DNA from: an uncultured Acidimicrobiales bacterium
GTDB taxonomy: Bacteria; Actinomycetota; Acidimicrobiia; Acidimicrobiales; SZUA-35
NCBI GenBank assembly: GCA_937958015.1
Contig: CALGOA010000050.1
Coordinates: 221 to 64,220 of the forward strand
Direction: 5' to 3'
Length of the DNA: 64,000 nt
This document shows, piece after piece, positions 1 through 64,000 of this stretch (its first letter is position 1; the number at the start of each line of letters is the position of its first letter). A program made the translations under genes and the position numbers. The notes beneath the pieces were generated by a model. It was not told where the DNA came from. It searched no databases and was given only the letters and a program-made list of their open reading frames with translations.

Positions 1-2
1 CC

Positions 3-3000
3 GACCACCTAGCGTTGATGAGTCCCGGTGACCCCGTTGGGGAGTTCGGTTTCAGCTTCAATGTCGTCACGAACACCGAGCCGACACAGGTACAGGGATC
101 GATCTACCAGTTCGTGGCCAACGCCAATGGCGAGAACGGTCCCAACGCAATGCGGTTCGTACCGGCCGTCGCAACGAACGCGACCGGTGCCGGCGCCAAC
201 TGGTGGCGGGTGAACGGCACCACCGATCTCGTCGTCTCCGATGCTCTCACGGCTATCGACGGCACCGTCTTCGACCCGGCCGGAAACGTCACCGACTCCA
301 ATCCGGGCAAGCTTTCGGCAAATGCCGGCGCAACGGTGGGAACCCGAGGAGCCACGCTCACGGGCGTCGATCGACCGGAATTGCAGCTCGATGGTCGGAT
401 CATCTTCGAGGGGGCGAGTGGACTCACACCGTTCCAATCGGAGGTCCGAGATGTCCACGTGGGGTCGGGCGTCGGCTCGCCGAGCGTCGAGGTCAACGGC
501 ATCTCGGGCGGGACCATCCCCGAGATCGTTGTGTCCGGTGTGGTGACCGGCACCGTAGATCCCACCTCGATCGCAGGCAGTGCAGTCACCCGCTTCGCGG
601 CGGTGTCGATTGATTGGAGCCCGGCGTCCCGGATCGAGAACAGTTTCTTGGGCCCGGTGACCGATAACCTGATCATCGTCAACGAGAGCCCCGCCGTCAC
701 CCTTACCAACACCGAACTGGCCGGTGCGGGACTTGATGGGTTCAACGCCAACCCTGGATCCGAGGGAATGGTGGTGACCGGCAACCTCCTGTCGGCAGTC
801 GATGACTACTGCATCGACTCTTTTCAGGATGGGCTAACGGTGTCGGACAACACTTTTGCAAACTGCGGCGATGGGGCGGGTCAGTCGGGCGGTATTCGGG
901 TGGGCGACGGCAACGCAACCATCCGCTTCAATCGGTTCGAGAACAATGATGGTCCTGGAATTATCGTTGCCGGTGAGAACAACTCAATGGGTCGCGATCG
1001 AGGGCTTGCGCTGATCTCACAGAACGAGTTCCTCGGAAACACCGGGATTTCGATCGATCTCGCTGATGCGACCAACGACAACCTTGCCAACGGCGACGGA
1101 ATCACCGAGAACAACGGCGCGCTGAACGTATCGAGCGGAAACCTGTCCCAGGAGTATCCCGTCATCACCGACGTCGTCGATGCCGGGGGCGGAACCGTCG
1201 ACGTCATCGGCACCGCGTGCGGCAGCTGTGTGGTCGAGATCTATCGATCCGAGTCCGGGGCCGGCGATACCAATCCAGCGACGCTGGTTGCTCACGGCGA
1301 AGGTGCCGAGTTCCTGGGGTCGGGGCCGGTGGATGGCAGTGCAGTGTTCTCGATCAACATTCCTGCAACCGGTCTGACCCAGATCACCGCGACCGCCACC
1401 GGCAGCGGACTCACTAGCGAGTTCGCCCCCAACTATCCACTTCGAAACCTGAGCGGCCGGGTCCTGCTGGACCCGAACAGCGACGCTGACCTCAGTGACG
1501 GCACACCGATAGCTGGCGTGACGGTGCGGGTCTATCGCGACGTCGCCACCTCGGGTGGTCTCGAAGTCCCAACCGGAGCCGACACACTCGAAGCAACGTT
1601 GACCACCGATGCCACCGGCCGGTGGAGTTATCCCGACGCCCTGTCCGGCTTCTACTGGGTATCGGTGGACTCTCGCACGATCGCACCCACCACCCTCAAC
1701 GGCGGTTCGTTGGCAACCGATGCCTGGGCCGAACAAACCGCTGGTCCCGCAGGCAGTCTCCGAACGACGCCAACAGGCACGGAAGCGACGACGGTCGATG
1801 GTCCCGTAATGGGAGGGCGTTCGATTCAGTCCGACTTCCCAGCAGACCCGACGACAGCGGAACACATCCTCAGGATCGATGCGGATTCGCCCCGGATCGA
1901 TCTCGATACCGGGTTCTCGTTCAACCTCGTCACTGAATACGACGGTGGCGGACTGGCGGACCTCGCCCCCGGAGAAGGACGAACCGAGCAGGGGTCGGTT
2001 CGTCAGTTCATTCAGAACGCAAACGCCATCGCTGGACCCAACCAGATGCGCTTCATACCCACCAGTTCGCCGAACTCGTCGGGTGGACCCCACCAGTGGT
2101 GGACCCTCTTCGTTTTCAACAGCCTTCCGGCGATTGTCGACGCGGACACGGTGATCGACGGGCAGGCATTTCGATACGACCTTCCCGCTGCCACGTTCGA
2201 TGCGACCGCCAGTCCGATCCGCGCTGCCACGACTGTCGGAGCGAACGGTCAGCCGCTCGATTCTGTGGATATCCCGGAACTGCAGCTCTGGGGCGATCGC
2301 TCCACCAACCCGAACATGGACGGCCTGCGTATGCGGGCTCCAGCGGGAACCGTGCGAAACCTCGGCATGATCGGCTTTCGCCATGGCGTGGAAGTCGGTT
2401 TCGGTGCCGGTGACACCACTTCGAGTGCAACGATCTCGGACAACGCGTTCGGCGTCGACTTCGCGAACGGCGGTGACCCCGGTGCCTCAAATCGGCTCGA
2501 TCGGGGCGTCGTCATCAACGGTGGTGTCTCCTCGTCGGTGTCGGGCAACGTTGTGGCTTTCACGGCGAATAGCGGCGTCTCGATCGGCAGTGGTGCGTCG
2601 AACTTCGTGGTGAGCTCGAACTTCATCGAGCAAACCAGCCTGGCGTCGGTTGTCAATGACGGCATCATCGTTTCGGAGGACTCATCCGGGTCGATTGACG
2701 GAAACGAAATCACCGGCTCCAGGGCTTTCGCTATCGACCTGTTCAGGAACTCCGGGATCGTCACCATCACCAACAACACGCTGGATGGATTCGGCACAGC
2801 TGGCTCAGAGGAGGCTGGCGTCCGCGTCTTTGGCGTGCGTTCGGTCGTCCGAGACAACGTGATCCAGAACGGAGTTGGCTCGGGAGTTGTCGTCGTGGGC
2901 GAACCCTCCGGCAACACCGAACCCAGTCGCCCCGGCCTTGAAATCGACATCGGTGGGAACGTGTACGGGCCGTTGACCGCAGGTGCGAACCTTCCTGCGG

Positions 3001-4919
3001 CAATCGACCTTGCGAGCCCGGCGAGCCCCGAGATCGGTGACGGTCCGACCGCCAACGATGGCGCCGAACCCTGTGGGGTGTCACCTGGATACGGCAACCG
3101 GGGCCCGGACACTCCGACGATCGCAGTGGAGCGATCCGGTTCGAACTGGATCGTGACCGGAACTGCGTGTGCCGACTTCCGGATCGATCTCTACGTGGGT
3201 GACAACGGCACCGGTCTTCCCACGATTCCGGCCGCCGTCACGACCGCCAACGGTGCCGGGATCATCAACGCCACGGTGCCGATCGCAAACCCCGCGGCCC
3301 TCGCAGCGACCCACGCGACGGCCTCGCAGACCAGCCCACTCTTCAATACCTCGGAGTTCGGGGCTCCGGTCCTGATCACTCAGAATCAACCGCCTACGCT
3401 CACCAACCCCGGACCGCAGACCGCAACGGAGAACCTGCCGTTCACGCTGAACCCGGTGGGCTCGGATCCCGACAGTGCGCCGCTGGTCTGGAGTGCGACC
3501 AACATGCCTGCTGGCATGACCATCAATTCCGGCACGGGCCAACTGAACTGGACTCCGGGCGAGACCGACGGCGGAGCTGTCCTGACGATCACCCTCAGCC
3601 TGAGTGCCGGCGGGGACACCGTGCAGGAAACGTTCACCCTCACGGTGATCGAGGACGACCAACCCCCGGTGGTCAATCCGATCCCGGCCGGAACGGCAAC
3701 GGTCGGATCCACGTCAACCCAGCCGGTGTCGGGATCGGACCCGGACACGCCGCCGGTAACCCTGACCTGGTCGTTGGTGGGCGTCGGACCGGATCCGGTG
3801 CCTGCCGGTATGACCATCGATCCGACCAGTGGAACGGTCAGCTACACCCCTCCCGTGGCGGGTACCTTCGCCGTCGAGGTGGTCGCTAGTCAGCCGAACA
3901 GCGTGTCCGGATCCACCGTCTGGAGCGTCACCGCATCCGATCCAATCGTCGTCCCGACCAACTCACCTCCCACCGTCACGCCGGTGCCCGATCAGAATGT
4001 GACCCTCGGCGACCGGGTCGAACTGACCGTCGCCGCCAGCGACCCCGATACTCCGCTCGTCTTCACCTTGCTCGCCGGCCCCCCGGGCATGACGATCGAC
4101 GGCACGGGACGGCTCGTCTGGCCCGATGCCGACCCCGTGGGGGCCCAGAACGTGATCGTCCGGGTGAGCGACAGTGGGTCCCCGTCGCTGTCGACCGATG
4201 TCGCATTCACGATCACGGTGTCGACCCCCACCGTCACCCGCCCAACCCCTACCACCACACCGCCGAGTACCTCTACCAGCACCACCGTCGACACGACCAC
4301 CACCACGGTTGACTCGACAACCATCACGGTTGACTCGACAACCACCACGGTTGACTCGACCACCACCGAGCCGACGTCGACCACGGACGGACCTACCACC
4401 ACGGCGCCGCCGGTGACAACGCCGACGGTGCCGCCCCCCAGTGACCCCGTCGTGACGCCGCCGGCTCTCCCGGTCGATTCCGGAGTGGTGAACACCGTGG
4501 TGCCTCAGCTGCGGCCCCCGATCGAGGAACCGTTCGAGCCGACGATCTCGGTCACCTCGGGAATCGTCGGACTGCTCGAAGCACCCGGTTCGATCGACAT
4601 CCCGCCCGTCACGGTCGGTCTGGCGGGAGCCTGGATCTTCATCCTCGGGGTCCCGCTGGTCCTGTGGGAACGTAAGCGCGCCGTCAGTGTTGTCGCCGGC
4701 ATCGAGGCTGGCGAAAAGCTGCCGGTGTATGCCACCCGCAACAGCAGCTATCCATTCGCCTTCCTGCGGGCCGACGCCAACATGCTCTGGAGCAGCTATC
4801 GCTTCATGGGACTGGGCGAAGGCCTACGCGTAAAGGTGGAGTCGCCGGTCGGTCCGGTTTGGGTGGAACGCAAACACCTCCGACCTCTGCACGAACCGAT
4901 CGCCTCCCGTCACCACTAA
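3..4919 (+). CDS. Giant secreted/membrane-anchored surface protein (right-handed beta-helix repeats, SdrD-B-like domain, 3 putative Ig domains, Thr/Pro linker, C-terminal TM helix); 5'-truncated
   Basis: Frame is open from nt 3 (GAC CAC CTA GCG TTG ATG), so the gene starts upstream of the window. N/G/I-rich beta-helix turns; SdrD-B-like LSGRVLLD...GVTVRVYRD...TTDATGRW; three PxGMTI(D/N) Ig units; TM VTVGLAGAWIFILGVPLVLW followed by ERKR. Confidence 0.8.
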   Translation, partial: DHLALMSPGDPVGEFGFSFNVVTNTEPTQVQGSIYQFVANANGENGPNAMRFVPAVATNATGAGANWWRVNGTTDLVVSDALTAIDGTVFDPAGNVTDSNPGKLSANAGATVGTRGATLTGVDRPELQLDGRIIFEGASGLTPFQSEVRDVHVGSGVGSPSVEVNGISGGTIPEIVVSGVVTGTVDPTSIAGSAVTRFAAVSIDWSPASRIENSFLGPVTDNLIIVNESPAVTLTNTELAGAGLDGFNANPGSEGMVVTGNLLSAVDDYCIDSFQDGLTVSDNTFANCGDGAGQSGGIRVGDGNATIRFNRFENNDGPGIIVAGENNSMGRDRGLALISQNEFLGNTGISIDLADATNDNLANGDGITENNGALNVSSGNLSQEYPVITDVVDAGGGTVDVIGTACGSCVVEIYRSESGAGDTNPATLVAHGEGAEFLGSGPVDGSAVFSINIPATGLTQITATATGSGLTSEFAPNYPLRNLSGRVLLDPNSDADLSDGTPIAGVTVRVYRDVATSGGLEVPTGADTLEATLTTDATGRWSYPDALSGFYWVSVDSRTIAPTTLNGGSLATDAWAEQTAGPAGSLRTTPTGTEATTVDGPVMGGRSIQSDFPADPTTAEHILRIDADSPRIDLDTGFSFNLVTEYDGGGLADLAPGEGRTEQGSVRQFIQNANAIAGPNQMRFIPTSSPNSSGGPHQWWTLFVFNSLPAIVDADTVIDGQAFRYDLPAATFDATASPIRAATTVGANGQPLDSVDIPELQLWGDRSTNPNMDGLRMRAPAGTVRNLGMIGFRHGVEVGFGAGDTTSSATISDNAFGVDFANGGDPGASNRLDRGVVINGGVSSSVSGNVVAFTANSGVSIGSGASNFVVSSNFIEQTSLASVVNDGIIVSEDSSGSIDGNEITGSRAFAIDLFRNSGIVTITNNTLDGFGTAGSEEAGVRVFGVRSVVRDNVIQNGVGSGVVVVGEPSGNTEPSRPGLEIDIGGNVYGPLTAGANLPAAIDLASPASPEIGDGPTANDGAEPCGVSPGYGNRGPDTPTIAVERSGSNWIVTGTACADFRIDLYVGDNGTGLPTIPAAVTTANGAGIINATVPIANPAALAATHATASQTSPLFNTSEFGAPVLITQNQPPTLTNPGPQTATENLPFTLNPVGSDPDSAPLVWSATNMPAGMTINSGTGQLNWTPGETDGGAVLTITLSLSAGGDTVQETFTLTVIEDDQPPVVNPIPAGTATVGSTSTQPVSGSDPDTPPVTLTWSLVGVGPDPVPAGMTIDPTSGTVSYTPPVAGTFAVEVVASQPNSVSGSTVWSVTASDPIVVPTNSPPTVTPVPDQNVTLGDRVELTVAASDPDTPLVFTLLAGPPGMTIDGTGRLVWPDADPVGAQNVIVRVSDSGSPSLSTDVAFTITVSTPTVTRPTPTTTPPSTSTSTTVDTTTTTVDSTTITVDSTTTTVDSTTTEPTSTTDGPTTTAPPVTTPTVPPPSDPVVTPPALPVDSGVVNTVVPQLRPPIEEPFEPTISVTSGIVGLLEAPGSIDIPPVTVGLAGAWIFILGVPLVLWERKRAVSVVAGIEAGEKLPVYATRNSSYPFAFLRADANMLWSSYRFMGLGEGLRVKVESPVGPVWVERKHLRPLHEPIASRHH
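4299..4361 (+). repeat. 3 x 21-bp in-frame tandem repeat (TTTVDST) in the Thr-rich stalk
   Basis: accaccacggttgactcgaca / accatcacggttgactcgaca / accaccacggttgactcgacc. Confidence 0.9.
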
Positions 4920-4927
4920 CCGCAGCT

Positions 4928-6502
4928 CTACGTGAGGGCGGCGACGAGATCCGGCGTCTTCTGGTCGGCTCGACGACCCGCCCGTTCGGTTGTCACGACG
5001 AAGAAGATGAATCCGTAGATCGGTGCCGCGACCACCATCAGGATCTGAGCCCACAGTTCGGTCCGGGCGTAGGCGAGACCCAGCAGGATCGGACCGGCCG
5101 TGAGCAAGCCGACGAAGGCACCACCGAAGGTGAAGATGCCGCTGACACATCCCTGGCCCATGTCGCCTGAGGCGAATGGGTTGGGGTTGGTTTCGTCGGG
5201 CAGCAGTACCGGAGCCAGGGTGGAGGTGAACGCACCGGTTCCCGATCCGGCGAACCCCATGCCGATGCTGGCGGCAAGGGCGGCCGGTGCGAACCGCCAT
5301 CCGCCGGTCCAGATCGAGGTCCCCAGAATGACGATGGTTGACGCACCGACCCCGAGGAGGAAGAACGCGATCGCCCGGCCTCGAAGGATGGTCTTCATCG
5401 TGTCGATCGCCAGAACCTCACCCCACAGAGCTCGCCCATCGGCACCGAGCAGATTGGATGAGGTGATTCCCGCGGTCAGGGCAGGGATGCAGCCGAACAG
5501 AACCGATGTGGGATTCCGGTCCAGGATCGCCAGAAGGAACGGCGCGCCGCCGATGATGAGAACTATGAACTGGGAGACGACCTGGACTCGATAGCGCGGA
5601 TGGCGCCGCAGGTACCGAATCTCCTTGGCCAACACCGGTGCGTAGGGGCCGAGCCGGTGCAGCACCATGCCGGCCACACCGGTGGAGTCCATGAAGTGGG
5701 TTCGGCCGATCGAGTCGACGCCGCCTTCGGTTACCTCCGAGAGCGCCCGCTCCAGCGCAGCAATCCAGAACCATGCAACCGCCGCAGCCAGAAGCAGCGT
5801 TAGTGCTGTGGCCCCCATCGCCACGATAAGAGTGGAGCCGTCGCCGTTTCGTTGCATGGCTTCCAGCGCCCACCCGGTCCATCCTCCGGGAAGCCAACGC
5901 GCCACTCGGCCGCCCTGGGTGATGCGTTCGGTAGAGAATCCTGTGAAGAGGATCACCTGGGAGAGGATGCCGATTCCGCCGGCGAACAACCCGGCGAAGA
6001 GCATCACCATGTCGCGGCGATTCCGCTTTCGCAGGAGGTTGCCGATGACGGTTTGGACCCAGCGCGATAGCACCGACGCCAGCAACACCGTGGAGAATGC
6101 CGCCGTCAGTCCCACCAGGATCTGAAGTGGGCCGCCGGTCTTGAACGCCATTGCGAACAGCGGCAGGCCGACGGCGATCGGACCCGGTCCGATCAGATTG
6201 GCCAGCGCCATGCCGGGAGCGAGTTGGCGGGCCGGTACCGGAAACAGTGCCAGGCGGGTGGTGTCGATCGTTTCATCCGATCCGCCGAACAGCAGTGGAC
6301 CGAAGGACCATGCGATCAGCAGCAGTGCTCCCATCAGAGGCAACAGCCCTGGTTGCACCCGATCGGCTCCTACCAGTCCGATGGTGACCATCGACGAAAA
6401 CAGCAGGGCGAGGATGCTGAAGAGCACGAACGCAAGCGCCCCGTCGGTCTTGAAAACGTTGCGTAGAAGTCGCAGGCGCAACGTCACAAAGATCGCGATC
6501 AT
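4928..6502 (-). CDS. ABC-2 type transporter permease (multi-TM)
   Basis: Many hydrophobic helices, KEIRYLRR motif, immediately downstream of an ABC ATPase. Confidence 0.8.
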   Translation of the reverse strand: MIAIFVTLRLRLLRNVFKTDGALAFVLFSILALLFSSMVTIGLVGADRVQPGLLPLMGALLLIAWSFGPLLFGGSDETIDTTRLALFPVPARQLAPGMALANLIGPGPIAVGLPLFAMAFKTGGPLQILVGLTAAFSTVLLASVLSRWVQTVIGNLLRKRNRRDMVMLFAGLFAGGIGILSQVILFTGFSTERITQGGRVARWLPGGWTGWALEAMQRNGDGSTLIVAMGATALTLLLAAAVAWFWIAALERALSEVTEGGVDSIGRTHFMDSTGVAGMVLHRLGPYAPVLAKEIRYLRRHPRYRVQVVSQFIVLIIGGAPFLLAILDRNPTSVLFGCIPALTAGITSSNLLGADGRALWGEVLAIDTMKTILRGRAIAFFLLGVGASTIVILGTSIWTGGWRFAPAALAASIGMGFAGSGTGAFTSTLAPVLLPDETNPNPFASGDMGQGCVSGIFTFGGAFVGLLTAGPILLGLAYARTELWAQILMVVAAPIYGFIFFVVTTERAGRRADQKTPDLVAALT

Positions 6503-6523
6503 GGCCGCTCCGCAGGCACTGTT

Positions 6524-7329
<806 letters not shown>

Positions 7330-7333
<4 letters not shown>

Positions 7334-8418
7334 GAATCCATCAGAGCCGCATAGCCGGGTTTGATGACGTTGTTGATCAGGTCGAGTCGCTCCTGGAATG
7401 GCCAGAAGCTGCTCTTCATCGCATTCACGGTGAGCCACTGCATGTCGCTGAGATCCCAATCGAAGGAGCGGCAGGACTTTTCGAACTCGTCGGTCATGCT
7501 TACGTCGCTCATCAGACGATTGTCGGTGTTCATCGTGACCCGGTACCTCAGCTCTCGCAGCAGTTTGATCGGGTGGCTCTCGTAGGTGTCGGCAGCCCCG
7601 GTGTTCACGTTCGAAGTGGGACACATCTCCAACGGGATTCGGCGATCCCGCACGTAGGCGGCCAGGCGCCCCAGAACCGGTTCGCCCTCCGAGTCGAAGG
7701 TGATGTCGTCGATGATGCGGACGCCATGGCCCAACCGTTCGGCCCCGCAGTACTGCAGCGCCTCATGGATGCTGGGAAGGCCAAACGCCTCGCCGGCATG
7801 GATCGTGATGTGGAAATTCTCCCGCATGATCAGCTGGAAGGCGTCGAGATGGATGGTGGGTGGAAACCCTGCCTCCGCGCCAGCGATGTCGAATCCGACC
7901 ACACCCTGGTCGCGGTACTTCACGGCCAATTTGGCGATCTCGAGGCTGCGGGCTGCGGTTCGCATGGCTGTAACGAGGGTGCCGATGATGATGGGCTGCC
8001 CCGCCCGGGCGGCGTTCGCCATGCCGGTCCGGAACCCTGCCAGCACGGACTCGACGACCTCGTCGAGAGAGAGGCCCTTCTCGGTGTGGAGTTCGGGGGC
8101 AAATCGGATCTCGGCGTAGACGACACCATCGGCGGCGAGATCTTCGGCAGCCTCGGCTGCGGCCCGGGCCAACCCTTCGGGGGTCTGGGTGACTCCAACC
8201 GTGTGGGCGAAGGTTTCGAGGTAGAGCTCGAGGTTTCGTCGGTCGGCACCGCGGGTGAACCAGGAGGCCAGTTCGTCGGGGTTGTGGGTGGGGAGTTCGC
8301 TGTAACCCTGCTCGGCAGCCAACTCGATGACCGTCAGCGGCCGCATGCCCCCGTCGAGGTGATCGTGGAGCAACACTTTGGGGGCCTTGAGGATCTGTTC
8401 TCGGGTGGGCGTCTCCAT
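7330..8418 (-). CDS. add: Adenosine deaminase
   Basis: PKVLLHDHLDG, GFDIAGAE, TIHAGE, RLGHG, EMCPTSN, NTDN motifs. Confidence 0.93.
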
Positions 8419-8468
8419 TGAGCAACGGTACCGGCTGAGCGCTGACTAACTCAGTACCCTCGGACGTC

Positions 8469-9176
8469 ATGAGTGGCACGGATCGATCGTTCGACCCCGA
8501 GCAGATCGATGTGATCGCATTCGACGGCGACGACACGTTGTGGCTGTCGGAGAGCTTCTTTGTCCTCACCCAGCAGCGATTCGATGCGCTGCTCTCACCG
8601 TGGTGCGCCCCCGAGGAGACCGCCGAGCGGTTGATCGAACGGGAACGCAGCAATCTCGAGTTCTTCGGGTATGGCGTGAAGGGTTTTGCGCTGTCGATGA
8701 TCGAGACCGCCATCGAGGCGTCCGAGGGTGCGATTCCCAGTGCGGCGCTGGGCGAGATCGTGGAATGGGCCCGGGAGATGATGGACCATCCGGTGGAGCT
8801 ACTCCCCGGTGTTACCGAAACCCTCGACGGCATCGGTGATCGCTTTCGCACGATCATCGTGACCAAGGGTGATCTGTTCCATCAGGAGTCCAAGGTGGCC
8901 GCATCGGGAATCGCCGACCGCTTCGAGTCGGTGCACATCGTGAGCGAGAAGGACCCCGCCACCTACGCACGGGTGGTCGCTGAGGTGGGGATTCCCGCTG
9001 AGCGATTCCTGATGGTTGGCAACTCAACCCGGTCCGATATCGAACCGGTCCTGCAGATCGGCGGCCATGCCATTCACGTTCCCCACGATCTCACCTGGGC
9101 GTTGGAGCACGCGGACGCCGAACTCGACGTTCCTGTCCTGGGCAATCTGGTGGAGCTTCTCGACCTGCTGGTCTAA
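8469..9176 (+). CDS. HAD-family hydrolase
   Basis: FDGDDTLW motif I, TKGD, EK, GNS..SD motif IV. Confidence 0.88.
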   Translation: MSGTDRSFDPEQIDVIAFDGDDTLWLSESFFVLTQQRFDALLSPWCAPEETAERLIERERSNLEFFGYGVKGFALSMIETAIEASEGAIPSAALGEIVEWAREMMDHPVELLPGVTETLDGIGDRFRTIIVTKGDLFHQESKVAASGIADRFESVHIVSEKDPATYARVVAEVGIPAERFLMVGNSTRSDIEPVLQIGGHAIHVPHDLTWALEHADAELDVPVLGNLVELLDLLV

Positions 9177-9193
9177 CCCATGAGCCCCAACAC

Positions 9194-9730
9194 CTACGTA
9201 ACGCCCAACCGGGCTGCGGCTCGATCGGCAGCGTCGGGTCCTGCGAGCTGGCGAACCAGTAGGAGGCCGTCCATCAACGCAATGGCCGTTTCGGCCTCGA
9301 CCCGCTTGTTCTGAGGCGTGCCGACGACGAACGTGGCCAGCCATTCGATCCATCCCTCGACCAGGTTTGGGACGAGCGAGCGATACGGTTCGGTCCCGCT
9401 GGCGGCAAGGCCGTTCGCTTCGAAGAACAGTGCAAATGCTCCGTCGGCTTCGTCCGAAGCCAGCAGCGGCCATGCCCGGCGCAGTAACTCCAGGTAGTCA
9501 TTAGCCGGCGTAGAGAACGCATCGCTCAACGTCTCTTGAAGGCCGCCCCCCAGAGCGATGATCACCTCGCTGATCAGGTCGATCTTGGTGGGAAAGTAGT
9601 ACACGATGACCCGGTCGCTTATCCCCAACCGTTTGGCCAGCCGTCCGAACGTGAGCTGGCTCAAACCGTTGTCGAACGCGGCCTCGAGGGCCCCTTGCAG
9701 GATCTCCGCCTTGGTGTGCTTGTGGCCCAC
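9194..9730 (-). CDS. TetR/AcrR family transcriptional regulator
   Basis: N-terminal HTH (LTFGRLAKRLGISDRVIVYYFPTK); TACAAT-N6-GTG leaderless start. Confidence 0.9.
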   Translation of the reverse strand: MGHKHTKAEILQGALEAAFDNGLSQLTFGRLAKRLGISDRVIVYYFPTKIDLISEVIIALGGGLQETLSDAFSTPANDYLELLRRAWPLLASDEADGAFALFFEANGLAASGTEPYRSLVPNLVEGWIEWLATFVVGTPQNKRVEAETAIALMDGLLLVRQLAGPDAADRAAARLGVT

Positions 9731-9737
9731 GGGTTGA

Positions 9738-9781
9738 TTGTAGTGATCACAGCGATTATCGTTTCGCAGTGACCACTACAA
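9738..9781. promoter_or_regulatory. Probable TetR operator pair between the divergent tetR and hydrolase genes
   Basis: Inverted repeat ttgtagtgatcacagcga ... tcgcagtgaccactacaa (16/18), overlapping the tetR -10. Confidence 0.7.
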
Positions 9782-9838
9782 ACCTTGGTTGACGGACTGA
9801 TCACGTTTCTCCGACGACCTGACACGGAAGGATCCCCC

Positions 9839-10708
9839 ATGACAGACCTGACCCCCGCCCAAGCATCCGACATGTTCCGACGACCTCCAGACCGTTTGCT
9901 CGACGTTGGCGCCGGTGAAGCCGCGTACCGACGAGTCGGCAGTGGCCCTGACGTCCTGTTCGTCCATGGCTGGCCGGTCAGCGGCGCTACGTTCCGGAAG
10001 CTGCTTCCCTGGCTCGCCGACAAGGTGACCTGCCACGTGATCGACCTGCCATCGGCAGGGTCCAGTCGCTTCGATGAGCACACTACGCTGTCGGTCGATC
10101 AGCACATCACGTCAGTGAAACGAGTGGTGGACATCCTCGGGCTGGAGGATGTCGCCCTCGTTGGACACAACAGCGGAGGCCTGATCGCCCGCCACGCCAT
10201 GGCCGGTGATGAACGGCTTCGGGCGATGGGCTTGATCAATACCGAACCGCTGGAAGTCAGCTGGCGATTCAAGGCCTTCCTGATGGCCCGAAACCTGCCT
10301 GGTTTCGCCGCTGGACTGGGCTGGGTTGCTGGCCAACCGAAAATCCGTCGAAACGGGTTCGTGCTGGGCGACGCATTCGCCGATAGGTCGCTGCTCGACG
10401 GCGAATTCGACGAGTTCTTCCTACGGCCGCTGCATGAGGATCGGGCCAGGTTGCGCGCCGCAGTACGGGTGCTGAAGACTTTTGACCACGAACTCATCGA
10501 GCGGTTCCCGGAGGTTCATCGGAAGATCACCGCGCCGGTTCAGCTGGTATGGGGCGACCAGGATCCGTTCTTCCCGGTGGCCCAGGCCCGTCCGATGGTC
10601 GGTTCCTTTCCCAATGCCAAGCTCGACATCATCCAGGGCGCCGGCCTGTTCTCCCACGAGGAACGACCCGAGGAGGTCGCACGTTCGTTGCTCGCGGCCA
10701 TCGGCTGA
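9839..10708 (+). CDS. Alpha/beta-fold hydrolase (epoxide hydrolase/dehalogenase-like, atypical catalytic residues)
   Basis: HGWP oxyanion motif, GHNSGG elbow, WGDQD; RBS ggaagga before ATG 9839. Confidence 0.85.
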   Translation: MTDLTPAQASDMFRRPPDRLLDVGAGEAAYRRVGSGPDVLFVHGWPVSGATFRKLLPWLADKVTCHVIDLPSAGSSRFDEHTTLSVDQHITSVKRVVDILGLEDVALVGHNSGGLIARHAMAGDERLRAMGLINTEPLEVSWRFKAFLMARNLPGFAAGLGWVAGQPKIRRNGFVLGDAFADRSLLDGEFDEFFLRPLHEDRARLRAAVRVLKTFDHELIERFPEVHRKITAPVQLVWGDQDPFFPVAQARPMVGSFPNAKLDIIQGAGLFSHEERPEEVARSLLAAIG

Positions 10709-10732
10709 CGTCTGACTTCGCGGGCAGAGGCC

Positions 10733-12013
10733 TCAGGTGATTCGTTTGAGCACCATCGGTCGAACGGCCGGTTCGGCGTCGGAGAAGCCGAGACTCTCAA
10801 GACACAACGTTGAGGCGAGCTCGAATCGTGACTCGTCGTCGGCATACAGACGGAAGATGGTGTCGCCGGCTTCTACTTTTTCGCCGGGTTTGTGGACACA
10901 TTCAATGCCTGCGCCGTATTCGATCGTGTCTTCCTTGCGGGCTCGTCCAGCCCCCAGCCGCATCGAGGCGATGCCGACGGTGAGCGCATTCATCGAGTCG
11001 ATCCAGCCCGCTTGGGGAGCGACGACATCGAAGGTGTTTGCAGCCCGTGGCAGCGGGGCCTCGGGATCTCCACTGTGGCCTCGGACGATGTCGTTGTAGA
11101 TCGCCAGCGTGTCACCCGAGGCGAGCACTGCAGCCGGATCGGCATCGAGTCCGGCCAGACGGCACATTTCCTCAGCGAGCGCGATCGTGACGTCGATCAG
11201 ATCGGCTGGCCCGCCGCCCTGCATCACCTCGATCGACTCGTCGACCTCGAGCGTATTTCCCACCATCTTCCCGAGCGGCACATCCATCTGGGTGAGGAGC
11301 GCACTGGTGTTGACCCCGGCGTCCTTTCCGATCTGCACCATCGTCTCGGCCAACAACGTCGCATCGTCGACATTGGTCATGAACGCTCCGGCCCCCACCT
11401 TCACATCGAGGACCAGGTTCTGTGTCCCGCCGGCGATTTTCTTGCTCATGATCGACGATGCGATCAGAGGAATACTGGCCACCGTGCCGGTGGTGTCGCG
11501 CAGCTGGTAGAGCTTGGCATCGGCGGGAGCGATACGGGAACCGGCGGCTGCGAACACTCCACCGATCGTGTTGGACTGCTGGATCAACTGTTCGGGAGTG
11601 AGAAACGGATCGAAACCCGGATGGGACTGCAACTTGTCGATGGTCCCGCCGGTGTGGCCCAGACCCCGGCCTGCCAGCTGAGGCACCGAGGCCCCGCAGG
11701 CGATCATCAACGGGATCAGTATCAGCGAAACCTTGTCGCCAACGCCACCGGTGCTGTGTTTGTCGACGGTCGGGCGGACGATGCCGGACAGATCGGCCCG
11801 GTCGCCGGTGTCGATCATCGCTTCGGTCCACGTGTGCAGTTCGGCTGCGGTCATGCCGTTGAGAAAGACCGCCATACACAACGCAGCAGCCTGCTCGTCG
11901 GCGACGACGCCGTCGGTGTAGTTCGTGATGAACCATTGGATGGCGTCGGCGGGTAGTTCGTTGCCATCGCGCTTTTCGATGATGACGCTCGTGGCATCCC
12001 AGCGATCGGACAT
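10733..12013 (-). CDS. deoA: Thymidine/pyrimidine-nucleoside phosphorylase
   Basis: DKHSTGGVGDK, GRGLGHTGGT.DKL, SIMSKK, LDVKVGAGAF. Confidence 0.93.
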   Translation of the reverse strand: MSDRWDATSVIIEKRDGNELPADAIQWFITNYTDGVVADEQAAALCMAVFLNGMTAAELHTWTEAMIDTGDRADLSGIVRPTVDKHSTGGVGDKVSLILIPLMIACGASVPQLAGRGLGHTGGTIDKLQSHPGFDPFLTPEQLIQQSNTIGGVFAAAGSRIAPADAKLYQLRDTTGTVASIPLIASSIMSKKIAGGTQNLVLDVKVGAGAFMTNVDDATLLAETMVQIGKDAGVNTSALLTQMDVPLGKMVGNTLEVDESIEVMQGGGPADLIDVTIALAEEMCRLAGLDADPAAVLASGDTLAIYNDIVRGHSGDPEAPLPRAANTFDVVAPQAGWIDSMNALTVGIASMRLGAGRARKEDTIEYGAGIECVHKPGEKVEAGDTIFRLYADDESRFELASTLCLESLGFSDAEPAVRPMVLKRIT

Positions 12014-12014
12014 A

Positions 12015-12428
12015 TCAACCTCCCTCGAGGCGGTTCAGGTCGAAGTGGCCCGGCAGTAGCGACGCAATCGGTGTCGGGCCCGATGGTGTGTCGATCACCG
12101 CGTCGGGCGCGGCGTGCTCGACCAGCAGTTGCCGACAGCGACCGCACGGGCTGCAGTAGTCGCCGGATCCCGAGACCACAACGAGGGCCACGATCTTGCC
12201 AGCTTTGTGGCGGGCGAGGTCGGACACGATCCCGCACTCGGCGCACAGGCTGAGTCCGTAACTCACGTTTTCGACATTGCAGCCGGTCACGACCGCCCCA
12301 GACGTCGTCAGCGCTGCTGCTCCGACGTGGAAGTTCGAGTACGGAGCGTAGGAGTGTTCGGTCATCTTCCGGGCTGCGGTGCGAAGCAGGTTCCAGTCGA
12401 TCTCGGGCAGGGAACCGTCGGTGCTCAT
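12015..12428 (-). CDS. cdd: Cytidine deaminase
   Basis: YAPYSNFHVGAA, NVEN, CAE, PCGRCRQ; ATG 12428 overlaps the upp stop (ATGA). Confidence 0.93.
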   Translation of the reverse strand: MSTDGSLPEIDWNLLRTAARKMTEHSYAPYSNFHVGAAALTTSGAVVTGCNVENVSYGLSLCAECGIVSDLARHKAGKIVALVVVSGSGDYCSPCGRCRQLLVEHAAPDAVIDTPSGPTPIASLLPGHFDLNRLEGG

Positions 12429-13069
12429 TTGTCGGTGCCGTAGATTCGGTCGCCGGCGTCGCCCAACCCGGGGGTGATGTACTTGTTCGTGGTGAGGCCC
12501 GGATCCTTCGCCGCCAGCGTGATCGGCACATCGGGATGCGCTCCGTGCACGGCGGCGACACCTTCGGGGCAGCCGATGATGCACAACAGGCGCAGCTTCT
12601 CGGCGCCGTTCTGTTTCAGATGGTCAAGCGCAGCTACCGCCGACCCTCCCGTGGCGAGCATCGGGTCGACCACGATGACTTCACGTTCGGCTAGGCGGCT
12701 GGGCAGTTTGTCGTAGTACCAGGACGGCTCGTGGGTTTCCTCGTCCCGCTGCATGCCGAGGTGGCCGACGCGGGCATGGGGGACCAGGGTCAGGATGGCT
12801 TCGACCATCACCAGACCGGCGCGGAGAATGCCGATGATCGCCGGCGCAGGCTGCGTGAGGATCTGGGCGGTCGCGGTGTCGACGGGCGTTTCGATCGTGG
12901 TTTCGGTGGTGGCGAGATCCCGCAGCCCTTCGTAGGCGGTGAGCAGGGTGATCTCCGAACATGTGCGTCGAAACTGTTCGGGCTGGGTTTCGACCGAACG
13001 CAGCGTTGCGACCTTGTGGCTGACCAGAGGATGTTCGACGACGCGCAGGAGTGGACCCGACTCGTTCAC
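12425..13069 (-). CDS. upp: Uracil phosphoribosyltransferase
   Basis: ILRAG, PRPP motif VVDPMLATGGS, YITPGLGDAGDRIYGT. Confidence 0.95.
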   Translation of the reverse strand: MNESGPLLRVVEHPLVSHKVATLRSVETQPEQFRRTCSEITLLTAYEGLRDLATTETTIETPVDTATAQILTQPAPAIIGILRAGLVMVEAILTLVPHARVGHLGMQRDEETHEPSWYYDKLPSRLAEREVIVVDPMLATGGSAVAALDHLKQNGAEKLRLLCIIGCPEGVAAVHGAHPDVPITLAAKDPGLTTNKYITPGLGDAGDRIYGTDK

Positions 13070-14211
13070 TGGAAACGCCGGTTCATGAGAGCGGCCTCGG
13101 TTCGGCGGGCGAGCTCCCGGGCCTGTTCCATATCGTCTCCCAGAGCTGTCACATGGCCCAACTTACGCCCAGACCGCGGCCGCTTGCCATAGAGGTGCAC
13201 GCTGGCCCCCTCGACCGCCAGGGCTTCGTGCAGGTGATCGGCCGGATCAACCTCTTCGTATCCGCCGATGACGTTTACGGTGACGCTGGCCTTGGCCAGT
13301 GCGTGCGTGGGACCGAGCGGCAGGTCCAAGATCGCCCGCACGTGGTTCTCGAACTGGCTTGTCGGCGCATTCTCGAGCGTGTGGTGGCCGGCGTTGTGGG
13401 GGCGGGCGGCGACCTCGTTGACGATCAGTCCGCTGGTCGTGAGGAAGAACTCGACGGCGATCACACCCACCGCATCCAGTTCGCGGGCGATCTGGCGGGC
13501 CTTCTCCATAGCCTCGGTTGCTACTTTGCTGCCGATGGCGGCGGGAGCGCGGACCTCTCGACAGGCGCCATCGGCATTGGTGACTTCGGCGACGGGATAA
13601 CAGCGCGCATTGCCGCCGGGTCGCCGAGCCACCACGACGACCAGTTCTTTCACGATCGGCTGGAACTGTTCGATGAACAGTTCGCGATCCGCCTGTTCGG
13701 CCATCACCCGGAGGGCGTCGTTCTGATTGTCGACGACCCATGCGCCCCGTTCGGCTTGACCACCCGAACGAACCGATTTGATGACCGCCGGGAAGCCGAA
13801 CATCTTTGCGAAATCGAGGAGATCGTCGGGTCCCCGGAGATCGGCGTAGGGAGCAAAGTCATACCCGCGGTGGGTGAGGAATCGTCGCTGATGCATCTTG
13901 TCCAACGCGGCGCGGAGCGCCTTGGCGCCGGGGCGGATGATCTGCCCACCGGCCTCCATGTGTTCGAGCATGCCCAGGTCGATTCGTTCGTGCTCGAAGG
14001 TGACGACCTCACAGAGTTCGGCAAACGACGCCAACGCATCGGGGTGGCGGAAGCTGGCGCCCGGTGCGGCGAGGGCCGCGGAATCGCCGGAGTCCTCGGC
14101 CATGAGGCGGGGCGTGATGCCGAGTTTCACCGCCGCACTATGAATCATTCGAGCGATCTGGCCCGACCCGACAATGCCCAGCGGGTAGATCGAAGGAAGC
14201 TCATTTGGCAC
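13066..14211 (-). CDS. purK: N5-carboxyaminoimidazole ribonucleotide synthase-like ATP-grasp protein
   Basis: GSGQIARM, VTFEHE, NEVAARPHNAGH, SQFENHVRA, LYGK..RxGRKLGH. Confidence 0.82.
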   Translation of the reverse strand: MPNELPSIYPLGIVGSGQIARMIHSAAVKLGITPRLMAEDSGDSAALAAPGASFRHPDALASFAELCEVVTFEHERIDLGMLEHMEAGGQIIRPGAKALRAALDKMHQRRFLTHRGYDFAPYADLRGPDDLLDFAKMFGFPAVIKSVRSGGQAERGAWVVDNQNDALRVMAEQADRELFIEQFQPIVKELVVVVARRPGGNARCYPVAEVTNADGACREVRAPAAIGSKVATEAMEKARQIARELDAVGVIAVEFFLTTSGLIVNEVAARPHNAGHHTLENAPTSQFENHVRAILDLPLGPTHALAKASVTVNVIGGYEEVDPADHLHEALAVEGASVHLYGKRPRSGRKLGHVTALGDDMEQARELARRTEAALMNRRFQ

Positions 14212-14297
14212 CCTCTCAGACTACTGCGGGCACGCCGATCACGTGATCTGCGCGGGGTTGTTTCGAGCGAGGGTGAATCTCCGGGTTTGGCCGGGGT

Positions 14298-15929
14298 TTG
14301 ACCCGAACCGCGACCCGTATCGATCTAGTCTCGAACGAAGTGGATCAGAACCGTCGGCGCTTTCTCATCAGTCTTGGTTATGGCGCCACCAGCGTCGCCG
14401 CTTTGGGTGCGATCGGAGCGGTCTCCACCACCGGCCCCTCCAACAAACCCAACCCCGATCCCACCGATCCCACCGAACCACCGCCCGACGGTATGGCCAG
14501 CAATGAGATTCAGGTGGAAGGCCAGACGCAGGTCCCGACGACACCGCCGGTCCTCGATCCCTCCCTCATGGTCGACCCATCGACCAACTTTGATGTTGTT
14601 CTTTCGGGCGGCCGGGTGATGGATCCGGCGACCGAATTCGATCAGGTGATGAACGTCGGAATTCTGAATGGGGTGATCGGCTACATAGGACCCGAACCGC
14701 TCACCGGTCAGACCATGATCGACGCCACCAACCAGGTGGTCGGCCCCGGGTTCATCGACATCCTCAGCTACCGACCCAACCCTTTCGGGGTGTGGTTCAA
14801 AGTCGCCGACGGTGTCACCACCAACCTCGGGATGCACGGCATCAACAACTACGCAAATGCGTTCTTCAACCGTTTCACCGGTGCGGTGCCGGTCAACTTT
14901 GGCGGCGCCTTCCATCAGCAGTTCCATCGAGGCCTCCTGAACGCCGCCCCCGATCGTGCCCTTAGCGCCCCTCAACTCACGAAGTTCGAGCAGGTCGCTA
15001 CCGAACAGCTGGCTAACGGCTTCGCCGGAATCGCGTTCTCGCCCGAGTACGCGCCGGGAACCACGACCGATGAAATTCTCCGAATCGCAGACAAGGTGCG
15101 GGACCGCAATGGAGTTCTCTTCTTCCATGCCCGCCATAGCGACGACGAAGCGCCGGGCACCAACGCCGAGGCGGTAGCGGAGATCCTGGACGTCGCCCGT
15201 GAGACGGGACTGGGCGTCCACATCTCCCACATCACCAGCACCGGCGGCACGTTCACGATGGCCGACACGCTGGCCACGGTGAATCAGGCCCGGGCGGAGG
15301 GCATCGACGTGACAGCGTGCCTGTACCCGTACGACTTCTGGGCTACCCGGCTCGGCAGTTTCCGATTCGCCGGCGACTGGCGTCAACGATTCAGAATCGA
15401 CTACGGCGATCTTCAGATCGGTGGCACCGATATTCGGCTTACCGCCGATACCTACGAACAGGCCAGGGCCGAGAACAAACTGGTCGCGGCGTTGGGATCC
15501 ATCCCTGCCGACGAGGTCGACATGGCGATGCAGGCCCCGTGGACCATCGTCGCCTCCGACGCGATCGCCGAACCCGATGGCAACAATCATCCGCGGGCCG
15601 CCGGCACCTTCGCTCGGACCCTCGGTGTCTATGTCAGAGAACGTCAGGTCCTCAGCCTGATGCAGGGACTCGGCAAGATGACGATCCTTCCTGCCCAGCG
15701 GGTGGAGGGGATGTTGCCCGCGATGGCCCGCAAGGGTCGGATGCAGATCGGCGCTGACGCAGATATCACCGTGTTCGATCCCGCCACGATCATCGACCGG
15801 GCCACCGTCGAGGTTCCCGGAACCGAATCGGCGGGAATCAGTACCGTGCTCGTGAACGGAGTTGGTGTGCTCGAAGGCGGTGTGTTGCGCCGCGACCGCC
15901 TACCCGGCGAGGCCCTCCGAGCCAGCTGA
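14298..15929 (+). CDS. Tat-exported amidohydrolase (D-aminoacylase-like)
   Basis: RRRFL Tat motif plus hydrophobic stretch; PGFID, GVTT, HISH, ASD, HPRAAGTF, GADAD.TVFDP; start uncertain. Confidence 0.8.
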   Translation: MTRTATRIDLVSNEVDQNRRRFLISLGYGATSVAALGAIGAVSTTGPSNKPNPDPTDPTEPPPDGMASNEIQVEGQTQVPTTPPVLDPSLMVDPSTNFDVVLSGGRVMDPATEFDQVMNVGILNGVIGYIGPEPLTGQTMIDATNQVVGPGFIDILSYRPNPFGVWFKVADGVTTNLGMHGINNYANAFFNRFTGAVPVNFGGAFHQQFHRGLLNAAPDRALSAPQLTKFEQVATEQLANGFAGIAFSPEYAPGTTTDEILRIADKVRDRNGVLFFHARHSDDEAPGTNAEAVAEILDVARETGLGVHISHITSTGGTFTMADTLATVNQARAEGIDVTACLYPYDFWATRLGSFRFAGDWRQRFRIDYGDLQIGGTDIRLTADTYEQARAENKLVAALGSIPADEVDMAMQAPWTIVASDAIAEPDGNNHPRAAGTFARTLGVYVRERQVLSLMQGLGKMTILPAQRVEGMLPAMARKGRMQIGADADITVFDPATIIDRATVEVPGTESAGISTVLVNGVGVLEGGVLRRDRLPGEALRAS

Positions 15930-15957
15930 TGAAGGGCCCGAGCCCAGGTATCGCCCC

Positions 15958-16437
15958 ATGGTGAAACACTCGGCGGGCATCGTGTTGTGGCGCTCCTCCC
16001 GCGAGGACGGCCATCCGGAACTTCTCCTCGCCCATCCCGGCGGCCCGTTCTGGAAGGGCAAGAATCAGCACGGATGGAGCATTCCAAAGGGCGAATTCGA
16101 TCCCGATGAGGAGAAGCCGATGCATGCCGCGCGGCGGGAATTCGCCGAAGAGCTTGGCAGCGCGGCGCCAGAGGACGACGAGTTGCTCGAACTGCCGGTC
16201 GTCAAGGCGTCCGGAAAACACATCTACCCGTTTCTGGCTAGGGGCGACTTCGATCCTGAATCGTTAGTCAGCAACATGACCGAGATCGAATGGCCCCCTC
16301 GGTCGGGCACTCGAATCTCGATTCCCGAGGTCGATGCGGTGGCATGGATTCGCCTCGAATCAGCGCGTGAGTACCTGCACAAGGGGCAGGCTCGGATCGT
16401 CGAGCACGTGCGGGCCGAGCTGGAGGTCCAGGACTGA
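15958..16437 (+). CDS. NUDIX hydrolase
   Basis: HPGGPFW, WSIPKGE...AARREFAEELG Nudix box. Confidence 0.88.
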   Translation: MVKHSAGIVLWRSSREDGHPELLLAHPGGPFWKGKNQHGWSIPKGEFDPDEEKPMHAARREFAEELGSAAPEDDELLELPVVKASGKHIYPFLARGDFDPESLVSNMTEIEWPPRSGTRISIPEVDAVAWIRLESAREYLHKGQARIVEHVRAELEVQD

Positions 16438-16445
16438 CACGGGCA

Positions 16446-16877
16446 TTAGAGCTTGGCGGCGAAACGGCCAACGAGCGTTCGCAGCTGCTCGACGTACTCG
16501 GCATGGGCGCTGCCCTGGCCCTCGAGCGATTCGATGAAACGCTGCATGATGTGGAACGTGACCACGCCGTGAGCAGCCAGATCGTCCTCGGTCACCCATG
16601 CCGCAACGGTGGCCGAATGCAGCGCCCGTTCCAGTGAATGCAGCAGGAACTCGGCTTTGTCGGGTTCGAGATCTCCACGCCAGCTGAAGGACTTCTCACC
16701 AAGGTTTAACTGGGCCGCCCAGTCGTCGACCAGATCACACCAGTCGTTCAAGAGGCTCTTGGCAAACTGGCTGTCCATGTCGCCCGGCTCGGTGCGCAGA
16801 TCACACATGAGTCGACGGGCGAAACGGAGCCAACCCTCCATCTGGGGGGCATCGACCGGACCGAGGTGAACCAGCAC
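16446..16877 (-). CDS. Hypothetical protein
   Basis: 143-aa ORF filling the gap between flanking genes; TACGAT -10 just upstream. Confidence 0.6.
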   Translation of the reverse strand: MLVHLGPVDAPQMEGWLRFARRLMCDLRTEPGDMDSQFAKSLLNDWCDLVDDWAAQLNLGEKSFSWRGDLEPDKAEFLLHSLERALHSATVAAWVTEDDLAAHGVVTFHIMQRFIESLEGQGSAHAEYVEQLRTLVGRFAAKL

Positions 16878-16913
16878 ATGGAAAATCGTACCGGTCGTGG
16901 AATGATGTCGCCC

Positions 16914-17891
16914 ATGACCATTCGATTCGGTGTCTTCGGCGCCGCCCGCATCTCCGACAAGGCCCTGTACGTCCCGGCTCGTGATACCGACGGGGTTTCA
17001 CTCGAAGCGATTGCCGCTCGAGACCGCAGCCGAGCCCAGGCTCACGCCGACCAGTACGGCATTACTCGGGTACTCGACAGCTACGACGCCCTGCTCGCCG
17101 ATCCCGAGGTTGACGCGATCTACAACCCGCTGCCCGTCAACCTGCATCACACCTGGACTATCCGGGCACTCGAGGCTGGAAAACATGTTCTGAGCGAGAA
17201 ACCCTTTGCCGCCAACGCCGACCTGGCCCGTGACATCGTGGCTGCCGCCGAGGCCAGCGGCATGGTGTGTATGGAGGCCTACCACTGGCGTTATCACCCG
17301 TTGGCCGATCGGATTCGCCAGATCCTCGATTCGGGCGACCTCGGTGACATCGAGCGGGTCGACTCGGCGTTCGACGTGTACATCGACCCCTCCGACGATG
17401 TACGACACTCGTTCGAGTTGAGCGGTGGTGCGCTGATGGATCTCGGCTGTTATCCGGTTCAGTGGGCCCGTTGGGTGATGCCCGGCCAGGAGCCCAGGGT
17501 TATCTCGGCCACGATGGAGCAGGGTCGCCCCAACGCTGACGTCGACACCACGATCCAGATCGAATACCCGAACGGGGTGCCCGGAACGCTCGGCACGAAG
17601 ATGACGGCCGGTACCGAGTTCCACGCTGAGCTCAAGGTCACCGGCTCCAAGGCCACGCTGGTGGTGACCAACCCTCTCGCTCCCCACAACGGCAATCGGG
17701 TGGTTGTGGAGGAGCTGGGAATCGACGAGGAGATCGAGGGTCGGACCACCTACCACCATCAGATGGAGGCGTTCGTCGATGTGGTGGTCAACGGGGCCGA
17801 GATGCCAACCGGCGGTACGGACGCCATCGCCACGATGGAGTTCATCGACGCCGCCTACGAGGCTGCCGGCCTACCTCGCCGCACCGCCTGA
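16914..17891 (+). CDS. Gfo/Idh/MocA family oxidoreductase
   Basis: GVFGAARI, YNPLP..LH, HVLSEKP, GGALMDLGCY. Confidence 0.9.
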   Translation: MTIRFGVFGAARISDKALYVPARDTDGVSLEAIAARDRSRAQAHADQYGITRVLDSYDALLADPEVDAIYNPLPVNLHHTWTIRALEAGKHVLSEKPFAANADLARDIVAAAEASGMVCMEAYHWRYHPLADRIRQILDSGDLGDIERVDSAFDVYIDPSDDVRHSFELSGGALMDLGCYPVQWARWVMPGQEPRVISATMEQGRPNADVDTTIQIEYPNGVPGTLGTKMTAGTEFHAELKVTGSKATLVVTNPLAPHNGNRVVVEELGIDEEIEGRTTYHHQMEAFVDVVVNGAEMPTGGTDAIATMEFIDAAYEAAGLPRRTA

Positions 17892-17892
17892 C

Positions 17893-18504
17893 ATGTCCGA
17901 CGACTTCCTCTCCAACGTGTACGACCTCGACTCTCAGGAGAAGACCGACGCCTACTACTCGAAGTGGGCGCCGACGTATGACCGGGAGTTGATCGACAAC
18001 GGATACCGGTCACCGCAACGGTGCGCCGAGGCGTTGGCCCAGTTCGTCGGTCCGGATCAGCCGATTCTCGACATCGGATGTGGCACCGGCCTGTCGGGCC
18101 GGGCCCTCGCCGCGGTGGGTTTCACAAACGTCTCGGGCCAGGACGTCAATGCCGAGATGGTCGAGGTCGCCCGCGCCGCCGACATCTACCGCGAGCTCAG
18201 GGTTGTGGATCCCGCCAACTCATTCCCATTCGACGTGGGAACCTACGACGCGATGGCTGCCGTTGGAGTGATCGGCGCCGGCGCCGCACCGGCCTCGGTT
18301 CTTCCCGAGAGTCTGTCGCGGCTCGCTCCGGGCGGGCATCTGGTGTTCTCGTTCAACGATCATGTCATCGAAGACTCCGAGTATGCGGACGTGTTGGCCG
18401 AGCAGCTTGATTCCGGTGTCGCCGAGTCGGTCTTCTGTGAATACGGACCTCACATCGAGGCATTGGGATCGGGTGCGAACGTTTACGTGCTGCGTCGGCT
18501 CTAA
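17893..18504 (+). CDS. Class I SAM-dependent methyltransferase
   Basis: LDIGCGTGL motif I, YSKWAPTYD N-terminus. Confidence 0.88.
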   Translation: MSDDFLSNVYDLDSQEKTDAYYSKWAPTYDRELIDNGYRSPQRCAEALAQFVGPDQPILDIGCGTGLSGRALAAVGFTNVSGQDVNAEMVEVARAADIYRELRVVDPANSFPFDVGTYDAMAAVGVIGAGAAPASVLPESLSRLAPGGHLVFSFNDHVIEDSEYADVLAEQLDSGVAESVFCEYGPHIEALGSGANVYVLRRL

Positions 18505-18507
18505 ACC

Positions 18508-19188
18508 TCAGTAGGCCATTCGGACGGGTCGATCCTCGGCGTCAGCCCGGCCGTCACCGAGCAGCGCTGCCGTTCCGGCCCGAAGATGCTGCGCGGTCAC
18601 GAGCAATACGAGGGCATCCAGTGCATCCTCGACCGGCATGGTCCGGTTCGCCAGCAGATCGTCAACCTCGGAGACGCCAAACCGCTGGCCCAGCAACTCG
18701 GTTCTGAGCTTGGCTCCCGCAGTTGACTTCTTCGGGTGGGGGAGTGGTGAACCGTACAGCCGCATGAACGCCAATTCCGGATGGGCCTCGACGATGTGTC
18801 GGCGGCGTTCCTCCGAAACGAGGAGGGAATCTACCTCGGCGATCTTGGGTATCAGGTTGTACGCCTGGATCGAAAGGGACTTGCCGGTCGCCGCGATCAT
18901 CAGACGTTTAGCATCGGCGTAGTCGGCGGCAGCTAGAACCGAGCGGTGTGGCGGAGCAAACACCGACGAACGTCGGGGTCCCAACAGCCGTCGTGCTTGG
19001 AAGTCGCAACTGCGATCTCCAGGGAGGCCGATCGGCATATCGATCGCAACGCAACCCGGAGGTCCGGTGTCGAGATGGTGAACGAGCGCCGTCAGGTCTC
19101 TAGCGAACGAGAGGTCGACATGGCCGTCGGCGCATCGTGCGATCGCCCAGCCACCGGGAGCGCCATCGACTCCTGCGACAACCTCCAC
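18508..19188 (-). CDS. DUF429 family protein (predicted RNase H-like nuclease)
   Basis: GVDG...W, AIDMPIGL, EAHPE, DALDA. Confidence 0.8.
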   Translation of the reverse strand: MEVVAGVDGAPGGWAIARCADGHVDLSFARDLTALVHHLDTGPPGCVAIDMPIGLPGDRSCDFQARRLLGPRRSSVFAPPHRSVLAAADYADAKRLMIAATGKSLSIQAYNLIPKIAEVDSLLVSEERRRHIVEAHPELAFMRLYGSPLPHPKKSTAGAKLRTELLGQRFGVSEVDDLLANRTMPVEDALDALVLLVTAQHLRAGTAALLGDGRADAEDRPVRMAY

Positions 19189-19196
19189 CGCCAGCC

Positions 19197-19964
19197 CTAG
19201 AGATCGGCGATGAGTTTGAATACTTCGGCGTGGGACATACCGGCCGCAGCTCCCGCCTCGGTCAGCTTGGTCTCGACCCGCTGTTCGAACTGTTCCATCG
19301 AACCACCCTCGCCTTTGATCATGGTCGACTCGAACTGGCTCTCATGTTGTTGCAGCGCCAACATTTTCATGGCGGCGAAAGCGCTGACGTCTTCGGCGTG
19401 ATCGGGTTCGTCCGCCTCCCACAGCAACAGTTGATCCGGTCGAAAGTGGGGCACACCCTGTTCGGGAAAGAACTTGGGATCGCGGGCGGCAACGATGCCT
19501 TCACACGCCAGCAGACCGGCGTGACGATGGTCAGGGTGGAGTCGGTATCGCTTCCAGGGATCGTGGCCGAGGACGATGGTGGGCCGTAGCCGACGGATCC
19601 ACAGCGCAACCTGGGCCCGCGCCTGCAGGTGAGAAGGCAGTTCCCCGTCGGTGTAGCCGAGAAAGGCGACCTCACCGGTAGCTCCAAGAGCCCGTGTAGC
19701 TGCGGTCTGTTCCCGCTGCCGGGTGGCGATCAGCTCGGTCTCGTCGGTGGTTGGATCCCACGTTCCCTTCGATCCGTCGGTACATACCAGCACGCTGACC
19801 TCACAACCATCGGCCGCCCACTTGGCCAACGTTCCGCCGCATCCGAAGTCGGTGTCGTCGGGATGGGCCCCGATGGCCAACGCCCGTTCAGGGGTTGGAA
19901 GGTTGCTGGTGTTGAGCTTCATCGTGAACGGCTCCGGGGTGAGGGGATTCTGGGCGGCGGTCAT
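19197..19964 (-). CDS. PIG-L/LmbE family deacetylase
   Basis: AHPDD, TDGSKG, HPDH; start overlaps the cofC stop. Confidence 0.88.
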   Translation of the reverse strand: MTAAQNPLTPEPFTMKLNTSNLPTPERALAIGAHPDDTDFGCGGTLAKWAADGCEVSVLVCTDGSKGTWDPTTDETELIATRQREQTAATRALGATGEVAFLGYTDGELPSHLQARAQVALWIRRLRPTIVLGHDPWKRYRLHPDHRHAGLLACEGIVAARDPKFFPEQGVPHFRPDQLLLWEADEPDHAEDVSAFAAMKMLALQQHESQFESTMIKGEGGSMEQFEQRVETKLTEAGAAAGMSHAEVFKLIADL

Positions 19965-20560
19965 GGGGTCGACCTTTCGTCGGATCGATGATCTTCGAGA
20001 TAGAGCGCGAGGTCCTCTGGGGTGTCTACGTCGAGGCCCATGGTGTCATTGATGATCTCGCACGGGAGATCCAAGCGGGCCGCTTCGTCGGCGTGTTTCC
20101 GCATCGATCCCACGCCGTAGGCGAACCGGAATCCGGTGCCGGTTGGGATGCTGACGATATTGGAGCCGTCGGCGTGGCGATCGGTCCCGACGATCACGCG
20201 GTTGTCCGTTCGGTCGAAGGTTTCGAAACCGTCGGGCGAGGCAAGGTCGCCGTGGGTCACGATGACTCTGCGGACGCCTTCATGGTCGAGTTGGTCCACT
20301 GCGGCCTGTACCGCTGGACTGAGACCGCCGCCCCGCCAGATGACCTGGGCATCGTGGGTCAACGCGAATTCCGCGACCGCCCGGCTGTTGCAAACAACGA
20401 AACGGGGAAAGTCTCTGGCTGCGGCTAGCACCCCGGCGGCAAGGGTCCGCATCAGATCCTCCCGTTCGTTTTCGGTGAGCGAGGTGCCCAGCCGACCCTT
20501 CGCCGCTGCGAACGACTTCAACGGGACCAGAACGGCAGTGGTGTTCGCCGCGGCGGTCAT
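19961..20560 (-). CDS. cofC: 2-phospho-L-lactate/PEP guanylyltransferase (F420 biosynthesis)
   Basis: VPLKSFAAAKGRL, HGDL, DGSN, F.YG.GS..H, LDVDTPEDL. Confidence 0.85.
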   Translation of the reverse strand: MTAAANTTAVLVPLKSFAAAKGRLGTSLTENEREDLMRTLAAGVLAAARDFPRFVVCNSRAVAEFALTHDAQVIWRGGGLSPAVQAAVDQLDHEGVRRVIVTHGDLASPDGFETFDRTDNRVIVGTDRHADGSNIVSIPTGTGFRFAYGVGSMRKHADEAARLDLPCEIINDTMGLDVDTPEDLALYLEDHRSDERSTP

Positions 20561-20570
20561 CCGAGCAACG

Positions 20571-21602
20571 TTATTGGTTCGGCCCGAGCACCCCTCGTTC
20601 GTGGCCCACTTCGCCCTTCAGCAGTTTCTCCTGAGCCCAGTCGAGGTCTCTCCCGTCGAAGCACACGCGGCTGAGGTAGGAGGCGATCGGCATCATCACA
20701 TCGTGCTCCTTCGCCAATTCGAGAACGGCACGTGTGGCCTTCACCCCCTCCGCCACCTGTGACATCTCCTCGAGGATTTGATCGAGCGACTTTCCTTCGC
20801 CGAGCATCCGGCCGACGTGGCCGTTTCGGCTCTGGGGACTGATGCAGGTGGCGATCAGGTCTCCCATCCCAGCCAGACCCGCCAGGGTCAGCGCCTCACC
20901 GCCCAGAGCGGTGCCCAGTTCGATCAGTTCGGCGAGGCCCCGGGTGATGACGCTGGCTCGAGCGTTGTCGCCCAGGTTCCGGCCCTCGACCGTGCCGGCG
21001 ACCACGGCGTACACGTTCTTCAGCGCACCACCGAGCTCGCAACCGACAACGTCGTGGTTGGTAAAGACCCGAAACGTGGAGGTGGTGAACACCGATTGGA
21101 GTTCGGCGGCGATCTTGTGTTCGGTGAGAGCGATCACCGCAGCTGCAGGGTTGCCGGCCAGGATTTCCTTCGCCAGGTTCGGGCCGGTCAGCACGCCGAT
21201 GGGACGGCTGGGAAGTTCCTCACCGATGATCTGGGTCATGCGTTTGTTCGTCTCGGCTTCGAACCCCTTCGCCAGGCTGATGACCGGGACCCACGGTCGG
21301 AGCAGGGGAGCGGCTCGCTGACAGACCTCGCGGAACGCCCCGGTGGGTACACCCATGACCAGAAGGTCGGTGTTGGTGACCAACTCGTCGAAGTCGCTGC
21401 TGGCGACAAGGTTGGGGTGAAGGTCGTAGTCGGCGAGGTACCGCAGGTTGCGGTGCTGGTCATTGATCGCCGCAACGGTCGCATCGTCCCGGGCCCAGAG
21501 CCGTGTCGGGTTGTTGTGGGCGGCGAGGTGAGCCACCGTCGTGCCCCACGAGCCACCGCCAAGCACCGTGACCCGTAGTTGTCGAGAGCTCTGATCAGCC
21601 AT
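20571..21602 (-). CDS. gpsA: NAD(P)H-dependent glycerol-3-phosphate dehydrogenase
   Basis: GGGSWGT, GPNLAKE, GGALKNV, GMGDLIATC.S..SRN. Confidence 0.93.
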   Translation of the reverse strand: MADQSSRQLRVTVLGGGSWGTTVAHLAAHNNPTRLWARDDATVAAINDQHRNLRYLADYDLHPNLVASSDFDELVTNTDLLVMGVPTGAFREVCQRAAPLLRPWVPVISLAKGFEAETNKRMTQIIGEELPSRPIGVLTGPNLAKEILAGNPAAAVIALTEHKIAAELQSVFTTSTFRVFTNHDVVGCELGGALKNVYAVVAGTVEGRNLGDNARASVITRGLAELIELGTALGGEALTLAGLAGMGDLIATCISPQSRNGHVGRMLGEGKSLDQILEEMSQVAEGVKATRAVLELAKEHDVMMPIASYLSRVCFDGRDLDWAQEKLLKGEVGHERGVLGPNQ

Positions 21603-21671
21603 GACTCATCCTGCCCCACCGGTGCCACGCGTGCGAACCGAAGCCGGGACGATCGCCGGCTCGTCGTGGCG

Positions 21672-23222
21672 TCAGATGAAGGATTGACCCTCTTCGGGTG
21701 CTTCGCCGAGATCCTCGGCAACACCGGCCAAAAGAGCGTCACCCTTTCGGTCGGTGCTTGACCAGTCGGGATCGAGGGCGCGGCATCGGACCCGAACCGG
21801 CACCATCACATGCTCAGCCCGTTCGAATTCCCACAGCAGCGCCGGTCGATAGCCGTGCCATCGAAGAGCAGCCGAGACCGAGCCGAAAGCGGTTTCGATC
21901 GAGTGGAGCTCGACCGACCCACCCCGCCAGGCGCTGGCGAAGTTCGGGAACAGGTCGATCTCGGGTGCACCGTCGATCGAATCCTCCCGTACCAACAGCG
22001 ACCGAAGATCCGAGAGTGCACGGGCTGCTGGGGTGGCGTCGTCCTCACGCCACGAACCGGTCTCCGATGCCTGCTGCAACCGCTCGGAGATCGACGCCAC
22101 CGTGGCGGGTTCGTCCCACGGGCCATATCCCGACGACCTGTCAATTGAGGCGGCCGCCTGATGGTCGCCCGATATGGCGCTGATGCGCGCTAGGGCGCTG
22201 TGGGCTCTCGCCGCTGCGGCCGGTGACCCACGTTTCGCCGAAGACTGGGCGATCTGGATTGCCGCAGGCAGGAATTCCTCCGCCCACTGGGGCGCATACA
22301 TCGCACACGCCCATCCGATCCCGTCGATCACGGCGGCCTGTGGCTCGGCTGGGGTATTCCGTTTACGACGGGGTGGAACCCAAAGGTCGGTCAGCAGCGA
22401 GCGGAGCACCTCGATCGCTTCCCGGGCCATGCCGCCATGGCATAACGCCGCCAGCTCATCGCCGGCTCCCGCCTCAACTGCGGAGATCCGAGACGCGAGA
22501 TCGTGGGTGGATAACGACAGTCGGCCCCGGCTCTGATCGAAGAGGGCGGTCATGCGGTCGTCGGGCAACACCACCCGGGAGTCCCGGGCGATCAGGGTGT
22601 CCCAGCCGCTGATCGCTTCGTCGGCGGAGGGGAGGGGTCGGTCGGGCGTCGGTCCAACTGAGGCGTCGATCATGACCACTCGCAGGGTGGCACGATGAGG
22701 CAATGGCACGATCGCGGCATCCGGCTCCGGCACCAGATCTCGACGTTCAGAACTGAGCCATAGCGTCGTTTGGTCCGCGTCGATCCGATCGGCATGGATC
22801 TCTACCGAGGGCTCGGATGCGGAACCAGCGAGGTCGTAGGGCCGGATGGCCAACGCAAGACCAACGGGTGTTGCCGTGTCGTTTTCGAACTCGACCACGA
22901 CGGCGGAACCGCCCGGATGCCGGCTGGCCCAGCACCGTTGGATCAGATCTCCCCCCGGGATTCGAACCGCGGTCTGAACCACCGGACCAGCGCCCAAGCG
23001 GCTCTGTCGAACGGCGGCTTCGCTGGCGGGAGTGTGTAGACGATCCTCTGCAGCGATCCAAAAGTCCAGGGTCCACGAGGCACTGAGTAGCTGGATCGCT
23101 CCGCCCCGGTCGACCCTGGCAACCGGTTGTTCGCCGAAGACGCCGAGCAGGGTGGAGCCTGAATCACCGGGCCGGATCTGGCCCCGGGGACCCGAGGGGG
23201 GTGTAAAGGCGGTGGCGGTCAC
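21672..23222 (-). CDS. Hypothetical protein (possibly a degenerate glycoside-hydrolase-like fold)
   Basis: 516-aa ORF with a beta-rich N-terminus, helical middle and beta C-terminus (T.FG.VS..LRWHG.RPALLWE); no catalytic motif recognised. Confidence 0.65.
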   Translation of the reverse strand: MTATAFTPPSGPRGQIRPGDSGSTLLGVFGEQPVARVDRGGAIQLLSASWTLDFWIAAEDRLHTPASEAAVRQSRLGAGPVVQTAVRIPGGDLIQRCWASRHPGGSAVVVEFENDTATPVGLALAIRPYDLAGSASEPSVEIHADRIDADQTTLWLSSERRDLVPEPDAAIVPLPHRATLRVVMIDASVGPTPDRPLPSADEAISGWDTLIARDSRVVLPDDRMTALFDQSRGRLSLSTHDLASRISAVEAGAGDELAALCHGGMAREAIEVLRSLLTDLWVPPRRKRNTPAEPQAAVIDGIGWACAMYAPQWAEEFLPAAIQIAQSSAKRGSPAAAARAHSALARISAISGDHQAAASIDRSSGYGPWDEPATVASISERLQQASETGSWREDDATPAARALSDLRSLLVREDSIDGAPEIDLFPNFASAWRGGSVELHSIETAFGSVSAALRWHGYRPALLWEFERAEHVMVPVRVRCRALDPDWSSTDRKGDALLAGVAEDLGEAPEEGQSFI

Positions 23223-23257
23223 AACGAGACAACGTACCGCCAGTACGATCGGCAGGG

Positions 23258-23959
23258 ATGACCACAGCCGTTCCCAAGCTCAGAAAAGCGTTGAAGAAGT
23301 CTTCGCCGGGGCTTCGGATTGAACGCGAACTGTGGGACGACGGCTGCGACCTTGTCGTCGGCATCGATGAAGTGGGGAAAGGTTCGTGGGCCGGTCCGTT
23401 GACGTTGGGCGCCGTCGTCGTGCCCAAGGATCGGCGAATCTACAAGTTGCGCGACTCCAAGCAGCTTCGACCCGGCGAGCGGGAGGCGATGTACGAGCGC
23501 ATCGTGAACTGGGTCGACGCATGGTCGATCGGTCATGCCTCGCCCGCCGAGTGTGATCGGCTGGGGATGTCGGCGGCCCAGAAACTGGCGGCCCGTCGTG
23601 CCATCGACGGACTGGGGCTGGATCGGGCCCCCGACGCCATCGTGATCGATGGCAACTGGGACTTCGTCGGTCATCCACGGACCGTGAAGCTGGTGAAAGG
23701 CGACAGCATCTCGCTTTCGATCGCGGCCGCCTCGATTCTGGCCAAGGTCACGCGGGATCGGATGATGATCGCCGATGCGGAGAGTTATCCCGGCTTCGAT
23801 TTCGAGGCCAACAAGGGATATCCGTGCCCGCGCCACAAACTTGCGTTGCAGGCCTTCGGGCCCACCACGATCCATCGCCGGTCGTGGGTCTTCATGGACA
23901 ACCTGATGTGGACGGGAACCCCCCGGGTCGCGCCGGGTTCACAGCTGACGCTGTTGTAG
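23258..23959 (+). CDS. rnhB: Ribonuclease HII
   Basis: GIDEVGKG, RDSKQL, IDGN, KGD..S.SIAAASILAKVTRD, KGY, HRRSW. Confidence 0.93.
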   Translation: MTTAVPKLRKALKKSSPGLRIERELWDDGCDLVVGIDEVGKGSWAGPLTLGAVVVPKDRRIYKLRDSKQLRPGEREAMYERIVNWVDAWSIGHASPAECDRLGMSAAQKLAARRAIDGLGLDRAPDAIVIDGNWDFVGHPRTVKLVKGDSISLSIAAASILAKVTRDRMMIADAESYPGFDFEANKGYPCPRHKLALQAFGPTTIHRRSWVFMDNLMWTGTPRVAPGSQLTLL

Positions 23960-23974
23960 TTCGGTCCCGGTGGT

Positions 23975-25033
23975 CTAGCCCGCGATCACCACGGCGTAAC
24001 CGGGGCGGTCCAGCTGAGTGATGGTGCCGCTGGACGGTTCGATCACCAATGCCGGCAGATCGCCGGAGCCATCGGCGTTGGCCGCTCGGCTGACGACAAC
24101 CTTGCCGCCGGCGATGTCAACGCGAGTTGGATACCAGCCGTCGGCCGGACGTTCGAGGTCCACCCGGGTGAGTTCAGCGAAGTTCGATGCGCTGTTCAGA
24201 ACCAGATCGAAGCCGGTTTCGGTTTCTGCGACCGCCACCTGGAAGACGGTTGCGCCGTCGGATCCGATCGTCACGGCCTCGGTGCAATCGGTAGAACGTT
24301 CATCGCAGGTTCCCAGATCGGCTTCGGGAGTGCCGAACAGTTTCTGGCCCGAGGCGAGGGAAACGGTCGTCCAGCCAGCCCCCGAACCCTCCAGATACAC
24401 CGCTGACACGTAGCCGCCGTTGATCGAGATCCGTTCCGGGAACTCGCCGTCGCGAGCCACATCGGCGATGACCGAACCGTTCTCACCGCCGAGATCGACC
24501 CGCTCAAGGGAGGCGGACCCCGAGGTCTCGTTGGTGCGCAGGAAGACAACTTCGTTGGCGCCACCGATCGATTCGACGCCGACGAGCGAGATTCGTTCGC
24601 CGCTTCCAGCCTCGGCGACGTCGGTTTCCACCGCCGCCGCATCACGGCGCACGATCGGACCGTCGGTCGAACGCTGGAACACGAGCCCACCGGTGCCGTC
24701 GTAGTCGGCGATCACGGCGGCTTCCACCACGAGGTGGGCCTTGCCGTTGGGGTCGAGCCACCAGACGCCGTCGTCGCCTGCGACGGCCACGGTGAGGCCG
24801 TCGGGTTCGGTCTCGAACGTGGGACCGGCGACGGCCGGATCGATTCGGGTCGTCGTGGTGACCTCTTCGGGTTCTGGTTCGGTGACCGGTTGTTCACGGT
24901 CGTCGTCCTCGCCGGCGAAGGGCAGATCGGTCGTTCCGGCATCCTCGAGTTGGCCGCCAGCAGTGGAACAAGACGCGGCCCCAAGCGCCGTCAGGGCCAG
25001 GATCGAAAGAGTAGTGCGCAGGATCGGGGACAT
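23975..25033 (-). CDS. Lipoprotein of unknown function (beta-rich)
   Basis: Lipobox GAASC, acidic/Thr linker, paralogous to 25082..26236. Confidence 0.75.
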   Translation of the reverse strand: MSPILRTTLSILALTALGAASCSTAGGQLEDAGTTDLPFAGEDDDREQPVTEPEPEEVTTTTRIDPAVAGPTFETEPDGLTVAVAGDDGVWWLDPNGKAHLVVEAAVIADYDGTGGLVFQRSTDGPIVRRDAAAVETDVAEAGSGERISLVGVESIGGANEVVFLRTNETSGSASLERVDLGGENGSVIADVARDGEFPERISINGGYVSAVYLEGSGAGWTTVSLASGQKLFGTPEADLGTCDERSTDCTEAVTIGSDGATVFQVAVAETETGFDLVLNSASNFAELTRVDLERPADGWYPTRVDIAGGKVVVSRAANADGSGDLPALVIEPSSGTITQLDRPGYAVVIAG

Positions 25034-25081
25034 CGGGCCTCACTGTGAGGTTCGAGGGTTGGCGCCCGAAGACGCCGCCGA

Positions 25082-26236
25082 TCAGGGCAAACGGACGAAT
25101 CCGACCTCGCTGAGCGGCTCAACCGAACCCGAATCGGGATCGATCACTACTCCTGTTGTCGGCCGAATTCGGTTCGGATCAACCGATCGGGAGAGAAGAA
25201 TTCTCCCGTCGGGAAGCTCCGACATGTGCTCGGGATACCACTCGCCCTCGAGGTCGGTTAGCTCGACCCGTGCGGTCACCTGTCCGTTCTCGGAAAGGGA
25301 GACCAACAGGTCGTATTGACCCGGCAGTGCATCGGCGGTCGACGGCACGATCCGGAAGACCGAATCGATGTCGAGCGACAAGGATGCGAGGCGGGCACAG
25401 GTGGTTCCGACACCGGCGGCGCACGCCGCTTCGATATCGGGGAAGCTGCCGCCGATGGCTCGACCGGTGCCGCTCTGATAGACGGTCCAACCAGCGGCAT
25501 TCGGACGTTCCCACGTGGTGACGATGAATTGCCCGTCGACCTGGGTCGATTTCGATCCGAACTCGGCGTCGTCGACCACGGTGAGTTCTGTAACGACCAG
25601 AGTTTCGAGGTTGATGCGATTGAGTGAACGATTCGTCGACTCGGGGGACGTGACGCTGAAGACCGCTTCGGCCGATCCGCTGACGGTCGTGACCCCGTGT
25701 AGTTCCACCCGCTGCGCACCCTCGGGGATGAAGATGGCATCGGGCGTGATCGAACCGACCGGTTGCCACAGGATCGAGCTTTGCGGACCGGGCACGAGTT
25801 CTCGCTGGAAGACGACACCGCCACGGGTGTCACCGGCCACCCGAACCGCGTCGTCGCGTTGGAGCAACGTGACCCCACCATCGGGTTCGATCAGCTTGAT
25901 CGAGTCGCTGAAGGTGAGGATGGCCACGTCGAGGCCCGTCGGGTCGGCGTCGTCGGGTTCGACATCGTCGGCGGGAGTTGTGGTGGTGGTTGGCGCAGCG
26001 GTTGTTGTGGTGGCCTCGGTCGTAGTGGTGGCCTCGGTCGTCACGCCGCCGACGGCCGGTTCGGTATCACCAGCCAGATTGGGGTCACCCAACTGGGTGT
26101 CGGCGTTGGAGCACGCGGCGGCGAAGAGTGCACAGGCCAATAGGGCGCCGATGGCCCGGAAACGGGCGGCAACGGGACGTGCGGGGCGTCGCCGGGGGAG
26201 ATGTTGATGGATGTACCACGCCACCCCTCTATTCAA
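25082..26236 (-). CDS. Lipoprotein of unknown function (beta-rich)
   Basis: Lipobox AAAC, Thr-rich linker, paralogous to 23975..25033; start uncertain. Confidence 0.75.
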   Translation of the reverse strand: MNRGVAWYIHQHLPRRRPARPVAARFRAIGALLACALFAAACSNADTQLGDPNLAGDTEPAVGGVTTEATTTTEATTTTAAPTTTTTPADDVEPDDADPTGLDVAILTFSDSIKLIEPDGGVTLLQRDDAVRVAGDTRGGVVFQRELVPGPQSSILWQPVGSITPDAIFIPEGAQRVELHGVTTVSGSAEAVFSVTSPESTNRSLNRINLETLVVTELTVVDDAEFGSKSTQVDGQFIVTTWERPNAAGWTVYQSGTGRAIGGSFPDIEAACAAGVGTTCARLASLSLDIDSVFRIVPSTADALPGQYDLLVSLSENGQVTARVELTDLEGEWYPEHMSELPDGRILLSRSVDPNRIRPTTGVVIDPDSGSVEPLSEVGFVRLP

Positions 26237-26330
26237 TCACTCCGACCCCTCGGACTGGTGTTCTAACGGCACTGATCGATTCGAGGTTTTGCTGCTTGCC
26301 TCAACAGGAAAAACGGCTCATGATCGGGGC

Positions 26331-27431
26331 ATGAGCAACGCTGGGGAAGTGGTGAAATGGTTCGATGGCACAACGGAGGTATCGATTCCACTCCGCTGGT
26401 TGCGGTTTGAGTGCCCCTGCGAAGACTGTCGCGTGGCCCAAACCAACGAGCGCCGTTGGCTTCCGGGCGACATCGCCGAGTTCTCCGCAGCAGAAATACT
26501 GTCGGGTGACGATGGCATCGATGTCAGTTGGATCTCGGGCCACCACACCCACTTCGATGCAGCCAGGCTGCGTCGGAGCCTCGGAATTCGCGATCGGGCC
26601 CGCAGTCGTCCGCGGCTCTGGGGCGGGGGAGGGGAACCGACCCGATTCGATCACGATCTCGTGGCCAACGATCCCAACGTGATGCTGGAGTTCATGTGTT
26701 GTTTCCGAGACGAGGGCACGGCCATCCTCACTGGAACCCCTTCGGTTTCGGGGCAGCTGGAGCAGACGATGTCGATGCTGGCGCTGCCCCTGCGGGAGAC
26801 GTTCAGCGAACGTATTCACGACGTCTTCGTCGATCCGGCCGGCTACAACATCGCCCACACCAGCGAGGCGCTGCCGCCGCACTCGGACTACCCGTCCTAC
26901 ACCCACCCGCCCTCGGGTCAGGTCCTACACATGTTGGTCAACGAGTGCAGCGGCGGAGACTCGTTCGTAGTCGACGGCTGGAACGCAGTGGAGAACCTGC
27001 GGGCGGAGTCGCCCGAACTGGCAGAGATTCTGGCCGAGGTGCCGATTCCGTTTCGGCAGTACTCGATCGACCGCGAGTCGTTTGCCCGGTCGCCGTTGGT
27101 AGCCACCGATCGTCACGGCAACGTCGTCGGGTTCCGGTACTCCAATCAGCTGATGCAGCCCCTTGCCGCTGATCATCCGCAGTTCGATGAGTGGATGGAC
27201 GCCTACGTCCGGCTGACCGAATTGGTAACAGATCCGTCGAATCACCGGATCTTCCGCCTGGATGCGGGCGATGCGCTCTTCGTTCACGGTCACCGCGTGC
27301 TCCACGCCAGAACCGAATTCAGCGTCGATGGCAAACGGCACCTGCAGGACTGTTACTTTGATTTTGATGACATTCTCGCACGGGTTGACCGGTTGTCGGG
27401 TCTCGCCGACGCCAAGGTGGTGAGTGGTTAA
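26331..27431 (+). CDS. TauD/TfdA Fe(II)/2-oxoglutarate dioxygenase, gamma-butyrobetaine/trimethyllysine hydroxylase-like
   Basis: N-terminal WLR.ECPC..C Zn motif; HSD...H facial triad; VDG, RVLHAR, RHLQ.CY. Confidence 0.88.
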   Translation: MSNAGEVVKWFDGTTEVSIPLRWLRFECPCEDCRVAQTNERRWLPGDIAEFSAAEILSGDDGIDVSWISGHHTHFDAARLRRSLGIRDRARSRPRLWGGGGEPTRFDHDLVANDPNVMLEFMCCFRDEGTAILTGTPSVSGQLEQTMSMLALPLRETFSERIHDVFVDPAGYNIAHTSEALPPHSDYPSYTHPPSGQVLHMLVNECSGGDSFVVDGWNAVENLRAESPELAEILAEVPIPFRQYSIDRESFARSPLVATDRHGNVVGFRYSNQLMQPLAADHPQFDEWMDAYVRLTELVTDPSNHRIFRLDAGDALFVHGHRVLHARTEFSVDGKRHLQDCYFDFDDILARVDRLSGLADAKVVSG

Positions 27432-27920
27432 GTGGAGCAGTTGAGTCGCGCCGCCCGCTGGGGTGTGCCTCTACTCACGGTTTGGTCGCTGGTCGTCTGG
27501 GGAAGTCGAATCCGCAACATCCTCCGTGACGACGGCGTCGATGTGCCGATCACCTGGCGGCCAAGTCCGGTCATCGATGGATTGCAGGAGAACCGCAGCT
27601 TCTTCCTGTCGGTCTTTTTCATCCTGATCTCGTTTTGGGTTTTCCGCTCGGCCTATGGGCTTTGGCGGGACGGAGCTTCGGATCCGCTCACCTGTGTGTC
27701 GGGCGCTGCGCTCACGCTGGCGCTGGCCAATGTGATCGTGTGGCCCATCAGGGCCTACGGAATTCTGGGGGACGACTGGAGCGGCGCATTCAAGGCCGTG
27801 CACACGCTGCTGGCCACCGTCTCCGTTGTCCTTGGATTGTTGGTACTATTCCACCGCTATGGGAGAGCCGGTAACAGTCGTCCAGTCCGCCACCGCAAAT
27901 CCGTCGCGGATCCGGTTTGA
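27432..27920 (+). CDS. Hypothetical membrane protein (4 TM)
   Basis: Four hydrophobic segments; W..RI.NI and F.AVH..LA motifs; abuts the upstream stop. Confidence 0.7.
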   Translation: MEQLSRAARWGVPLLTVWSLVVWGSRIRNILRDDGVDVPITWRPSPVIDGLQENRSFFLSVFFILISFWVFRSAYGLWRDGASDPLTCVSGAALTLALANVIVWPIRAYGILGDDWSGAFKAVHTLLATVSVVLGLLVLFHRYGRAGNSRPVRHRKSVADPV

Positions 27921-28179
27921 AACCAACCGTTCCTTCACGGGGATGGGCCACGAGCGGTACCTCGACGGCGAAGAGATTCTGGGCGATCGTCCACCGGACG
28001 CCGTAGCCAAGGCGCTGCTGGGCACCGGTCAACTGGACGCGGTTCACGTGTATCAGCAGACGATCACCGTGACCGTTTCGGCCGGCAAGACCGCCGACGG
28101 CCTCAAAGAGATCATCGAGAGCCTCTACACGTACTACAAGCCGGGCGTTCGGGTTCCCACCGAAGCCGACTTCGCCTGA
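27859..28179 (+). CDS. Stand-alone NifU/Nfu N-terminal scaffold-like domain protein
   Basis: T.NP...RFETNRS, A.ALL, V.V....ITV pattern; overlaps the upstream gene by 62 nt. Confidence 0.65.
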   Translation: MGEPVTVVQSATANPSRIRFETNRSFTGMGHERYLDGEEILGDRPPDAVAKALLGTGQLDAVHVYQQTITVTVSAGKTADGLKEIIESLYTYYKPGVRVPTEADFA

Positions 28180-28183
28180 GGGT

Positions 28184-29191
28184 TTGTTTCAACACACCGT
28201 TCCGGCCCGGGTGGGGCTGCTCGGCAATCCATCCGACGGGTACGGCGGACGCACGCTGGCCCTTGCGATTGCCGACCTTGGCGCCACCGTGTCGGTCATC
28301 GAAGATGATGCGGTCCGGATAAGCGGTCCCCGTCCGGACCCGTTCGAGTTCGAATCGGTGGCCGAGTTCTCGGGTTTCGTCGACCGGTACGGCTACGGAA
28401 CGGGCGAACAGTTGCTGGCGGCGACGTTGCGCACCTTCGTCGACCTCGCGTCATCGCAGGGTTGGGCCCTGCCGTCCGGGGTGGACATCAGCTATAACAC
28501 CAGGATTCCCCGCGGCGTTGGGTTGGCCGGTTCGTCGGCGTTGGTGATCGCGCTGTTGCGATGCCTTCTGGACCTCTGTGAGCAGACCCTCGATTCCGAA
28601 CTGTTGCCGTCGCTGGCGCTTTCGGTCGAGGTGGATCAACTTGGCATCTCTGCCGGTCTGCAGGATCGGGTGGTGCAGTCGCTCGGTGGTCTGGTGGCGA
28701 TGGACTTTGGTTCGTTTACCACCGACGCCAGAACCGGACTTCTTCGGGGCGGGTACGAGGCGCTCGACCCGGCCGGGCTTCCCACACTGTTTGTGGCGTA
28801 CTCGTTGGAGGCCGCTGAACCCAGCTCGCAGTACCACGCGGTCCTGCGCCAGCGTTATGACCGGGGTGAACCCCTGACGATTGCCGGCCTGCAGGAGCTG
28901 GCTGGTCTCGTCGCTCGTGGCAAAGCCGCGTTGCGCTGGGGCGGGGCCGGCTTCGGTGACCTGCTCGTGCGGAACATGGAGCTGCGATCGTCGCTGGCGC
29001 CGGTTTCGGACAACCAATTGGCTCTGGTGGACCTGGCCAACGAGTTCGGTTTGCCGAGCACCTTCACCGGTTCGGGTGGTGCAATCGTTGGGGTCTACGA
29101 GGATGGAGCACAGCTCGATGCGCTGGCCGCTGCCATTCCAGACCCCGAGGCTGTGGTTCGACCGATCGAGCCTTTTTCCTACTCCGGCTAA
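28184..29191 (+). CDS. GHMP kinase, glucuronokinase-like
   Basis: ARVGLLGNPSD, IPRGVGLAGSSA, AGLQDRV, FTGSGGA. Confidence 0.82.
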   Translation: MFQHTVPARVGLLGNPSDGYGGRTLALAIADLGATVSVIEDDAVRISGPRPDPFEFESVAEFSGFVDRYGYGTGEQLLAATLRTFVDLASSQGWALPSGVDISYNTRIPRGVGLAGSSALVIALLRCLLDLCEQTLDSELLPSLALSVEVDQLGISAGLQDRVVQSLGGLVAMDFGSFTTDARTGLLRGGYEALDPAGLPTLFVAYSLEAAEPSSQYHAVLRQRYDRGEPLTIAGLQELAGLVARGKAALRWGGAGFGDLLVRNMELRSSLAPVSDNQLALVDLANEFGLPSTFTGSGGAIVGVYEDGAQLDALAAAIPDPEAVVRPIEPFSYSG

Positions 29192-29252
29192 ATATTCGGG
29201 CCGATTCGGCCGAATAGGTAGATGCTTGTAGAAGCAAGCGTATGGAGTAACA

Positions 29253-29921
29253 ATGTCTGTCATCGTCGAAACCAGTATGTTCCCGGGCCCGCAGCCTTCG
29301 GCACCACCGGTGGTTGGATCATCCCCCTCCAATCGCCGGTGGTCCGCCTTCGCTGGTAGTGACATCGTTCGTCGAACCGGAGCACTCGCAGCTTTTGCGT
29401 TGGCGGTCATCATCGTGATGCTGTCGGCTGGGGGTGCGTGGGCTCAGGTCGACACCGACAACGACGGACTTTCCGACGCCGACGAGTCGGGCACGTACGG
29501 GACCGATCCAGCTATTGGAGATTCCGATGGTGACGGCCTTCCCGATGGTGTCGAGGTGGATCTGGGCACCAATCCGCTGGAAGCCGATTCCGACGGTGAC
29601 GGGGCAACCGACGCCGAGGAGTACCTCGCAGGCGACGATCCGCTGGTGGCGGTCGCGGCGCCGGTGGTGGTTGCGGTCACTCAGGTGCCAACGACGGTGC
29701 CCGCCCGTTCCGGAGTTGAAGCCGACGCGGTTCAGACCCAGGTGACCGTGTCGCCCGAGGTAGCCGAGGTGGTGCCGACCGACGTTCTGGCCTTCACCGA
29801 GGTGGGGGCCGAACGCCCTCGTCTGTGGCCGCTCTACATTCTGTTCGCCGTGGCGATCGGCGTGGTGATGTTCCGTGCGGTCGTCAGCATGCCTCAACTC
29901 CACGCCGACCGTACCTACTGA
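29253..29921 (+). CDS. Secreted/membrane-anchored protein with DxDxDG Ca-binding (TSP3-like) repeats
   Basis: Signal ending AWAQ; DTDNDG, DSDGDG x2 with E...GT(D/N)P; C-terminal TM. Confidence 0.75.
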   Translation: MSVIVETSMFPGPQPSAPPVVGSSPSNRRWSAFAGSDIVRRTGALAAFALAVIIVMLSAGGAWAQVDTDNDGLSDADESGTYGTDPAIGDSDGDGLPDGVEVDLGTNPLEADSDGDGATDAEEYLAGDDPLVAVAAPVVVAVTQVPTTVPARSGVEADAVQTQVTVSPEVAEVVPTDVLAFTEVGAERPRLWPLYILFAVAIGVVMFRAVVSMPQLHADRTY

Positions 29922-29963
29922 CCAACCCGCATGGGTCCGGTCTCCTGCTGCTTTGACGACCGT

Positions 29964-30563
29964 CTAGAGCAGGTTGCGCCGGCGAGCTTCGGATATGGCG
30001 CTGGTCCGGTCTGTGGCGCCGAGCCGGTGGTACAGCTGATTGAGCTGCCGGTAGAGCGATCGCTCCGAATACCCGGCGATCGGGGCGAGTTGCCCAATCG
30101 TGAGCCCGTCGTCGAGGTGTGTGAGCCACTGCCGTTCAGCGTCGCTGATACCGGTGCTGGCGAAACCGTTCTGCATCACCCAATCGAGCGTCGGGGTTTC
30201 GAGCGCAGAGATTCCTGCGAGGGCCAGTCGAATCGATGCGATCACGAGGTCTTCGTCAGTGTCGATCGGTAACACCGACGTGGCACCTGCGCCCAAAACG
30301 TCGGCAGTGAGGTCAGCATCGCGATAGTCGGTGAGGGCTACGAGCGGCGTGTTCGCAACGTTGGTTGCCGCACATTCTCGCACCTCGCCAACGCCTCGGG
30401 AGGTGCGCACGAGGACGATGTAACAGTCGTGTGATCCGGCCGGGTTCGACGTCTCGGCCAGTGCGGCATGAAGTCCAGCCGTTTCGAACAGCGCCATCAG
30501 GGCAGATCCGATGAGGGGTGCAGAGCAGACGAGACCTATGGACGGTTGTGTCGCCTTGGTCAT
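29964..30563 (-). CDS. Atypical response regulator (degenerate receiver + LuxR-like HTH)
   Basis: C-terminal HTH LTIGQLAPIAGYSERSLYRQL..LY.RLG; receiver-like N-terminus. Confidence 0.75.
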   Translation of the reverse strand: MTKATQPSIGLVCSAPLIGSALMALFETAGLHAALAETSNPAGSHDCYIVLVRTSRGVGEVRECAATNVANTPLVALTDYRDADLTADVLGAGATSVLPIDTDEDLVIASIRLALAGISALETPTLDWVMQNGFASTGISDAERQWLTHLDDGLTIGQLAPIAGYSERSLYRQLNQLYHRLGATDRTSAISEARRRNLL

Positions 30564-30576
30564 ATCTCAAAACGTA

Positions 30577-30608
30577 CCGAGTGCCCGGAGTTATCTCCGG
30601 GCACTCGG
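30577..30608 (-). terminator. Perfect 14-bp stem-loop after the ABC permease
   Basis: ccgagtgcccggag-ttat-ctccgggcactcgg, followed on the minus strand by tacgtttt. Confidence 0.6.
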
Positions 30609-30638
30609 GAATTTCGCTCTCGGCTACCGGTTGGCGAA

Positions 30639-31715
30639 CTAGCTCACATCACGATGGAGGAACGACGCACCGGAGAACAGCAACGCTCCGGCGGCGGCCG
30701 TCGCCAGGAGAAGCCCGGCTGCGAGGTACCCGTGGCCGACCACTCGATCCCAGGTCAATGCGCCTTGGAAGGACTGTTCAAGGATGTACGCCACGTCGGC
30801 ACGAGCGATGAAGGCGTTGGTGTTCTCGCCGAGCGTGATGAACGCCGTCCATCGCCCGGGAGTGTTGATCAGGAACGAGCCACCTATAAAGGCGACCAGC
30901 ACCCCGACCACGCCAGCCACGGTATTTCGGGCCAGCAGGGCGAGTCCACCGCCGATGATCGCCATCATGGCCGCCATCGCTGCGGTTCGGAAAGTAACTC
31001 CGATGACGTCCATCCAGAACGCTCCGTCTGCAACGCCGAAGTCACCCCGCCAGATCGCACTCGGTGTCACCGCAGCAACGTAGAGGCTCGTGAACAGCAT
31101 CGATCCGGCGGCCGACACGGCTCCAATGGCGGCGAACTTCCCGCCGATCAGTCGACGGCGATTTGGAATGCGAACCATCTGGCTTTCAATGATTCCCGAG
31201 CGCCAGTCTGCGCCAACGTAGGTGGCGCCGAGCACGGCAGCCAGAAGGCTCAGGGCAGTCGCAAACGACACCAGTCCTCCACTGAATCCGTAGGACGCTT
31301 GCTGAACCGGCAGGATGACCGGTTCTTCTTCGGCCGACTCCTGCACCTTGTAGACATCGCCCCGTTCCTGGATCGAGGCGGTGATCTCGGTCCACGATTG
31401 TCCGTCCTGGCCCACCGCCAGGATCTGGTTCATGTGGAACTTGGGATCGTCGACGTACCACAGCGGGTCGCTGAAGCAGGTGGTCGCAATGTCGGCAGCA
31501 GCGATGCCGGAGTCCGGTTCGCTGGCCCAACTCATACAACCGGCGGTGTTTTCGGCTGCAAGTCGTCGTGCGGCTGCCATGTCGGGAGCTGCGTTGGTAT
31601 GGCTGAGGAACGTGGTGCCGCCAATGGCGAACAGTCCCAGAGTGAGGACGCCGGCCGCCACTTTCGTGGCGCGGCGGGAAGTGATTCGCTCGACTTCTGA
31701 GCGGAAGACGGTCAT
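30639..31715 (-). CDS. ABC-2 transporter permease
   Basis: GADWRSG....PNR...GKF motif, multiple TMs, extracellular loop with 2 Cys; ATGA overlap with the ATPase. Confidence 0.82.
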   Translation of the reverse strand: MTVFRSEVERITSRRATKVAAGVLTLGLFAIGGTTFLSHTNAAPDMAAARRLAAENTAGCMSWASEPDSGIAAADIATTCFSDPLWYVDDPKFHMNQILAVGQDGQSWTEITASIQERGDVYKVQESAEEEPVILPVQQASYGFSGGLVSFATALSLLAAVLGATYVGADWRSGIIESQMVRIPNRRRLIGGKFAAIGAVSAAGSMLFTSLYVAAVTPSAIWRGDFGVADGAFWMDVIGVTFRTAAMAAMMAIIGGGLALLARNTVAGVVGVLVAFIGGSFLINTPGRWTAFITLGENTNAFIARADVAYILEQSFQGALTWDRVVGHGYLAAGLLLATAAAGALLFSGASFLHRDVS

Positions 31716-32674
31716 TGCATTTCCTTGATTTTGACGCCGGCAGCGCCGGATGGGGTTTGGTTGGTGGTCATTGTGAGGAACGCTTCCTCGAGGCTGAGTT
31801 CGTCAGCGGTGATCGAGGTGGCGAAGAGCCCCTCGTGGGCGAGAACCCGATTGACGTCGGCGGGAGTTGCCGAGCCCTGAATCTGAACGACGATCGCAGA
31901 GCCGTCCAGAGTTGGCATGGCGGTGAGTCCAGCTCGTTCGAGGGTGGCGAGTGCTACCTGGTGGTCGTCGATCTTGACGAGAATTCGATTCCCGGCCGCG
32001 GCACCTACGATTTCCTTGACCGATCCCTGGGCGATCACCCGACCATCTCGGAAGATGATCACTCGATCGCAGATCTGCTGGATCTCGTGGAGTTGATGGC
32101 TGGACACCAGGACGGTTCGTCCTTCCGAAGCGAGTTGGCGAACCAGACGACGAACGTCAGCCATGCCGGCCGGGTCGAGGCCGTTGGTTGGTTCGTCAAG
32201 GATCACGAGCTCGGGATTGTTCAACATCGCTGACGCGATGCCGAGCCGCTGGCTCATTCCGAGTGAGTAGGAAGACACCGGATCATCAGCCCGATCGGTC
32301 ATTTCGACCAGAGCCAAGACGTCATCGATACGGGAGCGCTCGACGTCGGCCAGCGAGGCGAACAGCTCAAGGTTCTTTCGACCCGACAGGGCCGGAGAGA
32401 ACTTCGGTCCTTCGACGAGGGCGCCCACTCGGCCGATAACGGTGCTCAGATTGGAGACATCCTGGCCGAGAACCGTGACCGTTCCAGCGGTTGGCTTGAC
32501 GAGGCCCAAGAGACTGCGGATAGTCGTGGTCTTGCCCGATCCATTCGGGCCGAGGAGGCCGTACACGCCGGGGCCGGATATTTCGAAGTCGACGCCGTCG
32601 AGGGCGACGGTCGTGCGGCCCCTCAGGCTGCGATATTCCTTCCGCAACCCCTGCACTGTGATGACTGCTGCCAT
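31712..32674 (-). CDS. ABC transporter ATP-binding protein (BcrA-like)
   Basis: GPNGSGKTT, YSLGMSQRL, ILDEPTNGLD, SSH; RBS aaagga before ATG 32674. Confidence 0.92.
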   Translation of the reverse strand: MAAVITVQGLRKEYRSLRGRTTVALDGVDFEISGPGVYGLLGPNGSGKTTTIRSLLGLVKPTAGTVTVLGQDVSNLSTVIGRVGALVEGPKFSPALSGRKNLELFASLADVERSRIDDVLALVEMTDRADDPVSSYSLGMSQRLGIASAMLNNPELVILDEPTNGLDPAGMADVRRLVRQLASEGRTVLVSSHQLHEIQQICDRVIIFRDGRVIAQGSVKEIVGAAAGNRILVKIDDHQVALATLERAGLTAMPTLDGSAIVVQIQGSATPADVNRVLAHEGLFATSITADELSLEEAFLTMTTNQTPSGAAGVKIKEMQ

Positions 32675-32749
32675 CTTGATTCCTTTGTTCTGGGCCAACA
32701 CGTCATCAGCCACTGGGAGAACTATCGAACCGTTTCCCGGCGCAGGCAA

Positions 32750-32786
32750 TGACAAGTGACTGACAGTCACTGACAGTGTTTTGGCA
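32750..32786. promoter_or_regulatory. Helically phased TG(A/G)CA repeats upstream of the ABC operon (candidate operator)
   Basis: TGACA at 32750, 32761 and 32771, TGGCA at 32782 (spacing 11/10/11); contains the palindrome agtgactg-a-cagtcact. Confidence 0.55.
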
Positions 32787-32854
32787 GGCGTTTCGACGAC
32801 TGCGGTACCCGAGGATCGGATGTGCCTTCAGGTGTGGCATCGTCTGGGTTGCGC

Positions 32855-32878
32855 GATACGAACACGTGTTCGTATCAT
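32855..32878 (+). promoter_or_regulatory. LexA (SOS) box overlapping the -10 of the leaderless imuA' promoter
   Basis: 22-bp perfect palindrome gatacGAACacgtGTTCgtatc; TATCAT at 32873-32878, 6 nt before ATG. Confidence 0.9.
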
Positions 32879-32884
32879 CGGGGG

Positions 32885-33595
32885 ATGAGCGGGCAGACAT
32901 CCGGTTTGGCGACCATCGACCCCAGCGTGCTGGAGGCGGTCAGGCCCACAACCCTTAGCAAAGAGCAACTTCTCGACGTGCCCGAAGTGCTTCAGCCCCT
33001 CTTTCCGTGGAAGGGGTTGCAGCGGGGGTGGTCGGTTGGTGTGTCCGGGGGCGGAGCGTGGATGTTAACCGCCGCCATGTTGGCACCGTCGCTGGGGGAG
33101 GAGGGCTGGATGGCGGTGGTGGGTGCTCCGTTGATCAACCTGGCTGCTGCGGCCGAGGTCGGGTTGCGTATGGACCGGGTGTTGGTGGTCGATACCCCTC
33201 CCGCGGGGCAGTGGGGGACGGTGATCGCATCGTTGCTCGAGGCGGTGCAGGCCGTGGTGATCGAACCGGCAACGAGGATTGGCGCCCGGGATGCCCGAAG
33301 GATCGGGGCCCGATTGCGGGAGCAGCGGGGAACGTTGGTGCATCTCGATGGGGGATCGTCGTGGCCGAGTTCGCTCGACATGGGACTTACCTGCGTTACC
33401 GACGAGTGGCAGGGCATCGGCGAAGGTCACGGGTATCTGCGCTATCGGCGGGTGTCGGTATCGGCGGTTGGGCGTCGCTCAGCATCTCGACCTCGATCGG
33501 TGTCGTTGTGGATGCCGGGTCCCGATGGGCCTCTCACCACCGCAGAACCGGTGGAGGAGTTGGCAACCGTTCGCCAGCTTCGTCCGGTCTCGTGA
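32885..33595 (+). CDS. imuA: ImuA'-like RecA-fold mutasome accessory protein
   Basis: L.PLFP..GL.RG, W.AVVG.P, AAAE.G...DR, ARR..ARLR....L, W.G.G.G.G; SOS box; upstream of imuB. Confidence 0.82.
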   Translation: MSGQTSGLATIDPSVLEAVRPTTLSKEQLLDVPEVLQPLFPWKGLQRGWSVGVSGGGAWMLTAAMLAPSLGEEGWMAVVGAPLINLAAAAEVGLRMDRVLVVDTPPAGQWGTVIASLLEAVQAVVIEPATRIGARDARRIGARLREQRGTLVHLDGGSSWPSSLDMGLTCVTDEWQGIGEGHGYLRYRRVSVSAVGRRSASRPRSVSLWMPGPDGPLTTAEPVEELATVRQLRPVS

Positions 33596-35406
33596 CTCCC
33601 GAAGAGGTGCTCGCCACCGGACACCCCTCCACCCAACACCTTCAATCGAGCGCAGGCGAGCGAAGGCATGTTGAGCGAAGGCGTCCTGCTGCGGAGGGAC
33701 GGAGCAGCCTAGAGGGCTCTATGGGCTTGATTGAGCGAAGCGAGACCGGAGCGACCCGGGAGCGAGGAACGAGCGGAGGCGAGCGAAGGCATGTAACCGC
33801 AACACGTTATGTAACGGTCCTCTGTCCCGACTGGCCCGTGGTGGCATGGGGGATCCCGTTGGAGGAGCCGGCGGCGGTGTTCGTCGCTAACCGGGTAGTG
33901 GCATGTAGTCCTGGTGCTCGTCGCGATGGAGTGGCGGTGGGGCAGCGTCGGCGAGACGCCCAGGGTCGATGCCCTGATCTCGCCATTCTTGAACAGGACA
34001 TCGACCGTGAGGCCCGCCTCTTCGAACCGGTTGCGGGTGCGCTCACCGACATCACTCCCGAGGTTGAAGTGTCGGGACCCGGTGTCGTCGGCTTCCCGAC
34101 GTTGGGTCCTTCCAAGTTCTTCGGCGGTGATGTCGCCCTGTCGGAGAAGATCGCCGAGACCCTTGCCCCGATCCTCGGTGATCGGGGGAACCTGTATCTC
34201 GGTATCGCCGATGGGATGTTCGGATCCCGGCTCGCCGCAAAGACATCGGCCCAGGTGGGCGAGTTCGCAGGAGAGTCGACGCCGATCATCGTCGATGCCG
34301 GTGGGAGCGCAGGATTCCTCGCCGGGTTTGGTGTGTCGGAACTGGAGTTGCCGGATCTGGCCGATGTCCTGATGCGTTTGGGGCTGCGGACGCTTGGTGA
34401 CTTTGCAGCACTTCATCAGAACGATGTGGTCGACCGGTTCGGGGCCGAAGGGCGGTTGGCTCACCGGTTGGCGAAGGGGATCGACCAGTTCCCACCCAAC
34501 CTTCGCAAACCCGCAGCCGACCTTGCTGCCACGTGGTGGTTCGACCCTCCGACCGAACGGATCGACACCTGCGCGTTTGCGGCCAAAGCTCTGGCCGACG
34601 AATTGAATCGATCGTTGAACGATCGGGGCCTGGCCTGCATTCGGGTGGCGATCGAGGCCGAGACCGAAAACGGCGAGGAGTTCAGCCGGTTGTGGCGTCA
34701 TGAGGGCACATTGTCCGCTGCTGCATTGGCCGAACGGGCCCGGTGGCAGATGGATGGATGGTTGCATCAGGCTCGAATGGGGCATGCGTCGGCGGGAAAC
34801 AATCCCGATGCGGGCGTGGGTTCGGCTATCGCCCGACTGTCGCTGATCCCCGATGAAGTTGTTCCCGCCACCGGCCGTCAGTTGGGGTTCTGGGGTGGCC
34901 GGGCCGAACGGGCCGACGATGTGTCGCGGGCCGTGGCTCGCATTCAGGGAATCCTTGGGGCCGAGTCGGTGCGGGTACCCGAATGGAGTGGTGGGAGGGG
35001 TCCGGCCGAACAGATCCGGTTGATCCCGGCCGCTGCGGTGGACCTTGGCGAACCTCGTGACGGTGCGGATCCCAACCACATCGCACAACCCTGGCCGGGT
35101 CAGATTCCGCCGCCATCACCAAGTCAGATCGGTTCCGAATGGGGTCGTATTGACCTTCTCTCCAATCGTGGTGAACCGGTGGCGGTCACGGGTAGGGGAG
35201 AGTTGGTCGGTTCCCCCCAGTTGATGGTGATCGGTGGCGATGAGGTGGAGGTCGACCGATGGGCAGGTCCCTGGCCGGCCGATGAACGCTGGTGGGATCC
35301 CGCCGCCCACCGCCGTCGGGCTCGTATGCAGGTGGTTCTTGAAGACGGGACCGCACACCTGTTGGTCACCGAACAACAGCAGTGGACAATCGAAGCCACC
35401 TACTAA
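33592..35406 (+). CDS. imuB: ImuB, inactive Y-family DNA polymerase
   Basis: CPDWP, VVACS..AR..GV..GQRRR.AQ.RCP, LGLRTLGDFA, clamp motif QLGFW, WAGPWP.DERWWD, EATY. Start at GTG 33592 (GTGA overlap) or ATG 33721. Confidence 0.9.
   Translation: MTPEEVLATGHPSTQHLQSSAGERRHVERRRPAAEGRSSLEGSMGLIERSETGATRERGTSGGERRHVTATRYVTVLCPDWPVVAWGIPLEEPAAVFVANRVVACSPGARRDGVAVGQRRRDAQGRCPDLAILEQDIDREARLFEPVAGALTDITPEVEVSGPGVVGFPTLGPSKFFGGDVALSEKIAETLAPILGDRGNLYLGIADGMFGSRLAAKTSAQVGEFAGESTPIIVDAGGSAGFLAGFGVSELELPDLADVLMRLGLRTLGDFAALHQNDVVDRFGAEGRLAHRLAKGIDQFPPNLRKPAADLAATWWFDPPTERIDTCAFAAKALADELNRSLNDRGLACIRVAIEAETENGEEFSRLWRHEGTLSAAALAERARWQMDGWLHQARMGHASAGNNPDAGVGSAIARLSLIPDEVVPATGRQLGFWGGRAERADDVSRAVARIQGILGAESVRVPEWSGGRGPAEQIRLIPAAAVDLGEPRDGADPNHIAQPWPGQIPPPSPSQIGSEWGRIDLLSNRGEPVAVTGRGELVGSPQLMVIGGDEVEVDRWAGPWPADERWWDPAAHRRRARMQVVLEDGTAHLLVTEQQQWTIEATY
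33647..33794 (+). repeat. MIRU/REP-like repeats in the imuB 5' region
   Basis: 25-bp direct repeat cgagcg(c/g)aggcgagcgaaggcatgt at 33647 and 33770 (123 bp apart); 33751-33784 matches 47679-47712 at 32/34. Confidence 0.8.
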
Positions 35407-35512
35407 CCCCCTTCCTCACACGTCTCGTGCCCTGGCGGGCGCCACCTGAATCTGATTCGTTTCGGGAGGGTGGGTGCTTGCCAAGGCTCACCGGGTAGGT
35501 CACAGTCGAGGT

Positions 35513-36448
35513 ATGAGCATCATCCACGTGGATCGACCGTTCGGCGAACTTGAGATCGAAGGCCATGAGATTGTGGGTCCGGGCGATGAGCGGCTTGACG
35601 AGGCGGTGATCGCCATCGTGGGCGGAGTCGAATGGGATGCGGCCCGGTTCGATCGTGCCCCGCGTCTGATCGGTTTGTGCCGCACCGGAATCGGTGTGGA
35701 CGCTGTGGACCTTGCCGAAGCCACGCGCCGGGGAATCGCCGTGACCAACACACCCGATGGGCCCACCGTGTCGACGGCCGAACATGCGATCGCATTGATG
35801 TTCGCCGTCACCAAAACCCTTGGTCCCCATGCCGCCCGGCTTCGAGAGGCGACCGGCGGGTACGCGGCAGCCAGCACGGCCCTGGAGTTGGACGGCCTGA
35901 CGCTTGGTCTTCTTGGTTATGGCCGCATCGCAAGCCGAGTGGCACGAATCGCCCACGGCATTGGCATGCGGGTGCTGGCCTACGACCCGTTCGTGTGGTC
36001 AACCGAGGACGAGACCGAACTGGTCGAGTGGGACCAGGTCCTGGCCGAGAGCCACGTCCTCTCACTGCATGCACCACTTGCTCCCGACACCACCGGCATT
36101 CTGAACGACGACTCGATCGCGCAGTGCCGTGAGGGGGTCGTGGTGATCAACTGCGCCCGGGGCGGACTGGTCGACCACGATGCGTTGGTTCGAGGATTGG
36201 ATTCCGGACACATCTGGGCCGCTGGTCTCGACGTCACCGAACCCGAACCACTCCCGGCCGACGATCCGTTGCTGCACCGGCCGAATGTGATCGTGACACC
36301 ACACATCGCATCATCCACCGTGATCGGGCGCCAACGCATGCTGGACCAGAGCATCGAACAAGCAGGCATGATCCTGAACGGCCTGAAGCCGACCAACCTT
36401 GTGAACACCGACCTGTTGTCGCCGCACTGGAACGACCTAGAGGCGTAA
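35513..36448 (+). CDS. D-isomer-specific 2-hydroxyacid dehydrogenase (SerA-like)
   Basis: GIGVD.VDL, AEH, GYGRIA, INCARG, GLDVT..EP, TPHIA. Confidence 0.9.
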   Translation: MSIIHVDRPFGELEIEGHEIVGPGDERLDEAVIAIVGGVEWDAARFDRAPRLIGLCRTGIGVDAVDLAEATRRGIAVTNTPDGPTVSTAEHAIALMFAVTKTLGPHAARLREATGGYAAASTALELDGLTLGLLGYGRIASRVARIAHGIGMRVLAYDPFVWSTEDETELVEWDQVLAESHVLSLHAPLAPDTTGILNDDSIAQCREGVVVINCARGGLVDHDALVRGLDSGHIWAAGLDVTEPEPLPADDPLLHRPNVIVTPHIASSTVIGRQRMLDQSIEQAGMILNGLKPTNLVNTDLLSPHWNDLEA

Positions 36449-36530
36449 CACTAGGGACAGGCTCCCGCGTTACACCTCCACCGCTTCGCCCGGCGGTAAA
36501 CGTAACGGCGGAGCCTGTCCCTTTTGTTAC
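36445..36530. repeat. Long inverted repeat between convergent genes (bidirectional terminator or REP-like element)
   Basis: 29-bp arms gtaacactagggacaggctcccgcgttac / gtaacggcggagcctgtcccttttgttac, including both TAA stops; inner accgc/gcggt stem. Confidence 0.8.
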
Positions 36531-37489
36531 TCGCCGTTGAGTCGGGCGACCAGTTCTGGTGTCAGCGCCTCGACGACCTCGATCGCTTCCATGTTCTCGA
36601 CCACTTGGCTGGAGCGGCTCGCTCCGGTGATGACCGACGAGACGTTCGGGTTGGCGGCGCACCATGCCAGCGCAAGCTGAGCCGGTGTGCAGTCGAGTTC
36701 CTTCGCAACCTCGACCACCCGTTTGATCGTGGCGACGGCCTCCTCTTCTTCGAGGCGGTCCTTCAGGTAGCCATGGCCCTTGAGGGTGGCGCGACTGTCG
36801 TCGGGGATGCCGTCGAGGTACTTGCCGGTCAGCAGCCCGCCAGCCAGGGGGCTCCAGATGGTCGTGCCCAATCCAATATCCTCGTAGAGGCGCTTGAACT
36901 CGGTCTCGACCTTGTCGCGGTTGAGCATGTTGTATTCGGGCTGCTCCATGACCGGCTTGTGCAGATGGTGACGCTCGGCGATCTCGTACGCGGCGCGGAT
37001 CTCATCAGCGGTCCACTCGGACGTGCCCCAGTAGAGCGCCTTGCCCTGGTTGATCATGTCGTGCATCGCGTACACGGTCTCTTCGATCGGTGTATCGGGG
37101 TCAGCTCGATGGCAGTAGACCAGGTCGACATAGTCGAGTTGCAACCGCTCGAGGGAACGATCGATGGCGTTCATCAGGTACTTGCGGTTGAGGGTGAAGT
37201 GGTTGTTGACGTCGTCGGAGATGCCCCAGAAGAACTTGGTGCTGATGACGTAGGTCTCGCGGGCCCAGCCGAACTCCTGCAGGGCCTGACCCATCAGGGT
37301 CTCCGATTCGCCTTTGGCGTAAACCTCGGCGTTGTCGAAGAAGTTGCACCCTCCGTCGCGCGCTGCACTCATCGACTCGGTAACGGCGTCGAGTCCCTGC
37401 TGGCCGCCGAAGGTCACCCACGACCCGTACGACAGCGTGCTTACCTTCAGCCCGCTCCGACCCAACCTGCGATATGTCATTTCAGCCAT
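36527..37489 (-). CDS. Aldo/keto reductase (Kv-beta-like)
   Basis: [12 protein letters not shown]...[35 protein letters not shown]. Confidence 0.92.
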
Positions 37490-37548
37490 GAAGGCACGCT
37501 ACCGGCTGCATCGAAAGGGACAGGCATCGTCGTGGCACCCGTTTTGGG

Positions 37549-38637
37549 TCAATCGAACATGATCACCTGGCGGGCAACCGTGCCCGTCTTGAGGTTGTCG
37601 AAGCCTTCGTTGATCTGATCCAACGAGAGGGTGCCGCTGATCATCTCGTCCAGTTTGAGACGCCCGTCGAGATACATATCGACATATCGCGGCATGTCGG
37701 TCCGGAACTGGGTGCTGCCCATGTTCGACCCGGTCAGCGTCTTTTCGTTGGTGAGCTCCACCCCGTGAATCTCGACCATCGTGCCCAGGGGGATCAGTCC
37801 GATGACCGTGGCCTGACCGCCGACCCGCAACATCTTGAATGCCTGCTCGGCCGTGGCCTTCAAGCCCACCGCCTCGAAGGTAAACCGAGCCCCACCGTCG
37901 GTGATCCGCTTCACGGCCTTCACCGGATCCTCGTCCGATGCGTTTACGACGTGCGTTGCGCCAAGAGTCTGGGCCAGCTCGAGCTTCGACGAATGCATGT
38001 CGACCGCGATCACACGGTTGGCTCCGGCGATGCGGGCCCCCTGGATCGCAGAGAGACCGATGCCGCCACATCCGATAACGACCACGTCGGAGCCGGGGTC
38101 GACTCGGGCGGTGCGAAAGACGGCTCCGAGTCCGGTGGTAACCCCGCAACCGATGAGCGCGGCCTTCTCCAGTGGCATGTCTTTGCGGATCTTCACCAGC
38201 GCGTGTTCGTGAACCAGTAGTTTCTCGGCAAACGAGGAGCAGTGCAGAAACTGGGCGAGATCTTCGTCCCCCCGGGTGAGGCGGGAGTCCTCGTCTGGGT
38301 TGCGAACAAGGTCGGCGCCCTTGCGCTGGCAGCGGGCGGGATGACCACCGAGACAGTCCTCGCAGTGGCCGCAGAAGGCAGCGAGGCAGGTGATCACATG
38401 ATCGCCCGGTTCCACGTAGTTCACCATGCTGCCGACCGCTTCCACGACACCGGCCGACTCGTGGCCAAGCACGGCGGGGACCGCGGTGGTGTAGGTGCCC
38501 TCCATGAAGTGGAGGTCGCTGTGGCAGAGTCCTGCCGCGACCGTGCGAACCAATACTTCGCGCGGCCCGGGGGTGCCTATGGAGACGTCCTGAATTTCCA
38601 GTCGTCCGGGAATCTCGTTGAGAACTGCAGCCTTCAT
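37549..38637 (-). CDS. Zn-dependent alcohol dehydrogenase
   Basis: CHSD, GHE, structural Zn CGHCEDC...C, GCGV.TG, GCGGIG. Confidence 0.92.
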   Translation of the reverse strand: MKAAVLNEIPGRLEIQDVSIGTPGPREVLVRTVAAGLCHSDLHFMEGTYTTAVPAVLGHESAGVVEAVGSMVNYVEPGDHVITCLAAFCGHCEDCLGGHPARCQRKGADLVRNPDEDSRLTRGDEDLAQFLHCSSFAEKLLVHEHALVKIRKDMPLEKAALIGCGVTTGLGAVFRTARVDPGSDVVVIGCGGIGLSAIQGARIAGANRVIAVDMHSSKLELAQTLGATHVVNASDEDPVKAVKRITDGGARFTFEAVGLKATAEQAFKMLRVGGQATVIGLIPLGTMVEIHGVELTNEKTLTGSNMGSTQFRTDMPRYVDMYLDGRLKLDEMISGTLSLDQINEGFDNLKTGTVARQVIMFD

Positions 38638-38671
38638 CGCGCTTGTATATCGCGTTCGTGCCATCGGCGCG

Positions 38672-39847
38672 TCAATCCTCGGTCGGGCGACCGAACTCTT
38701 CCATCGCTCGACGCTGAACCTCGTGCAGCGGCATCCTCAGAATGTGCGCCGCTCGAAGACAGTTGGCCAGTTCGGGTTTGGCCCGATGCGGTCCGATCTT
38801 GATTCGGATCTCCTGGCCCTGAACCACCACGGTCTCGAAGGTTCGTTCGACGGCGAATCGCTCGACGGTGCGTTGACGGATTCCCAGCGAGCCGGTCTCG
38901 GCCATCACGATGGTTCGCAACGACTCGGCGACGTCGGCGGAACAGAGCACGTTGACGGTGTGTGCCGGTCGACCCTTCTTCATCACGATCGGCGCAATCC
39001 ACGCATCGGCAGCGCCCTCGGCCAGGCAACGTTCGACGACCCACGCCAATACCTCTGGCGTGACGTCGTCGACGTTGGTCACCAGTTCGACCATGGGCGT
39101 AGGGACAAACTTCCGCTCGCCAGTATCAACCGTGATCGCGGTCAGCACGTTCGGATGGCTGTCGGGGTCCCGTCCTCCACACCCGCGCCCGACGCCGGTG
39201 ATGACGCCAGCCGCCGGATGAGGACCCTGCTCCGCAGCCATGGAGGTCAGTAGTGCGGCGCCGGTGGGCGTGACGGTTTCCATCTCGGCGCCGTGAAGTG
39301 GACGAGTGCTCCAGCCCTTTAGGAGCTCGACCACAGCAGGAGCGGGCAGTGGCAGACGGCCGTGCGAAGCCATCACCGTGCCGCTGCCCAGACCGAAGGT
39401 GCCGACGGCGACGTTCGGTTCGCCCAGCAGGTGCCATGCGATCCACGAACCAACGATGTCGGCGATTGCATCGAGCCCGCCGACCTCGTGGAAGTGCACC
39501 TCGTCGATGGTGGTGCCGTGGATCGAGGCCTCGGTCTCGCCCAAGCGGCGGAACGTGTGGCGGGCACCGAATTCGACCCCGTCGGGAAGGTTGGCGGTGG
39601 CGATCAGTTGGTCGATCTGACTCCACGCACGATGGACGTGATGATCCTCGTCGGGCATTCGGATCTCGGCCCGGGTGGCGGAGAGTTCATTGCGGAGTTC
39701 GGGCGAGGCTCGAACTTCGAGGCCATCGATTCCCAGCCGACCCAGGTGGTCGTTGAGCAGTTGTTCGTCAACGCCCAGCGCCAGGAAGGCGCCCAGAATC
39801 ATGTCGCCCGAAGCACCGAAGGTCGGGTCGAACCAGAGGTCGTTCAT
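38672..39847 (-). CDS. larC: Nickel pincer cofactor biosynthesis protein LarC
   Basis: GASGDM.LGA, HFHEVG..DAIADI, HG.LP.PAPA, TPTGAA, NVDD.TPE, MKKGRP. Confidence 0.9.
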   Translation of the reverse strand: MNDLWFDPTFGASGDMILGAFLALGVDEQLLNDHLGRLGIDGLEVRASPELRNELSATRAEIRMPDEDHHVHRAWSQIDQLIATANLPDGVEFGARHTFRRLGETEASIHGTTIDEVHFHEVGGLDAIADIVGSWIAWHLLGEPNVAVGTFGLGSGTVMASHGRLPLPAPAVVELLKGWSTRPLHGAEMETVTPTGAALLTSMAAEQGPHPAAGVITGVGRGCGGRDPDSHPNVLTAITVDTGERKFVPTPMVELVTNVDDVTPEVLAWVVERCLAEGAADAWIAPIVMKKGRPAHTVNVLCSADVAESLRTIVMAETGSLGIRQRTVERFAVERTFETVVVQGQEIRIKIGPHRAKPELANCLRAAHILRMPLHEVQRRAMEEFGRPTED

Positions 39848-40485
39848 CGCTGCAGGATTCGGTGCGCGGCACATGCGGCGCCGTAGCCGTTGTCGATTCC
39901 AACGACCGAGATGCCGGGCGCGCAGCTGGCCATCATGGTCAGCAGTGCGGTGACACCTTCGAATGCACTGCCGTATCCGACCGATGTGGGTACCGCAATG
40001 ATCGGCTGGCCCGTGAGTCCGGCGAGCACCGTGGGGAGTGCGCCTTCCATACCCGCAATTGCGATGATGACGTCGGCGTCGTCGAATTCAGATGTGGCCG
40101 ATGTCAGGCGATGCATTCCGGCGACGCCGACGTCGGTGATTCTCCGAACCGCGTGCCCCAGCGAGGTGAGCGTTAGAGCGGCTTCTGCGGCGACGGGCAC
40201 ATCACTGGTACCGGCGCTGACGATGGCGACGGTCCTCCCGCTGTGGGGCCGGTGGTTCCAAGACATCGTGGTGCCTTCTGCTGCGCTCGGAGCGAGCGCT
40301 GCGAGCGAGGGTCGCTGTTCCTCGGTGATCCTGGTGGCGACGACTGCGTCGTCAGCGCCGTCGAGGAGGCCCCGAACGGCATCGACGGTCTGGTCGATCG
40401 ATTTGAACTCGCACAGGACGGCTTCGGGCATCCCGATCCGCATGGTGCGCCCGAGGTCGAGCCGTAGATCAGGCGAGCGCGTCAT
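39844..40485 (-). CDS. larB: Nickel pincer cofactor biosynthesis protein LarB
   Basis: R.G.PE, AGTSD, DVGVAG.HR, AGMEGAL, PTSVGYG, CAPG, IDNGYGA. Confidence 0.92.
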   Translation of the reverse strand: MTRSPDLRLDLGRTMRIGMPEAVLCEFKSIDQTVDAVRGLLDGADDAVVATRITEEQRPSLAALAPSAAEGTTMSWNHRPHSGRTVAIVSAGTSDVPVAAEAALTLTSLGHAVRRITDVGVAGMHRLTSATSEFDDADVIIAIAGMEGALPTVLAGLTGQPIIAVPTSVGYGSAFEGVTALLTMMASCAPGISVVGIDNGYGAACAAHRILQR

Positions 40486-41263
40486 TGAGATTGCCCGATC
40501 GCAGTCCGGCGAGGTCCAACGTGACATAGCGGTAGCCGACTGCTTTCACGTCGGCATCGATGTGAGCGGCCAATTCGATGGCTCGTTCCATCTCGTTTGT
40601 GGGGACTTCGATTCTGGCGGTGTCCTGATAGTGCCGGACTCGAACATCGGAGAACCCAAGCGCCCGCATCGCAGCCTCGGCGCGGTCGATCCGACTGACG
40701 AGAGCGACGGTGACGTTCGTGCCGTAGGGGATTCGGCTGGACAGGCACGGCATGGCTGGCCGATCCCACACCTCGATGCCCCAGTGTTTTGCAATTTGGC
40801 GCACGTCGGACTTGTGGAGTCCGGCCTCGACCAGTGGGAACACGGCGCCGCGTTCTCGGGCCGCTTCCTGGCCGGGCCGATGGTCTCCGAGATCGTCGAC
40901 GTTGACCCCCAGTGCGACGTGGGCACCGCTGTCTTTGGCGATCGGTTCAACCGCGTCCATAAGTGCTGACTTGCACCAGAAGCATCGGTCGGCGTTGTTC
41001 TCCAGATAGCGCTGATCATCGAATTCGCCGGTGGCGACAGCAGTCCAGGGAATGTCCCATCGATCCGTGATCGAACGGCAGTGCTCGGCTTCGCCGGTGG
41101 CCAGGCTTGCTGAGTCGGCGGTGACGGCGTGGACGTTTTCGCGGCCGAGAGCCTTTCGGGCCGCGACCACCAGGAGCGCCGAGTCGACCCCGCCTGAGAA
41201 GGCGACGACCAGCTTCGAATACTCCGCCACGGCCGAGAGAAGGGCCCGCTCTCCAGAACTCAC
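40469..41263 (-). CDS. larE: ATP-dependent sulfur transferase LarE
   Basis: PP-loop SGGVDS, RCFWCK, DD.GDHRPG, PCLSSRIPYG, VRVRH; TACGCT-N6-GTG. Confidence 0.9.
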   Translation of the reverse strand: MSSGERALLSAVAEYSKLVVAFSGGVDSALLVVAARKALGRENVHAVTADSASLATGEAEHCRSITDRWDIPWTAVATGEFDDQRYLENNADRCFWCKSALMDAVEPIAKDSGAHVALGVNVDDLGDHRPGQEAARERGAVFPLVEAGLHKSDVRQIAKHWGIEVWDRPAMPCLSSRIPYGTNVTVALVSRIDRAEAAMRALGFSDVRVRHYQDTARIEVPTNEMERAIELAAHIDADVKAVGYRYVTLDLAGLRSGNLNDALA

Positions 41264-41354
41264 CCGTTGAGCGTACCGATGCCCAGCCGTTAAGGGGCTG
41301 TGCGGGGGCGGCGCCGGGTGAGTGAAACGGCGTCGTCTCGCTACATACTGTGGC

Positions 41355-41942
41355 GTGGCTGATGATCCGGTTTCAAAGTCCGTCGATGTCGCTCGCATCG
41401 AAGCGGCCGTGCGGGAGATCCTGAGCGCGGTGGGGGAGGACCCCGATCGCGATGGTTTGTTGGACACCCCTCGTCGGGTGGCCAAGGCCTACAACGAGAT
41501 CCTCGGCGGGTATCAGGAGAATCCGGCTCAACATCTGGACAAACAGTTCGAGGTCGATCATCGGGAACTGGTGATCGTGAAGGACATCCCGTTCGCATCC
41601 CTGTGTGAACACCACATGCTGCCGTTCATCGGTCGGGCCCACGTGGCCTACATACCCGGCGACTCGGGCAAGGTATGTGGCCTGTCCAAGTTGGCCCGCC
41701 TGGTCGATGGTTACGCCCGTCGTCTGCAGGTGCAGGAGCGCCTGAATATGCAGGTGGCGAATGCGCTGATGGATCGGTTGGGAGCCGAAGGCGCAATGGT
41801 CGTTATGGAGGCCGAACACCTGTGTATGTCGATGCGGGGGGTTCGTAAGCCCGGAGCGATGACAACGACCTCGGCGATCCGGGGATGTCTGAAGGACAGC
41901 GCCGCCAGCCGCGCCGAAGCCCTCAGCCTCATCAACGCCTGA
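41355..41942 (+). CDS. folE: GTP cyclohydrolase I
   Basis: [47 protein letters not shown]. Confidence 0.95.
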
Positions 41943-41960
41943 CCCACCCTCCCCCCAAAT

Positions 41961-42032
41961 TTCTGCTGGCCACTACAAGTCTCGTAGTCCTCGGCAGACA
42001 GAACGAGAAGTTGTGGTCGCTGGCAGACAGAA
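41961..42032. repeat. Degenerate intergenic hairpin/repeat with TTCTG...CAGAA ends
   Basis: ggcagacagaa twice (41993, 42022); imperfect complementarity of ttctgctggccac with gtggtcgctggcagacagaa. Confidence 0.4.
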
Positions 42033-42077
42033 GCGAATTCTTTCTGCACTTCGACCGTGGTGTGAAACACTCCAACG

Positions 42078-42623
42078 ATGGGAAGAGCGTTCGAGTCAAT
42101 CACGTCGCCAATGCGGTCGTTCATCGAGGCCCAGCATGTCTTCTTCGTTGGGACAGCACCGGCGGGGGCGGACGGCCACGTGAATCTCTCGCCGAAGGGG
42201 TACGACTGCTTTCGGATTCTCGGTGATAACCGGGTGGCATATCTCGATCTCACGGGCAGCGGAGCCGAAACGATCGCCCATGTGCGGGAGAACCAGCGGA
42301 TCACGTTCATGTTCTGTGCCTTCGAGGGCAAGCCGAACATCGTGCGGTTGTATGGCACCGGCGCTGTCCATCGACCGGGGGACCCCGAGTGGGACGAACT
42401 TCGATCGATGTTCGAGACCGACGGTGCGGTGAGGTCGATCATCACTTCTGACGTCCATCGAACCTCGAGCTCGTGCGGCTTTTCCGTTCCGTTCATGGAC
42501 TTCCGGGAGGAGCGGAGCCGTCTCATCGATTGGGCTCAGGACAAATCCGAAGAGGACCTCAGCGACTACTGGGCTTTGAAAAACTCCACCTCGATCGACG
42601 GTCTTCCCGCCGTCGACAAGTAG
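42078..42623 (+). CDS. Pyridoxamine 5'-phosphate oxidase family (split-barrel flavin-binding) protein
   Basis: FFVGTA, NLSPKG, YLDLTGSG.ET.AH, MFCAFEG, SCGF.VP, N..SIDGLP. Confidence 0.87.
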   Translation: MGRAFESITSPMRSFIEAQHVFFVGTAPAGADGHVNLSPKGYDCFRILGDNRVAYLDLTGSGAETIAHVRENQRITFMFCAFEGKPNIVRLYGTGAVHRPGDPEWDELRSMFETDGAVRSIITSDVHRTSSSCGFSVPFMDFREERSRLIDWAQDKSEEDLSDYWALKNSTSIDGLPAVDK

Positions 42624-42632
42624 GGAGCGGGC

Positions 42633-43964
42633 GTGGCCTCTGACCCGAATCACTCGAGCGCAACCTCGACGCACGAGTCGGGTCAACGCTGGTCCAACTG
42701 GTCCGGAAACGTCTCCTTTGCGCCAGATCGGTTCAGTCGTCCCCGCACGGTCGACGACGTGGTCGACACGGTGCGATCCTCCCCCGGTCGAATTCGCACC
42801 GTCGGATCGGGCCACTCCTTTACCGAACTCGCTGTCACCGACGGCACCCTCGTCTCGCTCAGCGATCTCGAGGGTGATGTGTCGGGGGTCGACCCCGTCA
42901 ATCACCGGGCCTTGCTCAACGCCGGGGCCACACTGAACCGCCTGTCACGTTCTCTCGAGAGCTACGGATTGGGATTCAAGAACCTGGGCGATGTGGATGT
43001 TCAGTCCCTCGCCGGCGCGATCTCAACCGGCACGCACGGCACCGGTCGTACGCTGCCGTGCCTTTCGGCCGAACTTTCGGCGATCACGGTCGTGTTGGCG
43101 GATGGAGAGGTGCTGCGCATCGGCGATGGTGAGAACGATCACCTTCTTCCGGCAGCCCGGGTCTCCCTTGGATCACTCGGGATCATTGTGGATGCGACTG
43201 TGGATCTCCGCCCTGCGTACAAACTGCACCGAAGGACGTTCGTGCAGCCACTGACCGAGACGTTGGCCGACGCAACCAGCATGTGGGAGAAGCACCGAAA
43301 CTACGAGTTCTTCTATCTTCCGTTTTGCGACTACGCCTTCAACATCGTCCACGACATCACCACCGAACCCGACCGGTCCGAGGGTGGCGCGGGAGACGAG
43401 GATGCCCTTCGAGATCTGCGGCGGGTGAGAGGTGTCCTCCGGAGGGCCGGCCGGCTGCGGAGGACTCTTCTCAATCAGGTGGCAAAGCGCGCTCCCGCAG
43501 AAGATGTGATCGGCCCCAGTTGGCAGCTGCTGGCAAATGAGCGCACGTCGAAGTTCAACGAGATGGAATATCATGTGCCGGTCGAAAGCGGCATGGAGGC
43601 GTTCGAAGAGATCGTCGCTGCGGTCGAGGCGAATCCACTCGTGTACTTTCCGGTCGAGTGCCGTCGAACGGCCGGGGACTCTGCCTGGTTGAGTCCGTTC
43701 CAGGGTGGTGAGCGGGTGTCGATTGCGGTCCACATCGCTGAGGGGGACGACTATCGATGGTTGTTCGAAGTCATCGAGCCGATCCTTCGCCGTCACGGCG
43801 GTCGGCCGCACTGGGGCAAGTTGCACTCGATGACGGCTCGGGAACTCGCCGAGCTCTACCCCGACTTCCCCAAGTTCGCTGCGGTCAGAAAGGAACTCGA
43901 CCCCACGGGCCGGTTCCTGAATCCGCACACGGCAGAGCTGTGGGGAGAGCCGTTCGGTGAGTGA
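42633..43964 (+). CDS. FAD-linked oxidoreductase, D-arabinono-1,4-lactone oxidase family
   Basis: WSNWSG, GSGHS, GAISTGTHG, EMEY, GGRPHWGK, DP.G.FLN. Confidence 0.9.
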   Translation: MASDPNHSSATSTHESGQRWSNWSGNVSFAPDRFSRPRTVDDVVDTVRSSPGRIRTVGSGHSFTELAVTDGTLVSLSDLEGDVSGVDPVNHRALLNAGATLNRLSRSLESYGLGFKNLGDVDVQSLAGAISTGTHGTGRTLPCLSAELSAITVVLADGEVLRIGDGENDHLLPAARVSLGSLGIIVDATVDLRPAYKLHRRTFVQPLTETLADATSMWEKHRNYEFFYLPFCDYAFNIVHDITTEPDRSEGGAGDEDALRDLRRVRGVLRRAGRLRRTLLNQVAKRAPAEDVIGPSWQLLANERTSKFNEMEYHVPVESGMEAFEEIVAAVEANPLVYFPVECRRTAGDSAWLSPFQGGERVSIAVHIAEGDDYRWLFEVIEPILRRHGGRPHWGKLHSMTARELAELYPDFPKFAAVRKELDPTGRFLNPHTAELWGEPFGE

Positions 43965-45147
43965 GCTCCCTGACCTTGACGGCTACTTCGGATCGATCCG
44001 AACGGCGCTGACCGAAGCCGGCTTCAACCAGCCGGTGGTGGTCATCGACAAGTCCCGGCTCGATGCGAACCTGAACACTCTTCAACAGACCCTGCCAAGC
44101 CAGTTGGCCGTGCGGGTCGTCGCCAAGTCCCTGCCCTCGCTTCCGCTGATTCAGCACGTGGCTGATCATCTGGGGACCGATCGGCTGATGACGTTCAATC
44201 TGCCGATGTTGCAGCAGCTGAGCCACCAGATGCCCCAAGCCGATCAGTTGCTGGGGAAGCCTTTTCCGGTTTCAGCTGCCGCGCAGTTCTACCGGGATGC
44301 GGGTGCTGAGGCAAACGAACGGGTCCGGTGGCTGATCGATACGGAGGAGCGGCTCGGCCAGTATGAGGCGTTGGCGAGTGAGGTCGGGGTCCGCATTCGG
44401 GTCTGTCTTGAACTGGACGTCGGTCTTCATCGAGGCGGATTCGATCCCGGGTCTACGTTGCGCGACGCCCTTTATCGAGTCAACGCCAGCGACGATCTGG
44501 AGTTCTCCGGTTTCATGGGGTACGAGGCTCACCTTGCCAAGATCCCCGAGCTCGGCCGGTTGCGGGACAAGGCCCTGCAGCAGTCGATGGAGTTGTACTC
44601 CGAATCGATAGATCTCGCGTCGGCGATCCTCGGGGCCGATCGGGTCGAGGGCGTGGTACGGAACTCGGCCGGCAGCATGACCTACCGTCTGCACGATGGA
44701 AGCGATATCGCAAACGAGACGTCGATTGGATCCGTGCTACTGAAGGGCACCGACTTCGATCTCGATCTTCTGGAACCGTTCGAGCCGGCGGTGTTCATCG
44801 CCACCACTGTGCTCAAGGTTCTTGACTCGATCAGGCTTCCCGGCCTCGACTTTGCCCAGACGATCACCGATCGTTTGAGCTCGAAACGAAAGACGCTGTT
44901 TGTTCACGGTGGCCATTGGCTGGCTGAACCGGAGTTCCCGGTCGGGATGTCCAACTACTCCCTCTGGGGCCGGTCCAGCAACCAGGAGATGTTCCACGTC
45001 GATCTGGCGACATCGGTCGCTCCGGATGACTTCGTGTTCCTCCGGCCTCATCAAACCGAAGCCGTGTTGCTGCAGTTCGGAGATATCGCCGTCTACGAGA
45101 ACGGTTCGATCGTGGATTCCTGGCCGACACTGGCGGTGTCGGCGTAG
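43957..45147 (+). CDS. Fold-type III PLP-dependent enzyme (DSD1/alanine racemase-like)
   Basis: RVVAKSLPS (PLP Lys), ELDVGLHRGG, GFMGYEAH, SNQE; overlaps the upstream oxidase. Confidence 0.85.
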   Translation: MSELPDLDGYFGSIRTALTEAGFNQPVVVIDKSRLDANLNTLQQTLPSQLAVRVVAKSLPSLPLIQHVADHLGTDRLMTFNLPMLQQLSHQMPQADQLLGKPFPVSAAAQFYRDAGAEANERVRWLIDTEERLGQYEALASEVGVRIRVCLELDVGLHRGGFDPGSTLRDALYRVNASDDLEFSGFMGYEAHLAKIPELGRLRDKALQQSMELYSESIDLASAILGADRVEGVVRNSAGSMTYRLHDGSDIANETSIGSVLLKGTDFDLDLLEPFEPAVFIATTVLKVLDSIRLPGLDFAQTITDRLSSKRKTLFVHGGHWLAEPEFPVGMSNYSLWGRSSNQEMFHVDLATSVAPDDFVFLRPHQTEAVLLQFGDIAVYENGSIVDSWPTLAVSA

Positions 45148-45157
45148 CGCGCCGCGA

Positions 45158-45775
45158 TCAAACCGACAGGAGTGTGTGACCATCCAGCGCTCGTTGGGCC
45201 ATCACCGCCAGGACCACCCAGTAGCCGTCGGTTCCCTCCACCAGATCGCTTTGGCGGATCGATTCGGCCCCGGAATCGGTTGCGGTAGACGGTACCGAGA
45301 CCTCGTAAGCGGGGTCCTGGAGGATCTGGAGTAGGTCAGCGGCGGAAATGTCGACAAGTCCTGCCACTTCGTCGAGCGGTGGGCGGTAGTCCTGGATTGG
45401 CCGATCGTCGAGCACGAAGAACACGTTGACCCGCTCGCGATTCTGGCCCTCCCCGTTGTCATCAGCCAGCAATCGTGTGCCGAGCGAAATCAATCGGTCG
45501 GGGTCCAGCGGAACGCCGAGTTCCTCTTCGAACTCTCGAAGTCCATCGAGCGGGGTTTCGCCTGCGGCCAGATGTCCGGTGACCGACAGGTCGAGTTGAT
45601 TGGGGAAGGCGGCTTTGGTCGCGGCTCGGCGTTGGAGAACGATGGAACGGTTCGAGGGTCGAAGTACGAGGCAGTGGAAGACCTGATGCCATGATCCTTG
45701 GGCATGCACGGCGGATCTGTCCGCTTCGCCGATCACCGCCCCGGTAGCGGGACTGACGATGTCGATCTTCTCCAC
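45158..45775 (-). CDS. NUDIX hydrolase (IDI-like)
   Basis: H..G.WH..FHC, LQRR...K..FP..LD.SV.GH..AGE....G.RE.EEELG. Confidence 0.85.
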   Translation of the reverse strand: MEKIDIVSPATGAVIGEADRSAVHAQGSWHQVFHCLVLRPSNRSIVLQRRAATKAAFPNQLDLSVTGHLAAGETPLDGLREFEEELGVPLDPDRLISLGTRLLADDNGEGQNRERVNVFFVLDDRPIQDYRPPLDEVAGLVDISAADLLQILQDPAYEVSVPSTATDSGAESIRQSDLVEGTDGYWVVLAVMAQRALDGHTLLSV

Positions 45776-45821
45776 CTCGGCGAGGATACCGATTCGATCG
45801 TGGGCCTAAGGGTTCGTTCTG

Positions 45822-45888
45822 CCTGATGGGAGCGACATCGAGCGCGTTCTACCCCGTGTAGAGGCCGTCAGATGTAGTGCCCATCAGG
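45822..45888. repeat. Imperfect long hairpin upstream of the dnaE2 promoter
   Basis: cctgatgggagcgacatc ... gatgtagtgcccatcagg (15/18), inner tctac/gtaga stem. Confidence 0.6.
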
Positions 45889-45917
45889 AATTTGCAGGTG
45901 GGTGGGGCTGGACGAAG

Positions 45918-45938
45918 CGAACATGTGTTCGGTATCAT
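45918..45938 (+). promoter_or_regulatory. LexA (SOS) box and -10 of dnaE2
   Basis: CGAACATGTGTTCG followed by TATCAT, 9 nt before ATG 45948. Confidence 0.88.
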
Positions 45939-45947
45939 CGACGCCCT

Positions 45948-48900
45948 ATGGGATGGATGAATCCGCCGAAGCCGTGGAAGGAGATCGAACAAGCGCTGTC
46001 GGATCGTCCTATCCAAACCCCGGTCCAAAAGGAAGACTTTCCGGCCTGGGCCAATGGTGGGGATTCGCCGGCATGGAGCAGAAAGCGGCACAGCTATGAG
46101 GCGCCGGAGGGCCTTCGGGGCATGCGAGGGGCAACCCCCTATGCCGAACTGCACTGTCATTCCAGCTTCAGTTTCCTGGACGGGGCGTCGGACCCTGAAG
46201 ACCTCGTGGAGGAGGCGGCTCGACTGGGTCTGGAGGCTCTTGCAATCACCGATCACGATGGTTTCTACGCCGTTCCCCGGTTCGCTGAGGCGGCGAAGGC
46301 CGTGGGCCTTCCAACGATCTTCGGAGCGGAGCTTTCGATGGGTATTCCGCGACCGCCCAAATCAGGAGCTGACCCGGCCCCCGATCCCCACGGTGCTCAC
46401 CTGCTTCTGTTGGCTCGGGATCCCAAGGGATACGCCGCGTTGGCCAGAGTGATCAGCGAATCACAGCTGGCCGGCGAAAAGACCGCTCCCAACATGACCT
46501 TTGCCGATCTGGACCGATGGTTGCAGCCCGGTGAGGCCCGACATCTCCTGGCTCTCACCGGCTGTCGTAAGGGGACGGTTCGATCGGCCCTCGAAGCGGA
46601 GGGCCCGGCGGCAGCCGACCGCGAACTCTCCCATCTGATCGATGTCTTTGGTGCCGACGGTGTTGTTGTCGAACTCTGGGATCACGGTTCACCGTTGGAC
46701 TCGGCCCGCAACGACGCTCTGGTCCAGTTGGCCGCTCGACGAGGGCTGGCGGTGGTTGCCAGCAACAACGTCCACTACGCCACACCGGCCAAACACAAGC
46801 TGGCGTCGGCTATGGCGGCGGTTCGATCCCGGTCGTCGCTCGACGACATGGCTGGCTGGCTTCCGCCGTCGGCGGGGGCCCATCTTCGATCCGGGGCCGA
46901 ACAGTCCCGGCGGTTCGCCCGTTATCCGGGGTCGGTCGAAATGGCCGCCGAAATCGGGTTGAGCTGTGCCTTCGATCTTGCCCTGGTGGCGCCGCAGTTG
47001 CCGCCCTATCCCACCCCCGACGGGATGGATGAAATGGCGTTCCTGCGACATCTCGTCGAAGAGGGTGGGGTTCATCGTTACGGCACTCGTGGTGATGAGT
47101 GTGTTCCGGGAGCCTGGAAGCAGCTCGATCACGAGTTGGACCTGATCGAACATCTCGGCTTCGCCGGCTACTTCTTGGTGGTGTGGGACATCGTCGAGTT
47201 CTGCCGGAACGCCGACATCCTCTGTCAGGGCCGGGGGAGTGCTGCCAACTCAGCGGTCTGTTACGTGCTCGGGATCACCAAGGCCGATGCGGTAAGTCTC
47301 GGGCTGTTGTTCGAACGGTTTCTGGCTCCCGAACGTGATGGACCTCCTGATATCGATCTTGATATCGAGTCGGACCGCCGAGAAGAGGCGATCCAGTATG
47401 TCTATGAGAAACATGGACGACGTCACGCTGCGCAGGTTGCCAACGTGATCACCTACCGGTCCCGGTCCGCTGTTCGAGATGCAGCCAAGGCGCTTGGATA
47501 TGCCCCCGGCCAGCAGGACGCATTCAGTAAGTCGATCGATGGTTGGACCGGACTGAAAGCTCAAGTGTGTGCGGAACGGGCATCGGCCGGTGCGCCCGTC
47601 GTCGCCCGTCAACAGCGGGGCAACAGCTCGGGTTATTCCTCAGGACCTGCCCCTGAACCCCTTCCATCCGCTCGTGTTGCGACCCGGCAGCGAGGAACGA
47701 GGGGAGGCGAGCAGGGGCAAGGTAGTGAATTGCCTGACGATGTGGTCGAGTTGGCGATGGAATTCGAGAACCTGCCCCGCCACCTTGGAATCCATTCGGG
47801 CGGGATGGTGATGTGCGATCGGCCGGTGATCGAGGTGTGTCCTGTCGAGTGGGGGCGGATGCAGGATCGGACTGTTCTTCAGTGGGACAAGGAAGACTGT
47901 GCAATCGCCGGTCTGGTCAAGTTCGATCTGCTCGGCCTCGGAATGCTGAGCGCCCTTCACTACGCCGTCGATCTGATCGAGGAACATCACGACACCCGGC
48001 TCGATCTTGCTGCACTGCCCCAGGAGGACGAGGTGTACGAAATGCTCTGCCGGGCCGATTCGGTTGGTGTCTTCCAGATCGAATCACGCGCCCAGATGAG
48101 CACCCTGCCCCGTCTGAAGCCCCGGAATTTCTACGACCTCGTTGTGGAGATCGCGCTCATTCGTCCCGGGCCGATTCAAGGTGGGTCCGTCCATCCCTAT
48201 ATTCGCAGACGCAACGGTCAGGAGCCGGTGACGTATCTTCACCCCCTCCTGAAACCGGCACTGGAGAAGACGCTTGGGATCCCTCTGTTTCAGGAGCAGC
48301 TGATGCAGATGGCAATCGATGTATCGGGGTTCAGTCCGGCCGAGGCGGATGAACTTCGACGGGCCATGGGTTCCAAACGCAGCGTGGCTCGAATGACCAA
48401 TCTGAAGGAACGGCTCTGTGCCGGCATGGCCGAGCGGGGTATCGACGAAGACATCCAGGAGCAGATCTGGGTCAAGTTGGTCGCCTTTGCCAACTACGGC
48501 TTTCCCGAGAGCCATTCGATCTCGTTCGCCTACCTGGTGTACGCATCCAGTTGGATCAAACTCCACTACCCGGCAGCGTTCTGTGCCGCTCTCCTCAATG
48601 CGCAGCCGATGGGTTTCTATTCACCTCATTCCCTGGTGCAGGACGCCCGTCGCCACGGTGTCCCCACCCTCACCCCCGACATCAATCTCTCCGGTGCCGA
48701 CGCCGATCTCTGCTATCCCTCCGGGGGCCGTTCCGTCGCCACGGAGGCGCAGCCTCCGGGCGTTCCACAAGGCGCTCCATCAGATGTCACCGGTCCAAAC
48801 AATCCATCCCTCATCCCTCCGGGAGGACGCAACGACTGTTCCGTCGCCACGGAGGCGCAGCCTCTGGACGTTCCACAAAGCGCTCCATCAGATTCGGTTC

Positions 48901-49664
48901 CGCCGAAACATCTGACAGACCTTGGTAGGGCTACGTGGGCCCATCAATTTGATCACGGTCAGGCAATACGACTTGGTATCGGGTCGGTGCGGGGGATCGG
49001 TGATGACCTGGCCGAGACCATCGCCACCAACCGGCCATATCGCTCGATCGAAGAGGTGGCCCGCAAGACCGGCGCCAGCAAGGAACAGATGGAGGCTTTG
49101 GCAACCGCCGGTTGTTTCGATTCGTTCGGTTCGGATCGTCGTCAGGCTCTCTGGACCGCCGGTGCGGTGTCGGCCGCCAACCGGCCCGGCACCCTGCCGG
49201 GCATCGTGACCGGTGTCCACGCCCCACAGTTGCCAGGTATGGAGGATCAGGAGGAAGCTCTCGCTGATCTGTGGGCGACAGGAGTGGCTCCGGAGGGCCA
49301 CCCCACCATCTTTGTGCGGGACGAACTCAACGATCTGGGTGCACTGAGAGCGACCGACCTTCAACGGATCGATCAGGGCAAGAAGGTGATGGTTGGTGGA
49401 GTTGTTACCCATCGTCAGCGTCCGGCGACCGCATCGGGGGTTACCTTCATGAGCCTCGAGGACGAAACGGGTTTAATGAATGTGGTGATCAGCGTCGGTT
49501 GCTGGGCTCGATTCCGGCGGGTAGCTCGTAATCACCCGGCTCTGTTGATTCGGGGCCGCCTGGAACGGACCGAGACCGGGGGCACCCCGGTCGTAAATAT
49601 CGTGGCTGAACGGCTCGACCCGTTGGTGCTTGGGTCGGGGTCGATGTCACGCGACTTCCGATAG
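45948..49664 (+). CDS. dnaE2: Error-prone DNA polymerase DnaE2
   Basis: PHP YAELHCHS.FSFLDG, GRGSAANS, PPDIDLD, KFDLLGLGML, YGFPESH, C-terminal SRDFR. Confidence 0.96.
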   Translation: MGWMNPPKPWKEIEQALSDRPIQTPVQKEDFPAWANGGDSPAWSRKRHSYEAPEGLRGMRGATPYAELHCHSSFSFLDGASDPEDLVEEAARLGLEALAITDHDGFYAVPRFAEAAKAVGLPTIFGAELSMGIPRPPKSGADPAPDPHGAHLLLLARDPKGYAALARVISESQLAGEKTAPNMTFADLDRWLQPGEARHLLALTGCRKGTVRSALEAEGPAAADRELSHLIDVFGADGVVVELWDHGSPLDSARNDALVQLAARRGLAVVASNNVHYATPAKHKLASAMAAVRSRSSLDDMAGWLPPSAGAHLRSGAEQSRRFARYPGSVEMAAEIGLSCAFDLALVAPQLPPYPTPDGMDEMAFLRHLVEEGGVHRYGTRGDECVPGAWKQLDHELDLIEHLGFAGYFLVVWDIVEFCRNADILCQGRGSAANSAVCYVLGITKADAVSLGLLFERFLAPERDGPPDIDLDIESDRREEAIQYVYEKHGRRHAAQVANVITYRSRSAVRDAAKALGYAPGQQDAFSKSIDGWTGLKAQVCAERASAGAPVVARQQRGNSSGYSSGPAPEPLPSARVATRQRGTRGGEQGQGSELPDDVVELAMEFENLPRHLGIHSGGMVMCDRPVIEVCPVEWGRMQDRTVLQWDKEDCAIAGLVKFDLLGLGMLSALHYAVDLIEEHHDTRLDLAALPQEDEVYEMLCRADSVGVFQIESRAQMSTLPRLKPRNFYDLVVEIALIRPGPIQGGSVHPYIRRRNGQEPVTYLHPLLKPALEKTLGIPLFQEQLMQMAIDVSGFSPAEADELRRAMGSKRSVARMTNLKERLCAGMAERGIDEDIQEQIWVKLVAFANYGFPESHSISFAYLVYASSWIKLHYPAAFCAALLNAQPMGFYSPHSLVQDARRHGVPTLTPDINLSGADADLCYPSGGRSVATEAQPPGVPQGAPSDVTGPNNPSLIPPGGRNDCSVATEAQPLDVPQSAPSDSVPPKHLTDLGRATWAHQFDHGQAIRLGIGSVRGIGDDLAETIATNRPYRSIEEVARKTGASKEQMEALATAGCFDSFGSDRRQALWTAGAVSAANRPGTLPGIVTGVHAPQLPGMEDQEEALADLWATGVAPEGHPTIFVRDELNDLGALRATDLQRIDQGKKVMVGGVVTHRQRPATASGVTFMSLEDETGLMNVVISVGCWARFRRVARNHPALLIRGRLERTETGGTPVVNIVAERLDPLVLGSGSMSRDFR
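47679..47712 (+). repeat. In-frame copy of the imuB-associated repeat inside dnaE2
   Basis: gcgacccggcagcgaggaacgaggggaggcgagc, 32/34 identical to 33751-33784. Confidence 0.8.
48730..48893 (+). repeat. Two 56-bp palindrome-containing direct repeats in frame inside dnaE2
   Basis: 48730-48785 vs 48838-48893, 53/56 identical, 108 bp apart; core hairpin cggaggc-gca-gcctccg. Confidence 0.88.
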
Positions 49665-49709
49665 CTGCACGCCTGCACAAGCAGAGCGATCTTGACCTAA
49701 CGTCGAGCC

Positions 49710-49955
49710 ATGGGTTTCGTGCGAAACAAAGTCAGCAGTCGGTTTCCGGCGCTCGGTCGACTAGGCGACATCGTGCTCGTCGGCGGCGTTGTCCTTCGCT
49801 TCGCCAATCGTCGGGGTCTCATAAGCGACCAGACGGCTGCGAAGTTCGGTGCCCCCAGCAGTCCGGGTGGATCCGGCCTGTCGGTCAGTGAAATGGCTCT
49901 CGCTGGCGCCGCCGCCCTCCGGCTTCTCAAGGGCATGCAGAAGCGCAAGTCCTAA
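49710..49955 (+). CDS. Small hypothetical protein
   Basis: 81 aa; TAACGT-N6-ATG leaderless signature; fills the gap between genes. Confidence 0.6.
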   Translation: MGFVRNKVSSRFPALGRLGDIVLVGGVVLRFANRRGLISDQTAAKFGAPSSPGGSGLSVSEMALAGAAALRLLKGMQKRKS

Positions 49956-49995
49956 CCCTTCTTGACGGTGACGGGTCGCGCCCTATTGTGAACCC

Positions 49996-50697
49996 ATGAG
50001 CCTCGAGACGTTTCCAGAGGACTGGACCAACGGTCTTGCGATAATCGCCCACCCCGATGACATGGAGTACGGAGCTGCGGCGGCGGTGGCACGGTGGACT
50101 CAACAGGGCAAACGAGTGAGCTACGTCCTGGTGACCGACGGCGAGGCTGGCATCAACTCGATGCATCCCGATGAGGTGGGTCCATTGCGCCGAGCCGAGC
50201 AGATTGCGGCCTGTGAGGAGGTTGGCGTCGAAACTGTCGAATTCCTCGGCCTTCCCGATGGGTTACTGGAGGAGGGTCTCGAACTTCGAGCCGCCCTGTG
50301 TGAACCGATCCGAAAGCATCAACCCGACGTCGTTCTCACGCTCAACTATCGCGACTCCTGGGGTGGTCCAAGTTGGAATCACCCCGACCACCGGGCCGTT
50401 GGTCGGAGTCTGCTGGATGCGGTGCGGGATGCCGCCAACCCGTGGATCTTTCCCGAAGCGGGTCCGGCCTGGGACGGTGTTCGACTCACTGCGTTCTCCG
50501 GAAGCCCAGAGCCGACCCACGGGGTGGATGTCACCGAGACGTTCAGCGCCGGCGTCGAATCGTTGGCCCGCCACACGGTGTATCTCGAGAACCTCGACGG
50601 TGACATGGCGTCTCCCGATGCGTTCCTGCGGGGAGCAGCCACCGCTTCGGGGGAGCAGATGGGTGTCGAGCTGGCCACTACCTTCGAGGTCAGGTAG
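49996..50697 (+). CDS. PIG-L/LmbE family deacetylase
   Basis: AHPDD.EYG, TDGEAG, HPDH; TATTGT-N6-ATG. Confidence 0.9.
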   Translation: MSLETFPEDWTNGLAIIAHPDDMEYGAAAAVARWTQQGKRVSYVLVTDGEAGINSMHPDEVGPLRRAEQIAACEEVGVETVEFLGLPDGLLEEGLELRAALCEPIRKHQPDVVLTLNYRDSWGGPSWNHPDHRAVGRSLLDAVRDAANPWIFPEAGPAWDGVRLTAFSGSPEPTHGVDVTETFSAGVESLARHTVYLENLDGDMASPDAFLRGAATASGEQMGVELATTFEVR

Positions 50698-50704
50698 GTC
50701 TCCC

Positions 50705-51019
50705 GTGGCGCTTCACTATCTTCTCGATGCCGCTGTGAACGAACTACTCGACGCGTGGTGCAAACACGACGATCTACGGGTCGGCGGACGAGCCGATCAT
50801 GCCCAATTGGCGAAGAGCCGCTGGAAGCTCGAGGCCGCCCGGGAGCGGGCCCAGCAGTTGCGTTCGGCGTTGTGTCCGATGGGTGAGATCATTCGACCGG
50901 GTTCCGTGGTGGCGTACTGTTCCACGCTCGATCAGGTGGTCGTCGTGGATCGCACCGGTGACGGCGCATGTATCTGTGGCCACGCGGTCGAGGGTTTGGG
51001 GCCGCCAGCGGCCTCGTAG
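50705..51019 (+). CDS. Small Cys-containing hypothetical protein
   Basis: GTG 7 nt after the upstream stop with RBS-like aggtagg; 104 aa, 5 Cys including CICG. Confidence 0.5.
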   Translation: MALHYLLDAAVNELLDAWCKHDDLRVGGRADHAQLAKSRWKLEAARERAQQLRSALCPMGEIIRPGSVVAYCSTLDQVVVVDRTGDGACICGHAVEGLGPPAAS

Positions 51020-51263
51020 GGCCGTTGCTCTTGAACTCTGCGACAGTCCCGACTCGGACCTGTTGGAGCCACCACCGAACGGCGCGGACTCGCACCCATC
51101 GAGAAAGACCATTCGGTTCTCTACGAGAAAGGGTGGCACCGGTTCGAGCCGGAACTGTGCAGATAACCCGGCGGCATCCCGGGTCTGGGATCACGTTAAG
51201 TGGTTGAAACTCACTGTAGGTAGAGGAAATCCACCTGCCAAAACAGGTGGTTAGGCTCTATTG

Positions 51264-52073
51264 GTGGTAGCCGACGAGTTCAGTGTCCATGCGGTTCCGA
51301 TCTCGCCAGCTTCGACGGTTCTCCTCTTGGACGACCGCCCCGAACTGCATGTGTTGATGGTGAAACGCACGAGTCGGGTGGCGTTTGCCCCTGATGCCTG
51401 GGTTTTTCCCGGTGGGCGGGTCGATCCCGACGACGACGATCCCCGGCTCTGGAGTGCGTGTGACCACCTCGACGACGTCGCGGCCTCGGATCGCCTGCAG
51501 CTTCGGTCGGGTGGTCTTGCCTGGTGGGTCGCGGTCGTGCGGGAAACCCTCGAGGAGGCGGGGCTGCTGTTGGGAACCTCGCAGGGACTCGACGAGGCCG
51601 CTCTGGCCGAGCGGATCCGTCGTGACCCGCACTGTTTTGGCACCCTCGTGGAAGAGAACAACATCCGTTTCGACTGTTCGCTGATTCAGGAAGTGGCTCA
51701 GTTCATCACCCCGCTGGGCCCGCCCCGGCGCTTCGACGCCCGTTTCTTCGTTGCCAGAATGCCCGGCGGTCAGACCCCGGACCACGACAACGGTGAAGTG
51801 GTGGCAACCAGGTGGGTGCAGCCCCATGAGGCCCTCGAACGACATGAGCGGGGCGAGTTCGAGATGATCTCACCCACGGTTCGGATGCTCGACTCACTTC
51901 AGGCGTTTGATTCGGTCGATCACGTGATGCAGGTGGCTGCTGAACGGCGGGAGTACCAGACGATCCGGATTCGCAATCCTGAGACCGAGTATCGGGCTGT
52001 GGTCCCGGGCGACGACGGCTACGAGACGGCGCGTTCGGACATCGAAAAGGGTTGGATCCGCCTGTATCGCTGA
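51264..52073 (+). CDS. NUDIX hydrolase (NUDT19-like)
   Basis: VFPGGRVD, VRETLEEAG, ITP....RRFDARFF, PT; TAGGCT-N6-GTG. Confidence 0.87.
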   Translation: MVADEFSVHAVPISPASTVLLLDDRPELHVLMVKRTSRVAFAPDAWVFPGGRVDPDDDDPRLWSACDHLDDVAASDRLQLRSGGLAWWVAVVRETLEEAGLLLGTSQGLDEAALAERIRRDPHCFGTLVEENNIRFDCSLIQEVAQFITPLGPPRRFDARFFVARMPGGQTPDHDNGEVVATRWVQPHEALERHERGEFEMISPTVRMLDSLQAFDSVDHVMQVAAERREYQTIRIRNPETEYRAVVPGDDGYETARSDIEKGWIRLYR

Positions 52074-52089
52074 GGTTAGCGAGTCGAGG

Positions 52090-52716
52090 TTAGGGCGCCT
52101 TGGAATCGATGCGCATCAGCACGGTCGCCGAATCGATCGAACGGGCAGCGATCTCGTCCCATGCCGTATTGCCGGGCGCTCCCGGTGAAACCCCGGATGG
52201 CTGACCCAGCGCATACAACCGGAACTGAAGGTCCCGCCGACCGTTCTGGAACGACTCCAGACACGGATTTCCCCAGCCGGGCTGCCCATAGTCATTGAGC
52301 GTCTCGAACGAACCTGCTGGCAGATCGCCCTGGGCCAACACTCCGGCGGCAGGATCGATGCCAGCCATCAACCACAGCAACAGCGGGCTCTGCGGGTCGG
52401 TTTGATCGCTCAGCGTGATCGCCAATTCGGATGCGCCCTCGGGAACGTTCGACCATTGGAAACCCGGATGCAGGTTCACGCCGCCGCTGCACGTGGCGCT
52501 GACCGGCGCTTCGCCGCCCGGTTCAAAGTCGGGCGAGGACACGGTCATGCCTTCGAACCCGTCACTCTGGTTCGGCGCCGAGGTGGGTGGGAGCGGACGC
52601 GTAGTGGTGGTCTGATCAGGACTGGGCGTTGCGAGGTCCTTGCCATCGGTGGCGCAGCCGCTGGCGATGACGAGCAGCGCGATCACCACCAATTTGAACA
52701 CTGCCCGAATCCTCAT
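52090..52716 (-). CDS. YbhB/YbcL (PEBP/Raf kinase inhibitor-like) lipoprotein
   Basis: Lipobox IASGC; S.DF..G, TC.G....P...WS.VP, ND.G..GW..PC, FRLYAL. Confidence 0.8.
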   Translation of the reverse strand: MRIRAVFKLVVIALLVIASGCATDGKDLATPSPDQTTTTRPLPPTSAPNQSDGFEGMTVSSPDFEPGGEAPVSATCSGGVNLHPGFQWSNVPEGASELAITLSDQTDPQSPLLLWLMAGIDPAAGVLAQGDLPAGSFETLNDYGQPGWGNPCLESFQNGRRDLQFRLYALGQPSGVSPGAPGNTAWDEIAARSIDSATVLMRIDSKAP

Positions 52717-52801
52717 CGGGCCAAATAGTAGTAGGTGGCTCATGTGGTACTGAGCCGCCCGGGCGCGGTTCGTGTCGTTGGGTGTTCTACGATCGTCAAC
52801 C

Positions 52802-54073
52802 GTGGCTACCCGTCGTCTCCGGTCGGTGGGGCGGGTTCGCCTCACGGTCCCCAGGCTTCGTTGGCGACCACTCGGCGGCATCCTCGGCCCCGCCAAAGGA
52901 GACGCCGGCCAGAGTCTGGCGGCCCTCACCTTCAGCGCCGTGACCAGTGTGGTGGCCGGTCTGACCCTGGCATCGCAGGAAGATCAGATCGCGATGTTGC
53001 CCGGTCTCCTGCTGTTCATCCCGCCTGCGATCGGCCTACGGGGAAACGTTTTCGGGCCATTGGGGAGCCGGCTCTCCACCAATATCCAGATGGGTACGTT
53101 CTCGTGGACCTGGAAGCTCGACTCGGTTCTGGGCCAGAACCTGGTGGCCGTGCTGGTGAATTCGTTGGCGGCGAGCCTCGGGATCTCGCTCTTGGCCGAA
53201 TTGCTGGCGCTCTTTCTCCGGAACGGCACCGTGCCCCCAATCGGATTCAGCGACTTCGTGGTGGCCGGCGTATTGGGTGGAATCCTCGCGTCGGTTGTGG
53301 TGCTCGGATTCACGCTGGCGCTTACCTTCGCAGCGGTCCGACTCGATCTTGACCTGGACAACGTGGTGGCACCGATGGTCACCGCCGCGGGCGATCTGAT
53401 CACCCTTCCCGCACTGGTGCTGTCGCTGGTCCTGGTTCGGCGGGGTGCGCTCACCAACATCACCGCCGCCGTGCTGAGCATCGGCACGTTGCTTCTGATG
53501 TTGTGGCTGGTTCGAGCGGGTCCAACGGGAGCGCGAAGAATCGTGGGGGAGTCGCTTCCGGTTCTGATGATCGCGGGAGCGCTGAGCTTGATCGCCGGTG
53601 TCGCCATAGAGGCTTCCGACGAACGTCTGAGTTGGGTTCTGCTGGTGCTGCTACCCGGCTATCTGGGTACGGCCGGGGCGCTCGGTGGAATCTTGGCCAA
53701 TCGCTTGTCGACCAAGGTGCATCTCGGAATCGTTCAGTTTTCGCCGATTCCGTCGGCTGAAGCTCGAAGCGACATGGCCTTCACCGCGGCTCTGGCTGCA
53801 CCGATCTTCGCCTTCCTCGCCATCGTCGCCCAACTCACCGCCAACGTCGCCGGCCAGGAAACGCCGGGACTGCTCATGCTCATGGCGGTCGCCCTCACGG
53901 GCGGGCTGGCGGCCACGGTCTTCGTTCTCGCCATCGCCTACTACGGCACGTTGGCAACCGTTCGGTTCGGACTCGATCCGGACAACACCGGCATACCACT
54001 TGTGACAGCTGCCCTCGACGTGGTCGGAGCCCTGTCGTTGGTCGTAGCCGTGGTCGTTTGGAGGGTGGCGTGA
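52802..54073 (+). CDS. MgtE-type divalent cation transporter (two membrane domains, no CBS domains)
   Basis: Duplicated motifs RGN.FG..GSRLST / G.LGG..ANRLST and DLDNV.AP.VT..GD / DPDN..IP.VT..LD. Confidence 0.85.
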   Translation: MATRRLRSVGRVRLTVPRLRWRPLGGILGPAKGDAGQSLAALTFSAVTSVVAGLTLASQEDQIAMLPGLLLFIPPAIGLRGNVFGPLGSRLSTNIQMGTFSWTWKLDSVLGQNLVAVLVNSLAASLGISLLAELLALFLRNGTVPPIGFSDFVVAGVLGGILASVVVLGFTLALTFAAVRLDLDLDNVVAPMVTAAGDLITLPALVLSLVLVRRGALTNITAAVLSIGTLLLMLWLVRAGPTGARRIVGESLPVLMIAGALSLIAGVAIEASDERLSWVLLVLLPGYLGTAGALGGILANRLSTKVHLGIVQFSPIPSAEARSDMAFTAALAAPIFAFLAIVAQLTANVAGQETPGLLMLMAVALTGGLAATVFVLAIAYYGTLATVRFGLDPDNTGIPLVTAALDVVGALSLVVAVVVWRVA

Positions 54074-54162
54074 CACCGCAAATGAGTGATAGCACTGATC
54101 TACGGTCTGTGAGCGTTGAGCGCTCCGGGCCCTTACCCCGGAAGAGAAGGCATCTGCCCTGA
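54070..54162 (+). other. 30-aa MIRU-like mini-ORF bridging two genes
   Basis: GTG overlaps the upstream TGA (GTGA) and its TGA overlaps the downstream ATG (TGATG); encodes MTPQMSDSTDLRSVSVERSGPLPRKRRHLP. Confidence 0.5.
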
Positions 54163-55382
54163 TGGACAGCCGAAATATGCGGACGATGCTCGCGGAAGCG
54201 AAAGACACCAGCGAGCTGATGGTCGACCTGGCCTACGCCGCCCTGTACTTCAACGATCCTGACATGGCCGATGAGGTCGCCAGCCTCGAGGCCACTCTGA
54301 ACCAACTCGTCTACGACATGCGGGCTCTCTGCATCGTGGCGGTCCGCCATCCGAAAGAGGCCGAGTCGATGGCGGCGGTGTTGCAGGTCGTGGCTGCGGT
54401 CGAGCGCATTGGAGACGATGCCGTCGACATCACCCGGATCGTGACCCGAAAGCTCGGTATTCCCCTCGATCTGGTCAACGATCTGTCGAACGCCGAGGAG
54501 GTAAGTCACCGACTGATGATCGCCCCCGGCTCCAGCTTCGCGAATCAACCGCTCAGCGCTTTCGAACTGCCGACCACGGTTGGCATGCGGGCGATGGCGG
54601 TCCGCCGGGAGCGGGACTGGATCGTCGACCCCACCGGCGACTTCGTGCTGGTCGCCGATGACGTGATCATCTTCCGCGGTTCGCCCGATGCGATCCCGAA
54701 CCTTCGTGAACTCGCCGGTGCGCCGGAGTGGCGACCGCCAGAATTGGAGGAGCCAACGGTTCTGACCGACTTTGACCGCGCCATCGACACCCTGGTGGAG
54801 ATGAAGGATCTCTCCGAAGTTGCAGTAGGTCTGGCGTACTCCACGCTGGTGTTGCAGGACCGCAGCCTCGCCGCCGAGGTTCGTCACCTCGAAGACCGTT
54901 TGGACGAGATGAACAATCGGCTCGAGTTGTGGGTCTTGCGGGCTGCGGGCGACTACGCCGGGGATCCCGGACAGTTACGTGGATTGCTGCAGTTGGCCCG
55001 GGCCGCAGAAGACATCGGCGATCAGGCCCAGCAGATGGTGTGGTTGGTGGAGAAAAGCTCCGAACTTCATCCGGTGCTCAGCATGGCGCTCGGCGACGCC
55101 GACGACGTCTTCATTCGGCTTCCGATAGGCAGTGGAAGTCAGATGGATGGTGCCTCGCTGGTGTCGCTTGCCCTTCCAGTGGAGCCCGGGTTCGCCGTCC
55201 TGGCGGTCGAACGAGACGACCGATACCAGTACCGGCCGCGAGGGACTGCGCAGCTACAGGCCGGCGATCACATCTTGGCCACCGGCCCCGAGGAGGGCCA
55301 GGAGGCGCTGGCCGAGATGGCTGGGTGGCGACTCGTCGAGGACGAAGACACCGGAGAAATCGAGCTCGAACCGCTCGCCTAG
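54162..55382 (+). CDS. PhoU + TrkA-C (RCK_C) duplicated-domain protein
   Basis: Two repeats of E.KD.SE..V.LAY...E.IGD.A, each followed by a TrkA-C domain. Confidence 0.85.
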   Translation: MDSRNMRTMLAEAKDTSELMVDLAYAALYFNDPDMADEVASLEATLNQLVYDMRALCIVAVRHPKEAESMAAVLQVVAAVERIGDDAVDITRIVTRKLGIPLDLVNDLSNAEEVSHRLMIAPGSSFANQPLSAFELPTTVGMRAMAVRRERDWIVDPTGDFVLVADDVIIFRGSPDAIPNLRELAGAPEWRPPELEEPTVLTDFDRAIDTLVEMKDLSEVAVGLAYSTLVLQDRSLAAEVRHLEDRLDEMNNRLELWVLRAAGDYAGDPGQLRGLLQLARAAEDIGDQAQQMVWLVEKSSELHPVLSMALGDADDVFIRLPIGSGSQMDGASLVSLALPVEPGFAVLAVERDDRYQYRPRGTAQLQAGDHILATGPEEGQEALAEMAGWRLVEDEDTGEIELEPLA

Positions 55383-55443
55383 CTCGGCAAACGGTCTGGT
55401 GCGGATGGACGCGAGCCCGTTTGTGGGCTTGGGTCCATCCGGT

Positions 55444-56616
55444 TTAGGAGCGGGGTGGTGGCGGGTTGAGGCGAGGGGCCGGTGGCACGTTTGAGGTGTC
55501 GATCGCCGGTTCGTCTAGTTCGGCCGCGATCTCGGTTGGCACACCCATCGTTTCGGCGATCTGTGCCGGCGCCGTGGCGGCAACCGCTGCTGCGGCAGAG
55601 GGGCGGGCCTGAATTTCGGGGGCGTCGGGCAGCGGTCGTTTGGTGCGTTCCTGCGCAGGCGCCTTGGGTTGACTGGCCGCTTCCTTGACCATCTCGGAGA
55701 TTCCACCGATCGCGCCCAGAGTCGAGCTCATGTCGGCCGGCAGGAAGATCTTGGTGGCCTGACCATTTGCCATCTGGGCCATGGTTTCGAGGTACTTGAT
55801 CGCGATTACGCGGTCGTCGGTGCCCGCTTCCTGGATGGCCCGGTACACCCGATCGATGGCGTCGGCTTCACCTTCGGCCACGATCGACTGGCGATACCGC
55901 TCGGCTTCGGCTCGGAGCCGGGTCGCTTCGGCTTCACCTTGGGCGTTAAGGACGTCCTTCTCTCGACGACCTTCGGCCGAGAGAATCGCAGCGGTCTTTT
56001 CACCTTCGGCTCTGGTAACGGCGGCCTCGCGGGAACCCATGGCTTCGGTAACAACGGCCCGTCGGGTTCGTTCCGCCTTCATCTGTTCGTGCATGGCGTG
56101 CATGACGTCGGCGGGTGGGTCGATGCGTTGGATCTCGACTCGAACAACCCGTACGCCCCACTTGTCGGTGGCGTCGTCGAGGATCTGACGCAACGCGCCG
56201 TTGACGCGTTCACGGGAGGTGAACGCCTCGTCCAAGGTCATTTCACCGATGACGTTTCGCAGGTTGGTCTGGGCGAGCTTGGTAACTGCGAGTTGGAAGT
56301 TGCTGATGTTGTAGAGCAGACGCTGGGGGTCGGTGGGCTCGAAGTACACCACGGCATCTACGGCGGCGGTCACGTTGTCCTGCGTGATGACTTCCTGCGG
56401 GGGCACGTCGATGACCTGCTCCCGCATGTCGACCGCGCGAAGACGATCGACGAACGGCACGATGATTCGTAGTCCGGGGTCGACGGTCTCTTTGAACTTT
56501 CCGAGCCGTTCGACCACACCCTTCTGATAGGGCTGCACGATCCGAACGCCGGTCGCGATGATCACCAGGCCGATGAGGCCCAGCAGTACGAGGATTCCGA
56601 GAAGAATCTCAATCAT
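55444..56616 (-). CDS. SPFH/stomatin-prohibitin family protein
   Basis: N-terminal TM, VERLG.F, Q.VIT.DN, T.LRN.IG, WG..V.RVEI, QMKAER. Confidence 0.92.
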
Positions 56617-56636
56617 TGGGGGTATTCCTTTCGTGC

Positions 56637-57119
56637 CTATTTCGGCAGTTCACGCATCGATTCGTTGTAGAAGTCAGGCTCGACGACCACCCGGTTGCCG
56701 ATGACTTCGAGGATCTTGACGGCGGCGCCGGCTTCAAGCGAGGTCCCGTCTTCGGTGACAGCGGTCCAGACCTCGCCGCCGACCTTCACCTGTCCACTTA
56801 CGTCGCCGGTTCCGATCGCCCGGATCACGGTGGCGTCGTGACCGACCAGACGGTTGGCGCCAAACCCCTTGGGGTTGGGAAGGTCGATGTCCAGCTTGGT
56901 GATCAGCGGCTTGAGGAGGACGAATCCGCCGCCCGACAGGACGACGAAGACGAGCAGGCTGAGCAGTAGGGAAGCTCCTGCGAAGCTGGCCACCGCGGCT
57001 CCCGCAGCTCCAACGGCAAGAGGTAGAAGGAAGATGGTGCCAGTGATGGCGAGTTCGCCGAAGCCGAAGCCGGCCGCCGCGACCAGCCAAAGAATGGCCC
57101 AGAGCGTCGAGCTTTCCAT
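56637..57119 (-). CDS. NfeD family protein
   Basis: Three TMs plus OB-fold LVG..A.V...I....[10 protein letters not shown]; upstream of SPFH; TATCAT-N6-ATG. Confidence 0.88.
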
Positions 57120-57195
57120 CAACCAATGATAGTTGATGGAGTTCCAAGGTGTATGCCCGGTCAGAAGCCGACCCGCTTCGCCGTATCCTTCCGGG

Positions 57196-58056
57196 GTGGC
57201 CCGATTGATGTGCATCCACGCCCACCCAGACGATGAAGCGTCGAAGGGAGCGCCGACGATCGCCAAATATGTCTCCATGGGACATGAGGCGAGCCTGATC
57301 TGCGCCACCGGCGGTGAGGAAGGCGACATTCTGAACGCCGCGATGGACCGTCCGGAGATTCGCGAGAACCTTCATGAGGTCCGGATGGAAGAACTCGCCA
57401 ACTCGGTCAAGGCCATCGGGTATCACGAATGTGTGATGCTCGGATACCGGGACTCCGGCATGCCCGACACCGACGGCAATACCAACAGCGACTGTTTCGC
57501 CCAGGCGGACTTCGACGAGGCGGTCGGGCGTTTCGTCGCCGAGATCCGTCGTTTCCGGCCCCACGTGATTATCACCTATGCCGACGATCAACAGGGCTAT
57601 CAGCATCCCGATCATTTGATGGTCCACGACATCTCGATCCCGGCGTTCGATCGAGCCGGTGACCCCGCCTGGTACCCCGACGCCGGCGAACCGTGGAAAC
57701 CCCTGAAGCTCTACTACTCAATGTGGACCAGAGCGCGCATCACCGCATGGCACGCCAAGTACGAAGAGCTCGGACTCGAAAGCCCCTACGACGAGAAGTG
57801 GTTCGAGCGTCCGGACATGGACGGTCGAATCTCCACCAAGATCGAAATCGAGGAGTTCTACGGCGTTCGATCCAAAGCGCTGCTCGCTCACGCCACCCAG
57901 ATCGACCCGAACGAGAAGTTCTGGTTCGGATTGCCTGACGTAGAGGCGGCCAAGGCCTACCCATTCGAGGACTTTGTGCTGGCGTTGTCGCGGGTCCCCA
58001 GCGGCCAATACGAAACTGATCTACTCGAAGGTGTCGATGGCGGAGCCAAATTTTGA
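57196..58056 (+). CDS. mca: Mycothiol S-conjugate amidase
   Basis: HAHPDDEASKGA.T, TGGE.G.ILN, LGY.DSG, Y.HPDH, ALLAHATQIDP; TATCCT-N6-GTG. Confidence 0.88.
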   Translation: MARLMCIHAHPDDEASKGAPTIAKYVSMGHEASLICATGGEEGDILNAAMDRPEIRENLHEVRMEELANSVKAIGYHECVMLGYRDSGMPDTDGNTNSDCFAQADFDEAVGRFVAEIRRFRPHVIITYADDQQGYQHPDHLMVHDISIPAFDRAGDPAWYPDAGEPWKPLKLYYSMWTRARITAWHAKYEELGLESPYDEKWFERPDMDGRISTKIEIEEFYGVRSKALLAHATQIDPNEKFWFGLPDVEAAKAYPFEDFVLALSRVPSGQYETDLLEGVDGGAKF

Positions 58057-58373
58057 GCTTCGATCAGGAATGGCTCGACCAGGCCATCGAAGCCACCGCG
58101 GCCAGAGTTGAGACGGGGTTGGCTGGCACGGCGGCAATCCTGATCGGCAAGACCGTGCAGATTTCCTTTGGAATCGCGGACGGCCGCATCGTTGCTCTCG
58201 GCGATGGCGAACCCGCCTGCGAACTGCCGTTCACGAAGGTGCAGATGGAGTCCTACCTCGCCGGTGAGATGAAGTTGGCTGTGGCGTATATGCGGGGCGA
58301 CTTCAAACCGACCGGTTCCACCGGTTCGATCCTCGCCGCTATCGACGCGCTCGATGCTCTAGCACAGAGCTGA
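58053..58373 (+). CDS. SCP2 sterol/lipid-binding domain protein
   Basis: GE.....AYMRG..K.TG motif; TTGA overlap with mca. Confidence 0.7.
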   Translation: MSFDQEWLDQAIEATAARVETGLAGTAAILIGKTVQISFGIADGRIVALGDGEPACELPFTKVQMESYLAGEMKLAVAYMRGDFKPTGSTGSILAAIDALDALAQS

Positions 58374-58379
58374 GGTCGG

Positions 58380-59231
58380 TTACCCGGCCCGTTGGGCTGT
58401 GGAAAGTTCACTCCAGCTGATCAGACGGGCGTTGGAGCGGTGCAAGAGTGCCCGGAAACCCCAGTCGTGCGAGACGAGGTGGGCATCACCAACCCGGGCG
58501 GCCCAGTGTGGCGTGAGCGCCCGAAGCTCGGGCGAGTCAGCCGCGGGCCGAGCCACGATCTCGGTCACACCCGGCTGTAGGTCGCGGAGCGCGTCAGCTG
58601 CGGCTTCGCGGACGTCACGTCCGGTGGGGGCCTGAATCACCCGATCGGGGGTGAGGACCCCTTCGTCGGCCGCCAGTTCCCGGGCGGGGAAGCCCAGGTC
58701 GACCGATGGGTCTGGCAACCGGATCGGCAGGTTGTGACCCAGGGCGACATCGAGGAAGGCATCGAAGAACTCGGGTCGATACGCGAGCGCATCGAGATGG
58801 GAGGTAAGGAACCGAGGGGTAAGGCCCCATTGGATCGCCCGTCCGATCTGCGCCCGACATTCCTTGAGGACCTCCGGCGTGTCGGCATGTTCCAGCAGAT
58901 CCTCGACCGTGGAAGGCAACGCACCGGCCCCGTCGTTCAGCGACGGCCCGTGGGTGAGCGAACCCCACCGATAGGACTGGGGTGCACAATTCAACGTGAG
59001 TTCGATTCCCACGGTGGTGCCGAGCGTGGCGATCGCCGCTGCCCCTCCGGCTGCCCAAGGGCAGGGAACCTGTAGCGCGGTCGACATTGCCAGGGGTTGG
59101 CGACCGGATTGTGCGACCAGCGCGTTGGTGATTGCATCGTTGCCGGCGTTCGATGCGCCCAATCCGTCGACGGTCACCAGGACGAGGCGCTCGTCGGGGC
59201 CATAACCAAGTCGATGCGAGAGAGCGGTCAC
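58380..59231 (-). CDS. ChbG/HpnK (YdjC) family deacetylase-like protein
   Basis: LG.....R......D..G, VPCPW, E.RAQ..RA...G..P..L.SH, L.PGVTE. Confidence 0.8.
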   Translation of the reverse strand: MTALSHRLGYGPDERLVLVTVDGLGASNAGNDAITNALVAQSGRQPLAMSTALQVPCPWAAGGAAAIATLGTTVGIELTLNCAPQSYRWGSLTHGPSLNDGAGALPSTVEDLLEHADTPEVLKECRAQIGRAIQWGLTPRFLTSHLDALAYRPEFFDAFLDVALGHNLPIRLPDPSVDLGFPARELAADEGVLTPDRVIQAPTGRDVREAAADALRDLQPGVTEIVARPAADSPELRALTPHWAARVGDAHLVSHDWGFRALLHRSNARLISWSELSTAQRAG

Positions 59232-59255
59232 GAGTGGAATCTACCCAGCCAGACC

Positions 59256-59795
59256 TCAGCTGATGGGCTGGTCGGGGCCATCGCAGTTCGCCCACAGTCC
59301 GACCGGGGCCGCCCGGGCCTCGTTTCGCAGGTCGATGAACTGACTCTGGAATGTGGTGTTCGGTTCGAAGAAGAGGGTGTCGGCGAAGCCGTTGGCGACC
59401 ATCCACTCGTTTACGAAGAGATCATCGTCGGTTCGGTAGACATAGAGAAGAAGCCGACCGAATCGGTCCCGCGACTCTTGGTCACGGACCAACCGGACAC
59501 TGGATCCAACCGGCAACAGGCCTTTGAGAGCGGTGCTGGCTTCGACGCCGAAACACTGAACTGGCGTGTCTCGGCTGACCGACTCGGGCGTGTCTATGCC
59601 GATGAGCCGCACCCGTTCCTGCTGCCCATCGATGATCAGGTCGATCGTGTCGCCGTCGATCACCCACTCGACCTCTCCTACCTCGGGTGATGCGGCGATG
59701 GCACCCGAGTTGTTCTCTGCGCCCCGGACCCACAGAACGATCGCTACTGCAGCTGCAGCGAACGCAAGGAGAGTGGCGAGACGCAGCGACTTCAC
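59256..59795 (-). CDS. Thermonuclease (SNase) family protein, N-terminally anchored
   Basis: VIDGDT, RLIGIDTPE, DRFGR, VN..MV..G.A, GLW; N-terminal TM. Confidence 0.92.
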   Translation of the reverse strand: MKSLRLATLLAFAAAAVAIVLWVRGAENNSGAIAASPEVGEVEWVIDGDTIDLIIDGQQERVRLIGIDTPESVSRDTPVQCFGVEASTALKGLLPVGSSVRLVRDQESRDRFGRLLLYVYRTDDDLFVNEWMVANGFADTLFFEPNTTFQSQFIDLRNEARAAPVGLWANCDGPDQPIS

Positions 59796-60025
59796 GCTGC
59801 CAGTTTGGCGCGGTGTGGGGGAGTGGCGGCCGAAGGGGCGGACTCTTGGCCGGTGCCGGTGCTGAAACTGAGTTCCAGAGTCATCTGTGCCGGTTCGGTC
59901 TGATGGGCCGAAAGGATGGCCCGGGCCCGGGCGAGGCCCGCCTTGCCAATACGACGGGTTTCATCGGACAGTTCCCATGGGTAGAGGGTGCGGGTGGGGG
60001 CGAGGCGGAGGTGTGTTTGCTGCAT
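59792..60025 (-). CDS. Small hypothetical protein
   Basis: 77 aa with W.L...TR.IG..G...AR..L; GTGA overlap with the thermonuclease; promoter motif 6 nt upstream. Confidence 0.65.
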   Translation of the reverse strand: MQQTHLRLAPTRTLYPWELSDETRRIGKAGLARARAILSAHQTEPAQMTLELSFSTGTGQESAPSAATPPHRAKLAA

Positions 60026-60031
60026 GTATCC

Positions 60032-60053
60032 ATCATGCAGGAGGGGTGTGACA
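60032..60053 (-). promoter_or_regulatory. PafBC/RecA-NDp-like promoter motif
   Basis: Minus strand reads TGTCAC-ACCCCTCCTG-CATGAT-N6-ATG, resembling TGTCGG-N10-TANNNT. Confidence 0.6.
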
Positions 60054-60146
60054 GAGTTAGTTTCACCTGTTCACAGCCCTTTTCGGCCAAAACTGGAACA
60101 CCCGCCCGGCCGAAGCCGGGCGGGCATCTCTTGGGAGGAGAACCAG

Positions 60147-61622
60147 CTAATTATTCTGAATGATGCCGGGTAACCAGAGCGCCAGCTGTGGAATCAACAC
60201 CACAAGGAGGAGGCCAACGACCTGCAGTCCCATGAACTGGAACATGCCGGCGTAGATGTCCTTGAGGTCCCAGTGCGGTGCCACTCCTTTGAGGAAGTAG
60301 GCCGATAGGGCCACCGGCGGCGATAGCCAGGCTGTCTGCAGCGTGACGGCCACCAGAATGCCGAACCAGAGCTTGTTGAAGCCGTAGGCATCGACGACCG
60401 GCAAGAGGATCGGCACGAAGATCAGAACGATCGGCACCCACTCGAGCGGCCAGGCCAACACGAAGATCAACGCCAGGATGAGGAACAGCATGATCGACCA
60501 GTGGAAGTCGAGGTCGACCAACGCCTCCGCCATGTACGACGCACTTCCTGCGGTGGAGAACACCGCACCAAAGAAGTTCGACGCAACGACGAGGATCATG
60601 ATCATCGAGGTTGTTGACAGGGTGGCCCGGAGGCTTCCGGTCATCATCTTCAAATTGAGATTGCCCGTGACGAGCGCCAGCAGGAATGCGCCGAGCGCAC
60701 CCATCGCTGAACCCTCGGTGGCGGTAGCAACACCGGCCAGAATCGAACCGAGCGTGGCCGCAATGAGGACCACGGGAGGGATGATTCCGATCACGATCTC
60801 TTTGATGACAGCCGCCCCCTGCAGCGTGCGCTCCGATTCCGCCAGCGGCGGACCCAGTTCAGGATTCTTGTACGACCTGATCATTGCGTATGCGATGTAC
60901 AGGCCGGACAGGATGAGTCCCGGGAAGATCGCAGCAGCAAAGAGGTCGAGGACGCTCTCACCCAGCTGGGGACCCATCACGACCAGCATGATGCTGGGCG
61001 GGATCAAGATTCCCAGAGTGCCGCCGGCGGTGATCGCCCCAGCGGACAGGCGAGTGTCGTAGCCACTCTTGGTCATCGATGGGATCGCCATCAAACCGAT
61101 CAGCGTCACCGAAGCACCAACGATGCCGGTTGCGGCAGCGAAGATGGTGGCGGCCGAGATAACGGCGAGATACAGCGAACCCCGGAGGTTCGCCATCGAT
61201 AACTGGAGCGCTCGGAAGAGTCGGTCCATGAGGCCTGCCTGTTCGAGCAGGTACCCCATGAAGACGAACAATGGGATCGCCGCCAGCGTCACCTCGTCCA
61301 TCGTGCCGAACGACTGCAGGGTGAACAGGTTGAACACCGTGTCGCCGAGGGCCCAGTAGCCGAACGCAAAACTGACCACCATCAGGGTCTGGGCTATGGG
61401 AAAGCCCAGCACGATGGCGCCGAAGAGGGTGAAGAGCATCAGCAGGCCGATGAACTCGCCGTCGACGTCGGGTAGCGGATTCGGAACGAACCGAAACACG
61501 ACGAGAACAACTGCCACTATCACAGCCAAGCTGCCGAGGATCACCGGCATCTCAGGAGCGGGGCGTCCAGATCCATTGGATCCGGAGGCGGTTGAGGCGT
61601 AGGACTTTTCGCTAGTCACCAC
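60147..61622 (-). CDS. dctM: TRAP transporter large permease
   Basis: LAAIPLF.FMG, GTLGILIPPS, ATEG, SPPV. Confidence 0.92.
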   Translation of the reverse strand: MVTSEKSYASTASGSNGSGRPAPEMPVILGSLAVIVAVVLVVFRFVPNPLPDVDGEFIGLLMLFTLFGAIVLGFPIAQTLMVVSFAFGYWALGDTVFNLFTLQSFGTMDEVTLAAIPLFVFMGYLLEQAGLMDRLFRALQLSMANLRGSLYLAVISAATIFAAATGIVGASVTLIGLMAIPSMTKSGYDTRLSAGAITAGGTLGILIPPSIMLVVMGPQLGESVLDLFAAAIFPGLILSGLYIAYAMIRSYKNPELGPPLAESERTLQGAAVIKEIVIGIIPPVVLIAATLGSILAGVATATEGSAMGALGAFLLALVTGNLNLKMMTGSLRATLSTTSMIMILVVASNFFGAVFSTAGSASYMAEALVDLDFHWSIMLFLILALIFVLAWPLEWVPIVLIFVPILLPVVDAYGFNKLWFGILVAVTLQTAWLSPPVALSAYFLKGVAPHWDLKDIYAGMFQFMGLQVVGLLLVVLIPQLALWLPGIIQNN

Positions 61623-62220
61623 GGGCGGGCCTCCAGGTCTCTTCGAAGTAGGCCCGAACCGACTTCACGTATTCGGAAACCGACTGCAGCGTCCAGAGGG
61701 CAAGACCCAATGGCAGCATCGCTTTGAGAGGCCAGATTGGACCTCGCCACGGGCTCTGAATCACACGTTCACGCTGTTCGAATGATCTCCAAGCAAACTC
61801 GGTACTGACTTTGATGGCGATCAGCATGACGGGAATGAAGAACACCGCATAGGTGATCAGGTCCACCAGCGACTGGCGCTTGACGCCCCAGTTTCGGTAG
61901 ACGAAGTCGGTCCGAATGTGACCGCTGTTCTTCAAGGTGTAGGCGGCGCCAAGGAGGAAATGGGTGGCGTAGATCATGTACGCAACATCCGAGGCCCACC
62001 GTGTGGACTGATCGAAGAGGGAGCGACGAATCGCCTCAAAGGCCAGAACTGCCATGAGTGGCAGGACGAGCCATGCGACGACTCGTCCTGTCCACTCACT
62101 GAGCAGAGCTATCCAGCCAATATTGCCCCCGTCGGTGTTCCACGGTTCGGCAATGCCTTCTGCTTCCTCATCGACCTCGACGCCGTATCTAGCGGCTACT
62201 TCGTGGTCGGTGTTGGTCAC
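61612..62220 (-). CDS. dctQ: TRAP transporter small permease
   Basis: 4 TMs, LGAAYTL....HIR.D, WP.K. Confidence 0.9.
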   Translation of the reverse strand: MTNTDHEVAARYGVEVDEEAEGIAEPWNTDGGNIGWIALLSEWTGRVVAWLVLPLMAVLAFEAIRRSLFDQSTRWASDVAYMIYATHFLLGAAYTLKNSGHIRTDFVYRNWGVKRQSLVDLITYAVFFIPVMLIAIKVSTEFAWRSFEQRERVIQSPWRGPIWPLKAMLPLGLALWTLQSVSEYVKSVRAYFEETWRPARGD

Positions 62221-63470
62221 GGAGTCTGGCCGACCTTTTCGGGGAAGTAGGTCTCACCGATGTTCTGGTAGAGCTCGGTGATGGTGAGGCGATACGGCAT
62301 CACCTTGTCGGCGTAGGCCTGCTGGGAGTCACGGACCTCCTTGAAGAAGGCGTCGCCGGCTTCAAGTTCGGCGGCAACATCGTTCCAGGCGTTGATGAAT
62401 TCGGAATAGAACTCGGGCGGCGTGGTGTAGATGTTGATGCCGTCGGCCTGGTAGTCGGCGACCGCCTGGGCGTTGACCGTGATCGACAGGTTCTGGCTGT
62501 CAACGATCGTGGCCTGAGTGGCGACGAGGATCATCTCCTGGAGGTCGGCGGGCAGTTCGTTCCACCAGTCCAGATCGAGCAGGAGTTCACCGATATCGGT
62601 GGACTGGTGCAGGCCCTGGAGGTAGTAGTTGCTCCACACGTCGCTCAGGCCGAGTGCCTGGTCATCGGCCGGACTGATCCATTCGGCGCCTTCGATGATG
62701 CCGCTCTGGGCCGACGGGACGATGTCGCCGCCGGGCATGGCGATCGCTTCAAGGCCGAGTCGGTTGAACGTGAGTCCGGGCAGGCCGGGAGGTGAACGGA
62801 ACTTGAGGCCCTGGACGTCGGCGACCGTACGGATCGGCTCGTTGAACCAACCGAAGGGGTCCGGACCCATCGGCATCATGGGCAGGGGCTTCACGTTCAC
62901 GCCGATTTCTTCGGTGTACAGACGTTCGTACAGCTCGAGGCCACCGCCGTCGTACATCCACGCAAGGCTGGTCGACTGGTCCATGCCGGTGGAGCCCACG
63001 GGCGGGTTGGAGAACAGCGCGGCCGAGTCGCTCTTGCCGGTCCAGTAGTTGGACCAGGCCATACCAACCGGCACAACACCGGCATCGACGGCGTCGAGGA
63101 TTTCGAGGGCGCCGACGACACCGCCGGAGGGTACGACCTCGGGCTGGAGGCGCCCGCCCGACATCAGCTCAAGGCGCTCGCCCCACTTGATGACAAGGCC
63201 GTGGTACACCGATGAGGCCGGAACACCGGTCTGAACGGTGAATTCGATGACTTCGCCACCGTCCTGAACCAGGTCGACCGGTTCGTCGCCGTCATCACCG
63301 TCGTCGGAGGAGTCGTCCCCACCGTCGTCGGAGGAGTCGTCGTTGTTCTGGTTGGCGTCGGCGTTGTCATCGACAGCGCCGCCGGTGCATGCAGCTGCTC
63401 CCAATGCGAGCGCAAGCAGCACTGCGAGAAGCCGGAGCAGTCTGCTCCTGGCGGAAAGTGGACGATTCAT
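62217..63470 (-). CDS. dctP: TRAP transporter substrate-binding lipoprotein
   Basis: Lipobox AAAC, Asp-rich linker, SGGRL, YW.GK, GWF...I....D..GLKFR, AEW..P.DD. Confidence 0.9.
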   Translation of the reverse strand: MNRPLSARSRLLRLLAVLLALALGAAACTGGAVDDNADANQNNDDSSDDGGDDSSDDGDDGDEPVDLVQDGGEVIEFTVQTGVPASSVYHGLVIKWGERLELMSGGRLQPEVVPSGGVVGALEILDAVDAGVVPVGMAWSNYWTGKSDSAALFSNPPVGSTGMDQSTSLAWMYDGGGLELYERLYTEEIGVNVKPLPMMPMGPDPFGWFNEPIRTVADVQGLKFRSPPGLPGLTFNRLGLEAIAMPGGDIVPSAQSGIIEGAEWISPADDQALGLSDVWSNYYLQGLHQSTDIGELLLDLDWWNELPADLQEMILVATQATIVDSQNLSITVNAQAVADYQADGINIYTTPPEFYSEFINAWNDVAAELEAGDAFFKEVRDSQQAYADKVMPYRLTITELYQNIGETYFPEKVGQTP

Positions 63471-63523
63471 GGTGGGTTCCCCTTAGTGATGATGTTCGTA
63501 AACCCACCCTGATGCCAGAATGG

Positions 63524-63600
63524 GTTTCCACCATATGGAAACTTCACCAAGGGTGTCAGCGATGATTGAACCGAGCCCTTTGTTGTTCCACATAGTGGAA
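63524..63600. promoter_or_regulatory. Two IclR-type palindromic operators
   Basis: gtttcca-ccata-tggaaac (63524-63542) and ttccac-ata-gtggaa (63586-63600), between the divergent dctP and iclR genes. Confidence 0.72.
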
Positions 63601-63698
63601 TGTGTATACCAATCGGTTGTAAACTCGCATATGTGGTTTGCTCTGTCAATCGAATCAGTGACACCTGACACGAAATTTCAACTTCCACTGGAGAACCC

Positions 63699-64000
63699 AT
63701 GGCGGTAGCCAATTCGAGCCCCGACGCCCCGAAAGGGACCCAGGCCATCACGAGGGCGCTCGACGTCCTCGAGTGCTTCATCGATCGGAACGATCTGGGA
63801 ATTACCGACCTCGCCCGAGAGTCGGGTTTGAGCGCGAGCACCGTGCATCGAATCGTGCGGGCGCTGCTGGCCAGGGGATATCTGGAGCAGGACTCGGCAA
63901 ATGAGCGGTACCACCTCGGCCGCAGCGCCGTGGTCCTGGGCCAGGCGGGGCGACGCAAGCTCGGCGTCGACCATGCGTTGCCGATTCTGCGCCGCTTCAG
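63699..64000 (+). CDS. IclR family transcriptional regulator (3'-truncated)
   Basis: Not in the ORF track. ATG 63699 with RBS ggag; GTQAITRALDVL...GITDLARESGLSASTVHRIV..L...GYL.QD....RY.LG. Confidence 0.9.
   Translation, partial: MAVANSSPDAPKGTQAITRALDVLECFIDRNDLGITDLARESGLSASTVHRIVRALLARGYLEQDSANERYHLGRSAVVLGQAGRRKLGVDHALPILRRF

What the first reader, a model, noticed from the sequence alone, without database searches (positions are those of the whole stretch)
33592..47712. The same short repeat is translated in frame inside both mutasome polymerases (ImuB N-terminus and DnaE2 interior)
Seen: a 34-bp sequence at 33751-33784 recurs at 47679-47712 (32/34 identical), 14 kb away and in the same reading frame, giving ATRERGTSGGE in ImuB and ATRQRGTRGGE in DnaE2. 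In ImuB it lies in a ~65-codon extension before the conserved CPDWP region, which also carries a 25-bp direct repeat 123 bp apart (both copies read ERRHV). In DnaE2 it lies in a low-complexity ~55-aa insertion before ELPDDVVEL and is preceded by a partly complementary arm (ccatccgctcgt). Known: mycobacterial MIRUs and Rickettsia palindromic elements are short repeats that become coding sequence. Inference: an uncharacterised small repeat family is adding peptide segments to proteins in this lineage, and both SOS mutagenesis genes carry a copy.
Basis: partly seen in the sequence, partly recalled or inferred. Interest (0 to 1): 0.75.

Follow-up and report, generated by a model that had tools for sequence, protein, structure and literature searches.

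The report
Small repeat translated inside mutasome genes
A short DNA repeat scattered through this bacterium's genome has been built, in frame, into two error-prone DNA-repair genes; this kind of event is known, but the repeat family is new and it hits one gene unusually often.

Summary
The 34-mer at 33751-33784 recurs at 47679-47712 (32/34, 0 of 100 shuffles), codon-aligned in both imuB and dnaE2.

It is the conserved 3' core of a roughly 100-bp, purine-rich repeat that forms arrays. The unit is a short hairpin GCTGC-GGAGGGACGGA-GCAGC, a variable stretch, TTGATTGAGCGGAGCGAG, GGAGCGACCCGG, then GAGCGAGGAACGAGCGGAGGCGAGCGG. The family is dispersed in this genome and expanded in its genus (Acidimicrobiales by record titles). 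The hairpin word was found once in one of the 20 other genera searched.

Most copies are intergenic, often tandem, and abut gene ends. In imuB, about 150 nt (50 codons) sit between the conserved N-terminal HPS and TR motifs. No canonical start lies downstream of them, so they must be translated.

In dnaE2 a 53-nt 3' fragment occupies a loop. In congeners the same loop holds a full element in the same orientation, full elements in reverse orientation, or only remnants. A second dnaE2 loop holds 1.5 copies of another repeat family.

No mobilising enzyme, terminal inverted repeats, target duplication or stable fold was found.

Verdict: a new member of a known kind (like MIRU and RPE), with DnaE2 as a recurrent landing site. 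Interest is moderate.

The parts
32822..33595 (+). imuA' (its TGA stop overlaps the imuB GTG as GTGA)
   Evidence: ORF. NCBIfam NF058630 ImuA', 110.8 bits against cut-off 65.
33592..35406 (+). imuB, with GTG 33592 as the most likely start
   Evidence: Translation, Pfam IMS, orthologues in 31 of 31 genomes. Congeners also couple the imuB start to the imuA' stop and carry HPS a few residues in. A related strain's contig has ATG at 33592.
33650..33799 (+). about 150-nt (50-codon) repeat-derived insert in imuB, relative to the empty site of congeners
   Evidence: DNA junction comparison. The right flank GCAACA... resumes at 33800.
33647..33671 (+). first copy of the 25-nt direct repeat (a partial 3' module of a preceding unit)
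   Evidence: 24/25 identical to 33770-33794, 123 nt apart. One search shows the same architecture at other loci: a partial 3' half, a spacer, then a full unit.
33688..33797 (+). full short-type repeat unit
   Evidence: nhmmer E 2.1e-21. This copy was in the model's training set. Independent support is blastn to contigs C49, C8, C60, C143 and C159.
33688..33708 (+). conserved hairpin module GCTGC-GGAGGGACGGA-GCAGC
   Evidence: 10 exact matches to the 19-nt pattern in G000. 4 of its 5 stem pairs are invariant in 35 of 35 aligned units; the fifth is C-G in 28, U-G in 6 and unpaired in 1.
33727..33746 (+). TTGATTGAGCGAAGCGAGAC module (TTG in the ERSE frame, TGA in both other frames)
   Evidence: Alignment A1; frames read from the sequence.
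45948..49664 (+). dnaE2 (error-prone polymerase), intact 1238-codon ORF
47677..47729 (+). repeat-derived 3' fragment in dnaE2 loop 1 (contains the 34-mer at 47679-47712 and a decayed end module)
   Evidence: Core model E 0.011 genome-wide and 1.9e-5 on the loop alone. It shares its left (CTCGTG) and right (GGCAA..TGAA) junctions with the full element in G006.
48679..48895 (+). second in-frame insert in dnaE2 (loop 2): about 1.5 copies of a third dispersed repeat family, adding 55 aa
   Evidence: segment of 131 aa against 75-95 aa in 13 of 14 other loci; 88-94% identity over 89-117 nt to 11 other contigs; 32 family hits.

Best explanation
The 34-mer is the conserved 3' core of a roughly 100-bp, purine-rich interspersed repeat that forms tandem arrays. 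The family has expanded in one Acidimicrobiales genus.

Copies normally lie between genes, abutting stop or start codons, as 1.3 to 6 head-to-tail units. On occasion a copy lands in, or is absorbed into, a coding stretch that tolerates extra residues and is then kept as coding sequence. Examples are the poorly conserved N-terminus of ImuB, two variable loops of DnaE2, and the linker of an E2 acyltransferase.

What is shown:
- family membership;
- in-frame position;
- absence of the imuB insert from orthologues;
- repeated occupation of the DnaE2 loops in congeners, in both orientations.

What is inferred:
- Arrays grow and shrink by slippage between the internal GAGCG-type direct repeats.
- Only lengths divisible by three survive in genes.
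- Tolerance is helped by base composition (11% T on the purine-rich strand), which leaves most frames free of stops.
- Old inserts decay to fragments such as the 53 nt in this dnaE2.

How copies reach new loci is not known.
For: Family and distribution:
- The core occurs 6 times in the genome: contig C49 three times, imuB, dnaE2 and the E2 linker.
- There are 16 short-type, 78 long-type and 32 family-3 hits.
- The hairpin word occurs 10 times in G000, 38 in G001, 36 in G005, 29 in G006 and 20 in G004. It occurs once in G012 and not at all in the 19 other genera searched. Reversed-pattern controls gave 0.
- 67 of the 80 listed public loci with the word are titled Acidimicrobiales, and many are perfect tandem arrays with periods of 67-114 nt.

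imuB:
- Homology of the congeners' ImuB starts at residues 49-70 of this ImuB in 9 of 10 congeners.
- The congeners' N-termini read M..HPS..TR..CPDWP, with 20-27 residues before the Cys. Here HPS and TR are split by the insert.
- No ATG, GTG or TTG lies in frame between 33785 and CPDWP.
- A contig from another study spans 33300-34300 in one piece at about 95% identity. It carries the element, has a 15-nt (5-codon) deletion, and has ATG instead of GTG at 33592, a change that is synonymous in imuA'.

dnaE2:
- In loop 1, G006 has a full element in the same orientation. G001 and G005 have full elements in reverse orientation (E 3.6e-21 and 3.2e-18, neither copy in the model's training set). G002 and G005 keep end-module remnants. 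All are in frame in intact ORFs.
- In loop 2, this genome has 1.5 units of family 3. G001 has four 99-nt units plus a reversed element, 269 aa against about 76 aa.
- The loops fall in gaps relative to solved Pol III alpha. Query residues 529-593 correspond to chain residues 524-552, and 920-1003 to 881-883.

General:
- Periods inside genes are 123, 108 and 99 nt, all divisible by 3. The intergenic periods read are 67, 82, 95-97 and 104-106.
- Stop-free frames among 35 units: 25 in the ERSE frame and 27-29 in each reverse frame.
- The E2 linker fragment is absent from 7 of 7 congener linkers read.
Against: - No mobilising gene was identified.
- I saw no terminal inverted repeats and no target duplication at the one filled/empty comparison.
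- There is no RNA or protein evidence that the inserts are expressed.
- The genome is a draft MAG of 252 contigs that break at these repeats. Intergenic copies are therefore under-counted and the coding share (4 of 6 core copies) is inflated.
- The dnaE2 piece is only 34-53 nt.
- The dnaE2 copy matches a different sequence subtype from the full element at the same site in G006. A shared ancestral insertion therefore cannot be told apart from repeated insertion or gene conversion.
- My gene calls come from a crude codon-usage scorer of my own.
- Congeners are kin, so counts across them are not independent.
- Stop-free frames are only slightly more common than in random 100-mers of the genome (3.9 against 3.4 of 6).
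Confidence: 0.8

Rival explanations
1. The similarity is chance, or convergence of low-complexity Glu/Arg/Gly-rich coding sequence, and not common descent from a repeat.
For: The segment is purine-rich and built of GAGCG-like words. The linkers it sits in are compositionally biased.
Against: 0 of 100 shuffles give a second match. The same core, with flanking modules, recurs in non-coding spacers on C49 and in dozens of loci in congeners. G006 has the complete unit at the same dnaE2 site.
Confidence: 0.02
2. The imuB copy is not translated. ImuB starts downstream of the repeat at a non-canonical codon, or the gene is decaying, so only dnaE2 carries repeat-coded residues.
For: There are no expression data. 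The codon-usage score of the long ORF is low (0.062), although that ORF includes the overlap with imuA'. The element also offers internal starts (ATG 33721, TTG 33727), so the first 43 residues may not be made.
Against: No canonical start lies between 33785 and CPDWP. Any start at 33592, 33721 or 33727 still translates the 34-mer. The ORF is intact over 604 codons and 81% identical to orthologues. A related strain keeps the frame through a 15-nt deletion and has ATG at 33592.
Confidence: 0.07
3. The shared peptide is a selected functional motif, for example a contact between ImuB and DnaE2, and not a passenger.
For: Both mutasome partners carry it in the same frame.
Against: Congeners lack it in ImuB. 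In DnaE2 they carry other frames, the reverse strand, or nothing. The E2 linker reads the core partly in another frame. The same DNA is mostly non-coding.
Confidence: 0.04
4. The inserts are artefacts of metagenome assembly, with contigs joined wrongly through repeats.
For: Contigs of the best-matching run break inside 33652-33761, and many contigs of the genome end in these repeats.
Against: A single 2435-nt contig from another study crosses the whole imuB region with the element in place. Both ORFs stay open and colinear with orthologues on each side. Near-complete congener assemblies show the same kind of inserts in dnaE2.
Confidence: 0.03

Closest known systems
MIRU (mycobacterial interspersed repetitive units)
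   Same: Units of 40-100 bp, dispersed at tens of loci, head-to-tail arrays of variable copy number, positions inside operons at gene junctions, and small ORFs that overlap the neighbouring start codon. This description comes from passages of PMC3184786 and PMC12548453. Here the units are 67-123 nt and form arrays, and copies lie in operon spacers. At tpiA in two species the element's ERSE-frame ORF ends in ATGA on the tpiA start.
   Different: Different class of Actinomycetota. No sequence relation was tested or is expected. The unit is purine-rich with a single 5-bp hairpin. It is also found inside genes as internal inserts, which I did not see described for MIRUs in the passages I read.
RPE (Rickettsia palindromic elements)
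   Same: Small repeats inserted in frame into unrelated genes, adding peptide segments at tolerated places (passages of PMC10969869).
   Different: RPEs are palindromic and often intragenic. This family is not palindromic (mean folding z of 0.0), forms direct arrays, and is mostly intergenic.
REP/REPIN elements with RAYT transposases
   Same: Short intergenic repeats with a hairpin, high copy number, and clustering. The genome has one RAYT-like gene.
   Different: That gene is not flanked by the repeats. No homologue was found in the three repeat-richest congeners, G001, G005 and G006. Clusters are head-to-tail, not inverted pairs.
Intragenic ERIC, BOX and RUP elements and MITEs
   Same: Repeat ORFs fused to the 5' ends, 3' ends or interiors of genes (passages of PMC3184786; PMC10969869).
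   Different: No terminal inverted repeats or target-site duplications were seen here.

Membership tests
MIRU-like interspersed tandem repeats (as a kind, not the mycobacterial family itself) | unit of about 40-100 bp repeated head to tail at many dispersed loci | tested here: met
   Arrays of 2-6 units with periods of 67-114 nt at many loci. The imuB period is 123 nt.
MIRU-like interspersed tandem repeats (as a kind, not the mycobacterial family itself) | location in intergenic spacers of operons, at start codons, with an element ORF coupled to the next gene | tested here: inconclusive
   Seen at tpiA (ATGA overlap, two orthologous loci), and in the spacers of the operon on C49 that holds the carboxylase-subunit genes and the AtuA-like gene. 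The ERSE frame is fused in frame to imuB, to the AtuA-like gene and to the gene in L088. The cases are few, and many copies lie at 3' ends or between convergent genes.
MIRU (the mycobacterial family) | sequence homology to MIRU consensus; host Mycobacterium | not tested
   No MIRU sequence was on hand. Loci carrying the repeat are titled Acidimicrobiales.
RPE-like palindromic intragenic elements | in-frame insertion into genes with preserved ORF | tested here: met
   imuB, dnaE2 (two loops) and E2 in G000. Also dnaE2 of G001, G004, G005 and G006, and a DUF3516 helicase.
RPE-like palindromic intragenic elements | palindromic sequence with stable stem-loop | tested here: not met
   Mean MFE z-score of +0.01 on the plus strand and +0.64 on the minus strand over 35 units, with none below -2. 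RNAalifold finds the 5-bp hairpin (4 of 5 pairs invariant) plus four isolated pairs with no both-sided changes.
REP/REPIN-RAYT system | repeats flank, and co-occur with, a RAYT (Y1 transposase) gene | tested here: not met
   There is one Y1_Tnp gene (33.6 bits), tightly packed between other genes with no repeat hits on its contig. A homologue was found in 5 of 31 genomes, but not in G001, G005 or G006.
MITE | terminal inverted repeats and target-site duplication | tested here: not met
   None was seen at the unit ends or at the filled/empty imuB site. Inspection was by eye. Only direct terminal repeats, from partial tandem copies, are present.
Any Rfam RNA family | match to a curated covariance model | tested here: not met
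   0 matches at gathering score in the window. In 12 repeat loci at E up to 1, only one chance-level RsmY match appeared (20.7 bits against 57).

The most novel reading that the evidence does not exclude
The short unit may be a mobile translational-coupling cassette that is read by ribosomes as a rule.

Its conserved TTGATTGAG carries a TTG start in the ERSE frame and TGA stops in both other frames (TTGA is a start/stop overlap). Ribosomes arriving from an upstream gene in any frame would therefore be reset into one frame. The 3' end (GGAGGCAT..ATGA) then hands them to the next gene, or fuses to it.

On this reading the imuB N-terminal insert is the cassette caught in fusion. The repeated hits in dnaE2 and at the imuA'-imuB junction would reflect targeting of, or selection at, mutasome genes, so that insert length may tune error-prone synthesis.
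Probability: 0.12. Interest if true: 0.7.

Novelty: new member of a known kind. Interest (0 to 1): 0.5.

Why it matters
It adds an actinobacterial lineage outside Mycobacterium to the few cases where small interspersed repeats demonstrably become protein sequence. It also gives a natural decay series at one site of DnaE2: full unit, half unit, end module, nothing.

It shows that two loops of DnaE2 and the first 20 residues of ImuB accept 15 to 190 extra residues. That is useful for anyone who wants to tag or engineer the mutasome.

For annotation, it warns that ORF extensions and odd low-complexity inserts in these genomes are repeat-derived. It also explains why short-read assemblies of this genus break into hundreds of contigs.

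Tried and rejected
- Rfam: nothing at gathering score in the window, and nothing credible at E up to 1 in 12 repeat loci.
- Structured-RNA idea: my hand-drawn long-range helix pairs in 68.9% of cells, but the covariation score was reached by 49 of 500 shuffles and the share of cells paired by 64 of 500. Folding energies equal those of shuffles. The variable hairpins I saw by eye could not be tested column-wise because MAFFT does not keep them in register.
- RAYT link: rejected.
- C6:7759-10068, which my gene caller placed around a long-type fragment, has no Pfam family and looks like an antisense frame, so I did not count it. The weak call on C44 is likewise left out.
- Of the 80 public loci, 13 are titled as other phyla or unclassified. 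One Acidimicrobiales-titled locus (L071) looks like a chance hit of the 19-mer inside a penicillin-binding-protein-like gene. I did not check the 13 individually.
- Sequencing runs: no RNA holder is listed.
- A joint that skips 96 nt (33650 to 33747) in one contig of run X1 has only 28 letters on its short side and may come from another repeat locus. It is not used.
- Contigs of X1-X3 do not bridge the repeat.
- Literature: no paper on repeats of Acidimicrobiales or Acidimicrobiia was found. One search returned 0 papers. The other returned 91 papers holding 2 of the 3 terms, and the 8 listed were unrelated. Subscription journals are not covered and no supplements were read.
- The downstream ORF in L088 gave no Pfam match. 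Its resemblance to a TrmD N-terminus is recalled, not tested.
Full report
1. OBSERVATION

The two stretches are as described. The 34-mer at 33751-33784 has one further match in the window, at 47679-47712, with 2 mismatches. None of 100 dinucleotide-preserving shuffles gave two matches.

Both copies start on a codon boundary of long ORFs. They read ATRERGTSGGE and ATRQRGTRGGE.

- The ORF at 32822-33595 is ImuA' (NCBIfam 110.8 bits, cut-off 65).
- The ORF at 45948-49664 is the error-prone polymerase DnaE2 (1395 bits, cut-off 939).
- The ORF that follows imuA' has the Y-family IMS domain and has orthologues in 31 of 31 related genomes.

The 25-nt direct repeat 123 nt apart in imuB is real, 24/25 identical.

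2. WHAT THE 34-MER BELONGS TO

Whole-genome blastn found the 34-mer, with longer flanks, three more times on contig C49. It also found neighbouring pieces of the imuB extension on many contigs.

Aligning these copies gives a modular unit:
- a hairpin, GCTGC-GGAGGGACGGA-GCAGC;
- 15-25 variable bases;
- TTGATTGAGCGGAGCGAGAC;
- GGAGCGACCCGG;
- GAGCGAGGAACGAGCGGAGGCGAGCGGAGGCA.

A profile of the unit finds 16 copies in the genome at E below 0.01. A profile of the core alone finds 6: three on C49, one each in imuB and dnaE2, and one in the linker of an E2 acyltransferase on C163.

A related family of 120-160 bp shares the GGAGCGACCCG and GGAGGCGAGCG modules. Some copies also carry the hairpin. It has 78 hits, often in clusters at contig ends. 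A third, unrelated family of about 250 bp has 32 hits.

Some copies were part of the profiles' training sets (the imuB copy, and the G006 and one G001 dnaE2 copy). For those copies I rely on blastn or on the other copies.

3. DISTRIBUTION

An exact-pattern scan of one genome per species for the hairpin word returned 108 stretches. Of the 80 listed, 67 are titled Acidimicrobiales. Many are perfect head-to-tail arrays of 2-6 units with periods of 67-114 nt.

Among 31 related genomes the word occurs as follows:

| Genome | Matches |
|---|---|
| G000 | 10 |
| G001 | 38 |
| G005 | 36 |
| G006 | 29 |
| G004 | 20 |
| G002 | 7 |
| G003, G008, G010 | 1 each |
| G012 (another genus) | 1 |
| G007, G009 (same genus) | 0 |
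| remaining 19 genomes, of 19 other genera | 0 |

The reversed-pattern control gave 0 everywhere. The most contiguous assemblies have the most copies, so the draft G000 (252 contigs) certainly under-counts.

Units within an array are identical, whereas arrays differ in the variable parts. Most 'single' units are preceded by a partial 3' half. That is exactly the architecture in imuB: a 25-nt repeat, a spacer, then a full unit.

4. WHERE COPIES LIE

I used a crude codon-usage gene caller of my own. The 94 short and long hits fall into 55 clusters.

- Two clusters lie inside confirmed genes: imuB, placed by hand because the caller missed it, and the E2 linker.
- One forms the 5' end of an AtuA-like gene.
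- Two calls are doubtful: C6, which has no Pfam match, and C44.
- The rest are intergenic or at contig ends.

On C49 the copies fill the spacers of an operon (carboxyltransferase, biotin carboxylase, AtuA-like gene; the first two named from their translations, AtuA by Pfam). The last copy is open and in frame with the AtuA domain, which starts at residue 33 of that ORF.

Long-type copies are strongly oriented. 25 of the 25 that lie within 30 nt of a gene's 3' end are antisense to that gene. 6 of the 7 at 5' ends are sense. The same end of the element therefore always faces the ORF.

5. imuB

Congeners start ImuB at a codon that overlaps or abuts the imuA' stop. Their N-termini read M-x(3-8)-HPS-x(3-8)-TR-x(4)-CPDWP.

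Here GTG 33592 overlaps the imuA' stop as GTGA. HPS is at residues 11-13 and TR at residues 71-72. About 150 nt (33650-33799, 50 codons) between them have no counterpart in G002, G005, G006 or G010. Homology of the congeners' ImuB begins at residues 49-70 in 9 of 10 congeners; in the tenth the gene is split.

After the 34-mer there is no ATG, GTG or TTG in frame until after CPDWP. Whichever start is used (33592, or ATG 33721 or TTG 33727 inside the element), the 34-mer is translated if ImuB is made at all.

A 2435-nt contig from a different study crosses 33300-34300 in one piece at about 95% identity (46 substitutions). Four points follow from it:
- It contains the element.
- It has a 15-nt deletion at 33658, between two GAGCGAAGG words.
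- It reads ATG at 33592. This change is synonymous in imuA' and keeps a start codon for imuB.
- It argues against an assembly artefact and for 33592 as the start.

6. dnaE2, LOOP 1

Between ...DAFSKSIDGW and ELPDDV, the segment I cut out is 65-101 aa in nine other genera, 69-163 aa in congeners and 120 aa here.

At the DNA level:
- G006 has a complete unit, in the same orientation, directly before ELP.
- This genome has the same left junction (CTCGTG) and right junction (GGCAA..TGAA) but only the 3' 53 nt.
- G002 and G005 keep about 20 nt of the end module.
- G003 and G010 keep almost nothing.
- G005 and G001 have, further upstream in the loop, complete units in reverse orientation (E 3.2e-18 and 3.6e-21). 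The one in G001 is bracketed by a 24-nt direct repeat.
- G004 has a duplicated piece with weak similarity to family 3 (E about 5e-4).

All these ORFs are intact.

The dnaE2 copy here and the full unit of G006 belong to different sequence subtypes. I therefore cannot tell one old insertion with later conversion from repeated insertion at one site.

7. dnaE2, LOOP 2, AND OTHER GENES

Between ADADL and PPKHL this DnaE2 has 55 extra residues with an internal duplication. The DNA (window 48679-48895) is about 1.5 copies of family 3, 88-94% identical over 89-117 nt to copies on 11 other contigs.

G001 has, at the same place, four 99-nt tandem units plus a reversed short-type unit, 269 aa where most others have about 76.

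Against solved Pol III alpha, both loops fall in alignment gaps. Query residues 529-593 correspond to chain residues 524-552, and 920-1003 to 881-883.

The E2 linker fragment (C163:19100-19136) matches the core profile at E 2.6e-6. It lies between the lipoyl and E3-binding domains. None of the seven congener linkers I read has it.

Among the 80 public loci, those open in one frame from end to end and recognisable as proteins were three dnaE2 loops and a DUF3516 helicase domain. The three dnaE2 loops carry the same sequences as L030 and L027, so they are not independent. Coding inserts are rare overall, and dnaE2 takes a disproportionate share: 2 of the 38 hairpin words of G001 lie in this one gene. 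That enrichment was noticed after the fact.

8. HOW IT MOST LIKELY WORKS

Shown: a dispersed family that forms arrays, and in-frame copies at places where orthologues vary in length.

Inferred: arrays change length by slippage between the many short direct repeats. The 15-nt deletion in the related strain lies between two identical 9-mers. In genes, only changes divisible by three persist. The periods are 123, 108 and 99 nt in genes, against 67, 82, 95-97 and 104-106 nt outside them.

The unit is 11% T. Among 35 units, the ERSE frame is stop-free in 25 and each reverse frame in 27-29, so a copy in either orientation often leaves a gene open. The excess over random 100-mers is small, however (3.9 against 3.4 open frames of 6).

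The unit is not a palindrome. Only the 5-bp hairpin is conserved, my proposed long-range helix does not beat shuffles, and folding energies are ordinary.

The agent that moves copies to new loci is unknown. The single RAYT-like gene is not flanked by repeats, and no homologue was found in the repeat-richest congeners.

9. A BOLDER READING

TTGATTGAG has a TTG in the ERSE frame and TGA in both other frames.

At tpiA of two species (orthologous loci, Pfam TIM from residue 4 or 5), a 23-codon ERSE-frame ORF runs from that TTG to a TGA that overlaps the tpiA ATG as ATGA. In imuB, in the AtuA-like gene and in the gene of L088, the same frame runs straight into the downstream protein.

This recalls what a review says of MIRUs: they insert at start codons so that an ORF in the element is coupled to the gene with a -4 spacing (passage read). 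The cases are few, and three in-frame fusions out of three would happen by chance about 1 time in 27. I keep this as the novel case, not as the verdict.

10. COMPARISON AND NOVELTY

In-frame repeat insertions are well known. They are described for RPEs, ERIC, BOX, RUP and cyanobacterial MITEs (passages of PMC10969869, and PMC3184786).

MIRUs are the closest in behaviour. Membership in the mycobacterial family itself was not tested.

The defining features of REP-RAYT systems, MITEs and palindromic RPEs were tested and not met. No Rfam family matches.

I found no paper on such repeats in Acidimicrobiales. Coverage is limited to open-access text.

I therefore rate this as a new member of a known kind. 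The recurrent use of DnaE2 loops and of the imuA'-imuB junction, by up to three repeat families across species, is the unusual part.

Noticed in passing
window 48679-48895 (dnaE2 loop 2): A second in-frame insert in dnaE2 adds 55 residues. It is about 1.5 copies of a third dispersed repeat family (~250 bp, 32 hits in the genome). The internal duplication is offset by 108 nt.
   Followed up: yes
L027 (G001 dnaE2), loop 2: Four perfect 99-nt tandem units (33 aa each) plus a reversed short-type unit lie in frame inside an intact DnaE2 ORF. The segment is 269 aa, against about 76 aa in most relatives.
   Followed up: partly
G000 contigs, 55 repeat clusters (e.g. C245:98-841, C191:9144-9692, C35:19831-20257): Long-type repeats sit 0-30 nt from gene ends with a fixed polarity: 25 of 25 at 3' ends are antisense and 6 of 7 at 5' ends are sense. 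Distances of 0-3 nt suggest that the stop codon lies at or in the element's end. Gene calls come from my own crude scorer.
   Followed up: partly
G000:C163:19100-19136 (L167 501-537): A fragment of the repeat core forms most of the linker between the lipoyl and E3-binding domains of a 2-oxoacid dehydrogenase E2. It is unique to this genome among 8 members of the genus.
   Followed up: yes
L066 (public Acidimicrobiales locus): A reversed short-type unit lies in frame inside a DUF3516 helicase-associated domain (Pfam E 1.4e-31, two stretches).
   Followed up: partly
L059 and L075, positions about 290-360: The element's 23-codon ORF, which starts at the conserved TTG, ends in a TGA that overlaps the tpiA start codon (ATGA). 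The arrangement is kept in two species despite substitutions.
   Followed up: partly
G000:C25:9807-10649 (L161 1021-1866, minus strand): A single RAYT-like gene (Y1_Tnp plus a sigma-70 region-4-like C-terminus) is wedged between other genes with no flanking repeats. Homologues were found in only 5 of 31 related genomes.
   Followed up: yes
window 33592 and 33658 in run X5's contig: A roughly 95%-identical strain from another study has ATG instead of GTG at the imuB start (synonymous in imuA') and a 15-nt in-frame deletion between two GAGCGAAGG words.
   Followed up: partly
L008 (G004 imuA'-imuB junction) and L025 (G004 dnaE2 loop 1): The motif GAACGGCCCCCGGAGGG, seen by eye as shared with family 3 (weak profile hits, E 3.5e-5 and about 5e-4), occurs duplicated at both places. 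In that species both mutasome loci may carry pieces of a different repeat family.
   Followed up: partly
L121 and L125 (public loci): By eye, some units directly abut what look like tRNA genes (TPsiC-arm-like GGTTCGAATCC-type sequence in the flank). This was not checked with a tRNA finder.
   Followed up: no
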